From NCBI GenBank assembly GCA_051530055.1, contig CM121343.1, positions 528,389-592,388 on the forward strand: a stretch of DNA of 64,000 bases, read 5' to 3'. The notes under the pieces are model-generated. The model did not search any database. It worked only from the letters and a program-made list of their open reading frames with translations, and was not told the DNA's origin. Every line of letters begins with the position of its first letter. Position 1 is the stretch's first letter. The stretch comes from Neoechinorhynchus agilis. Taxonomy: Eukaryota; Animalia; Acanthocephala. Below are positions 1 to 64,000 of this stretch, one piece after another. The translations under genes were made by a program, and so were the position numbers.

Positions 1-299
1 AATTCTTCACAAAGACGAAGTGTTAGATATCCATTCTTGTTGTTGCATTTCACGATTCAATGTTGTCCGATTATATTTTTCCAATTGTGGTTTTCTTTTT
101 CAAAACTGGTGCTTAGATCACTCAGAATGAATAACTTATCTCTCGCAGGAGCATTGATGGTTGTTCTTGAAAGCTTTTCATCCTCATTTGAGTCCAGAGA
201 TGGAGCATAAACACTGATTATAAGTTCCAGGAGGATTGCGACAACAGCTATCAATCTCTCGTTTTGATACCAGAGTCAAGGTGAGTGACCGTTCAACGG

Positions 300-3280
300 C
301 GTAGTCACCTATCGCAGCAGTTTTAGACAAATCGTTTGTTTAGATGTCCTTTTCTCCACCTTTCCCGATTTGCGGTTAGCAGTACTCTTCCTGGATAAGG
401 CTGCTCAGTAATGAACGAAGCTGCCAAAGTCACTTGTTGTATCGATCAGTATGAACTGATCGAGAATCTATAGATCAGTGCTGGTGCTCCCTCCGTCGAT
501 CCTTCTCGCCATAGGACTTGGCTGAAGCCATACAGAAAGGCTTTCTTTAGAGTACTCAATGGGATAATCATATCCGTTCGCCACATACTTTGAACTCAAT
601 GTAACTGGATCCATGGCACGCACGAAGACGAGAAGACGGAGTGAGAAATTGTTCTACAATCGGATGCGTAAAACCGGCCAATATGGCATTACCTTGATCC
701 AACCAAGGTTCGTGGAAAGATAGATTCATGATTCGAGAACTTACAATAATAAGACGTTAATGTACCTTTAAACTCCCGTGAACTCTCGAGTTCTGTTGGG
801 TTCCTTGAATGGGGCTGTTGATTTTTAAGTAAATGACGGGTCTGTTGGGGTGGGAAGGTTGGTGGTTATTGATCGTATTAGAATTTGTGAAGTTGGGTCT
901 TTCCTCAGGTTCGTTTCGAGTGATGATATTCGAGAAGATTCGGCATTGCGGAAAAGGGAGCGAAGGTAGAGGAAGATGTGAGCTACAAGAGGACGAAAGT
1001 AGGCTGCGAAGTGGTAAAAATTTTAATGGTAGGCTGAGAGGCAGCTTGATTGGTTAATGAAAATAGCATCAAGGCATTCAGTGAGAGGGCCTAAATTCGC
1101 TCGATGATATTAGTAATAAAGAAAAAGAGCGATTATCAGAAACCAACAATTCTATTTTGCGACTTTACAAACGTTTAATAGCTAACTGCACTTCAACAAA
1201 TGTACGACTAATCGATCAGAACAAAATAATGAAAAAATAAAATTTCATATGCATTCATTCCATGGGAATAAAATATGGAGTTAGAGCTAGTTCTAAATTT
1301 TATACTTTTTAAACAAGAAAAGTATGAGAAATTGCAATTTGGACATTAGAATTCTTTAGGTAGTTCAATCGCAAAAATTCGCTGGATGATAATGACAATC
1401 GAGAAAGAGAGCGAAATCTATACGATATTCTAAATTTAAGTGAGAAATGCGAAAATTCTATTGAATTCTCAATTCGGAATATTGAAGGAAAAATGTCTCA
1501 TTTTAGAAGTCCGAAAATTCACTTCTTATTTCCAAGTAGCTTTTCTTGCTTAATAAAAGGAAATTGGATCTTCGCAGAATCGAAAGTAAAGGGATATTCT
1601 CGCTGGATAATATACTGTGGAATCAAAAGATTCAATTACCGACTATACAACACAAATTTGTCAACAGACTACGATGAAACTAATCCAATTATCCACTCGA
1701 TTATGAAGTGAAGACTGGAGTTCGGTTAAACAACAATAAAGAAATAATTCTTGGAAACATTCTCAAGGAGAAGAGAAACATTGATCCGACTAACGGGATA
1801 TACAGAATTAAGTGCGTTTGGATTTGTAAGATTCATTCGGTATAGGGAGTCCTGATATTCCAATTGGCAAAACTAAGTCCTGAAAATTTCTCTTTTCATC
1901 AGCCGTGTAAGTGGATTTCCGCCGAATGGATATTAGACCAACTTTACGGTCTCTCCTGGATAGGGGGAGCATATCGATCCCGCTGAAGAGGATTCCGGAT
2001 TCAAAGCGTAGCGACCATCGAATCCCTCGCCGCCACTGCGTAGAAGGTGGTTACTGAGAGCATCCAGGTTATCAGCCCTGATCCTGTCGCCTCTTCAGCA
2101 ACGCCATTGAACTTTGAAGCGTCCACGGCTGCTAAATCAGAGTTGGTCTGTGTCCATGAAACCACGGGAAGGTGAATTCGAAAAGATCCATTTCTGATTG
2201 CATCCCATTTAGTCTCAAGGAATGGAAATGGTTTGATTTCAACTCGAAACCTCCAGCAGGTAACCCATACGAAAGTCGTTTTCGGGAAGATTTGCATACC
2301 CGTCAGCGATCTCCTTGGCTTTAATCGAGAACAGCTCCCATCATCAGAGTCGTCATTGTTACTTCAACCAGCAACTCAGATGCATCGTACAATCCAACCG
2401 CGGTAATCAGTCGGGAGGGATTGAACCTGTTGTTGATTAAGGGAGCCATGACCAAGCTTCGAAATGCAGCCAATGAAAGGCCAATACACACGTTATTCGC
2501 TCCAAAAACTAACAACTTTGTTCGTCCGATGACTTTCTAGTACAGCCGAGTGTATACTTGGAAATCCTCTTTAAAAACGTCTTTTTATCAATGGCGATGG
2601 TACCAGATCATAACAGCTTCATAGATGTTGCTGGAGTCAGCTCTATGGACTCCAAACGTTTTAGATTATAAAAAGTTCCCTCATTCCTCGACCCGGGAAA
2701 TATTTTTGATGGACCACCACTATATAAGTATGGGATTTCGTGAGATGGTCTTCGTGTGGGATCACGGCGGATTCTCCAATTGGCCACCACGAAAATGGCA
2801 TTTCCAAATCAGTACCGTGATCCGACATCTACTTGATAGCCTTCAAAAAGTTCTACTTGACCGCGATTCCCGTCCCAGATACGAAGAAAGTTGTCGGATC
2901 GCTTACATTCGGTCCATTTCTCAAGAAGTCTTCTACTCTTCCCGGAGGTTTGAACATGGGAAGCACGAATAAGAAGTACTGATTTTCAGTTAACGATGGT
3001 TCCAAAGTATTCGTTTTAACCACTGTAACTGAGCGGGGAACTCCTTTTATTTCTCTTTGGAATCCCTGATGAGGATTGAACGTTCTTTTACATCGATGAA
3101 GTTATGAACAATTATGGGAGATATCAATTTGATGGCGCCGTTACATTTCGCTAACGCCACACTGAGCGTTTCCCAGTACGGTATTCTTAAGTCACAACCT
3201 CAACACGATCATGAGAAATTCTTACAAACGTGCCGAGGAAGACGAAGTCGCCATGAGACCAGTTTTCTATAACTACCAAA
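300..3280 (-). mobile_element. Possible highly degenerate retroelement-derived region
   Basis: Broken minus-strand frames; FVFLGTFV...EYRTGK near 3230-3170 loosely resembles a post-YxDD RT thumb segment. No clean motif set; tentative. Confidence 0.2.
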
Positions 3281-3367
3281 TCAAAACAACGTCTGAGAAT
3301 TGAATTGTAAGTTCTTCCGCATCTGACGGAACACTGATTTGGTGATTATACCGCGGATTTGGTTGCC

Positions 3368-3862
3368 ATGGCGATGCTCAAGGAGTTCTTTAGTAAGCCA
3401 CGTAGTGATTACGCGGCTTCTCCACTTTTTATTCCAAGTAATGAAGACATCGTAATTGACGGCCGAAGGGTAACGTATTTTGATTTGAGTCCTCAATCAC
3501 CAAAGCCAAATCTCGATCGGGACCTTAATGGTAATGAGCGTTATAGATTTTATGGATTCCCGTACGTGATGTTCAGCGATTTACGATTTATGATTCCTGG
3601 CGTGCTAGTCTTCGGACTTGCACTTAGAAACAAAATCAAAGGAATTCCACGCTACAGAGGACATTTGCCGCACGTTGCCGGACTGCTCGTTGGTGGATTC
3701 TTTATTGGTGGTTACATTCAAGCTCATTATCATAGATCGCGAGACCAAGCGCGATTAATCGTTTGGGATTACGTGAGAAAGCATTCTGATGATTTTCCGG
3801 AATTATTCGAGAAAAGAAAAACTTACGGCGAAGTTCTGAAGTCCTGGAAGCCGTGCAGATAA
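3368..3862 (+). CDS. NDUFC2: NADH dehydrogenase (complex I) subunit B14.5b/C2-like, single exon
   Basis: C-terminus DYVRKHSDDFPELFEKRKTYGEVLKSWKPCR matches the NDUFC2 pattern (Y..HP.DFP...KTYGE....PxR) after two hydrophobic segments; first ATG at 3368. Confidence 0.75.
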   Translation: MAMLKEFFSKPRSDYAASPLFIPSNEDIVIDGRRVTYFDLSPQSPKPNLDRDLNGNERYRFYGFPYVMFSDLRFMIPGVLVFGLALRNKIKGIPRYRGHLPHVAGLLVGGFFIGGYIQAHYHRSRDQARLIVWDYVRKHSDDFPELFEKRKTYGEVLKSWKPCR

Positions 3863-4659
3863 AGTGCTGTGTTGTTATTAATTATCGATTAGATTTTCAC
3901 ATTAAAAACCCCTAAGGATGTTTTGGTCCAAAAATGAACCATTTTGTATCTTTAACATTTTAAACCTAAACTCCTGCTCAATTTGTTGTGACCGTTCGAT
4001 TTTATCGGTGCTTAAACCAACGAATAATGGAGAGTTTAATACTGAAAAATTTGGAAATTGGCATTATACCTTTTGTAATTGTTTATTTGCTCTTTAATGT
4101 GAAATATTCGCGCAATTCTAATCAGATTGATTCAAAAATTGTGATAAATGAGAAAAATAAGAAGAGCTCTCAAGACCAATAATTTTTATTTCGAGATAAA
4201 ATGACCCATTTATCAGTATTACACACAACTGAACGATGATTGCTTATTAGTTTTTTTGTCGATTGTTCAATAAAATCATCTGAATTGCGCTTGCTTTTGA
4301 CTTCCGATAACTGTAACGCCATCCCAAAAGCAAACATTATAAAAGTTCAGATAGAAACGGAGGAGCATCTTTATCCTCCAATGCCTCGGGAATGCATCCA
4401 GTATTCCCAACTTTAAACAGTCATTTCTTGATTTTCCGGCAACTCTGTACTTTAATGTCTAATATCCTTTTCCATAGCGAATGCAAAGCGTGAGCTAGCG
4501 GCCATTCTCATTATTTGCTTACGTAATTGTTCTAATTTATAGGCCTTTTTTGTTTTTGACATTGCTGTTTCCCAGTATTTTTGTTTTATTAACAAACATC
4601 GCCAATATGGACTCGACGGTCCAGGAATCGTTTCTTTTTTGACTTCTACAAAACTGCCG

Positions 4660-4800
4660 ATGAGGGATTATGATAACCACATCTCAAACTTCATCCTTCC
4701 GAAGGATTTTCTATTGATGATTACGGCATTTGCCCGTGGTTTCTCGCGACTTAAAAATCATAACCAAAAATGATAAAAATCCGCGATTTTAGTATCTAAA
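4660..4800 (+). repeat. Dispersed repeat, copy 1 (related copies at 6660-6900)
   Basis: ccgaaggattttctattgatgattacggcatttgcccgtgg recurs imperfectly at ~6662 and ~6858, on either side of the LINE fragment. Confidence 0.7.
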
Positions 4801-5199
4801 ATGGTTTTAAGCATTCTTATGAGTGGTTCAGCCGGTATTCTTTTTTATAGATATGTTTATTTTTTCCATGCACGGCCCAATGGACACACAATCCATCGAT
4901 CTCGTTTTGGGAAGCGCTTATCTGCGTTCAATGCCCAAGACGGTACGGTTAAAAGTATTCCCCATCCCAAAACTCGAAGAGTAAGCAACTTCGCAACTTC
5001 TTTGATTACGTGCAACTTCACGGGCGCCCGACCCCAGCCCTTCCACATTAAACACTCTCTTACCCCCAAATCAAGTAAATAATTATCGCTCTACCCCTAC
5101 TTAAAAACGCCAAGCTGATCCATACAAACTTTCAGCTCTAAACTCATTTCTATCATTACCAATCACTCATCCCTACTCAAATTTTCGAGTCGCCCCCGG

Positions 5200-6660
5200 A
5201 CTTCTCTCTTTGGGATAATCAATCGTTCTTTGTTGGCATCTCGTAATGTTTCCTCCCTTAATCCACCACCCGCAACGAACAACGCAACCCCAATCTCCTA
5301 CACTCCCGCCCGGTTTTCCGAAATCAAAAATTTCCTCCCCACCGTAATCTACTCCAATACTCGTACCCTCTTTCCTAAACTAGATGAAATCTCACTCATT
5401 TCATCTACCTCAAAAGCTGACGTAATCATCTTAACAGAAACTTGGCATAGCCCCTTCAACAGCGATTCAGCCATCCTTCACGGGTACGCTCCCTCCATAC
5501 ATATCGCGAGGACCTCAATTTATGTACGGCAATCGCTACCATACTCTTTATCTCAGGCTCTCTTCAAAACCCCGATTTAGAATTCATCACAGTCCATTTC
5601 ATAGCTCCTCTTAGAAATGGCCTTAGAAAACCTCCCGACCTGGGTCCTCCTTACTCCAAATTGACTCTATGGTGGAGCTCATAAACTCCACAAATTCGCA
5701 CCATTTCTTAATTGAAGGGGACTTCAATGATCTATTTCATCTTCTACCCTTCTCCCAGTTGCGTCAACTTATTGATTTCCCAACTCGTCTTGACCCTCAC
5801 CTCGACAAAGTCTTCACAAATATCGACGTCTACTCATCCGATTCTAAACTCCCCCCCGCGAACTCTGACCATTCCTCTGCCCTTATCACTCCATCCACCC
5901 CACCTCAGCGTATGAAATCTCCCCGTTTAACCGTCTGGGATAAACGTGATCATCACATTCAAAATTTTATAAAATTGTTCAACTCTAACATCCGCACATC
6001 CCACTCTAACAACACAAATGACCCTTCCTTGGCCGTGTCCTCCCTAATCTTAATCATAGAAAATTCACTAACTTCGGCAATTCCCAAGAAATTTATTAAG
6101 ATCTTCAACCGCCATCCATCGTGGATAATCTCAATCTTGCCTATCGCAATAAATATCCAGACTTTCCTCGTTTTCGAAAAGCGCCATCGCGCAAAATACT
6201 TCTTGCCCGCAAAAACTACCTTTCCTCTAAAATTCGATCAGGTGGTAACTCAACATAGTGGTAGGCCGTCAAGGACTCTGTTGGTCTACACCACCCGGAC
6301 CCCTTCACTAATTTGTCCTCCACCGAATTAAAGCAGGTTATAGATTCCATTAATCAGAACCCATGCCCTGGCTCAATTTACAATCACTGCTCCACATCCG
6401 ACACCACATAATTTTTCACGCCCACATCTGAAACTTTTATCAATTCGCCGATACTCCCCATAGTTTCGTCATACGGGGTCCTTGGACGTCTCAAGAAATT
6501 ATCTCGAAATTCGTCTTCTCTGTCCAAAATCCCAAACTGGGCTATTCGCTACATCATCCACGAACTCATCGACCCTCTTAACCTCATTATAAACCTCAAG
6601 TTTTTATATGGAATCTACCCCTCATGCCTGAAAACTGCTAAAGTTATACTTGTTTCCATC
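5200..6660 (+). mobile_element. Decayed CR1/L2-group LINE: AP endonuclease plus start of RT region
   Basis: APE motifs YSNTRTL, IILTETW, EGDFND, LDKVFTN, SDHS spread over frameshifted ORFs 5230-5580 and 5669-6331; pre-RT segment near 6470-6650; 3' part missing. Confidence 0.8.
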
Positions 6661-6900
6661 CCCCCGAGGATTTTCTCCTGATGATTACGGTGTTTGCCCG
6701 TGGTTTTGCGCGACTTGAAAATCCCAATTAATAATGGTAAGAATCTGCTATTTTAGTATCGAAAAAAGGTTTTGTATCGTGTTGTTCGGGATCGCTATTC
6801 CCGAGACTCGCTGATGTCATCTTCGGAGTATGATCACCACGTCTTAAAGTCCATCCTCCCGAAGGATTTTCTCTTGATTATGGCGTGTTTCCTTCCGCAT
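6660..6900 (+). repeat. Dispersed repeat, copies 2-3 of the 4660-4800 family
   Basis: Direct sequence similarity to 4660-4800. Confidence 0.65.
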
Positions 6901-7482
6901 TTCCCCGTTTCTAATTGAACATTAGACGCAGGCAATCTGTAGTTGTATCAAATGACGTCATTCTCATCCAAGCAACGGAAGAAACGTGCTCTCAGCTGCA
7001 TGACCATTTACATGCGCATCGATCGAGTTATGATTTTGCTCGGGTTGCTGATGTTATTCTTTATGGCGTCTCCTGTGAGTCCGAATTCCGAATGGGAAAG
7101 TTTGCCTATATTATCCAACAGTCTTGTGATGTTAAATTTAAATTGGAAAAGAGTTGGACGGGATACGGATCCTTCGACGAGTAATGGTTTCAAGCCAATA
7201 ACAGTCTATGATGGCTACGTGATTGGCGACGGTGGACGCAATAGAAGTTCCAGCATCGCAATACTGTGACTTCGTGTATCCCATTAAAAAATTCCTTATT
7301 TGCTCGAGAAGTGTTTTTCGGTGTGGGTGTAGTATTTTCGTTATCGATCCTCCGCCGCCGCCGCTGTCGTCGTCGTTTTTGGTGTGTGTAGAAGACGAGG
7401 AAGCTCGGGTTTTTTCTTGTCATCTAAGAGCGATTGGCGCCATATTCCTTTTAAATCCCGGATTCATTTTCTTAAAGACGAA

Positions 7483-8290
7483 ATGTCGACTCTTGACGAT
7501 AAGCTGCTCGGAATTCCAGCTCAAAACTATTGCAGTGACAGCGATGAGTCCGACGATGGTTATGCCCGATGTGAGCCGGCGTCCGTGGTGCCATTTATGG
7601 CATCGCATCAGAAGCCCGTCGCTACGAACACGGGCCCCAAAGGAGTGATGGAGGATCGGCGGTTATATGATGAAATGTGCCGGAACCAAGCTGAAGAAGA
7701 TCACGCTCAGGTAATATCAGACATGAAGAAATTGAGCCTAAATAATCCGACATCGTACGTCGATAAAAGCGATGAGGATTTCTTCAGACGGTACTGCGCC
7801 ACCCGATTAGAGGAACTGAAACACAAATACGACCGTCTACCAATATTCGGGGTTGTCAACGATCTCAACGCGGATAATTTCATCTTAGCTATAGATAACG
7901 AACACCCGAGCACTACACTACTCGTGCATATCTTCGTCGATGAGAACTCGGCTTGTGAAGCGTTGAACGTTGCGTTTTCCTTTTTGGCAAAGAAGTATTT
8001 GCAAATCAAATTCTGCAGGTTTAAAGCTCAGTCGGGCGTACTCTCAGAAACGTTCAGGCAGAAAGGCTGCCCAGCTATCGTTGGCTATCAAGGTGGCAAA
8101 CTTACGGCTAATCTTGTTTGCTTCGGTCAACATGTCTCTTAAATGCACTTGAAAAGAGAGAAATGTTGAGTTACACCAAATCTTAGGAAATGACTTCTTC
8201 GTAGGTGATTTAGAGAAACTTCTTGTGGACAACAAATTACTACCAAACAAATTCCATGAGAAATCTCGGTGCTATTACTTGTTCGATTAA
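7483..8290 (+). CDS. PDCL: Phosducin-like protein 1, two exons
   Basis: Starts MSTLDDKLLG (PhLP1 signature), NTGPKGV motif, thioredoxin-like domain. The C-terminus LHQILGNDFFVGDLEKLL continues in another frame after an interruption at ~8116-8171; TAA at 8288-8290. Confidence 0.9.
8122..8171 (+). other. Hairpin-forming intron in PDCL, junction ambiguous
   Basis: 49-nt removal gives a length-matched alignment. Stem 8127-8140 with 8156-8169 pairs at 13 of 14 positions (one G-U). GT-AG alternatives 8116-8158 (+2 aa) and 8116-8170 (-2 aa) also exist. Confidence 0.5.
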
Positions 8291-9294
8291 ACAACAAACG
8301 GCCCCAAATATCCTTCTAATATTTTGTCCAGTAAAATTGCATCAAAGGACATCAAACTTCTTTAACACAATGTTGCTCAGTGATCAATATACATAGATCT
8401 TTCCATACTGTCCTTTAAAATTAAATTAATTTTATAAAAACCGGATTCGCAAAAATATTGAATGGCCGTGGATATTTTTTCGGTTAAAGATTAATTTATT
8501 ATTATGAAATATTTCGCGAAATCGCTTAAAAACGTTCTCTCTCTTATATCGAAACAATTTACAATAATAATAACACGTTTATCTGTTAATTGACAAAGAA
8601 AATTATCTTCGAATTTGCATGAGAATTATTTCAGTACTGCTTTAAGATTCGCGCAGAAATTTGAAGAATATTTCTTAAGTTGGTATTAGTTTATTTGATT
8701 TTTGTCGGTTAACTTGTAGTTGTACTTTATCCGCGGAGTGATCATTTTTTAACCCGTGAAAAAAAGCTTTAAGTTGAAATGGAAAGTTTTTAACCCGTGC
8801 GAAAAAACATAATCACATGTAATTCCGTTCAGTTTAATTACGCGTAAAACTCGCGATAGATCAATCCACATATCGTTTCCGGTGGAATTTAAATTTGGAA
8901 GGATGATTTGCAACCTTTAAGAGAAAATTAGCATTATAACTCCCTCTTCTCAGCTCCTGTTGGAGGGGTCTCAGGTTAAAAAAATCCCCCAACAGTTGAC
9001 ATCTGCAATCAATACTCATGGATACGTAGTTTATACAACCAAACGATGGTCTTTCATCCTCAATATCATACACGGCGTGGCAATTAATTCCACCTATTGC
9101 ATCTGTCCTCCTTCTACAACCATTCGGACTTCCACCAGACAAGGGTTTTCCGCCCCTATGGCTCCTTAAATGTCTCGGCAGTAAAACCTATGGAGAACCC
9201 CATTTGAAAATCAAGGAAAAAATCCCAAAATCTGAGTACATAAAGGTCAAAGCGCTGAGATTTCAACATTCGCCCATTGCTTTTATTACGATAT

Positions 9295-10140
9295 TCTAAT
9301 GGTTGTGTACCCAAGGAACAAAATTATCATCCTAGAAAAAGGTCTCACTTCAACACGTAATAAAAAGTAACAATCTAACCAGGTTTAGGGAGAAAATAAT
9401 TAAATAATTGTCCCAAAACTAAAAACTGGCTGATTTTGGTGTACATTCCGTATTTGTGCCGAGTTTGCCTTCTGTACTGGAGCCCCGAATCCCTATTTCA
9501 GGGTCAAAAAAGGTTCAAAATCCATAAAGACCGATAACGCACAAAGGGGACGCAATACCCCGCCGAAGGGAAGAGGAAACTCTCTGATGAATCCCGCCTC
9601 CTCGGGAGGTATCTGAGAATCCGGATTAATGCGTACAAAACTCATAGCCGTGTGCTTCGGGGTATTAAATGATTTTAAGCGCTTCCTTGAACCAGATCGG
9701 TGGGATGTGTGCCCAAGGAACAAAATTATCAACCTTGAAAAAGGCCCCACTTCAACACGTAATAAAAAGTAACAATCTAACCAGGTTTAGAGATAAAATA
9801 ATTCAATAATTGCCCAAAATTAAAAACTGGCTGATTTTGTTGCACATTCCGTATTTGTGCCGAGCTGGTCTAGTGAACTTGAGCCCCGAATCCCTGTCTA
9901 AGGATCAAAATCCATTAAGACCGATAACGCACAAAGGGGATGTAATACCGCCGAAGGGAAGAGGAAACTCTCTTATGAGTCCCGGAATCCGGATTAATGC
10001 GTACAAAACTCATAGCCGTGTGCTTCGGGGTATTAAATGATTTTAAGCGCTTCCTTGAACCATGTCGGTGGGATGTGTGCCCAAGGAACAAAATTATCAT
10101 CCTAGAAAAAGGCCTCACTTCAACACGTAATAAAAAGTAA
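9295..10140 (+). repeat. Satellite family A, tandem units of ~370-400 bp
   Basis: aaggaacaaaattatca...cacttcaacacgtaataaaaagtaac recurs at ~9312, ~9714 and ~10084. Confidence 0.9.
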
Positions 10141-10616
10141 CCGGCTAGCCAAGCTTACTTGATGGTTTCCTCACATTCAACTTTTTTTAGTTTAACTTAT
10201 CGGCAGCTTGTTTTACATTTGGTTAAACCAAGCGTAAAATCGTTAATTCATTACATCATACTAATTGCAAACACATTATCCTCAACTTACTGGAATTTCC
10301 CACTTTAGAGCAATAATTATCTAGTCTGCAGCTAAATGTGCTTAAAAATCTATAAAGCTAATCACATTGCTATGACAACCAAAAATAGCAGTTGACGACA
10401 TAAACTACGAAAGAATTCCTAATAGTACTTATCCGAATTCCGCACTGTCGTGATTTTTATGAATCATAGGGGGAAGGGGAACTCTTAGTCATCGCACTTT
10501 AAAATGTCAGTATACGTTTCGTACGTGCGACCGCTCACAACTTTTGTAGTATGACGTCATACGATGACGCGTGCGACGGGCGTGGATAAAATTTGCGGGA
10601 GGCTTAATTGTAGATA

Positions 10617-11037
10617 ATGCGTCGATTTGTGGGGAGAGCGAGCACTGGCGAAGGATCAACACAGGGGACAAACGACGGTGACCCTCCGGTTGCCCAAGTG
10701 CTCGTGGAACAACCCCTGGTAACTCGCATAGTAGTGCGTCGATCAAGTCCGCGTGTCCGATTTTCCGATGATACGATCGATAATGAGCTCATGGGAAAGA
10801 AAAAGTCAAAATGCTGTTGTGTGTATCACAAGCCGTATAGGTTTAAGGCTTCAGCGGTTGCTTCTGGGTATTCTCTCGTCGATGTTAATGAGTAGAAATC
10901 GCTGCAATAAAGGTGAAGATGACGATGATTCAGACGACAAAGACGACCACGGGTGTTCTGGTCGTCATGGAGATAAATTACACCAGACTCGTGATTGCAA
11001 CTACCACGTCCGTTCGGATTTTGAGAAGGAAGAGTAA
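10617..11037 (+). CDS. PPP1R11: Protein phosphatase 1 inhibitor 3 (Ypi1 family), two exons
   Basis: RVRFSDDTIDNELMGKKKSKCCCVYHKP motif; GT-AG intron 10841-10895 (55 nt) joins it to an acidic C-terminus. Confidence 0.9.
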
Positions 11038-11105
11038 CAAGACTTTAGACGCTCGCTAAAAATAAACGATGATAACTATGTTTACTCTTCGGTTTGCTGT
11101 TGTTC

Positions 11106-12942
11106 TTACAATCGCTCCTTTTTAAGGGCGACATAAGTATCAACGAATGAAACTACGATCTGTTTAAGCTTGGCTTCCAATTCTTCACTGAGTTGTCCTT
11201 CATTCCTAATGGTATCTAGTACATCCTGATGTTGACTTTGGACGTGTTCAACGAATTCTTTCTCCCAGACAGTGATATCGTTAGGTTGTATCCGGTCGAT
11301 GAGACCTCTGACTCCAGCAAATATGACAACCACTTGCAATTCGATCGCCATTGGTTTATATTGACCTTGTTTGAGAAGTTCGGTAAGGCGTACTCCACGG
11401 CTTAGAAGACTTTGAGTACTGGCATCTAAATCCGAGCCGAATTGAGCAAATGCTGCTACTTCACGGTACTGAGCAAGTTCAAGTTTAAGACGACCCGCTA
11501 CTTGTTTCATCGCTTTTATCTGAGCAGCACTTCCGACTCGACTAACACTGAGACCCACATTTATAGCTGGACGAATTCCTTTACAGCTTATATTCTCTCT
11601 CCCGTTTAAGTTAGATTTCAAAAGGAAAATATAAGACTTTATAGAATAATTCGGTTTCAAGGAAGATTTGTCCATCAGTGATTGAAATGACGTTTGTAGG
11701 GATATAAGCCGATAAATCACCCGCTTGAGTTTCAATGACAGGAAGTGCCGTCAGTGAGCCCCCACCGAAATTATCGTTTAACTTTGCAGCTCTTTCAAGT
11801 AAGCGACTGTGGAGGTAGAACACATCACCCGGATAGGCCTCACGTCCGGGAGGGCGTCTCAACAACAAGGACATTTGTCGATAAGCAACGGCTTGTTTAC
11901 TAAGATCGTCGTAAATAATAAGTGCGTGTTGACCGTTATCGCGGAAATATTCGCCCATCGCACATCCCGTGTAAGGAGCCAAATACTGCAACGGGGCAGC
12001 GTCCGACGCAGTGGCACTGACCACAATTGTGTATTTCATTGCACCGGCGTCAGCTAGGCGCTTCACGAGTTGAGCCACAGTGGATCGCTTCTGGCCGATT
12101 GCAACGTATATACAAAACAATCGACGATCTACACTCTTTTTGCCCGGTTCGGATGATTTAACCGGCGTCATTTGGTCATTGAAACGCTGCTGATTCAGGA
12201 TCGTATCGATAGCAATCGCCGTTTTTCCAGTCTGACGATCGCCAATAATCAACTCACGCTGACCTCTTCCAATCGGAAATAAACCATCGACCACCTTTAA
12301 ACCGGTTTGCATCGGATCCCTCACCGACTGTCTTGGAATTATCCCGGGTGCTTTTACACCGACTCTTGCCCTCTTTTTCGCATTAATGGGACCCTTTCCA
12401 TCAATGGGATCGCCCAATGAGTCCACAACACGACCCAACAACTCCTCGCCTACCGGCACATCCACAATCGAACCCAAGCGTTTTACTACGTCTCCTTGTC
12501 GAATCAGTTTATCGTTTCCGAACACAACGACCCCAACGTTGTCCGCCTCCAAATTCAAAGCCATTCCTTTAACACCACTCCCAAATTCAACCATTTCTTC
12601 GGCTTGGATGTTTCTAAGCCCATAAACACGCGATATACCATCTCCAATTGAAAGGACATGACCAATCTCCGTCATGTCCTGCTTAGTATCGATTCCTAGA
12701 ATTTTCGCTTCCAGTTCAGCAGATACCTCAGGAACGGCTAAAATTCGACTTTTAACCAATTTCGAACGCTAATCAACGAGCTTACTCGTAGCATAGCTCC
12801 TAGCAACAAAGTATGACGGTTGATTTATTCGTACAATCTAAATATACGTGCAGTTTTTCAAGTCAATGCAAAAATATTGATTCACCTTCGGAAACAGGGT
12901 CAATGCTCTTCGAAAATGATTCAATGCCACACCGAAAGCCAT
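11106..12942 (-). CDS. ATP5F1A: Nuclear-encoded mitochondrial F1 ATP synthase alpha subunit
   Basis: GDRQTGKT P-loop, [23 protein letters not shown]; transit-peptide-like N-terminus from ATG 12942; GT-AG introns 12885-12838 and 12785-12738 (48 nt each); a third interruption at 11640-11583. Confidence 0.97.
11583..11640 (-). other. Non-canonical hairpin intron in ATP5F1A (58 nt)
   Basis: Conserved ELFYK-GIRP needs removal of 58 nt, whereas the GT..AG span is 59 nt. Junction TAT|AAAG...CTGT|AAA; 11-bp stem 11635-11625 with 11597-11587. Confidence 0.7.
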
Positions 12943-13427
12943 AAGTCGTTAATCGGCAAACTTGAAGTATCTAACGTGAGCAACGAATAAAAAAGAACGC
13001 TCTTTAATAATTCCGAAGAGAAGTCTTTTCTACCCGTTATTCCATTTCGTACACGGAAGAAATGCAACTATGATGAGGATCAATATGCCAATTCTTCCAA
13101 CCTCGGCAACCGCACAGCGTGCGTAAAATTTCTTAGAAATGGAGACTGGATAGAAAATATCTCACGAAGAGATCATCGCATCTCCAACTCTATCACACCG
13201 AAGGATTTTATATAGATGATCAAGTCAAAGTGTTGTCGACCCCACAGATATTCGATCTATTTTATTTCTGCATCCTTAGAAAAGTTCAAAATTCGAAATT
13301 AAAAGGAAATTTGAGATTCTACATTTAGAGGACGAGTCTTAAGAGTTCATCGATTCTTCCGTGTTGATTTCGTCGTTTAATAATCACAAACAGGTAGTTT
13401 TTTTAATAACAACACCGACACTTTTGT

Positions 13428-13499
13428 CCACCATGATGACGAATGCGCTGAATTGATGCTTTTGTATTCTTTCGTGTATGATAGGTTTCTGATTATTGG
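13428..13499 (+). ncRNA. Candidate C/D box snoRNA in a 5'UTR intron of PTBP
   Basis: C box ATGATGA 13433-13439, CTGA 13448-13451, D box CTGA 13489-13492, short CCA/TGG terminal complementarity; lies inside a 122-nt GT-AG segment (13394-13515). Confidence 0.45.
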
Positions 13500-13543
13500 C
13501 CCCGAACCGCTCTAGATTATTATTGTTATTATACGTCACGGGG

Positions 13544-15980
13544 ATGAGCAAGGTTAGTATGATTGTTGCTGTTTTTTCTTTAAATGGCTTTTTAAGAGAG
13601 TTTTAAATGATGAGTCTGCTGATGAGGAGAGTGAAAAAAAGATCCCGCTTTTGGAAGAAAGTGATCCACAAGATCAGGTCTCTACAATCAAGACGGAATT
13701 GATTGTGGTTAAAGGGGAAAGTACTGAAATTGAAAAATCTCCCGGTAAGACAGGCGAAGAAAAAATTTGTGTTCAGAGCGAAGTTAAACCTGAGGAACAA
13801 GAGAAGGTCGAAGTAGAAACTGATCAAAGTAAACCTGAAGATTCAAATCGTGGTAATCCTGAAAATGCATCGTGCGTTGTTCATATCAGTTCTATTCCTC
13901 ATGACGTCCCCGATCAGAAATTGGCGTTTATTGGTCTTGCATTTGGAGAGCTACATTGCATTTTGTACCTTAAAAACAAAGGTCAGGCGTTCATCAGCTT
14001 TCGCGATATCAATGACGCTGCTAAAATGGTGAATTATTTTGCCAAATTCACTCCGGTTTTGTTGGGAAGTCGATTACACGTTCAATTCTCAAATCATAAA
14101 CAGATAAACCTATCCCAAATGAGTCCGTCTGTAGCTCATACCCAACTGGCACTTAAATGTGCACGGGAATTGAAAGCAAAAGCTGCTTCGGGCGAGGTTG
14201 GAAGTGTAGCTCGATTGCTTATTCATGATATGGTAATGGGCGTCTCCGGTAGTATATCCGTGGATACTCTCTATCAGATTTTATCTAAATTCGGACCAGT
14301 TTTGAAAATCGTTATTGGAAAGCGAACGTCATCTAGTCTTCTTGCTTTTGTTCAAATGAGAACTGGATCAGACGTAGGTGTTGCCATAAAGCGTTGGATT
14401 TACTTCGAAGGGGAGTTGGTATGAGTTAATCCTCCGCTATCCAAGAACTCAATGGTCTCTGCTTATTCGGTGGAGGATTTAGCCAGTGTAGCATTGATAG
14501 AGCCAGGACGCCTTGTTTATTTGTGAGAGCCAATTGTGTAAGATGCCGAGACTATACTAATCCTTGTCTTCTAAGTCCGGAAGTTGAAATCGAAGCAGCG
14601 CGTCATCAAAATGGACCAATTCCAACCGTAGATCTAACAGATGATATCGTCGAATACGTTCCTGATGATGAGACTCCGAAAATTACTTCCAATCCTGCCC
14701 AGCAAGCAATCGCTCGTAGAAAAATGACTACATTAACCGGTGCGGATTTGTATGAACCCGTTGAACAGGATGATCCTTCTAATGATAACGCTCAACTGGA
14801 AGAAGAACAAGCAGCCACTGCCGCTATGCTGTATGCTGCTGCCGCCGCTGCTGCTTCAAGACCGCTAATGTCCACGATTCCCCAGTTAGCTTCATCAATG
14901 AATCCATTTGGACTTCGAACGGCATTAGCAGCTGCCGCTGCATTCTTTGATTCGGTAAGATTCTTCTCAATGAACTAATAAACCTCTATTGCCCTATAGC
15001 CGGATACTTCTGGATTTCGATTTGGATATACAGGGCCAGTTCCAGAGGAATTCTTAACAGATAATGGAGCTTTTGTTACAAATCGATCACAGAAACGCGT
15101 TCTTTTAGTCTCCAACCTGAATGAAGCGGTAATACACTTTGATGCTAGAAATTGAACCACGCACATCGGATATTGTTTAGGAAATCAACACAGATAATTT
15201 GTTCATTTTATTCGGTGAGTTGCCTAAAGAAAAGGTCATTTAGAATTTCCGTAGGGGTTTACGGCGATGTCAAAAGAGTCAAGATTCTGTTCAACAAAAA
15301 GGATACCGCTCTTGTACAGTTCAACACTTCTGATCAAGCCGAAACAGGTTAATTTTTCTTCTGCTATAGTCGAATTAATGCACTCGATAATCATGTAATG
15401 TTTAAGCATTAAGGTTGCTAGATGGTATCAGTATTTTTGGTCGCAGGATGAAGATTTCATATTCTAAACATCTTAACATTCAAAGGGTCAAGGATACAGA
15501 CGTAAGTATTTGCTTTTACTTATTTAGAGTCCGCCGATATTTCTCTTAGAATCCAGAACTTACTAAAGATTTTGAAGATTCTTCGTTGCACCGATTTAAA
15601 AAACCGGGATCTAAGAATTACATGAACATTTTCCCACCAAATCCTTCTCTGCACCTTTCCAATCTGTCGTTCGTATCTTTATCTTTTTCTGACTTTGCTT
15701 ACTACATTATTCTTGTCGCGTCTAGTGACGAAGTGACTGAAGAGGAAATCAAGACACTGTTTAGCAAATATGGACGGGTTGAACACTTCCGCTTTTTCGA
15801 AAACAGCAACCAAATGGCACGTATCACGATGGATTCCATCGAGAGTGCATGCCACGCTCTAATGGTCAGACATCAAAATCATTAGTCACACATCGGTGTC
15901 ACGATTTTCCATAGGCTTGCCATAACTACCCAATGTCCAAAAGTCGATATCTCCGCGTTTCGTTTTCGAAGTCGCGATAA
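13544..15980 (+). CDS. PTBP1: Polypyrimidine tract-binding protein (four RRMs), ten exons
   Basis: RDYTNP, VLLVSNLN, GVYGDVKRVKILFNKKDTALVQ, LHRFKKPGSKNYMNIFPP, YLRVSFSKS. Nine GT-AG introns: 13553-13596, 14393-14445, 14955-14999, 15129-15180, 15215-15254, 15348-15406, 15502-15549, 15669-15725, 15865-15914. Confidence 0.93.
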
Positions 15981-16555
15981 ACCGAACCGATTCTGTCCTT
16001 TCTCTCTCCTTTCATCTACACTTGTCGTGGATCTTTATGGCGTGCTTGTTTTGCGAGTTATCGAAATAAAAAACCAATAAATGTCAGTAATTTCCCTATT
16101 TATTTTCAACCTTTCCTCCTTCTCCTCCTCCAAACATACACAATAATATAACGAGTACACTTTAGTTTTCGCGTAAAATGTTTTTGAATATAATCAGCCA
16201 TGAGCTCTTTGGGTAAACTTTCATCCATCATCACCAGTTTTCGATTTCCATAGGGGTTCAAAAGGTCAGTGTTTTTGTTCTTAAACTAATCAATTATTTA
16301 CGCTCACGATTGTTTTTCATCTTGACTCTTTAAATATTTGAACCGCCACTTGGACAATACAAATATTTAACGACACAAAGTCTTGATTATGTGTATTTAG
16401 GGCCAGCGGCAACAATATATCTTTTCTCGGGAGAACGTTTTTGTTAGTGAAATAACATTGAACCTAATCATCTTTTAAATTGTTGAATGGTCCCATCCTT
16501 TTCTGCTGAGAACGTTAGCATGGTCTCGAAATGTAAATCTTAAAACTTATTTAAG

Positions 16556-18020
16556 ATGAATTCGAAACCTGAAAATGCGGAAAGCACGCGAATTTTTGCT
16601 CCAACTGCACAATCTGATACACAGACGTTTTACAAAGAGCAACTGGATGATTTTGAACCTAAAAAACCTTCTTCAAACTCCATCTTGAATACTAGCCTAT
16701 CCGACGACGACGACGACGATGATGATGAACACGATTTTGAACTCGATTCGGAATCCGGAGATGATAATTCTATTAGTAATGGTGCCAAGGATGAAACTGA
16801 CGACGACGATGGTAGTGGTGGTGGTGGATCAAACGACGGCACTTCATTATACGAAAGGGGCAAGCGTGTAAAGCAGCAAATCGCAATGACGAATCTACTC
16901 ATTGATACACGAGTGCTCTTGCATCAGCTGATGATCCAGACTCGAGGAAGTAAATTTCATGATTTGCAAAAGGAACAGAGCACCATCCCAATCGATGATC
17001 TAAACCAAATCATTGATGTAATCAAAAATGTGTCGGATAAAATTGGAATAATGACGACCGTTTTGAGTGCGATCGGGATATATTTCGTCACTAATCGGTC
17101 GTAGTAAATTGCTCCTCCACAAAGGAAATGTCTTTCACTGAAAACTGTGATAGCATACGAAATGCCAGGTAAGCGCATAGTTTTGTCATTAAAAATTCAT
17201 AAAAACAAGCGATTTCTTAATTAGTGCCTTAAATTATTTAGAACCTTGTACATTGATAGAAAATGTTCAATCTTCTTAAAAATGTCTGGACTTTTTGAAA
17301 GCCGATAGTGATTTATGTTCGCAATAAATTGATAGCCATTTATAATTCTTTTGATTTTTAACAGACCGGGAAACGTTCAATTAGTGTCTAAAGACTTAAA
17401 GTTTCTTGGCTGTGTTTGAGTTTTATTTTAATTTTAGTTAATTTGACTTTTGTGCCTTGTGCAGGAAACCGATATTAACTTATTGGCACAAAAAGGGTCA
17501 GATAATGAGGTCGCTAGCAAAACTTGAAAGGCCAATTAATGATCAAATTGACAAAATCCTGAGCGAACGTTTGAAGACGCGTCTCCATGACTCCACAAGT
17601 GTTGACGATCACTCGATTCCTTCTCAATTCGACGATTCCGATTTTGTGGACACAATCGTATCTCGGCATTATGGATCAATATCACAACTTCCTACTTTAA
17701 GCAATTCTTATGTTCAAAATTATCTAAAGCATAAAGGAATACATAAGCCGAAGAGTAATAGAATGAAAACATCAAAGGGAAAAAACGTAATGTAAGCTTA
17801 TAACGTCATTTTTTCTTCTGAACATTTTGTCTTTAGCTACAAAGTGCATCCGAAAATTGCAGGTTTTTGTTTACCCAAGACCCGTCGGTCCATTCGAACA
17901 AACAATCACGAGTTCGATCGGTAAGTTTTTTTTGATTTTTTAAATTTAATTGCGCCTTAAATTTTTTGACTTAGAAAAGCTTTGTTTGAATCTTTGTTCA
18001 ATGTAGTGACGAGTACATAA
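16556..18020 (+). CDS. AATF: AATF/Bfr2 (Traub) family protein, multi-exon
   Basis: Acidic N-terminus, ERGKRVKQQIAMTNLLIDTRVLL, FDDSDF, SKGK..YKVHPKIAGFCLP. Internal exon structure partly inferred; possible upstream micro-exons from ATG 16200. Confidence 0.8.
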
Positions 18021-18149
18021 ATGTTTAATATCTAATGAATGTTTGTGACGGTTTGAGTTCATCTTACAAAAATGCGCTTAAGATAATTTTTGCGTCTTCG
18101 TTTAAGGAGGATTCTGTTTCAAATTTAAGTCGATATAGTTTTGGTTACT

Positions 18150-18850
18150 AGTCAGCTCCATATAACTAGAATCACCGAACTCCCCTCCACTTTTGAACTA
18201 AAATATCGCGTAAATATTGGTTCGTCATTCAAAATTACCTAATTCTTTTGCTGAACAGATCATTTGCCTATAACCAAGTTCGATGTCTGTTGTAAAGATT
18301 TTTGGTTAAGATCATAAGGTAAAATTACATTTAATCAAAATCGCCTGAAAGATTCGGTTCGCTATTTTTTGTATGTATATCTTCGTGAAATTTTAAACAA
18401 TATTTAAAGCTACGACAATGAAAAACACTTTTAAACTTGGAATCCTTTATATAATTTGCTCATTTGGTTGCACTACTTTCCCGTAAGGGAACGAAGGTTT
18501 CTTTTCGATTGTCTTATCTAAGTTTCACATTTTTGAGGCGAGTTCAGTAATACGCTTTTTTTCACTGATTTTTGTTTTATATTTAAGGAATTTTTGACAT
18601 GAAATTTGCGAAATTACTCGGAAAATAAAGTCTAGATGTTATCGCCCTCTAGTATTTTAATATTCGGCTGTTGCATCTCAGAATGAACTTCACACCTATT
18701 GAGCACCATTGTATAGTTTTTCTTTGAAATCGACTAGAAAATACAATGGCGTTCTCAGAGTGCTGAGTGTCGTTCTCATAGTCGAGCTTCGTGTAAAGCA
18801 AAACGACGACGACGAAGTTGTCATTGGAATATAGTTCCATCTTTTTTGTA
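18150..18850 (-). CDS. Putative small multi-exon gene of unknown function
   Basis: A 41-nt AT-rich GT-AG segment (18238-18198) separates open frames (IELGYRQMICSAKRI / SKVEGSSVILVIWS); no family recognised. Confidence 0.2.
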
Positions 18851-19023
18851 TTTTAAAATCACGAGCAGATAGTTTGGATGAGAACTATGAATGTAAGTAG
18901 CCATTTTTTGAGGCCACTCTGAGTTCTTTGACGTCGATTTCTGGGATAAAGACAATTGGTTTTAGACGAGCGAAGTTTCTTTTTATCCGGAATTTTTATG
19001 CACGCCGATTTTAAAAAATTCAG

Positions 19024-20024
19024 ATGGCTTCTCATGCGTTGATAAGCAAGATAGAATTGTTCAACGATAGAACAAAGAAGGAAATGGGAACATTAAACAA
19101 CGTCCCTCAATCGGAGACGATCGCTCATCTCAAAACTCGCATTCATCATCTGTATCCGCGGCTCTATGAAAGTCGATTGCGACTCAAACAATTCGGTTCT
19201 AAAGAAGTCTTACCTAATTCTACTCTACTGTCGAACTTGATTGGAAGTGGCAATGACCACCGTCTTGCAATCAGTGTTAAGGATTTAGGTCCACAGATAT
19301 CATGGCGAGGAGTATTTATAGCAGAATACGTCGGACCACTCTTGATATACCTAATCGCTTATACGCTTAATAATTTCGTATTAGCCAACGGTCCACGTAA
19401 TCCAATTGTTCACATTGCTGCGATCTGTTGGAGTTTCCACTTTGTTAAACGGATATACGAGTCGTGCTTTGTTCATCGATTTTCTCAAGAAACCATGCCG
19501 TTTGTCAATTTGTTTAAGAATTGTGGATACTACTGGGGATTCGCGATCTGGATCGCCTACCTTATCAATCACGATCACTATAAACAATGATACCTGGTGT
19601 AGTCTTGGTGCTCCTTGACTGCTACACCCAAGTGTCATGTACTGCTCCATCATCTAAGTCAATTCTTGTATGGATCGGAGTCCCAGTGTTCTATTTGGCG
19701 GAAATCGGGAATTTCCAAGTACATTTACTTCTAATGCATTTAAGACCGTCGAAATCAACCGAACGAAAAATACCAATGCCACTTCCTGCATTGCCCTTTA
19801 CTTCCCTTTTCAATTATGTTTCTTGTCCTAATTACACGTACGAAATCCTTGCTTGGCTGGGATTCTTTTTACTGACTCAGTGCTTAGCTGTGCTCGTGTT
19901 TGCATTTGCCGGTGCAATTCAAATGACTATTTGGGCAAAAGGAAAACACAGGAGATACATTCAAGAATTCGGAGCCACCTATACTAAGCTCAGACGAAAT
20001 GCCATTTTACCCTTTATTCTGTGA
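19024..20024 (+). CDS. TECR: Very-long-chain trans-2,3-enoyl-CoA reductase, two exons
   Basis: Ubiquitin-like N-terminus, KDLGPQISWRGVFIAEYVGP, HRFSQETMP, NCGYYWGF, VSCPNYTYEI, KHRRY; interrupted at 19582-19640. Confidence 0.95.
19582..19640 (+). other. Non-canonical hairpin intron in TECR (59 nt)
   Basis: INHDHY|TAPS aligns with INHPLY-TPP only after removing 59 nt. No GT lies between the conserved exon end and the TGA at 19588. About 16 bp of stem; junction TAT|AAAC...CATGT|ACT. Confidence 0.85.
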
Positions 20025-21999
20025 AATCTAAGAAGTGGGACGAAAGTGGTGCCATACATTTCCGATTCTTTATTGAATTGATTGGGAGGCACGCAACGAG
20101 CAATTCAACTCCTACGATTAAACGATCAATTCTAATGAATTATTCAGTTTCCCGTAGCATAGTACAAGGGCAATTAGGTTCTTTTAATGGATTTTGAGCC
20201 TCAACTTTGCTGTGATTCCATGCGTTTTATTCTTTTAATGGATGTGATTGATTCATGTTTTTTTATCGATTTCTCGTGAACTTCTATGAGAAAAATAAAA
20301 TACGATCACGCTCAATAGGAGGAGATGTCAATTATTTTTGACAATTTTTTGCTTGTTTTTCGTTGTTCATACCGTTTCTTTGTTGATGCTGTTAGACCTT
20401 GATTGGTCAATATATATCAGATCGAAATTGCCTTTTGCTTGTTGTTTATTGATCCATTTTTCTTGTGAATCTTCAGCTTGGCATCCTTTATCTTCAACAT
20501 ACTAAAATGTACGCTCGAAACGTTTAACGAGCACGAACAAAATTAGCTAACCGTTTCGATCACATAAATATTGGTGTCATTATGTAACCTTAATAAAATT
20601 TTGGAACTAAACCTCAATAAATAACCCTCACCATCTGATTAAAGGAATGATTAAAAAATTAAATATGCAAAGTACAAGTGCACTAGTGACTGCATATTGG
20701 TACTTTGGTGGGCAAATGCACTGTGAATGCATAGTAAGGGGCCTCCAGATAGGACTTGAGATCTCTGTGATAACGGAATTGACGATTTTTAGCCCGTAGG
20801 CGTACGCCGTTTAGATATTTTGAGAACCGTTGTTTCCTTCATTTGTAATATCTTGTTCTTAGTCTTCTTGTGAAGCTCGTGTGACTGATGTGATCTTTTA
20901 ATTATAGCACAGTTCCACGTTTCCGCATCCCGAGCAACGTCCCAACAGCGGCAGTTAAGCACACAACTAATTTCATATTCAATGTAAATTTTGGAACGCA
21001 CCCAAGGGGGTTGGAATAACGAACTCTGAAGGATAAAAGTTGCAATCGGCATTCTTGTGTAGATCCTGCCAATAAACCACTTTTTTTATACTGCTTTTAA
21101 GGCCAAAGCCGAAAAATCCTAAGTGAAGAATCTTTGGACAAAATTAGGTTTTAGATTGTTTTTGGTAAAGCGAAATAAAGAAAACTAATTTAATACTTTC
21201 TTTTGGTCGCTTTGCCACAATGACAAACCTTGAGAAAATGTCCGAAAATAAATTAGTGAATCCAAATCTGGAGTGGCAAAAATATCAAATGAAAGTATAT
21301 TTTCCTCTGAAGATGATAATATAGACCAAGACAATAATTTAATATTTCGACCTTTAAGCGTATGACTTCTTCAGAATTGCTCTTGTGTAGAGGAAATTTA
21401 CAAGCAATTCTGAAGTCTCACGCGTAAAGGACGAAATATTATATCATTTTTCCTCATTTCGCTTGACCAAAAACAAAATGAGGTTTTTAAAAAAATTATG
21501 AAATTTTTACGTGGAGTACCCTATTGAAATGATGAGCTGCTATTTTAACCTGGAAGGACGGATATCCGCCAACACTTTTGCAAAATACACACAACCCGAT
21601 GAACCTTTTCTCCCACAACCAGGATCCTTCTATTCAAAGATGACAACCGTTATAATATTCCGAAGATGATCCTTGAAAACATTGGCCGATGAAACATTGA
21701 TGGCGATAAAATATTACGCAAATTTTGGCAAATGGTTGTTGGAACATTATACGCTCCTTGTCAGAAGCATTCAGTTTTTTAAGTGATTGGTATTTGGTCG
21801 TGGCCTGAAAATCACCTTTATGTCTCCAAGGCGCAACGAGCTATACTCGTGACCTTTATGACTACGCGATCCAAAACTCATTTTCATCCATTTTGAACGT
21901 ATTTCGAAAAGCTTCTTCAACATGAATATAGATTTGCTCCGATTATTAATACCATTTACGCTCTGTTCGACTTTTGCAGACATCAACAAGTCTCTTAAG

Positions 22000-22330
22000 A
22001 TTTTTTTTCATTTACACCCACAACAACAAAACGTTTCAACAATCACCACCGTCCACGAAGAAGAGGCATCGCTCTCCCCTCAGTGGTCGCGACCACACTC
22101 GCTGCGTTTCCTCTTTGGATCGCGAGACCAATGGTTTGGCGCAGGAATGCACCAGCTCTTGTATTTCCTGTCTTCTCGATAACTCCTTTGTAGTGCCGAG
22201 TTAGCGAGCGCACCAAGAGTCTCCACTCCAAAGGGTACAAAAACGTGAGAACAAAAACTACAATGTTGACACCCAGACGCTTTATCAATATTCGATTCTT
22301 ATAATTAAGTCTTGTTAGCACCTCTTTATC
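22000..22330 (-). mobile_element. 5'-truncated CRE-clade non-LTR retrotransposon, 3' end
   Basis: RAGAFLRQTIGLAIQRGNAASVVAT is the typical C-terminal motif after the restriction-like endonuclease; followed by a short A-run at ~22008-22001. Confidence 0.75.
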
Positions 22331-23265
22331 AAGAGAGCAACGAAAAGACGACGCATTTTTCGTATTTAGGAAAACAGTTTGACAGTAAGTACCAGTCTAA
22401 ATCGAATCTAGATGTTGTTGTGTTAAATGAAGTAGAAAGATCTTTCTGTAATTCCGGATCATGAAATAATCGGTCCAATTTATAAAACCAACGAGAGTGT
22501 CGGGTAGTTTAGACGCTAAAAGTCATCAGAATTTGTATGAATTTCTAACTTTAATGCTCTGGGTTTATGGAGTCATTCAAATTGGGCCGAAGAATGAAAC
22601 AAGCGCCTGATTTTGAAAGCAATTAAATTCGTTCAATGATATAAAATTGTCTTATCAAAGATCATGCCGTTAGTTGCCCTTATGTTCAATTTCATTTAAA
22701 ATAAACAGGTGCATTTCATTTATTTACCTTACCTTCATTTTGAAATAGCAAAGTTCTCACGGTTGTCCACGAGTATCCTTCGCCTATCCTCATTTTTCAT
22801 TTCTGATAATATCTGAAATATCCAATCCTGTGTGACCCATTCGATATTGTTGGTTCTAAAATTAGTAGTCGTAACAACAGCCAAACTTTTTTGTTGTGAA
22901 TGTTTTTATAATATTTTTCGTAAAGGCTTTTAGCTTAAAAAAGAAGCTCGAAGAGTCTGTACGCAACGAGAGACGCAGCATGGAAAATCAATGCTTAGCA
23001 CCCTACTATATTTCTTAAAATTTAGCAATCTTAAACCAGGATTATCTTTCAGTTTTATTAAGTCTCTTTCGAAAAACACCAGTCTTTTAGAGGAAACGTC
23101 GCATATTTACCCATGTTTAAGGGCAAATTAACCTTCGATAAAATATTGTTCATGGTATTCAAGTAACTTTTAGTCATATCTCAACTATCTCCGCTTTCCT
23201 TTGATGAAATATTAAGAAAACATCATCGCATAGATCAAATTATAAACGAATTTGTGTTTGGTGCT

Positions 23266-24455
23266 GAAGTGAGGCCATAATTTTCCCTGGGCACACAACC
23301 CACCGATATGGTTCAAGGAAGCGAATTAGTCCAGCCTCCTCGGGACGTATCTGAGAACCCGGATTAATGCGCACAAAACTCAGCCGTGTGCTTCGGGGTA
23401 TTAAGTGACTTTATGCGCTCCCCTGAACCATGTCGGTGGGATGTGTACCCAAGGAACAAAATTATCAGCCTTGAAAAAGGCCTCACTTCAACACTCAATG
23501 AAAAGTAACAATCTAACCAGGTTTAGAGATAAAATAATTAAATAATTGTCCCAAAACTAAAAACTGGCTGATTTTGTTGACATTCCGTATTTGTGCCGAG
23601 CTGGAGCCCCGAATCCTGTTCAGGCAACCCCAAAGAAAAAGGCCTCACTTCAACACAATAAAAGTAACAATCTAACCAGGTTTAGAGATAAAATAATTAA
23701 ATAATTGTCCCAAAACTAAAAACTGGCTGATTTTGTTGCACATTCCGTATTTGTGCCGAGCTGGAGCCCCGAATCCTTGTTTCAGGGCAAAAAAGGTTCA
23801 AAATCCATTAAGACCGATAACGCACAAAGGGGACGCAATACCCCGCCGAAGGGAAGAGGAAACTGATGAATCCCGCCTCCTCGGGAGGTATCTGAGGATT
23901 CGGATAAATGCGCACAACACTCATAGCCGTGTTGTTCAGGGTAATAAGTGATTTTATGCACTTCCTGAACCATGTCGGTGGGATGCCCAAGGAACAAAAT
24001 TATCAGCCTTGAAAAAGGCCTCACTTCAACACGTAATAAAAAGTAACAATCTAACCAGGTTTAGAGATAAAATAATTAAATAATTGTCCCAAAACTAAAA
24101 ACTGGCTGATTTTGTTGCACATTCCGTATTTGTGCCGAGCTGGAGCCCCGAATCCTTGTTTCAGGGCCAAAAAAGGTTCAAAATCCATTAAGACCGATAA
24201 CGCACAAAGGGGACGCAATACCCCGCCGAAGGGAAGAGGAAACTCTCTGATGAATCCCGCCTCCTCGGGAGGTATCTGAGAATCCGGATTAATGCGTACA
24301 AAACTCATAGCCGTGTGCTTCGGGGTATTAAATGATTTTATGCGCTTCCTTGAACCAGATCGGTGGGATGTCTGCCCAAGGAACAAAACTAACAGCCTTG
24401 AAAAAGGCCTCACTTCAACACGTAATAAAAAGTAACAATCTAACCCGGTTTAGAG
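23266..24455 (+). repeat. Satellite family A, second array with an inverted left end
   Basis: Same unit as 9295-10140 at ~23450, ~23990 and ~24378, plus a partial unit at ~23636; 23266-23323 is an inverted partial unit. Confidence 0.9.
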
Positions 24456-24759
24456 ATAGAATTTGTGTCCCTGAAAGTCTTTCATTAGGAACAGCACGAC
24501 AATGGAAAATAAAGTCGATAAAAGCGGGCATCCATGGCGTCCTCCATACTTTCTGAAAAATTTGCTAGAAGGATTTCGTTCCGATTATTTGTCGAATTTC
24601 GGGATTTTATAAAAGATTTCGAGAGGTCTAGCTCAATCAATAATTTGTTAGCATATGAGATCTCGTTTAGTTTGTGTAGTTCCTCTGAGAGTCGCTATTT
24701 AAAGACTCCTTCCAGCATTCCGATTATTGGATTTTGGGTCGCCTTAATGCGGACCAACT

Positions 24760-25240
24760 TTAGTTATCAGGGCTGACAAACGACCACTCATTGAACATGA
24801 ACGTCGATTTAATGTTCCCCAAATAAATGAGGTTTCAATTATAACAGGAGAACGCGACATTGTCATTTACAAGCGACTTCCTACAACGCATTACGGAAAC
24901 ACATCGATCATATGGTCCACTTCAATTCTCACTCGTGTTTTGGCAAAGAAATGATTGCTTTCATTTCAACTCCGTGCAAATCAACATGCGATCAAAAGAC
25001 TACTAAAGGGCACCGGGAATGGCTTTCTATGCATACAGAATAATGATATGAGACAATTGCTCCAATCAAATCATACAGTGCCGTAAGTTATTTCATCAAT
25101 TTGTAATTGTTATGTATGGAATGATTGAGAGCGACATTTGACATCCACCTTCTGGATGCTTTGGCCAATGATGGAAGCGTAGACTACATTGGGAAATTAG
25201 TCATTCTACTTGCTACATTTACATGAATCCTCTTGTGGCG
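24760..25240 (+). mobile_element. Helitron Rep remnant
   Basis: Frameshifted LVIRADKRPLIEHERRFNVP, RDIVIYKR, LQRITETHRSYGPLQF, FYAYRIMI and IGKLVILLATFT match conserved Helitron Rep-associated motifs. Confidence 0.8.
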
Positions 25241-26033
25241 ATTCACACCCTGAGAATCAGTTTTATTTTGTAATATTTCGTGGGCCATACCCGCCTCGTC
25301 AAACATTGTCATCTGAAAAAAAAGCGAAACATAGATTGCATTAGCCTATTTCCGATTGCTCTTTATGGCTCGCGATCGCGGGGTTGCCATTCCCATGAAT
25401 CGGGGCGTAAAATGCCGCACGAACCCCCTACGATTGGGTATCCGCCGTTCCTCCTTACGTTGATATCCTTGATGAGCGATCGCAGTGCAAAATTACCTTT
25501 ATTGCCAAGTACGAAGGATGCATTGAGAACAATTGATGCACTGAGTAAAAACGACAAACGAGTTTTAAAGCGAAAGCTTAAACTGTTTAGAACAATAAGG
25601 AAATCAAAAAAGATCCGACATCATAAACGAGACAAAAAGTGATCGATTAGTCGTAAGTGTCATTAAAGTCGATACAGTTCTCTTAAAAACAACGAAAAGG
25701 GTTGCACTTTTTAACTTTGACGGCGATAAAGTAGCGAGCACGATTCGCCTAGTCATCTGCACAACAGTCATGAACAAGAAATTCGCGGAGGATATATTAA
25801 CCTTTGATTTTTGTATGTGTCATTTTTCCTAGTTAACGCTTACCGATTTCAATTTTTATCTTACTTGATGAGCCGAGATACTCATGTGCAATGCTTACTT
25901 GATTCGAGCATCCGAGAGTCGTCTGCGAAATAAATGTTTCGACATGGTACCGCCATACATACTCAAATTGCGACTATGCTTTATTTTAGAAAAAATTATG
26001 AAAGTATCACGCCTATCGATTACCGTATTACAT

Positions 26034-26525
26034 TCAATTTCCACTCTCGGTCGACCGTCCTTGTCTATTGCGTCTTCTACTGTGGTGCTTTTTTCGTCTT
26101 GGTTTCTCGTCATTATTTTCATTAAAGCGATTTGCGCTCTGTTCGCAGTAATCGTTAACGTATTTTGTAATAATGTCGGCATTTTTATTACCTTCCGCCG
26201 TACCGAGTATTCGAGAATTGTGAGCAACTTCAAGGAGATAATGTATGCAAAGTTCCTCCTTTTTCAAAAGATCGGCGAATACACCCTTATAAAACTGCAA
26301 ACAAAGTCCAATGAGACTGGAATTCACGAACCCATTGAAGACTCTTGGCTCAAGATTGTTTTGCTGATTCGCTTGGATTTTGAAATTAAATTGTGGCATC
26401 GCTTGAAATGAATATTGTTGATCACAAAGATGGAAGTATGATCTCGGATGAGTAAGGACCTCCGACATCGTAACGTTTGTCATTGAAGGCGGATATAGCA
26501 CCAAATAAGGATTACAAAAATGCAT
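26034..26525 (-). CDS. Hypothetical 163-aa ORF with basic C-terminus
   Basis: Open frame only; LCIHYLL weakly recalls a SWIM-type CxH but the CxC half is missing. Confidence 0.2.
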   Translation of the reverse strand: MHFCNPYLVLYPPSMTNVTMSEVLTHPRSYFHLCDQQYSFQAMPQFNFKIQANQQNNLEPRVFNGFVNSSLIGLCLQFYKGVFADLLKKEELCIHYLLEVAHNSRILGTAEGNKNADIITKYVNDYCEQSANRFNENNDEKPRRKKHHSRRRNRQGRSTESGN

Positions 26526-27624
26526 CGGCGAGAGATTGTGAGTCTAAGAACCCATCAATCGGGAAAATTGGCGGAACATAAAATAATAATTAGAGCGTAA
26601 CATTGAAATGTTTTGTAAACAACTCGATTTGCTTTCCGGCAAATCACGGTATTTATCAGCAAACGTCCGTATTCGAGTGAACCCAAAGAATTAGTCGGCC
26701 TTTCTAAAGCGCTGTTTTAAGTAAGAAAAGCAAAAGATATGTGCAGGGGATTGGCTTCAGTATTTTTCACGAGAAATAAAGTTAATTCCAAATCCCAGTA
26801 GTCTACGAGATTTTTAACTAGCAAATTCTATAACCGATTTAAATCGGATTTCATCAAAACTTAAACTTTGGTCACTACGTTGCGTCCTAACTAATTGGAT
26901 TTTAGACGTCTAACGTTGCTAATAAAATTTATATTTGCAATACAGTCTTGCGTGGATGCGACGAGTGTCGGCTATCGCCAAGGCTCATGCCTAAATTAAT
27001 ATCATTTTACCCAATGTTTGTAGACCTAAATTGATAATTGGGTCATTTTCCCTTTCTGCCTCAATCCGAGGTGTCGTCCTCTACTCGTGAGTGGTTCGGG
27101 CAGATTAAGGTTTCCGCAATAAGTTGAGCTTCGAAAGGGTAAGACTTAAGTTGAATTAATCGTTCGATGTGATATGGTCGAATTTCTTAGTGTCTCGGAT
27201 TTGGGCAATATTGGGTAATTCTGACCGTTATGAGTGTAACAATGTGAATGGATATATGAACGAAGCTCTGCCTAAGACTAAGAATTCATTAGCATTGTGG
27301 ATGAGCGATCAAGAGTTGTACAATCTACTACTTTCCGGTCCTTGCGAATTTATGTATGTAGCTCCGAAATATAGTATGAGCTTTTTCAAAACTCGCCATA
27401 TCATACGCTGATTTGCAGCGTCAATATGAAAAGTAATCATCGGCTCAGTGAAATCCATCGGAGACGAATGATGAACGCATAACCAAAGCAACGAAATCGC
27501 CCAAAGATGAACTCCTAAACACAGTACAACACAATCGCCATGTCATTGACACGGCAAATTCATCACAATGTTATAACTCCAAGATGCTCGAATTTTAAAA
27601 CGATCGGGAGAACAATGGTTCACC

Positions 27625-27790
27625 ATTTAATAGGCAAAAATGGAAGGTTAGAAATTAAATTTAGGCTGGGCGAGGAATATGATATAGCGACGGTTATTTA
27701 TAGTAAAATGTTCGGAACGGTTTATAAAGGGCGAAGTAAGTTTACAAACAAAGACGTTTCAAACAAAGTCGAGGAGAGCCGACTTGACCA
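27625..27790 (+). pseudogene. Protein kinase N-lobe fragment, casein kinase 1-like
   Basis: MFGTVYKGRSKFTNKDVSNKVE resembles the G-loop/VAIK region; no downstream kinase motifs. Confidence 0.35.
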
Positions 27791-28249
27791 CATCGACACA
27801 ACTACGGAATGTACAATCCCAGCCAATTTTTCGACTCAGTGTGAGCGCTGTATTCTATTTTAAGGTTTTTGCTAGCAAGCCGGTTTGTTTTATATCATCA
27901 TTAAGTTTGTCCCTTACACCCAGCGATCTGACAGTGAACAATGATGAGCAACATGTCTGTATCTGAAAAAGTGAAATTGAGAAAAGGTATATGGGAGAAC
28001 TTGATCGAACGAAAAACGGGGCGATGTTTGCTACATTTAGTGGAACGAGCTGGTCGGAGCTGATTGACTCTGTTAAGGAGGTCAAAGAGGAGGACCTAAG
28101 AGGATTAGTCAAAATGAGCCTGTTGGACGCTGTTGGTGGAGACGAAGTCCTCAAAAACTCAGGAGCTCAATTCTCAAATCTTAATTCCCGTCTGATTGGT
28201 ACAGTGTTCAATAAAGGTCGCGCCGTCGACCCAAATTACACAGGTTTTG

Positions 28250-31200
28250 GATTTTGATCGATGAAACACGAAATTGTCAATTCGCGTCCCAAAGCATTCA
28301 ACAAAGTGCAGTAGCAATGTTTTCGCAACCGAACGTTGCGGCGGAGGGTGGCGTACGGCCACCCAACTTTCTGAAGACCCCTTTGTCTCCGGAACAAAAA
28401 AATCAAACTCTTCCCATCGATAAAGCAGACAGCATACAATCCGTCACTCCAAATTTTCTGGAGAGTCCGATAAAGAGATGGCCATATTCCATCTCTATAT
28501 CATCCAATTCAACCAAGGGAAACCTTGTATAAAAAATTTCTTATTCCATGGCTCCGATCGTTCAATGACGACATCCAACGTATCCTAAAGCTCACATACT
28601 TCGGGTGCAAGCTTAAGGTTTACCTTACAAATGAATCGAACAGACGTCTCGATCAAACTTTCCTGCATTCGTTCAACGAGCAGGGTGCTGTCTTCGAGAA
28701 CTCTTTATACATGTCGACTTTTATTGTGTCGGGTCTTTCTCCGGACATCGAATCGGATGACAAAAGGTTATTTGAATCCAAATTCGGATGCAAAATTCTA
28801 TTTTTTTGAAGGCCCGAAACAACGGTAAACCTATTCGGAGGGCAGCCCTGAAAGCCGATATAGACACGAGAAATTCCCTGATATCCAAGAGGTATTTTTC
28901 AGTAAATGGAAATCTCTTTTATTGCCAACGAAATCTCTAGAATGGACGATTTCACTTTTCCTCGATGCGCAGGTTGTCAGGAGTGGGGTCATTGGATTCA
29001 ACGTTGCCCATCTAAGATAACCAAATGCGCGTATTGTGGCGAACAACACTGTAGCTCAAATTGTTCAAAAGGAATTAAAAAATGTGCAAACTGTGGACAA
29101 ATTGATCATTGCGCTTTCGCGAAAAATTGCTCCGTCCTCAAACAATATGTTGCTTGGGCTCAAAATAAAGCCCCACCGATCCAACAAAAAAAGAACTTGG
29201 AGTCTCGGCCATCTTTCTTGGGAAATAATTCGAATACAGACCAACCCCATTCTCGCATTCACTTGGAGGCCGTCTCAAGCTGTAACGAGGGGAAAAATAT
29301 AGACAAGATCTTGAGCGACTTTTCAACAAACATTTTGAGAATGGTGGACTTGAGAATCGCTACCGCGATACAGCATATGGAAAAACGATTGAAGAGGCTT
29401 CTTGAGGCTTTTACTACCTCTATTTCTAATGGCCTCACTCGAGTGATTCCGTCAGCAGTTGCTGGGGCTCCCGTTAAAAGGTCGTTTTTCCATAACAAGG
29501 ACGAACCAATAGAGATTGATGCTTCGGACACAGAAATGATGGATGAAGAAGTCTTCGTTCGGCAGATAATCGAAGAACAGAAACAAATCTGCTCCGAGGG
29601 TGTAGTGGATCTTATTAAAAGGAGAAAGGCCGGCTCATGAACGAGTTAAGGTTAGTCCAGTGGAACTCGAGTGGTCGCTTAGGAATTCCAAATATTTTAA
29701 CCGAAGTAGAGAATTGCTAGGTGGTTTTTATCCAAGAAACGAAAAGCATTCACACGTTTTATGACTTACCCGAAGGTATCAAAAAACTTAACCAATTCTC
29801 ATCTATATTTATTACTCCTCCAGCCAGCTCAAATTCTTAGGGTCTACTATCCATCTTTAATTCTAACCTCTGACCTTGTCCTATCTCCAATTTTATTTCA
29901 TCAGCCCTCTCCTACGCCATATTCTCCATCTGTTATGATGATAAGAAATTCTTATTAGGTATTATATACGTTCGCCCTAAGAAGATTCATCTGAAGAATA
30001 ACAAAACAATTATCAAGAATTTACTATTTGCTGGAGTTAATTTTCTATTCGAGGACTTTAATGACCCCTCGGGAAAATGGATTCGCGCGATATCTCGTGC
30101 ATCGGACTCACACGAAATTATCTACCCTCCTTTCCCGACGTTCACTGCTCCAAACTACAATTCAGCATTAGACCTGTGTCTAGCAAGGAAATTGTCTTCT
30201 ATCAAACCAAGAGTTAGCTCCCAATCGGCGTTTTTTCGAACGTCTGGTCACAACACTCTTATTTGGCTTCTCTCAAGAAACATCCTTTTAAATCGAAAAT
30301 TCATCTTATCCTCCTTCAATATCCAACTTTCTAATAACTCCACATCACTCTTCTTCGAGTGCAGTAGTAAGCCGTCTCTTAAGGAAATCAACGAATTTCT
30401 GGCAAATTCAAGCGATTCCTTTCTATCGACGGTCATTAAGCAAGCATGGGGCAGGGGCAAATCCAATCTTCGTTCCCTCTACGGTAGAGAACTCTTTAGA
30501 GCCAATAATGAAGGAAACTCTGAACTTGCCAAACTATGGTCAGCATTGCACTGGCCATGCCGAGCTCGCCTTCAAATGAATTCCCCAACTCGTCGTCTTG
30601 GTGGAATATCGTTGCCAAAAAGAAGTTTATTCCCTGGCGCAGTGCCGCTGCTGCATGGATTAAAGAAGATGGGCTCAATGCAGTGGTCACTTCCCTATGT
30701 CTTGACCACTCCTCGGGATGCTCTTTGTCCACTACTAACCTCATCTTTTTACCCATTAAGCGACGCAGATTTGATTTATTGGTCAGTGATGTTATTACGC
30801 ACTGGGGTTCCAAGAATAAGGTCTCATCTAACGACCCCTCTGCTTCCTTCAAGGCCACCAATGTTTTATCCAGTATCAACATTGGTCTTTTGGCAGAAGC
30901 TATGATTCGTGCGCATCCACATGAATGGGTATCTATTAACACAGCCAAGCGGATTTTTCTGGTCAAAAACAAGCGCCGTAAGGTTAGATCATCGAACGAA
31001 GTTAGACAAATTGCAATCCAAAACTCTCTGGTCTCCATCTACGAGAGAGCATTAGCTCGTTCTATTTTGCAATTTGCATTGAAACACAATTGCATTGATC
31101 CGCGCTGCCATGGTTTCTTACCCAACATCCGAGAAATAATGGATAATTTCTAGAAACCCCAATCCAACAAATGTCCTAACTTCTTTCGACATTTCAAAGG

Positions 31201-31950
31201 CATTCGATAGCATCGATATCGATTTTATTATTAAGATAATGAAATTTTTTAACTATCCACACAACATAATCGCCCGGGTCAATAACACACTCGTTTCAAA
31301 GTCCTTCTTTTTCCAAAACGACCCTCTTCGAAAAACATTTCATCAGACCAAGGGCGTGCCTCAAGGCTCACCACTGTCTCCAATTCTTTTTTGCTTGGCA
31401 ACACAATATAGCAATGTCGGCAAAGCTATTACCCTCTACGCTGATGATATCACCGCAGTCATTAAAGAATGCAACTATTTGATGGTGAGAAAGGAAATGG
31501 CTTCTCTCCTGTCCTTTCTACCAAACGTTCTACCTCACATATGCCTCGAGCTGAATCCACTCAAATCCCAGTTAATTGTAAAATTGCGCTGAGGAACGCA
31601 TTTTATGAATTTTAAATCAGGAGGCGAGCCCCGCCCGATTATCAATCAACATTTTAGGATACACCTTCACCCAATATTGCTCACCCACCCGCGACCTCTT
31701 AAAGCTTAAACGCCTGCTAAAGATCGCTGGCGCGAAGGCAAAACGAGCCAATCGTCTCGGTCTGAACGATAAGTCCACTCGGGTTGTATGGAATTCCTGG
31801 GCAATCGCTGGCCTAGTTTTTTTCTCACGTGGTCGACCACCCGAACAGCGACTAACCTTTCAACGCATTTTCTTATCGAACCTTGATAACCTCCCTTACC
31901 CATGGGCACACTCCTCTAACTGGGCAGAAGGGAGCTTTAAATGGATCGAC
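28250..31950 (+). mobile_element. Decayed two-ORF LINE (I/Jockey group)
   Basis: ORF1 has three Cys/His knuckles (CAGCQEWGHWIQRC etc.). ORF2 starts MNELRLVQWN at an ATGA overlap (29637-29640). RT motifs SKAFDSI, GVPQGSPLSPILF and YADD are present; many frameshifts. Confidence 0.9.
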
Positions 31951-32029
31951 TTAACTCACTGATCTAAGTAATGTCATGCTTACAGGATTTAGGTTGATAA
32001 GTAGCTCAATCATTTAAAAATGGACTCTT

Positions 32030-33070
32030 GACGAATAAATCTTGATGTTGTTGAGTGTGTTAGTGTTGCCTGATTATAAAAAACCAATAGAGAGCTATGG
32101 ATGATACACCCACATCTACAGTGAACAACTTCATTACATCTGCTACAGAAATCCTTGTCAAGCGTTTTGTACAAGGCAAAGTTAGAAGCTTCACTTTATC
32201 GCAAGGAGAAATTATCATGGGGATCATCACACTGGACAAGTCACCAACCGATGAGGTATAAAATCTTGGCTGTCACTTCGTACTTCCGATGAGCTTCTCT
32301 TATTTCATCTACTCAATTTGCATGGAGTAGGGAAAGGGAGATGATAGTACAGGAGCTGAAAATTAGGGGATATCCCAAATGGATTATAGACCGAGGAATC
32401 AGAGGCAGTAACTACCATCCGCATAACAAAAAAATCGTCTGCAAAGCCTGTACGCTTCGAAAGGGTGCACTTCATTGATGACGACACAGATCAAATGATC
32501 TATTCCATTAGGAGAAAGAAGGTTGGAATTTGTCTATACAAAACTAAAGGAAACGCTTTCAGAAGCACATTCAAGAAGGGTAAAACTGAGCCGACCAATG
32601 GGATTTATAGAATGTACTGTGAAAAGTGTGAGAAAGCTTATATCAGACAAACGATGCAAGGCATTGAGAAGAGGGTCGCTCAACATAAGCAAGCCCGCAG
32701 TCGATTTGAACATTCGTCAGCAACCTCCAATCATCAAGAGACATGTAAGCATCGAGCGGATTTTGGTGGCACCAACATTATAGAAATAGAGCAAAACTTA
32801 AAAAGACGGCTTATTTTGGAGGCCTTGCACATCGCTGTGTCCAACGCAATGGAAGGAAATAAAGCTAATTTTAGCTTCAAACTTCCAGCCAGCGACGTGT
32901 TAAAAATCAATGCTAAAATCATGAAAAAAACGTGTTCGAACGGATAATTGGCCCCGAAATTTGAGTTTGGCGATCCAGCGCAATCGAGCGTAAAACCTGA
33001 ACGGGAAAAATATATTTTTAGATGACTGATGAGGCGAGGTTACCTCCTTCGAAATATCGCCAATTAATCA
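32030..33070 (+). mobile_element. Penelope-like element fragment with GIY-YIG endonuclease, copy 1
   Basis: GIYRMYCEKCEKAYIRQT...KRVAQH...RRLILEALHI is a PLE GIY-YIG signature. Confidence 0.8.
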
Positions 33071-33600
33071 AATAATCAATACCAACCGAAGATTTGTACG
33101 AACATTTGAGTGTAAAAACGACGATTTAGTGAAGACGAAATGGATTTATCATAGCTCAAATTGTCATCGTTTTCCATTATTTACATCGGATTAAGGTTGC
33201 TCGCAGAGATATAAAGCCTGAGAATATTTTGGTCCAAGACAACGGCTAAGTAAAAGTAGGCGACTTCGGATTCGCTAAATTCTTAAACGGGAATACGATG
33301 ACTGAATGTAGAACTGCAGAATAAATGGTTCCAGAAGTGTTCGGACAGCTTGGATAAACCCCCAAGTGGAGATTGGTGAGAAACTTGGGGTTTGACCTAC
33401 GATTTCGATGTAGGATACACGTCTTTTGTGGCATCAGATGAAGCAAGAATTTTGGCCAAAGTTCAATCTGGATGGTTTAAAGTTCCTGACCATTTCTCAC
33501 CCGAGCGTTGTGGGTGGTTTTTGTGTGTTTTTAAGAAAATTACGGTTTTTATATGGACATCACCGCTCCCACCATCAACAATAAATATAAAGTAAGAATC
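33070..33600 (+). pseudogene. PKA catalytic-subunit-like pseudogene fragment
   Basis: RDIKPENIL, DFGFAKF and GYTSF..SDE motifs with stops and frameshifts. Confidence 0.8.
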
Positions 33601-34559
33601 TGAGGATGAATTAAAGTTTTGTTTGGTTTAATTGCATTCGAATTGAAACGATTGCATCGTTGATTGAACATGGCCATTAATTTTAAAACGGTGTACAAGG
33701 CAGCTCACAGTCTCTCAATGCAGCACAAACTCTCAGTGCGTCGAAAACTAAAGAAGTGGAGGATAAGTCGAAACTAAAAAACACCGAATTGGATTTAAAA
33801 ATTATATTCGAAAGCCTTACAGTGACGAGATCAAGTTTAGATATCGACACAATGAAGACGAAAACGCCAAAGATTAAAGAAATGAACATTATGAAACTCA
33901 TTATAAAGAAGAGTTTTGCACCGGCTACAAAAATAAGCTACAACCAACAAGGAAATTCGGTTTTTGAGGTCGTCTGCGAAGATTTAATTTTATGTCTCTA
34001 CCTCTCAAAATCGGTTGATTGAATGATAACAGACATATTTTCTGATCAATTTGCCTGCTAGTCCATTAAAACGAAATCCTCAAATTTGATCGGCCAAATC
34101 AAAGGTGATAAATCGGTCTGAGTTTGGCGGCGAAAAGGATGGGGTCCCATGAGTCTTTAAAAACGTAAATCGAAAAATTCAAAACACAAATTTTGGCGGA
34201 TCTTATTATTATCTTGGGATAAATGGATAATCATATTAACACAATAAATCAATATATATTAACACCGCGATTGCAACGAATTAGCAAGTTAATTGATTTG
34301 AGTTGGACTATTAAATATTCGTACAATAAACTCTCGACGAACCTTTAATTTGCCCAAGACAACTTTCCGCGACGCATTGAACATCTCGACATTTCATTTA
34401 CTCGCATAGACAAGGCAACAGATCAGCGAGCTCAAAAAAATTAACTTAAATTAAATGTTGATATCAAAATCCACTTCTTGAGCATTCTTTCGTTTTCGTC
34501 CCTCTGACGAAACAAAATTGATTCTTTTGATTCATTCAATGACCATCCAAAGAAGGTTT

Positions 34560-35430
34560 TTGATGATCCTCACATCACGATCATTTTGCGTTAAAAATAT
34601 ATGAAATGCTCCACTTCTTCCAAACTAGACAAACAAAGCGAACAATTGACGAAAAGGCAATGCTGAGTAATATATTTCTTTAAAATATTGTGTATTTCTA
34701 GGGATCGTATAAGTATAACGGCCATTTGTACATTGTGATCAAATTAATGCCAACCGGAGATTTGTATGAACATTTGCGTGCAAAACGACGATTTAGTGAA
34801 GAATAAAATAGATTTATCATAGCTCAATTTGTCGTCGTTTTTGATTATTTACATCGGATTAAGGTTGCTCGCAGAGAAATAAAGCCTAAGAATATTTTGG
34901 TCCAAGACAACGGCAAAGTAAAAGTAAGCGCCTTCGGATTCGCTAAATTCTTAAACGAGAATACGATGAATGCTTGTGGAACTGCTGAATAAATGGCTAC
35001 AAAAGTGATCTCACGGCTTGGATATACCCTCAAGTGGAGATTGGTGAGCACTTGAAGTTTTGGCCTACGATCTCGATGTAGGATACACGCCCTTTGTGGC
35101 ATCAGATGAAGCGAGAATTTTGGCCAAAGTTCAATCAGGAAAGTTTAAAGTTCCTGACAATTTCTCAGCCGAGCTTAAGTATGTCGTAAGCCGGCTATTG
35201 AAATTCAATCCAGATAAGCGATGTGGATGCGGGAAAAGTGGAACTGATCAGGTAAAGGCTCTTAAGTTCTTTGAAGTTAATGACTATTGGAAGTTGTTCC
35301 GAGGAAAGTATGCCATTATCTATAAATCTTATAATGATCAAATCGAAAACAAACTAAAGGAACCGTTCATTTCATCGACTAATCCATCTTTTGATCACTA
35401 CCCTCACGTATTTTATGAACTTTGAACAGT
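34560..35430 (+). pseudogene. PKA catalytic-subunit-like pseudogene
   Basis: HFALKIY, YNGHLYIV, FGFAKF, GYTPF, FSAELKYVVSRLL, QVKALKFF; internal stops. Confidence 0.8.
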
Positions 35431-35540
35431 AAAGCTTTTCCATTGTTTTCTGATCGTGCGAAGGGAAGTAAATTTCGTATTTAGTCGTATTATCATTAAT
35501 AAATTTTCAATTTCGACAAAAATTAACCTGTGTTAAAAGC

Positions 35541-35950
35541 GTTGATCCGTGACGAGTTGTCGTCACCTGTTTCGGTTTGTGCCTGATCAACATCCATGGC
35601 TTCAGCGAACTTGTTTTTGTTGCGTTTCGCAAGTAATTTGCGATCGTAAATTTTGTACGTAATTTACGAAACCTTAATAATGTTGGAATTATCAGACGTG
35701 AAATATCGGCAACAAATTATTCAATTTAAAGCCTACGCGTGTTATAACTACTAAAATGACGCAACTTCTGATTCGAAGACAATAACCCAACGCCAAAGAA
35801 TGTTTTTTAACGTTTTGACGGCCAAATTCATCATGAATAGATCTCCCAACATGATACGACAACATTTGGAACACGACTTGAAACCGCAATAACCAACATA
35901 AATCCGATTGCAAATCGCTCTCGAATGTAGAATTTTCTTTAATAAATCGT
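35541..35950 (-). mobile_element. Truncated 5' end of a CRE-like element
   Basis: Diverged inverted homolog of 62900-63314. Confidence 0.65.
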
Positions 35951-36600
35951 AGTACTATTTACAAAACGATATATTCAAATCAATAATCACGAATTTTGTG
36001 ATCAAGGAACGCACCAACATTTTAAGAGTAATAACGACCAAATTAGATAAAATTAGCAAAAACATTCTTACTTTTTATGGATTGTTAATTAAAATCAATA
36101 GCAAACCTAGTTGAGGTGCCAGAATCACCCTGCATAACTACAGTATATGAATTTCCTAAAGAAAAGGGAAAAAGAACTATTTACAAAACGATATCCCCAA
36201 ATCCATAATTACGCATTTTGTGATCAAGGAACGTGCCAACATTTTAAGAGTAAAAACGACCAAATTAGATAAAATTAACAAAGACATTCTTCCTTTTTAT
36301 GGATTGTTAATCAAAATCAATAGCGAACCTAGTTGAGATGCCAGAATCACCCTGCATAATTACAGTATATGAATTTCCTAAAGAAAAAGAAAAAAGTACT
36401 ATTTACAAAACGATATCTTCAAATCCACAATTACGCGTTTTGTGATCAAGGAACGTGCCAACATTTTAAGAGTAAAAACGACCAAATTAGATAAAATTAA
36501 CAAAGACATTTGTACTTTTTATGGATTGTTAATTGAAGTCAATAGCAAACCTAGTTGAGATGCCAGAATCACCCTGCATAACTACAGTATATGAATTTCC
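35950..36600 (-). repeat. Satellite family B, ~221-bp unit, 3 copies
   Basis: tatttacaaaacgata recurs at ~35956, ~36178 and ~36400. Confidence 0.9.
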
Positions 36601-36973
36601 TATTCCTTACTAACTTGAGACAAATTAACCGAAGTATTTACCGTTGCACATATTGTTGCTTTGGATAAGCCTCGATTTTAACGTTTGTTTTGGTTTAAAG
36701 CGTCCTCTTCGTGGTATAAGTTTGTTTATGCTTCGAATTTACGAGCTAAGATATGAAGTAACTGGGCAGCGTGATACAAATTTATCGCACTCGTGTTAGA
36801 TAAACCCCTCAAACAACGTATCCTTGTAGTTATAAGAAAGCATTTGAAGGGACTTCAATAGCTATAATCGGTCGCAAACAGCGAATAGTAAAAGGTGAAA
36901 CGACATCACAAAAAACAATTATGCCATCATATTTATATTTTAAAATATGATTTATAAAACAAGAAGAACATTT

Positions 36974-39766
36974 CTAATCGATTTGAATCATCTCATTGGC
37001 ACCTAATGTCATGGACTTTCGACTTTCCGCAAATGCAACAAATGTCGTTGGTGGAAGAGTCGGTAAAGAGTATTGGCCATTAGAAATTCGGGCACTAAAT
37101 TGCAACTTCTCATTCTCATATTCTTCCCATGCAGCCTTCCTCTCATCTTCCGTAAGCTTCTCCTCCGGTCTTTGTTCAAGGAAAGAGTCGTGTTCGTGAT
37201 ACCCATATATCCACTTTTGCGAGCATCGCAAAAGTTCAGCCAGAACGACATCCTTAGGCAAAATTGGAGTGGGTTGAGTATCGCCTTCGTTGTCATCGGG
37301 AACTTCATCGAACGTGAAAAGCTTAGAAAGTTCAAGGCCAGTAAAATGTCGGTCAACGTGCTGTTCGTCACAAACCCGCAAAACTAGACCTTGCTTTGTG
37401 ATTTGACGCTGATAAATCTTTTCTTCGATTGTCCCGAGGGTAAAGAGCCTGTAAATGAACACTTCTTTAGATTGACCAAATCGGTAGACTCGATAAATCG
37501 ACTGGATGTCATTCGAAGGATTCCAGGAAGGTTCAAATATTACAACGCGATTAGCCGCCTGAAGATTCAGCGCAATTCCCCCAGCCTGAGTAGAAATTAA
37601 AAACAATCGCATACGTCGGTTCCTCGTTTTATTGAAATGCGCAACGCGGGCTTTTCTATCGATTCCGCAAGTACTTCCGTCAATTCGGGTGTAATCCAAG
37701 CCAAATACCCAACGGAGACAATGCTGTTCTCTATCCGATTGTTTAGATGATTGCAGGCTAATGTTCAACAGAATAGCTTCAATGAAATCGAGCACTGTTA
37801 AACTAGAAGAGAAGACTAAAACTTTGTCATTGAGTTGAGCACAATGCTCGAGGATCATTAAAAGTACAACAAGTTTACCAGAGACGTCCAGCCGATACCT
37901 TATAGATTCAGGATCTGTGCAAAGTCCATGAAACCATTCAGTATTTGCACATATTATAGAGGTTTGCCGATATAGAGAAACGCGATCGGTAAACGGCTAT
38001 TCTTCATTATCTCCGTCGTGACTTGCAAGATTATCTCCTCCGGATTTGCGTAATTTATCCCATTTCCTTCTCACAGCATCCTGCTTCTTCTTATAATCAG
38101 ACCACAAAAGGAACGGATGGGCGCAAATCCGTTTGGCAATGGTATAGAAGTTCAAAAGATCTCTATGTGATTGTGTTTGTCCTTTATTAAGAACCAATAA
38201 TCGATATAATTCTGCTTGCATCTTTGAAGGACGAATACTGATAACATATTCATATCGATTTGGGAGATAAGGTTGGAGGCAAGCGCTGTCTCGTCTGTGG
38301 ACGCAACCGCCAAGCATTTCGTGAAGAATATGAGTTCTCTTCATCATGAGCTTAACATCATACCACGTAGAATCAGCGTTTAAGCCGTTTTTGATTGGTG
38401 TAATAAATCGGTTGTTAAATTCCCTCCTCGTACCTAAATAGTTCGGTTTTATGAAATGTACCATGCAATGATACTCTGCTAAATTATTTTGCAGCGGAGT
38501 CCCGGTCATCACAATACGCCTTGGAGTTCGGATGTTCGAGAGTACTTTATAGATGTTCGTACGTTCATTCTTTAAAATATGGCCTTCATCGCAAACCAAC
38601 AAATCCGGACCAGGATTTAAGAGTGCTTGACGAATTTGATTATCATCCCGAGAATTATTTAACCGCTCAATTATATTCCGAAATCGGCAGTATGTCATTA
38701 TGAGAACTGTGGGTTCAATAGATATTCGAAAATCTTGAATGTTTTTGAGCTTATCAGAACCGTACATTTTATCGTCAAGTACAATCACATCAACTCTTTC
38801 TTCTAATCGGATTCTTGACTGCCATCTCTGGAACTCCCTGGACCATTGGGTCAGTCCACTTTTTGGTGAGAGAATCAAAGCGGATTTGGTTTGGGTTAAC
38901 TTGAAATGAGTAAGTACTGCTTGAAGAAACGCGATAACCGTAAAAGTTTTACCGAGTCCCATGCAATGTGCAAGGACACATCCTCCACCCAACTGCCTTC
39001 CATCATAATTGTTTTCAATCGTTTCAATGCAATTATCATACAGAAAGTGGCATCCTTCGATTTGATGCTTTTTGAGGCACTTGGCAATAGAAGGATGTAC
39101 CGATAAAAGCGGTTTCTTTGTTTCCGAGTCGTAGTCGAGTATGATGCTTTTATGATCAATTTCAGCTCCCTTCGATTCCAAACGCTTCAATCGACTTCTC
39201 TCTTTTGACATGGCCAATCGCGTTTGCTCATCGCAGTTGTCATCTTCGATTATCGCTTCAATTCTACGTGGAACAGCACTGTCATCATCACTTGAAGATT
39301 CGATTATTATTTTCCCTCTTCGCTTTTTTATCAATCTTACGCTGTCATTTGAATAGGAGGAATCGCAATTATCCATCGATTTTTTTTCCCGGTGATAATC
39401 CTGGCCGAAAGAGTTTTCTTTACTATTTGTGTACGATCGGCTACTCGGACTACAATTTATCCTCGGGACTTTTCTTGGAATCTCATCTTTACGGGGATGC
39501 GTTCCTGACCTTTTTGGATGCACCGCGCCTTCCGACAGCCAATCCCCGAAGATTTGAAAGTACTTGAGATACAGTAGCATTTCAGCATCGTCACAATCAA
39601 CGGAGTCCTCCTTTTTCGGCGTTTGCACTTGGTCCGAAGTTTGCGATGTTACACCTGATGCCTGGTCCGCATTACTTTTGCCTTGAACGATGACCAGCAT
39701 TTCCTGCACATGAAAGGCGACAACCTCTAAGTGCTCAATCAAAGCATTTCTTAGCTCGGTATTCAT
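36974..39766 (-). CDS. ATRX: ATRX/XNP SNF2-family chromatin remodeller, copy 1
   Basis: LAHCMGLGKT, VCDEGH, MTGTPLQNNL, SWNPSNDIQSIYRVYRFGQ and YHEHDSFL..EEKLTEDERKAAWEEYE. Two same-frame ORFs separated by one TAG (37999-37997) within a putative intron at 38008-37949. Confidence 0.93.
37949..38008 (-). other. Putative non-canonical hairpin intron in ATRX copy 1 (60 nt)
   Basis: Same sequence as 59525-59584. Confidence 0.6.
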
Positions 39767-40289
39767 GTTGCGTTTTGAACTCAAAACAAATATACTTAAT
39801 GGGACAAGAGTGCACCGTCTTTCGTTGACTACACGTCACGTAGTGAAAATGCTATTACGTCACATAACATACACGGAAGACACTTACACGCGTCAAGGAA
39901 ACAACAACCAAGTAATATGCTAACTGTTCCTTTTCGTTGTTACGCAAAATGTTCACGAGGTGTTTTGTATACGTTCAGATGTTTATACGTAAAACTGTTG
40001 CGGTTGCGCTTTTTCGATATTTTCCGGTGTGAGGTCGCGAAAAGCCGCAGTGCAAATGAGTTTTTGCCAAGAATGAAAAAACATGTCGGAGGTGAAACTC
40101 CGGATCGTTCAACTGTGTTCCGGAGAAAAACAAACAATGAAGAATTCGACGTCACTGAGGCCTAATCCATTGTGAGTCAGTAAGACATTGAACTGATTAC
40201 TTGACGATGATCCTCTTCAATCAATGCCTTCACGCGAATCGCATATTGCTCTCCAGTTAAAGTTCGTGGATGTCCTTCACGTTTGCTAA

Positions 40290-42530
40290 TGTCAAATTTG
40301 TTTCATCGTAGCTATGCTACAGTTTTCTCTGTGTTGTACTTTTTTCATATTGACATCAAATCATCAATTCTGTTATTATTGTATAAATGTAAACTGGCAC
40401 GCTCTTTGACCATTTGCTCTAAGCGGTAATTGTTTATTTATTTACATGCATACACATAAAAAATATCCATGCGTTGTTTTTTCAGTCGAATGCGACATGG
40501 TACGTGTCTTTCGCAATAGGAACATTATACACACAAGTTGTTTTAATTGTGCTAATATGCGACGCTATCTGTGACTTCTTATGTATTTGTATATATAGGT
40601 TTTTTACGAATTGTTGTCCTTTTCCCATAATGACATCAAATCATAAAATTTGTTATTATTTTGTAAATGTATCGCGGCGCGCTTTTGGATAATTTTATTT
40701 AAGCGCTAGTTGTTTGTTTATCTAATTGCACAAACGTAAATATACCCATGTGTTGTTGTTTTTATCGAGGCGGCATTCTACGTATATATCTTTCGCATTT
40801 ATAACATTATACGCAACAGTTGTTTTAATTATGCTTATATGCGGCCCTATCTTTGACTTCTTAGGCACTTGCATGTAAGTTGCATACTTATGGTTGTCCT
40901 TTTCTCATAATGACATCAAATCATAAAATTTGTTATTGTTTCTGTAGATGTAAAGGGGCACGCTTTTTGATCATTTTATCTAAGCATAAATTGTTTATTT
41001 ACTTAATTGCACAAGCGCAAATATATCCATGCGTTGTTGTTTTTATGCAATGCGGTATGCTACGTATATATCTTTCGCATTTGGAACATTATACACACCC
41101 GTTGTTTTGATTATTCTTATATGCGGCGCTATCTTTGACTTCTTATGTATTTGTATATATGTTTTTTACGAATTGTTGTCCTTTTCCCATAATGACAACA
41201 AATGGTCAAATTTGTTATTATTTTATAAATGTGAAAGGCACGCTTTTTTATCCTTTTTTCTAAGCGGTAATTGTTTGTTTATTTACATCCATTCACCATG
41301 CGTTTTTTCCGAATGTTGCATTCTGCGTATATATCTTTCGCATTTAGAACATTATATGCAGCAGTTGTTTTCATTATGCTTAAATGTGGGATAATCTTTA
41401 AATTTTTAGGCATTTGCAAAAATGTTGTGTACTTATGGTTGTACTTTTCTCATGATATCAAATCATAAATTTTTTTTAATGTTTCTGTAGATGTAAAGGG
41501 GCACGCTTTTTGATCATTTTATCTAAGCATAAATTGTTTATTTATTTAATTGCACAAGCGTAAATATATCCATGCGTTGTTGTTTTTATGCAATGCGGTA
41601 TACTACGTATATATCTGCCGCACTAATAGCATTATGCACGCCAGTTGTTTTTATTTTTGCCTTTCTGCGCGGCAATATCCAATTTCTTAGGTATTTGTAT
41701 ATATGTTGGTTACGAATGCTCGTGCTTTTATTCATAATGGCATCAAATCATCACCTTTGTTTTTATCAATGTAAAGGGCACGCTCTTTCATCATTTTATC
41801 TTAGCGCTAATTGTTTATTTAAATCTATACGCATAAAAATATCCATGCGTTGTTGTTTTTATTGAATGCGGCATCCTACGTATATATCTTTCGCAGTTAG
41901 AATATTGTACACCACAGTTGCTTTGATTATGCTTATATGCGGCGCTTTCTTTGACTTCTTATGTATTTGTATATATGTTTTGACGAATTGTTGTCCTTTT
42001 CTCATAATGACATCAAATCATAAAATTTGTTATTATTTTATAAATGTATCGGTGCGCGCTTTTGGATAATTTTATATAAGAGTTAGTTGTTTGTTTATCT
42101 AATTGAGCAAGCGTAAATATACCCATGCATTGTTGTTTTTATCGAGGCGGCATTCTACGTATATATCTTTCGATTTTAGAACATTTTACGCAACAGTTAT
42201 TTTCATTGTGCTTCAATGCGTTGCAATCTGTAACTTCTTAGGGATTTGCATCTATGTTGTGTTCTTGTGGTTGTCCTTTCCTCATTATGACATCAAATAA
42301 TCAATTTTGTTATTATTTTATACATGTGAAAGGCACGCTTTTGGATAATTTTAACCAAGCGGTAATTGTTTGTTTATTTACATCCATTCACGTTTAAATA
42401 GCCCTGCGTTTTTTTCCGAATGTTACATTCTACGTATATATATTTCGCATTTAGAACATTATACGCAACAGTTGTTTTCATTATGCTTAAATGCGGGGCA
42501 ATCAGTAGCTTCTTAGGCATTGTTTACAAT
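40290..42530 (+). repeat. Satellite family C, ~260-285-bp diverged units, ~8 copies
   Basis: gacatcaaatca-type motif at ~40352, 40632, 40912, 41194, 41454, 41740, 42009 and 42289. Confidence 0.9.
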
Positions 42531-42539
42531 AACGAAATA

Positions 42540-43180
42540 AAAAGATTTTCTTAGAGTTCTGGTAGAATTTTTCGCTGAATAGAACATCAATTTAGAGCTT
42601 TTGCAGTAAGGCAATATGCGGATAAAACAAAAGACGAATTTAATTGAAAATCTTTACTTGGGATGATATTCGATTTATTGATTTTGCCCAGATCGTTTTC
42701 CATTTTTGTTCTTATGGAATTGTTGCATAAACCATTGAAAAATCGCGTTTGGAAATGAACATACAACTATTTTAAAGTTTCGTGTTGAGAGCATGTAATT
42801 TTCGAAAAATCAGGTGTTAAAAACTTTGGAACGTACTTGTCTGAGGTCCATGAGAAAATAAAATTTAATAGAAAGCCGATAACAATTCAACAATAAGAGC
42901 CAATGAAGGAGGTGCTGAAATTTCGTCAGGTAAATTGGGTTTAATTCTAAGTATTTATAGATTTAAATAATCGATCATAGTCTCCGAATGCTTTTGATGG
43001 ATACTTACGGTTACATAACTATATTAAGAACCAATGAAGCTTTTCCATTCACGATTTTCTTAAAGACCAAAATGTTGACCCATTGAAAATTGGATCTCAT
43101 CGTGTTGCTCTAAGGAGATCCCGATTGATTTTATCAGATTTTAATCCACTACTCTAAGATTATGTTTGAAAAATTCACGA
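42540..43180 (+). repeat. Dispersed repeat X, RTE-filled copy
   Basis: Direct homolog of 48925-49575; its continuation taccgagcatgg resumes at ~46388. Confidence 0.85.
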
Positions 43181-46100
43181 TGATCGGACTTGATGTTACT
43201 GATTCTTGTCGGTCACGTAAAGGAAGCAGCTCCGGCGGCCAGACAGCTACTGATAGTAGCCTGTCAACGCGGAGTCGGTGTGCCGCTCCACTTGTTGATG
43301 CGGCAGCGAACGGGAGCAGCAAAATACACCAGTGCAACTGGAAAATACGAGGGCGTCGTAGCTCTCGCCGACGACTTGAGCGTCGAAATGACCGAATATG
43401 TCCGGAGGCAACGAAAGCGTCAGTCGAAGCTCATCACCGTGGTGGGTACGGACTTGTCAGGTGGCGCTGACAGCCGTGAGCCCTTTGGCCCAGCTATTTC
43501 AAATAGAGGAGGACTACGAATCGGATCCTTGAATTGTAGGAGTATGCGAGCGCAATGGCGTAGGTGAACCCTGGCCAAATTGGCAAGGGACGCCAGAATG
43601 GATCTTGTGTTTTTACAAGAATTGCGCATAAGAGGACAGTCAAACACAGACGTAAATCAGGAGGATTTAGGAGGAGGCTGGTCATTATCTTACCTATCTG
43701 CGGACAGTCGAGGAAATGGAGGTGTAGGCGTTTGTTTATCACCCCGCCTCCGAAACTCAGCACTATGCGGTATTATAACTGACCGAATCCTTCGTGTTAG
43801 ACTTAAAGCTTCGGCCGAGAAAACTCTATGCTTTTGGCGTATATTCACTGACCTCCTCGTCGGATGAAGAGGCGGTTGAAGGATTTTATGGAAATCTAGC
43901 CGAAGCATTAGATGATGTACCGAACAGAGACGCCCTCCTAATAGCCGGTGACTCCAATGCGATTTTACCGCATTCCGAAAGATCGCTATATGTGTTGAAA
44001 AGCGAGAATCGGAACATCCAGTACTTGGTTGAGGCGCTGGAGCGGCATGATATCGTGTCTGTTAACACTTTATTCCGGAAGCGTCCGTGGCGCTTGGCGA
44101 CGTTTATGGGTCAAAAGAATCCGTCCAAACATGCCATGGGAAAAATCCCATGAGACGCTTAGCTCAGCTTGACCATATATTGTTGAGACGTAGGAAAAAT
44201 GTCGGGTCATAAACCCCTGTCACATTCACAGTTGATGGGCTTGCAACCGACCACAAGTTGGTGATGTGTCAGTTGAGCATGAGTGACTCGTTGTTGCGTA
44301 CGCCTCAACATCCTTGACGTCCGTTCTATGGCGCCCTCACTAATGAAAAGAAGAGGAAAGAGTTTGATATCGAACTAGAGAATCAACTGAGATCGATGCC
44401 GGCTGCTGAAACGGATATTGATTGTTATTACAAGTCAATCTGCGACGCAGTGACCGAAGCGGCCGAGAAAACCTTCCCAAAAATGAGGCGTATAAAAGCT
44501 GCAAAGGTTATATGTCAGGAGGACTGTAAATTTGTGGTAATGGCTGAGCACATCAAAACTCTAAGAAAAAGACGAAAACGATCTGAGGCTAGCATTTCAA
44601 GTCTTGAACTTGCCAACCTATATAATGAAAAGCAAAAAGCTTCGATAGAGGATGCAGTTCGCGGGATCTCATATATGAGGAAGGCTTTGTTCGTACCTCC
44701 TTAGCATGGAGAGCGATAAACACTCTTACAGGAATATCCCAAAGACAGCCAACTTTGATTGAAGTTCTCTCCCCAGAAATCAGACAAAAGAGAACCGCAA
44801 ATTATTTTGCGAAAATGCTCAATTCGCCATTATCGTCTTTGGAAGTGAGTCCTGCACTTCCAAAAGGCACAATCATCCCAAGCACTGAGGCATACTTCAC
44901 CGGACCGATTTCCGTGAAGGAAGCGATCGCTGCTGCGAAAATGATGCGTGCGGGACGTGCATCAGGCCCAGATGGGATAATGGCAGAGGTACCGAGGTTT
45001 TAATTTGTTGCCAGAAAAATCATGCCGATAATGAATGGCATAATGAATGGTCGCTCAGTACCTCAAATCTTGCAAACGGCGCATTTAACAATGATCCTCA
45101 AGAAATGCTGCTCGACAAAGGTGGAGGACTGCAGAGGTATATCCTTGATGTCCAACACGGCAAAACTTTTCAGCAGCATTTTGAGACGCCGAATTCAGCC
45201 AATCCTAGAACCGCTTCTCAGAATTGAACAGAACGGCTTCAGGAAAGGTCGACGTACTACAGAACACATATTGGCTTTGAGGAGGATCCTCGAGGAGGCA
45301 CGAATTCATCAAACGGATGTGACGCTGGTATTTGTTGATTTCCGTCGAGCTTTCGATTCGGTAAATCGAACGATGATTGGCGGTATCTTAAAGGAGTATG
45401 GAGTGCCGCCGATCATTGTCACATCCGTTATGGCATTATATAAAAACACAAGGTCCGTCGTAAAGATAGCTGACGGTTTGACATAATACTTTTCCACCAC
45501 TTCAGGTGTTCTGCAGGGCGACACATTGGCTCCTTTCCTCTTCATCTTGGTGCTTGATTAGGTAATGAGATGGGCACTACCGAATGATGAAGATGGATTT
45601 CTTCTGTTGAGGAAAAGAGGTCGCAGCTATCCTGAGATACGCGCCTCCTACCCTCAACAGTCGAAGGAGTTCAACGCATGCTAAATGGACTGCGCGACAG
45701 GGCGAGTATGATTGGTCTGACCATCAACTCGAAAAAGACGGAATTCTTGACGATTCCGCATGTCGCGCATACAATCTCTGGCGAAGGGCCGAATGACGTT
45801 GAGCAATTAAAACAGATAAAGCGGTATGTCTATCTGGGAGCTTTCGTTCCTGAGGTGAGTGCGGATGTCAGCCGACGGAGAGCTAAAGCTTGGAGAGCAA
45901 TGGGGCAACTTAAACCACTGTTTGACAGTGAGTCCTTGCCAGATGAATTCCGTTCGCAGCTGTTCAGGACTCTAATTGAGAGCATTCTCTACTAAAATGC
46001 AGAGACCTGGACACTGTCACCAACGGCGACGAGGCAGTTGGATCAAAATCATTTTTCTCTCTTACGTGCGGCGTTCAAGGTCAGATGGTCGTGATCAACA

Positions 46101-46387
46101 AAGCACTGTACAAGAGAGCCGGAGTTCAACCGCCCGGTGAATATTTGCGCCGCAGACGACAGCAGTTCACGGGCAATATAATTCGGTCCGAGGCATCTTG
46201 CCAACAGGTCGTGCAACAGTTAATTTTCTGGAAGCCAATGACATTGTATCGCGAAGGCAAAGGGAACTGTCGTACATACGATGACCTGATTTTAAGAGAC
46301 GCGAATTGCCCGCATAACAGGACTGCAGTCGTGTATTTTAGATCCTTGCGGAGTCTAATTCTATTTGACGGGCTTATACCTAACAAT
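43180..46387 (+). mobile_element. Decayed RTE-clade LINE
   Basis: APE motifs GSLNCRS, LQELR, GVGV, AGDSNA; RT motifs EQNGFRKGRRTTEHI, FVDFRRAFDSV, GVLQGDTLAPFLF; stops and frameshifts. Confidence 0.9.
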
Positions 46388-46439
46388 ACCGAGCATGGGT
46401 CATCAAGGGAGAACGATTGCGAAAACGAGCAAAATAAAT

Positions 46440-47513
46440 GTAGCAAAACTGCAATTCCTGTTCGGTCGAAAACTAAAGAAGTGGAGGATAAGTCGAAACT
46501 AAAAAAAACACCGAATTGGATTTAAAAATTATATTCGAAAGCCTTACAGTGACGAGATCAAGTTTAGATATCGACACAATGAAGACGAAAACGCCAAAGA
46601 TTAAAGAAATGAATATTATGAAACTCATTATAAAGAAGAGGTTTGCACCGGCTGCAAAAATAAGCTACAATCAACAAGGAAATACGGTTTTTGAGGTCGT
46701 CTGCGAAGATTTACTTTTATCTCTCTACCTCGCAAAATCGGTTGATTGAATGATAACTGACATATTTTCTGATCGATTTGCCTGCTAGTCCATTAAAACG
46801 AAATCCTCAAATGTGATCGGCAAATTCAAAGGTGATAAATCGGTCTGAGTTTGGCGGCGTTAAGGATGAGGTCCCATGAGTCTTTAAAAACGTAAATTGA
46901 AAAATTCAAAACATAAAGTTTGGCGGAATGGACAAACCTTTAATTTGTCCAAGATCACTTTTCGTAATACATTGAACATCTCGATATTTGATTTACTCGC
47001 ATAAGCAAGGCGACAGATCAGCGAGATCACAAAAATTAACTAAAATTAAATGTTTATATCAAAATCCACTTCTTGAGCATTCTTCCGTTTTCGTCCCTCT
47101 GACGAAACAAAAATTGATTCTTTTGATTCATTCAATGACCATCCAAAGAATGTTTTTGATGAATCTCACAACACGATCATTTTGCGTTAAAAATATATGA
47201 AAAGGTCCACTCCTTCCAGGCTAGATAAACAAAGCTAACAGTTAACGAAAAGGCAATGCTGAGTAATATATTTCTTTAAAATATTGTGTATTTCTAGGGA
47301 TCGTATAAGTATAACGGCCATTTGTACATTGTGATCAAATTAATGCCAACCGGAGATTTGTATGAACATTTGCGTGCAAAACGACGATTTAGGGAAGAAT
47401 AAAATAGATTTATCATAGCTCAAATTGTCGTCGTTTTTGATTATTTACATCGGATTAAGGTTGCTCGCAGAGAAATAAAGCCTAAGAATATTTTGGTCCA
47501 AGACAACGGCAAA
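46440..47513 (+). pseudogene. Partial copy of the kinase-pseudogene module
   Basis: Homologous to 33741-34912; truncated where PLE copy 2 begins. Confidence 0.8.
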
Positions 47514-48570
47514 GAATGGACTCTTGACGAATAAATCTTGATGTTGTTGAGTGTGTTAGTGTTGCCTGATTATAAAAAACCAATAGAGAGCTATGGATGA
47601 TACACCCACATCTACAGTGAACAACTTCCTTACATCTGCTACAGAAATCCTTGTCAAGCGTTTTGTACAAGGCAAAGTTAGAAGCTTCACTTTATCGCAA
47701 GGAGAAATTATCATGGGGATCATCACACTGGACAAGTCACCAACCGATGAGGTATAAAATCTTGGCTGTCACTTCATACTTCCGATGAGCTTCTCTTATT
47801 TCATCTACTCAATTTGCATGGAGTAGGGAAAGGGAGATGATAGTACAGGAGCTGAAAATTAGGGGATATCCCAAATGGATTATAGACCGAGGAATCAGAG
47901 GCAGTAACTACCATCCGCATAACAAAAAAATCGTCTGCAAAGCCTGTACGCTTCGAAAGGGTGCACTTCATTGATGACGACACAGATCAAATGATCTATT
48001 CCATTAGGAGAAAGAAGGTTGGAATTTGTCTATACAAAACTAAAGGAAACGCTTTCAGAAGCACATTCAAGAAGGGTAAAACTGAGCCGACCAATGGGAT
48101 TTATAGAATGTACTGTGAAAAGTGTGAGAAAGCTTATATCAGACAAACGATGCAAGGCATTGAGAAGAGGGTCGCTCAACATAAGCAAGCCCGCAGTCGA
48201 TTTGAACATTCGTCAGCAACCTCCAATCATCAAGAGACATGTAAGCATCGAGCGGATTTTGGTGGCACCAACATTATAGAAATAGAGCAAAACTTAAAAA
48301 AGGCGGCTTATTTTGGAGGCCTTGCACATCGCTGTGTCCAACGCAATGGAAGGAAATAAAGCTAATTTTAGCTTCAAACTTCCAGCCAGCGACGTGTTAA
48401 AAATCAATGCTAAAATCATGAAAAAAACGTGTTCGAACGGATAATTGGCCCCGAAATTTGAGTTTGGCGATCCAGCGCAATCGAGCGTAAAACCTGAACG
48501 GGAAAAATATATTTTTAGATGACTGATGAGGCGAGGTTACCTCCTTCGAAATATCGCCAATTAATCAAAC
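47514..48570 (+). mobile_element. Penelope-like GIY-YIG fragment, copy 2
   Basis: Near-identical to 32030-33070 with an extra A frameshift near 48300. Confidence 0.85.
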
Positions 48571-48924
48571 ATGCTGTTGCCGGGAGCATTTTCACCAAAA
48601 TTATACTATGGCTAACCCGAAGGATTTTCCATCGATGATTTCCAAATATGTTATATTTTTGCTAGAATAAAGGAATCAATCGGGACTTAAAAGCGCATGC
48701 AAATTTAATGTGGCTAAAAACGCGCCGTTTATAATTAGTAAATTTTGAAAACTAAAACAGGATGCTTGGTGCTATAATGATAATTCTATGCATTTAAAGC
48801 CAATTTAAAAAATCGGACAAGGGTCGGTATCCATATTGCTACTTGGCTGATTAATCAACAATTTCCTCTTAATTTAAACACGTAAAATATATATTTTACA
48901 GACATTCAAAGTGTTTACACGAAT

Positions 48925-49625
48925 AACGAAATCAAAAGATTTTCTTAGAGTTCAGGTAGAATTTTTCGCTGAATAGAACATCAATTTAGAGCTTTTGCAG
49001 TAAGGCAATATGCGGATAAAAAAACGAATTTAATTGAAAATCTTTACTTGGGATGATATTCGATTTATTGATTTTGCCCAGATCGTTTTCCATTTTTGTT
49101 CTTATCGAATTGTTGCATAGACCAATGAAAAATCGCGTTCGGAAATGAACATACAACTATTTTAAAGTTTCGTGTTGAGAGCATGTAATTTTCGAAAAAT
49201 CAGGTTTTAAAAACTTTGGAACGTACACGTCTGAGGTCCATGAGAAAATAAAATTTAATCGAAAGCCGAGAACAATTCAATAATAAGAGCCAATGAAGGA
49301 GGTGCTAAAATTTCGTCAGGTAAATTGGGTTTAATTCTAAGTATTTATAGATTTAAATAATAGATCATAGTTTCACAATGCTTTTGGTGGATATTTACGG
49401 TTAGATAACGACTATATTCAGAACCAATGAAGCTTTTTCATTCACGATTTTCTTAAAGACCAAAATGTTTACCCGTTGAAAATTGGATATCCCCGTGTTG
49501 CTCTAAGGACATCCCGATTGTTTTTATCAGATTTAAATCCAGTAATCTAAGATTATGTCTTAAAAATTAATGTACCGAGCATGGATCATCAAAGGAGAAT
49601 GATTGCGAAAACGAGCAAAATAAAT
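48925..49625 (+). repeat. Dispersed repeat X, empty copy
   Basis: Matches 42540-43180 joined directly to 46388-46440. Confidence 0.85.
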
Positions 49626-49807
49626 GCGTATTCAAGATACTAAGGGCCCGCAAGATTTAAACTCCAAACATTTTTAGCATACCTCCAAAATTTACTTACA
49701 TTTTTTTACGATTAAAAACATTTTACAGTCATGACAACCAAACAAATTAAGCTGCCTTTCTACTTGTTCGTTGTTAGCTTAAGGGCGCAGAGAATAGAAG
49801 CCATCGA

Positions 49808-50680
49808 ATGTCATTGCCTTTAGACAAAATTCGTGATTATAGACAATTCGAGAGTTTGGAAAGTTTCTACAGTCACGCCAGTTTAAATTTTCGTCAAAGA
49901 TTCCAAAACACACCGCCATCTCCAAATTTCAACAAAAGTGATATTCTCCACACGACGATTGGACGAGGTGCATTTTGTGCGGTTGCAGCTATAAAGATCA
50001 CGATCATTTCGTAGCTCCACCTCTTCCAAACTAGACAAACAAAGCGAACAATTAACGAAAGGACAATGCTGAGTAATATATTTCTTTCAAATATTGTGGA
50101 TTTCTAGGGATCGTATAAGTATAATGGCCATTTGTACATTGTGATGAATTTAATACCAACCGGAGATTTGTACGAACATTTGCGTGTAAAAACGACGATT
50201 TAGTGAAGACGAAATGGATTTATCATAGCTCAAATTGTCATCGTTTTCCATTATTTACATCGGATTAAGGTTGCTCGCATAGATATAAAGCCTGAGAATA
50301 TTTTGGTCCATGACAACGGCTAAGTAAAAGTAGGCGACTTCGGATTCGCTTAATTCTTAAACGGGAATACGATGACTGAATGTAGAATTGCAGAATAAAT
50401 GGTTCCAGAAGTGTTCGGACAGCTTGGATAAACCCCCAAGTGGAGATTGGTGAGAAACTTGGGGGTTGACCTACGATTTCGATGTAGGATACACGTCTTT
50501 TGTGGCATCAGATGAAGCAAGAATTTTGGCCAAAGTTCAATCTGGATGGTTTAAAGTTCCTGACCATTTCTCACCCGAGCGTTGTGGGTGGTTTTTGTGT
50601 GTTTTTAAGAAAATTACGGTTTTTATATGGACATCACCGCTCCCACCATCGGCAATAAATATAAAGTAAGAATCTGAGGA
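49808..50680 (+). pseudogene. PKA catalytic-subunit-like pseudogene including the N-terminal A-helix region
   Basis: LESFYSHASLNFRQRFQN...TIGRGAFCAV corresponds to the PKA-C N-terminus and G-loop; later motifs are disrupted. Confidence 0.8.
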
Positions 50681-51029
50681 TGAATTAAAGTTTTTTTTGG
50701 TTTAATTGCATTCGAATTGAAACGATTGCACCGTTGATTGAACATGGCCATTAATTTTAAAACGGTGTACAAGGCAGCTCACAGTCTCTCAATGCAGCAC
50801 AAACTCTCAGTGCGATTTTCGTCCAAATCCACGATGAAATAATTGGTAGAATAGCTACGGCGCTTCTAACGGTAAACTGAAAATGAGCAGTTTTAATAAC
50901 TGGAATCAAAACTATCAATCCGAGTAAAATAAGAGATACAACGAATATGGCACAGAAACATCAACATTTCTGAAGAGCAAAAGAGCCATTCAGTCGTCGC
51001 AAAGCATAAAGAGTACCGAAAAGACGGTT

Positions 51030-52851
51030 AGCAAAACTGCAATTCCTGATCGGTCGAAAACTAAAGAAGTGGAGGATAAGTCGAAACTAAAAAACACCGA
51101 ATTGGATTTAAAAATTATATTCGAAAGCCTTACAGTGACGAGATCAAGTTTAGATATCGACACAATGAAGACGAAAACGCCAAAGATTAAAGAAATGAAC
51201 ATTATGAAACTCATTATAAAGAAGAGTTTTGCACCGGCTACAAAAATAAGCTACAACCAACAAGGAAATTCGGTTTTTGAGGTCGTCTGCGAAGATTTAA
51301 TTTTATGTCTCTACCTCTCAAAATCGGTTGATTGAATGATAACAGACATATTTTCTGATCAATTTGCCTGCTAGTCCATTAAAACGAAATCCTCAAATTT
51401 GATCGGCCAAATCAAAGGTGATAAATCGGTCTGAGTTTGGCGGCGAAAAGGATGGGGTCCCATGAGTCTTTAAAAACGTAAATCGAAAAATTCAAAACAC
51501 AAATTTTGGCGGATCTTATTATTATCTTGGGATAAATGGATAATCATATTAACACAATAAATCAATATATATTAACACCGCGATTGCAACGAATTAGCAA
51601 GTTAATTGATTTGAGTTGGACTATTAAATATTCGTATAATAAACTCTGGACGAACCTTTAATTTGCCCAAGACAACTTTCCGCGACGCATTGAACATCTC
51701 GACATTTGATTTACTCGCATAGACAAGGCAACAGATCAGCGAGCTCAAAAAAATTAACTTAAATTAAATGTTTATATCAAAATCCACTTCTCGAGCATTC
51801 TTTCGCTTTCGTCCCTATGACGAAACAAAATTGATTCTTTTGATTCATTCAATGACCATCCAAAGAAGGTTTTTGATGATCCTCACATCACGATCATTTT
51901 GCGTTAAAAATATATGAAAAGGTCCACTTCTTCCAAACTGCATAAACAAAGCGAACAGTTGACGAAAAGGCAATGCCGAGTAAGACATTTCTTTAAAATA
52001 TTGTGGATTTCTAGGGATCGTATAAGTATAACAGCATTTTGTACATTGTGATCAAATTAATGCCAACCGGAGATTTGTATGAACATTTGCGTGCAAAACG
52101 ACGATTTAGGGAAGAATAAAATAGATTTATCATAGCTCAAATTGTCGTCGTTTTTGATTATTTACATCGGATTAAGGTTGCTCGCAGAGAAATAAAGCCT
52201 AAGAATATTTTGGTCCAAGACAACGGCAAAGTAAAAGTAAGCGACTTCGGATTCGCTAAATTCTTAAACGGGAATACGATGAATGCTCGTGGAACTGCAG
52301 AATAAATGGCTCCAAAAGTGATCGGACGGCTTGGATAAACCCTCAAGTGGAGATTGATGAGCACTTGAAGTTTTGGCCTAGGATCTCGATGTAGGATACA
52401 CGCCCTTTGTGGCATCAGATGAAGCGAGAATTTTGGTGAAAGTTCAATCCGTAAGGTTTAAAGTTCCCGACCATTTCTCAGCCGAGCTTAACTATCTCTT
52501 AAGTCGACTATTGAAACTCAATCTAGATAAGCGATATGGATGGGTAAAAAGTGGAACTGATCAGGTAAAGGCTCATAAGTTCTTTGAAGTTAATGACTTT
52601 TGAAAGTTGTTTCAACGAAAGGTTGTCATTATCTATAAACCTGGTAATGATCAAATCGAAAACAAACTAAAGGAACCGTTCATTTCATCGACTAATCAAT
52701 CTTTTGATCACTACCCTCACGTATTTTATGAACTTTGAACAGTAAAGCTTTTCCATTGTTTCCGATCGTGCGAAGGGAAGTAAATTTCGTATTTAATCGT
52801 ATTATCATTAATAAATTTTCAATTTCGACAAAAATTAACCTGTGTTAAAAG
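51030..52851 (+). pseudogene. Kinase-pseudogene module, direct repeat of 33741-35540
   Basis: Same 88-aa ORF followed by a disrupted PKA-like domain. Confidence 0.85.
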
Positions 52852-53074
52852 CCTGAAAACGCTTGTGTACATATTGTAAAACCCAGCTCACCGTTATCTC
52901 GGAAAAAATCTAATACGAATGTATATTTTTAAAAGAATTGTTAAAAATTACATCATCCAATGAGATAATAAAATTACAAATATTTTGGTTTTAATAAACC
53001 AATCACATTAAAAGTTATTCTCAATGGCGAATTGTAACACACTCGAGCTTTATAAGAAAATCTTTTTATTTCGT

Positions 53075-56000
53075 TATTGTAAACAATGCCTAAGAAGCTA
53101 CTGATTGCCCCGCATTTAAGCATAATGAAAACAACTGTTGCGTATAATGTTCTAAATGCGAAATATATATACGTAGAATGTAACATTCGGAAAAAAACGC
53201 AGGGCTATTTAAACGTGAATGGATGTAAATAAACAAACAATTACCGCTTGGTTAAAATTATCCAAAAGCGTGCCTTTCACATGTATAAAATAATAACAAA
53301 ATTGATTATTTGATGTCATAATGAGGAAAGGACAACCACAAGAACACAACATAGATGCAAATCCCTAAGAAGTTACAGATTGCAACGCATTGAAGCACAA
53401 TGAAAATAACTGTTGCGTAAAATGTTCTAAAATCGAAAGATATATACGTAGAATGCCGCCTCGATAAAAACAACAATGCATGGGTATATTTACGCTTGCT
53501 CAATTAGATAAACAAACAACTAACTCTTATATAAAATTATCCAAAAGCGCGCACCGATACATTTATAAAATAATAACAAATTTTATGATTTGATGTCATT
53601 ATGAGAAAAGGACAACAATTCGTCAAAACATATATACAAATACATAAGAAGTCAAAGAGAGCGCCGCATATAAGCATAATCAAAGCAACTGTGGTGTACA
53701 ATATTCTAACTGCGAAAGATATATACGTAGGATGCCGCATTCAATAAAAACAACAACGCATGGATATTTTTATGCGTATAGATTTAAATAAACAATTAGC
53801 GCTAAGATAAAATGATGAAAGAGCGTGCCCTTTACATTGATAAAAACAAAGGTGATGATTTGATGCCATTATGAATAAAAGCACGAGCATTCGTAACCAA
53901 CATATATACAAATACCTAAGAAATTGGATATTGCCGCGCAGAAAGGCAAAAATAAAAACAACTGGCGTGCATAATGCTATTAGTGCGGCAGATATATACG
54001 TAGTATACCGCATTGCATAAAAACAACAACGCATGGATATATTTACGCTTGTGCAATTAAATAAATAAACAATTTATGCTTAGATAAAATGATCAAAAAG
54101 CGTGCCCCTTTACATCTACAGAAACATTAAAAAAAATTTATGATTTGATATCATGAGAAAAGTACAACCATAAGTACACAACATTTTTGCAAATGCCTAA
54201 AAATTTAAAGATTATCCCACATTTAAGCATAATGAAAACAACTGCTGCATATAATGTTCTAAATGCGAAATATATATACGCAGAATGCAACATTCGGAAA
54301 AAACGCATGGTGAATGGATGTAAATAAACAATTACCGCTTAGAAAAAAGGATAAAAAAGCGTGCCTTTCACATTTATAAAATAATAACAAATTTGACCAT
54401 TTGTTGTCATTATGGGAAAAGGACAACAATTCGTAAAAAACATATATACAAATACATAAGAAGTCAAAGATAGCGCCGCATATAAGAATAATCAAAACAA
54501 CGGGTGTGTATAATGTTCCAAATGCGAAAGATATATACGTAGCATACCGCATTGCATAAAAACAACAACGCATGGATATATTTGCGCTTGTGCAATTAAG
54601 TAAATAAACAATTTATGCTTAGATAAAATGATCAAAAAGCGTGCCCCTTTACATCTACAGAAACAATAACAAATTTTATGATTTGATGTCATTATGAGAA
54701 AAGGACAACCATAAGTATGCAACTTACATGCAAGTGCCTAAGAAGTCAAAGATAGGGCCGCATATAAGCATAATTAAAACAACTGTTGCGTATAATGTTA
54801 TAAATGCGAAAGATATATACGTAGAATACATCCTCGATAAAAACAACAACACATGGGTATATTTACGTTTGTGCAATTAGATAAACAAACAACTAGCGCT
54901 TAAATAAAATTATCCAAAAGCGCGCCGCGATACATTTACAAAATAATAACAAATTTTATGATTTGATGTCATTATGGGAAAAGGACAACAATTCGTAAAA
55001 AACATATATACAAATACATAAGAAGTCAAAGATAGCGCCGCATATAAGCATAATCAAAACAACTGGTGTGTATAATGTTCCAAATGCGAAAGATATATAC
55101 GTAGCATGTCGCATTCCATAAAAAAACAACGCATGGATATTTTTGCGTGTGCATGTAAATAAATAAACAATTACCGCTTAGATAAAATGATCAAAAAGCG
55201 TGCCTTTACATCTATAGAAAAATAACAAAATTGATGATTTGATGTCATTATGAGAAAAGGACAACCATAAGTATGCAACTTACATGCAAGTGCCTAAGAA
55301 GTCAAAGATAGCGCCGCATATAAGCATAATGAAAACAACTGTTGCGTATAATGTTCTAAATGGAAAGATATATACGTAGAATGCCGCCTCGATAAAAACA
55401 ACAACGCATGGGTATATTTACGCTTGTGCAATTAGATAAACAAACAACTAACTCTTATATAAAATTATCCAAAAGCGCGCACCGATACATTTATAAAATA
55501 ATAACAAATTTTATGATTTGATGTCATTATGAGAAAAGGACAACAATTCGTCAAAACATATATACAAATACATAAGAAGTCAAAGAGAGCGCCGCATATA
55601 AGCATAATCAAAGCAACTGTGGTGTATAATGTTCTAATGCGAAAGATATATACGTAGGATGCCGCATTCAATAAAAACAACAACGCATGGATATTTTTAT
55701 GCGTATAGATTTAAATAAACAATTAGCGCTAAGATAAAATGATGAAAGAGCGTGCCCTTTACATTGATAAAAACAAAGGTGATGATTTGATGCCATTATG
55801 AATAAAAGCACGAGCATTCGTAACCAACATATATACAAATACCTAAGAAATTGGATATTGCCGCGCAGAAAGGCAAAAATAAAAACAACTGGCGTGCATA
55901 ATGCTATTAGTGCGGCAGATATATACGTAGTATACCGCATTGCATAAAAACAACAACGCATGGATATATTTACGCTTGTGCAATTAAATAAATAAACAAT

Positions 56001-57240
56001 TTATGCTTAGATAAAATGATCAAAAAGCGTGCCCCTTTACATCTACAGAAACATTAAAAAAAATTTATGATTTGATATCATGAGAAAAGTACAACCATAA
56101 GTACACAACATTTTTGCAAATGCCTAAAAATTTAAAGATTATCCCACATTTAAGCATAATGAAAACAACTGCTGCATATAATGTTCTAAATGCGAAAGAT
56201 ATATACGCAGAATGCAACATTCGGAAAAAACGCATGGTGAATGGATGTAAATAAACAAACAATTACCGCTTAGAAAAAAGGATAAAAAAGCGTGCCTTTC
56301 ACATTTATAAAATAATAACAAATTTGACCATTTGTTGTCATTATGGGAAAAGGACAACAATTCGTAAAAAACATATATACAAATACATAAGAAGTCAAAG
56401 ATAGCGCCGCATATAAGAATAATCAAAACAACGGGTGTGTATAATGTTCCAAATGCGAAAGATATATACGTAGCATACCGCATTGCATAAAAACAACAAC
56501 GCATGGATATATTTGCGCTTGTGCAATTAAGTAAATAAACAATTTATGCTTAGATAAAATGATCAAAAAGCGTGCCCCTTTACATCTACAGAAACAATAA
56601 CAAATTTTATGATTTGATGTCATTATGAGAAAAGGACAACCATAAGTATGCAACTTACATGCAAGTGCCTAAGAAGTCAAAGATAGCGCCGCATATAAGC
56701 ATAATTAAAACAACTGTTGCGTATAATGTTATAAATGCGAAAGATATATACGTAGAATACATCCTCGATAAAAACAACAACACATGGGTATATTTACGTT
56801 TGTGCAATTAGATAAACAAACAACTAGCGCTTAAATAAAATTATCCAAAAGCGCGCCGCGATACATTTACAAAATAATAACAAATTTTATGATTTGATGT
56901 CATTATGGGAAAAGGACAACAATTCGTAAAAAACCTATATATACAAATACATAAGTAGTCACAGATAGCGCCGCATATTAGCACAATTAAAACAACTTGT
57001 GTGTATAATGTTCCTATTGCGAAAGACACGTACCATGTCGCATTCGACTGAAAAAACAACGCATGGATATTTTTTATGTGTATGCATGTAAATAAATAAA
57101 CAATTACCGCTTAGAGCAAATGGTCAAAGAGCGTGCCAGTTTACATTTATACAATAATAACAGAATTGATGATTTGATGTCAATATGAAAAAAGTACAAC
57201 ACAGAGAAAACTGTAGCATAGCTACGATGAAACAAATTTG
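53075..57240 (-). repeat. Satellite family C, ~15 units with a ~1.93-kb higher-order repeat
   Basis: Identical spurious ORFs recur at offsets of about 1927-1931 bp (53741/55668, 54492/56423). Confidence 0.9.
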
Positions 57241-57766
57241 ACATTAGCAAACGTGAAGGACATCCACGAACTTTAACTGGAGAGCAATATGCGATTCGCG
57301 TGAAGGCATTGATTGAAGAGGATCATCGTCAAGTAATCAGTTCAATGTCTTACTGACTCACAATGGATTAGGCCTCAGTGACGTCGAATTCTTCATTGTT
57401 TGTTTTTCTCCGGAACACAGTTGAACGATCCGCAGTTTCACCTCCGACATGTTTTTTCATTCTTGGCAAAAACTCATTTGCACTGCGGCTTTTCGCGACC
57501 TCACACCGGAAAATATCGAAAAAGCGCAACCGCAACAGTTTTACGTATAAACATCTGAACGTATACAAAACACCTCGTGAACATTTTGCGTAACAACGAA
57601 AAGGAACAGTTAGCATATTACTTGGTTGTTGTTTCCTTGACGCGTGTAAGTGTCTTCCGTGTATGTTATGTGACGTAATAGCATTTTCACTACGTGACGT
57701 GTAGTCAACGAAAGACGGTGCACTCTTGTCCCATTAAGTATATTTGTTTTGAGTTCAAAACGCAAC

Positions 57767-60559
57767 ATGAATACCGAGCTAAGAAATGCTTTGATTGAGC
57801 ACTTAGAGGTTGTCGCCTTTCATGTGCAGGAAATGCTGGTCATCGTTCAAGGCAAAAGTAATGCGGACCAGGCATCAGGTGTAACATCGCAAACTTCGGA
57901 CCAAGTGCAAACGCCGAAAAAGGAGGACTCCGTTGATTGTGACGATGCTGAAATGCTACTGTATCTCAAGTACTTTCAAATCTTCGGGGATTGGCTGTCG
58001 GAAGGCGCGGTGCATCCAAAAAGGTCAGGAACGCATCCCCGTAAAGATGAGATTCCAACAAAAGTCCCGAGGATAAATTGTAGTCCGAGTAGCCGATCGT
58101 ACACAAATAGTAAAGAAAACTCTTTCGGCCAGGATTATCACCGGGAAAAAAAATCGATGGATAATTGCGATTCCTCCTATTCAAATGACAGCGTAAGATT
58201 GATAAAAAAGCGAAGAGGGAAAATAATAATCGAATCTTCAAGTGATGATGACAGTGCTGTTCCACGTAGAATTGAAGCGATAATCGAAGATGACAACTGC
58301 GATGAGCAAACGCGATTGGCCATGTCAAAAGAGAGAAGTCGATTGAAGCGTTTGGAATCGAAGGGAGCTGAAATTGATCATAAAAGCATCATACTCGACT
58401 ACGACTCGGAAACAAAGAAACCGCTTTTATCGGTACATCCTTCTATTGCCAAGTGCCTCAAAAAGCATCAAATCGAAGGATGCCACTTTCTGTATGATAA
58501 TTGCATTGAAACGATTGAAAACAATTATGATGGAAGGCAGTTGGGTGGAGGATGTGTCCTTGCACATTGCATGGGACTCGGTAAAACTTTTACGGTTATC
58601 GCGTTTCTTCAAGCAGTACTTACTCATTTCAAGTTAACCCAAACCAAATCCGCTTTGATTCTCTCACCAAAAAGTGGACTGACCCAATGGTCCAGGGAGT
58701 TCCAGAGATGGCAGTCAAGAATCCGATTAGAAGAAAGAGTTGATGTGATTGTACTTGACGATAAAATGTACGGTTCTGATAAGCTCAAAAACATTCAAGA
58801 TTTTCGAATATCTATTGAACCCACAGTTCTCATAATGACATACTGCCGATTTCGGAATATAATTGAGCGGTTAAATAATTCTCGGGATGATAATCAAATT
58901 CGTCAAGCACTCTTAAATCCTGGTCCGGATTTGTTGGTTTGCGATGAAGGCCATATTTTAAAGAATGAACGTACGAACATCTATAAAGTACTCTCGAACA
59001 TCCGAACTCCAAGGCGTATTGTGATGACCGGGACTCCGCTGCAAAATAATTTAGCAGAGTATCATTGCATGGTACATTTCATAAAACCGAACTATTTAGG
59101 TACGAGGAGGGAATTTAACAACCGATTTATTACACCAATCAAAAACGGCTTAAACGCTGATTCTACGTGGTATGATGTTAAGCTCATGATGAAGAGAACT
59201 CATATTCTTCACGAAATGCTTGGCGGTTGCGTCCACAGACGAGACAGCGCTTGCCTCCAACCTTATCTCCCAAATCGATATGAATATGTTATCAGTATTC
59301 GTCCTTCAAAGATGCAAGCAGAATTATATCGATTATTGGTTCTTAATAAAGGACAAACACAATCACATAGAGATCTTTTGAACTTCTATACCATTGCCAA
59401 ACGGATTTGCGCCCATCCGTTCCTTTTGTGGTCTGATTATAAGAAGAAGCAGGATGCTGTGAGAAGGAAATGGGATAAATTACGCAAATCCGGAGGAGAT
59501 AATCTTGCAAGTCACGACGGAGATAATGAAGAATAGCCGTTTACCGATCGCGTTTCTCTATATCGGCAAACCTCTATAATATGTGCAAATACTGAATGGT
59601 TTCATGGACTTTGCACAGATCCTGAATCTATAAGGTATCGGCTGGACGTCTCTGGTAAACTTGTTGTACTTTTAATGATCCTCGAGCATTGTGCTCAACT
59701 CAATGACAAAGTTTTAGTCTTCTCTTCTAGTTTAACAGTGCTCGATTTCATTGAAGCTATTCTGTTGAACATTAGCCTGCAATCATCTAAACAATCGGAT
59801 AGAGAACAGCATTGTCTCCGTTGGGTATTTGGCTTGGATTACACCCGAATTGACGGAAGTACTTGCGGAATCGATAGAAAAGCCCGCGTTGCGCATTTCA
59901 ATAAAACGAGGAACCGACGTATGCGATTGTTTTTAATTTCTACTCAGGCTGGGGGAATTGCGCTGAATCTTCAGGCGGCTAATCGCGTTGTAATATTTGA
60001 ACCTTCCTGGAATCCTTCGAATGACATCCAGTCGATTTATCGAGTCTACCGATTTGGTCAATCTAAAGAAGTGTTCATTTACAGGCTCTTTACCCTCGGG
60101 ACAATCGAAGAAAAGATTTATCAGCGTCAAATCACAAAGCAAGGTCTAGTTTTGCGGGTTTGTGACGAACAGCACGTTGACCGACATTTTACTGGCCTTG
60201 AACTTTCTAAGCTTTTCACGTTCGATGAAGTTCCCGATGACAACGAAGGCGATACTCAACCCACTCCAATTTTGCCTAAGGATGTCGTTCTGGCTGAACT
60301 TTTGCGATGCTCGCAAAAGTGGATATATGGGTATCACGAACACGACTCTTTCCTTGAACAAAGACCGGAGGAGAAGCTTACGGAAGATGAGAGGAAGGCT
60401 GCATGGGAAGAATATGAGAATGAGAAGTTGCAATTTAGTGCCCGAATTTCTAATGGCCAATACTCTTTACCGACTCTTCCACCAACGACATTTGTTGCAT
60501 TTGCGGAAAGTCGAAAGTCCATGACATTAGGTGCCAATGAGATGATTCAAATCGATTAG
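57767..60559 (+). CDS. ATRX: ATRX/XNP SNF2-family chromatin remodeller, copy 2
   Basis: As copy 1; one visible amino-acid difference (EIPTK versus EIPRK); in-frame TAG at 59534-59536. Confidence 0.93.
59525..59584 (+). other. Putative non-canonical hairpin intron in ATRX copy 2 (60 nt)
   Basis: Contains the in-frame TAG; stem ATAG-cc-GTTT-a-CCGAT with ATCGG-c-AAAC-ct-CTAT; junction GAT|AATG...ATGT|GCA. Confidence 0.6.
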
Positions 60560-60929
60560 AAATGTTCTTCTTGTTTTATAAATCATATTTTAAAATATAA
60601 ATATGATGGCATAATTGTTTTTTGTGATGTCGTTTCACCTTTTACTATTCGCTGTTTGCGACCGATTATAGCTATTGAAGTCCCTTCAAATGCTTTCTTA
60701 TAACTACAAGGATACGTTGTTTGAGGGGTTTATCTAACACGAGTGCGATAAATTTGTATCACGCTGCCCAGTTACTTCATATCTTAGCTCGTAAATTCGA
60801 AGCATAAACAAACTTATACCACGAAGAGGACGCTTTAAACCAAAACAAACGTTAAAATCGAGGCTTATCCAAAGCAACAATATGTGCAACGGTAAATACT
60901 TCGGTTAATTTGTCTCAAGTTAGTAAGGA

Positions 60930-62900
60930 ATAGGAAATTCATATACTGTAGTTATGCAGGGTGATTCTGGCATCTCAACTAGGTTTGCTATTGACTTCAA
61001 TTAACAATCCATAAAAAGTACAAATGTCTTTGTTAATTTTATCTAATTTGGTCGTTTTTACTCTTAAAATGTTGGCACGTTCCTTGATCACAAAACGCGT
61101 AATTGTGGATTTGAAGATATCGTTTTGTAAATAGTACTTTTTTCTTTTTCTTTAGGAAATTCATATACTGTAATTATGCAGGGTGATTCTGGCATCTCAA
61201 CTAGGTTCGCTATTGATTTTGATTAACAATCCATAAAAAGGAAGAATGTCTTTGTTAATTTTATCTAATTTGGTCGTTTTTACTCTTAAAATGTTGGCAC
61301 GTTCCTTGATCACAAAATGCGTAATTATGGATTTGGGGATATCGTTTTGTAAATAGTTCTTTTTCCCTTTTCTTTAGGAAATTCATATACTGTAGTTATG
61401 CAGGGTGATTCTGGCACCTCAACTAGGTTTGCTATTGATTTTAATTAACAATCCATAAAAAGTAAGAATGTTTTTGCTAATTTTATCTAATTTGGTCGTT
61501 ATTACTCTTAAAATGTTGGCACGTTCCTTGATCATCCAATGCGCAATTATGGATTTGAGGATATCGTTTTGTAAATAGTACTTTTTCTTTTTCTTTAGGA
61601 AATTCATATACTGTAGTTATGCAGGGTGATTCTGGCATCTCAACTAGGTTCGCTATTGATTTTAATTAACAATCCATAAAAAGTAAGAATGTTTTTGTTA
61701 TTTTTATCTAATTCGGTCGTTATTACTCTTAAAATGGGCACGTTCCTTGATCACAAAATGCGTAATTATGGATTTGGGGATATCGTTTTGTAAATAGTTC
61801 TTTTTCCCTTTTCTTTAGGAAATTCATATACTGTAGTTATGCAGGGTGATTCTGGCATCTCAACTAGGTTCGCTATTGATTTTAATTAACAATCCATAAA
61901 AAGTAAGAATGTTTTTGCTAATTTTATCTAATTTGGTCGTTATTACTCTTAAAATGTTGGTGCGTTCCTTGATCACAGAATGCGTAATTATGGATTTGGG
62001 GATATCGTTTTGTAAATAGTGCTTTTTCCTTTTTCTTTAGGAAATTCATATACTGTAGTTATGCAGGGTGATTCTGGCATCTCAACTAGGTTTGCTATTG
62101 ATTTTAATTAACAATCCATAAAAAGTAAGAATGTCTTTGTTAATTTTATCAAATTTGGTCGTTATTACTCTTAAAATGTTGGTGCGTTCCTTGATCAGAA
62201 AATGCGTAATTATGGATTTGAAGATATCGTTTTGTAAATAGTACTTTTTCCTTTTTCTTTAGGAAATTCATATACTGTAGTTATGCAAGCTGATTCTGGC
62301 ATCTCAACTAGGTTCGCTATTGATTTTAATTAACAATCCATAAAAAGTAAGAATGTTTTTGCTAATTTTATCTAATTTGGTCGTTATTACTCTTAAAATG
62401 TTGGCACGTTCCTTGATCACAAAATGCGTAATTATGGATTTGAGGATATCGTTTTGTAAATAGTGCTTTTTTCTTTTTCTTTAGGAAATTCATATACTGT
62501 AGTTATGCAGGATTATTCTGGCATCTCAACTAGGTTTGCTATTGATTTTAATTAACAATCCATAAAAAGTAAGAATGTCTTTGTTATTTTTATCTAATTT
62601 GGTCGTTTTTACTCTTAAAATGTTGGCACGTTCCTTGATCACAAAATGCGTAATTATGGATTTGGGGATATCGTTTTGTAAATAGTGCTTTTTTCTTTTT
62701 CTTTAGGAAATTCAAATACTGTAATTATGCTGGAGATTCTGGCATCTCAACTAGGTTTGCTATTGATTTTGATTAACAATCCATAAAAAGGAAGAATGTC
62801 TTTGTTAATTTTATCAAATTTGGTCGTTACTCTTAAAGTATTGGCGCGTTCCTTGATCACTCAATGCGTAATTATGGATTTGAGGATATCGTTTTGTAAA
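60930..62900 (+). repeat. Satellite family B, ~221-bp unit, ~9 copies
   Basis: ggaaattcatatactgt recurs about every 221 bp from ~60933 to ~62706. Confidence 0.95.
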
Positions 62901-64000
62901 TAGTACAACGATTTATTAAGGAAAATTCTACATTTGAGAGCGATTTGCAACCGCATTTATGTCCGTTATTGCGGTTTCAAGTCGTGTTGCAAATGTTGTC
63001 GTATCGTGTTATGAGATCTATTGATGATGAATTTGGCAATCAAAACGTTTATAAACATTCTTTGGCGTTGGGTTATTGTCTTCGAATTAAAAGATACGTC
63101 ATTTTGGTACTTATAACACCCGTAGGCTTTCAATTGAATAATTTATTGCCGATTTTTCACGTCTGATAATTCCTACATTATTGAGGTTTCATAAATTACT
63201 TTCAAAATTTACGATCGCAAATTGCGAAACGCAACAAAAACAAGTTCCGCTGAAGCCATGGATGTAGATCAGGCACAAACCGAAACAGGTGACGACAACT
63301 CGTCACGGATCAACAGGCGTCGACCTTTACGTACCGATTGCAATGACGTCAATCCAACGTCACCGTTGACGACGATCTATCCACCTGACTCAAACTCAGA
63401 CTCTTCCTCCCAGACGACAATTGATTCCAACCACCCAAAGGTCTCGAAAGCAAGTGGATCGAATGCGACCGAAGACCAGTGGATCTCGAATGGTATATTT
63501 CGCGAGGTGAGAGCGCCACCCTCATCGTCGGAAACTATACGTCACTTCCTGACGGAAACCGAATCTCCTGCCATTAAATACGACCAAAAGGATAACGACC
63601 TAGCCCCCGCCTCATCTTCATGCCCGATATGCAGAAAGACTTTCCAAATCACTAAAGGGGGCCTTGTCAGAACTCACGGCCCGATTTCCTGCCAAAGCCC
63701 AGAATCTAAACATCCTCCTGATTCAGTGAAGTCCGAGATTGAGAAAAGCGCATTCCCCGACCCGTTGCCTAGTGCTACACATTCCCCATCGTATAGCTCG
63801 TATCGGCTCCCCCAAGTAGGATCCTAAAGAGGATCCTCAAGAGGATCCTTAAAGGTGCCCGTTGCTAAGTCGCCACGGCCTATGCGGAGAAACTATCCCA
63901 GGCAACTGATTGTGACTCCGACCTGGCATGGAAACAACTTTTCGCGTTCCCGCGTTTGGTATTAAGTGTGGACGACTTGACACCGGACAAAAACCTCACC
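62900..64000 (+). mobile_element. 5' portion of a CRE-clade non-LTR retrotransposon, continuing past the window end
   Basis: CPICRKTFQITKGGLVRTHGPISC, then frameshifted ILKRILKRILKGAR and AWKQLFAFPRLVL, resembling CRE ORF N-terminal motifs. Confidence 0.75.

Follow-up and report, generated by a model that had tools for sequence, protein, structure and literature searches.

The window analysed here, a 64,000-nt stretch of chromosome CM121343.1 (positions 528,389-592,388; assembly GCA_051530055.1) from the acanthocephalan fish parasite Neoechinorhynchus agilis, raises the question of how conserved genes can carry short inserts that bring a stop codon into the reading frame and whose ends are not those of ordinary introns. 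Such inserts are found in the genes for TECR, ATP synthase alpha (ATP5A) and an ATRX-like protein (Table 1), and re-reading the sequence gave the same coordinates, lengths and in-frame stops as a preliminary description of this DNA.

Table 1. Positions of inserts, host genes and comparison loci in the 64,000-nt window.
Feature	Position	Strand	Description
TECR gene	19024-20024	+	exons 19024-19581, 19641-20024; no further introns
TECR insert	19582-19640	+	59 nt, AA...GT (or TA...TG), imperfect 18-bp hairpin
ATP5A gene	11106-12942	-	exons 12942-12886, 12837-12786, 12737-11641, 11582-11106
ATP5A canonical introns	12885-12838, 12785-12738	-	GT-AG
ATP5A insert	11583-11640	-	58 nt, 19-bp hairpin, flanking TAAAG direct repeat
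ATRX-like gene, copy A	57767-60559	+	annotated as 57767-59536 (589 aa) and 59675-60559 (294 aa), split at insert
ATRX-like gene, mirror copy	36974-39766	-	
ATRX-like insert, copy A	59525-59584	+	60 nt, in frame, TAG at codon 4 (NEE*), weak 13-bp hairpin
ATRX-like insert, copy B	37949-38008	-	identical to copy A, inside perfect inverted duplication
Inverted duplication	35951-41895 and 55638-61582		arms of 5945 nt, 100% identity, carrying both ATRX copies
PTBP-like gene (control set)	14393-15914	+	eight GT-AG introns, 40-60 nt, no significant folding
Phosducin-like (PDCL) interruption	8126-8186	+	13-bp hairpin at 8127-8169

Inserts in TECR, ATP5A and ATRX

In the case of TECR, the upstream frame meets a TGA at position +7 of the insert (reading KQ*), and the public annotation ends at this stop, leaving a 188-aa model. 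Removing the 59 nt restores a single open reading frame that is gapless across the junction (NHDHY|TAPS) against seven homologues; T187 is invariant, and every invariant residue 3' of the insert is preserved. No frame-restoring GT/GC-AG solution exists within 36 nt: no GT precedes the in-frame TGA, and the 3' end lacks an AG. The gene for ATP synthase alpha, an essential enzyme subunit, likewise reads into a stop (...EI*) and, minus 58 nt, forms one open reading frame that is gapless against homologues including the relative P0125. The flanking 5-nt repeat allows six possible junction registers. The sole GT/GC-AG solution, a 43-nt intron ending GGGAGAGAG without a pyrimidine tract, adds five residues (NISCK) inside ELFYKGIRP. 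Judging from these frames and alignments, precise removal is required for the conserved TECR and ATP5A proteins. Both genes appear to be single-copy, the protein collection listing one TECR and one ATP5A protein of N. agilis and no second of either; the intact paralogues that, as noted earlier, would mark these loci as insertion-inactivated pseudogenes were thus not found in that collection.

The ATRX-like gene is a less sharply defined case. Because the arms of the inverted duplication are 100% identical, its two sites in the window count as one, and the four sites in three genes of the preliminary description, although all real, reduce to three independent cases in about 85 kb of N. agilis sequence. 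Deleting the 60 nt leaves one open reading frame, but homology does not fix the boundaries: in-frame removals of 60, 84, 108 and 144 nt all fit the shared terminus pattern, and the 60-nt boundaries were picked by analogy with TECR and ATP5A. A third copy, a 97% paralogue on another chromosome, has kept the insert with identical termini; it carries two substitutions within the insert, uninformative on stem covariation, and no further paralogues in which covariation could be sought were found beyond the three known copies. The paralogues of the two chromosomes, which retain the insert and have intact reading frames on both sides of it, differ by 28 non-synonymous and 21 synonymous substitutions (dN/dS 0.36, binomial p 6e-4), a ratio that shows purifying selection on the ATRX copies carrying the insert.

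Termini, folding and position

All three inserts show the junction AT|AA...TGT|R at lengths of 58-60 nt, as had been described. At that spacing, 25 occurrences of this terminus pattern were counted in 128 kb (both strands), or 6.5e-5 per site and length, and the chance of ATP5A matching the TECR termini is about 4e-4. The direct repeat reported as T or TA is a single T in TECR and in ATRX, where it does give the alternative register A|TAA...TG|T; no TA repeat is present, however, and ATP5A has the longer TAAAG, so that no consistent target-site duplication can be recognized (1, 5 and 1 nt in TECR, ATP5A and ATRX, respectively). Neither end resembles a 5' or 3' splice-site consensus, and a pyrimidine tract is absent from each insert (0/3). 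A branch-site-like CUUGAC lies 22 nt from the 3' end in TECR and an AUCUAAC in the hairpin loop, 29 nt from the 3' end, in ATP5A, while ATRX has no clear motif.

Each insert had been said to fold into a stem. This holds for TECR (18 bp; dG -20.5, z -3.5/-3.7 against shuffles) and ATP5A (19 bp; dG -14.8, z -3.0/-3.1), whose values of -3.7 and -3.1 also stand apart from the -1.1 to +1.35 of 12 neighbouring GT-AG introns, but not for ATRX, where the 13-bp stem with internal loops does no better than shuffled sequence (z -0.6/-0.7). The hairpins are thus specific to the non-canonical class and significant in two of its three members. The surrounding introns are ordinary, as the earlier reading had it: 13 were mapped, all GT-AG, and the inserts make up 3 of the approximately 16 introns mapped. 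In length the inserts fall inside the local canonical range of 40-65 nt.

The inserts also differ from their neighbours in position. Both canonical ATP5A introns are ancestral, occupying positions in common with Takifugu and Antedon, whereas the inserts lie at lineage-specific ones: the conserved ATP5A intron of Takifugu and Antedon is nine codons upstream of the N. agilis insert, TECR is a single exon in P. laevis and has introns elsewhere in Adineta and Saccoglossus (the nearest 10 nt away), and the ATRX gene of Seison has no intron at the insert position. That the inserts have no internal sequence in common was confirmed, and no other copies were found by blastn-short against the window and loci L002 and L003 (~85 kb). 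With neither a second copy nor a consistent target-site duplication, a transposon origin is unproven.

Other candidate loci

Scanning the whole window for T|AA...TGT|R with a single strong hairpin returned six loci against a shuffle mean of 3.6 (p 0.125), which is not an enrichment; additional matches such as 17360-17413 inside an AATF intron were not taken as members of the class. Rfam gave no match in the window at gathering thresholds. Intron 1 of the PTBP-like gene (~14386-14445), at first look an AT|AA hairpin member, has a same-length in-frame GT-AG solution at 14393-14445 and no significant folding, and is canonical. The PDCL interruption, at whose internal stop the annotation is truncated, can be removed in three ways: as a 61-nt GT-AG intron at the cost of four residues, as 49 nt (8131-8179) with a gapless fit to human PhLP, or as a 43-nt AA...GT insert (8129-8171) adding two residues. 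In GPI8/PIGK, at locus L002, removal of 294 nt with GT...CA (equivalently TG...AG) ends is gapless against human PIGK, but GT(3697)...AG(3966), with a strong pyrimidine tract and eight added residues, makes this a canonical or ambiguous intron. The flanking loci L004 and L006 held no more conserved genes.

Comparison with known introns and elements

The inserts match neither spliceosomal class in sequence. Their ends are AA...GT or TA...TG in place of the U2-type GT/GC...AG; their 5' ends (AAACAA, AAAGTC, AATGAA) are unlike the U12-type RTATCCTT, and for the branch site TCCTTRAY TECR alone offers TCCTTGAC, 21 nt upstream. Reading them as AT-AC introns would destroy conserved residues. Mirtrons are GT-AG hairpin introns and ordinary substrates of the spliceosome; they share with the inserts a length of ~55-65 nt and pairing that reaches almost to the splice sites, and differ in their ends, and the window has no Rfam match.

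The closest animal counterpart is the larvacean Fritillaria borealis, whose non-canonical, MITE-derived introns were described by Henriet et al. 2019, as related in PMC13326754 and PMC11282704. According to these papers, comparable introns there are removed by the ordinary U2-type spliceosome (PMC13326754), and canonical introns are old whereas non-canonical ones are new in position (PMC11282704), which is also the pattern seen in N. agilis. The two systems further agree in having short non-GT-AG introns with terminal inverted repeats in animal nuclear genes, two purines opening the intron after a YAY-like exon triplet (TAT, TAT and GAT in N. agilis), and a compact genome with heavy intron loss. 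They differ in that the F. borealis termini are AG...AC or AG...AT and the last intron triplet is YAY (PMC13326754), as against AA...GT and TGT in all three N. agilis inserts; in that non-canonical introns make up 95% there and a minority here; in the target-site duplications and multi-copy MITE families of F. borealis, neither of which was seen in ~85 kb of N. agilis; and in phylum, N. agilis belonging to the unrelated Syndermata.

Nonconventional introns of euglenids likewise stand alongside conventional ones and have Y|R junctions, a purine-first 3' exon and no pyrimidine tract (PMC12501133, PMC11282704); inverted repeats pair their ends, as in TECR and ATP5A and weakly in ATRX, and their junctions, too, can slide along short direct repeats. 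However, the signature 5'-N3-CDG...CHG-N5-6|R-3' is absent: N. agilis has CAA, GTC and GAA at +4 to +6 and no CTG 5-6 nt from the insert 3' ends (PMC12501133). Euglenid introns, moreover, run from tens to thousands of nt in protist hosts, against 58-60 nt in an animal. Introner or MITE introns of dinoflagellates (Amoebophrya, Polarella) are also new introns derived from inverted-repeat insertions, some with non-canonical ends (PMC7789003, PMC11282704), but they have many copies, clear target-site duplications and a family consensus, whereas each N. agilis insert is unique in the ~85 kb. The AA-GT termini fall outside the principal classes reported for either Fritillaria or euglenids. Our literature search found no report of hairpin non-GT-AG introns for Acanthocephala, and the microRNA and BUSCO supplements of PMC12256650 contained nothing usable on hairpins or spliceosome losses.

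Origin and removal of the inserts

Taken together, the results give indirect support to the view that the inserts are a genuine class of intron-like interruptions, with common non-GT-AG termini, a narrow length range and, in two of three, an end-to-end hairpin, and that the genes carrying them have to be functional. The interpretation that we favour, at a probability of roughly 0.55, is that the inserts are lineage-specific non-canonical introns which arose from palindromic insertions and are excised from the pre-mRNA, most likely by the major spliceosome. It can be envisioned that a small palindromic element with terminal inverted repeats inserted into an exon and became a new intron in this lineage only; the hairpin would then bring the two ends together, removal from the pre-mRNA would be precise at AT|AA...TGT|R, and the most likely remover would be a major spliceosome tolerant of AA...GT ends, as in F. 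borealis. Both the removal at the RNA level and the spliceosome as its agent are what we infer. The small sample, three cases in ~85 kb, and the non-significant ATRX hairpin count against this interpretation, as do the ATRX boundaries chosen by analogy, ends unlike any splice-site consensus, the missing pyrimidine tract and the lack of enrichment in the window-wide scan.

A more speculative proposal, which we regard as doubtful, is a putative second route in animals, independent of the spliceosome and suggested in the preliminary description to read structure and length, by which short inserts defined by a hairpin would be cut out of nuclear mRNAs or of somatic DNA. Its RNA-level form, either hairpin-guided excision and ligation as proposed for euglenids or an endonuclease with an RtcB-type ligase, seems rather unlikely. 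We know of no comparable mRNA-intron pathway in animals, the ATRX insert has no convincing hairpin, and neither bulge-helix-bulge structures nor IRE1-type CNG|NNGN loops were seen when the junctions were read by eye. The narrow length of 58-60 nt and the restriction of hairpins to the non-canonical class do speak for it, as does the euglenid-like architecture, with Y|R at both junctions, a purine-first 3' exon and paired ends (PMC11282704, PMC12501133), in inserts that have no pyrimidine tract and yet occur alongside ordinary GT-AG introns, but the euglenid N3-CAG...CTG-N5-6|R is missing (PMC12501133). If true, such a route would mean that palindromic insertions can persist in essential genes, and animals would have an equivalent of the unexplained nonconventional splicing of euglenids.

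That the inserts are never removed and simply disrupt their genes, as pseudogenes or as alleles in pooled worms, is improbable: ATP synthase alpha, which is essential, and TECR appear single-copy, the invariant TECR residues downstream are all present, three inserts with common termini and length lie in one 64-kb window, and the ATRX copies have been under purifying selection after gaining theirs. Speaking for it are the look of small palindromic insertions at new positions, the pooled worms from which the assembly was made (PMC12690905) and the duplication of the ATRX region.

Ordinary splicing at cryptic canonical sites, such as the 43-nt GT-AG intron annotated in ATP5A, or small assembly or homopolymer errors would be a highly improbable cause. 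Of two successive ATP5A registers, one opens with GT and the other closes with AG, so that an assembly lacking a single G in AAAGGA would be hiding a canonical intron of 59 nt; the similarly off-by-one GPI8 has its good canonical alternative, and PTBP intron 1 proved to be GT-AG. In TECR, however, the sites that this would need are absent, the ATRX termini are identical in the 97% paralogue on another chromosome, and the hybrid assembly, based on Illumina reads, has a k-mer completeness of 96% (PMC12690905).

Excision of somatic DNA in the manner of ciliate IESs, with the assembly representing the germline form, is a very slim prospect. It would need precision, for which the short flanking repeats (T, or TAAAG) could serve, and the palindrome could guide a nuclease. 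The IES-like excision at TA repeats suggested earlier nevertheless fits poorly, as no TA...TA or TTAA boundary repeat is found and the repeat in TECR and ATRX, two of the three cases, is a single T; somatic DNA should also dominate in whole worms, yet the inserts are in the assembly (PMC12690905), and we found no literature report of DNA elimination in Acanthocephala. The ribosomal bypass likewise suggested, by a gene-60 or mitochondrial byp hop, or readthrough of the ATRX TAG, is scarcely credible: the hairpins, the in-frame ATRX insert with its one TAG and the AAA codons at both edges of ATP5A are suggestive, but take-off and landing codons match in ATP5A alone, where no stop follows the take-off codon, and to our knowledge animal cytosolic ribosomes have no such bypass.

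Implications for splicing and annotation

If transcripts confirm AT|AA...TGT|R removal, Acanthocephala would join one larvacean clade as a second animal lineage, independent of it, that tolerates non-GT-AG introns, and the adjoining of canonical and hairpin introns in the same genes would offer a natural experiment on splice-site choice and on the birth of introns from insertions. The search of the protein collection returned no transcript-derived N. agilis proteins across the insert junctions.

BRAKER and AUGUSTUS by default model canonical splice sites exclusively, and with that default broken models of TECR, ATRX, PDCL and ATP5A are to be expected. Of the seven conserved host genes examined in the window, four or more are indeed affected, TECR, ATRX and PDCL being truncated or split and ATP5A distorted by a forced GT-AG site, in BRAKER2 models that had been guided by RNA-seq reads (PMC12690905). 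Because of these broken models, and because the metazoan BUSCO set stands at 47% in the genome against 55% in the transcriptome (PMC12690905), some of the gene loss reported in N. agilis may be an artefact of how these introns were annotated. Public RNA-seq data for N. agilis are deposited under PRJNA1223661.

Predicted removal of the inserts from TECR and ATP synthase alpha

The four insert sites of the preliminary description, in TECR, in ATP synthase alpha (ATP5A) and in two copies of an ATRX-like helicase gene, were all found as described when the sequence was read at each of them. Deleting the TECR insert fuses two ORFs into a 313-aa protein that aligns across the junction without a gap with seven homologues (NHDHY^TAPS against NHPxYTxPS, the caret marking the junction), the Thr immediately 3' of the junction being invariant in that alignment. 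Deleting the ATP5A insert joins the two halves of the protein at a junction preceded by ELFY and followed by a ten-residue stretch, and this segment runs on without interruption in fish and in P0125, the ATP5A of the nearest relative found (85% identity).

As a test of canonical sites, we listed all introns with GT/GC-AG or AT-AC ends that would give an open reading frame again and lie no more than 36 nt from an insert. When all options within that distance were enumerated for TECR, no frame-restoring GT-AG or GC-AG intron was found; there is no GT from the last conserved upstream residues to the in-frame TGA, and the AT-AC options were rejected, since they would replace the invariant Thr. The sole GT-AG option for ATP5A is 43 nt long, has the 3' end GGGAGAGAG and inserts NISCK into ELFYKGIRP, and it is exactly the one used by the public N. 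agilis model (P0124). Cryptic canonical splicing, like assembly error, fits worse than precise removal of the inserts. Elsewhere in ATP synthase alpha there is a lineage-specific in-frame extension of ~11 residues (within a 20-residue segment, against NESQDEKKR in the nearest relative), which contains a CCGGTT...AACCGG palindrome and could be the remnant of an in-frame insertion.

Inserts, candidate junctions and other features (window positions unless stated; carets mark junctions)
Feature	Position	Length	Ends or predicted junction
TECR insert	19582-19640	59 nt	ends atcactat^AAACAATG...GTCATGT^actg; junction TTATCAATCACGATCACTAT^ACTGCTCCATCATCTAAGTC
ATP5A insert	11583-11640 (minus)	58 nt	ends tattctat^AAAGTCTT...AAGCTGT^aaag; junction TTGAAACCGAATTATTCTAT^AAAGGAATTCGTCCAGCTAT
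ATP5A, annotated alternative			junction AAACCGAATTATTCTATAAA^AATATAAGCTGTAAAGGAAT
ATRX-like insert	59525-59584	60 nt	ends acggagat^AATGAAGA...AATATGT^gcaa; junction TTGCAAGTCACGACGGAGAT^GCAAATACTGAATGGTTTCA
Phosducin-like (PDCL) interruption	8126-8186 (+)		
PDCL candidate junction, first of three			ATCTTGTTTGCTTCGGTCAA^ATCTTAGGAAATGACTTCTT
PDCL candidate junction, second of three			GGCTAATCTTGTTTGCTTCG^GAAATGACTTCTTCGTAGGT
PDCL candidate junction, third of three			TAATCTTGTTTGCTTCGGTC^TACACCAAATCTTAGGAAAT
PTBP-like introns (eight)	14393-15914		
Second AATF intron	17170-17465	~296 nt	
Hairpin inside second AATF intron	17360-17413	54 nt	T^AA...CTGT^G
ATP synthase alpha extension	about 12110-12170 (minus)	~11 residues	
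Perfect inverted duplication, whole ATRX-like gene	35951-41895 and 55638-61582	at least 5.9 kb	
Further inverted-duplication arms	41275-42553/53053-54331 and 40592-41291/54311-55010		
Tandem repeats and satellites	60931-62900, 35951-36616; 40400-42550, 53000-57200		
Decayed retroelements	4777-6700, 27100-31950, 32390-32944, 43100-46550, 47886-48356		
Fused PTBP-AATF public model	13558-17104	837 aa	
CHCH-type gene / GPI8/PIGK (L002 positions)	3167-3412 / 3399 onward		

Copies of the ATRX-like gene

In the ATRX-like helicase, deletion of the insert removes an in-frame TAG. A conserved xW[WFY]xxL motif closely follows the insert, and the linker that contains the insert varies in length, which places the exact boundaries of the insert beyond the reach of homology; four in-frame removals end at 59584 (60, 84, 108 and 144 nt), with identical termini in each. 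A 108-nt GT-AG option was rejected, as the conserved EWF motif would be lost. Both window copies lie inside a 5945-nt inverted repeat that is 100% complementary and are therefore counted as one case. A third copy, at locus L002 on chromosome CM121342.1, is 94% identical to the duplication over 4.6 kb and retains the insert with two substitutions. Of the changes between the window and L002 copies over 2727 sites, 21 are synonymous and 28 non-synonymous (dN/dS 0.36, and 0.25 downstream of the insert; binomial p 6e-4 for the synonymous excess). Both ORFs are intact and the insert is present in window and L002 copies alike, so whichever copy is under selection bears it; the presence of the insert is therefore compatible with function, and it has to be removed or skipped.

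A very recent palindrome or gene conversion would account for the inverted duplication, the alternative being a fold-back artefact of assembly. Its spacer of ~13.7 kb is full of retroelement fragments. The window also contains tandem repeats of 222 nt, and satellites of ~280 nt with long open frames in their units; these satellites are found again flanking the L002 copy.

Termini, size and folding compared with ordinary introns

All three inserts have the termini AT^AA...TGT^R, an eight-position pattern with 25 occurrences in the 128 kb of both strands when the spacing is 58-60 nt. The chance of ATP5A sharing the TECR termini is ~4e-4, allowing six possible ATP5A registers. No other sequence common to the three inserts, nor any other match to them, was found in the ~85 kb of N. 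agilis genome compared, and the class is built on only three independent cases.

Guided by protein homology, we mapped 13 GT-AG introns (eight in the PTBP-like gene, two at the 5' end of ATP5A, one in a PPP1R11-like and two in an AATF-like gene). All except the second AATF intron measure 40-65 nt, a range that includes the inserts, and their 3' ends are usually T-rich (...TTTAG-like). The TECR insert folds end to end into a hairpin of dG -20.5 kcal/mol (z -3.7 against shuffled sequences, 0/300 as stable) and that of ATP5A into one of dG -14.8 (z -3.1, 1/300), the arms being imperfect terminal inverted repeats that extend to the termini. Since the 12 short canonical introns lack low z values (-1.1 to +1.35), the hairpin is a trait of the non-canonical class and not of introns generally here; not every member has one, the folding of the ATRX insert being unremarkable (z -0.7). 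A clean hairpin (dG -15.6) bounded by termini like those of the inserts lies inside the long, canonical AATF intron; we do not claim it as a member because such matches were not above chance in a window-wide scan.

The interruption of the phosducin-like gene forms a significant 13-bp hairpin (z -2.2). Removal of 49 nt with non-GT-AG ends gives a product gapless against human PhLP, whereas the GT-AG option loses 4 residues, and this interruption may be a fourth member of the class with different termini.

Age of the insert positions

In Pomphorhynchus laevis, TECR is encoded by one exon and lacks the insert. Several TECR intron positions are common to Adineta vaga and Saccoglossus, none of them at the N. 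agilis insert, and the closest, found in Saccoglossus, is offset by 10 nt and has a different phase. In ATP5A, ten positions are common to Takifugu and Antedon, the nearest (GQ^IF) being nine codons upstream of the insert; both canonical N. agilis introns lie exactly at such shared positions (PK^V, phase 0, and phase 1 in the codon preceding (T/V)(A/P)EVS). No intron lies close to the corresponding site of Seison ATRX. This comparison therefore argues that the old positions are those of GT-AG introns and that the hairpin inserts are new insertions. Decayed retroelements in the window include an endonuclease/RT LINE-like element, a CCHC gag-like ORF and GIY-YIG endonuclease ORFs, the last of which are typical of Penelope-like elements; because many are frameshifted, ORF-joining scans for further inserts are unreliable. 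The division seen here into old canonical and new non-canonical introns is the one described for Fritillaria borealis (PMC11282704).

Possible mechanism of removal

On these data the inserts need to be removed precisely. We favor a tolerant major spliceosome that would splice them out of pre-mRNA, because the only animal precedent does so (PMC13326754), because insert size matches that of local introns, because motifs resembling branch sites occur (in ATP5A AUCUAAC, which the hairpin loop exposes, and in TECR CUUGAC, at 22 nt from the 3' end), and because the hairpin would bring both ends side by side. RNA-level removal without the spliceosome has to be taken seriously as a rival: in general build the inserts match the nonconventional introns of euglenids (Y^R junctions, a 3' exon that begins with a purine, paired ends, no pyrimidine tract), and they coexist with conventional introns, as in euglenids, but the defining euglenid N3-CAG...CTG-N5-6 signature is absent from them (PMC12501133). 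Excision from DNA fits worse than splicing by a tolerant spliceosome, and full-text literature searches returned no description of programmed DNA elimination in Acanthocephala. Pseudogenes or insertion alleles also fit worse; a single N. agilis protein was found for TECR and a single one for ATP5A, ATP synthase alpha is indispensable, and TECR keeps all alignment-invariant residues downstream of its insert. Ribosomal bypass likewise fits worse, and the inserts fail the defining tests of U2 GT-AG, U12, Fritillaria AG-AC/AT and euglenid introns, IES, bypass and mirtrons.

In behavior the inserts come closest to the Fritillaria introns, the first animal case, and to those of euglenids, although their termini are AA-GT and those of Fritillaria AG-AC/AT. 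No publication connecting non-canonical introns with Acanthocephala turned up in full-text literature searches. Insertion-derived non-canonical introns are already known, and what we would rate as new is the phylum and the AA-GT termini.

Public annotation and genome

The public TECR model is cut short to 188 aa by the stop codon of the insert, ATRX is divided into 589-aa and 294-aa genes in 3/3 copies, and the phosducin-like gene is also truncated, the RNA-seq-guided annotation having taken neither removal option. By default BRAKER/AUGUSTUS is not known to model any but canonical splice sites, so these failures are the outcome expected from real non-canonical introns. N. agilis, an acanthocephalan (thorny-headed worm) of mullets, has a 46.2-Mb genome with a BRAKER2 annotation from RNA-seq, and the genome paper makes no mention of introns (PMC12690905). 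Two ORFs of the window match NCBI proteins encoded on a 7.8-Mb contig, CM121343.1 of assembly GCA_051530055.1, and a cluster mate of 97% identity is recorded as a hypothetical protein of N. agilis; locus coordinates put the window at about 528,389-592,388 of that chromosome. BUSCO scores are higher for the transcriptome than for the genome (metazoa, 54.9% vs 47.1%; eukaryota, 71.0% vs 58.4%), with fragmented genes commoner in the genome (PMC12690905), a difference in the sense to be expected were non-canonical introns to disrupt gene finding from genomic sequence.

The PTBP-like gene (four RRMs, eight small introns) and the start of the adjoining AATF/TRAUB-like gene are fused in one public model. 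At L002, GPI8/PIGK and a CHCH-type (twin Cx9C-like) gene upstream of it on the same strand share 14 nt, the start codon of the former falling on the final codons of the latter, an operon-like packing in a 46-Mb genome.
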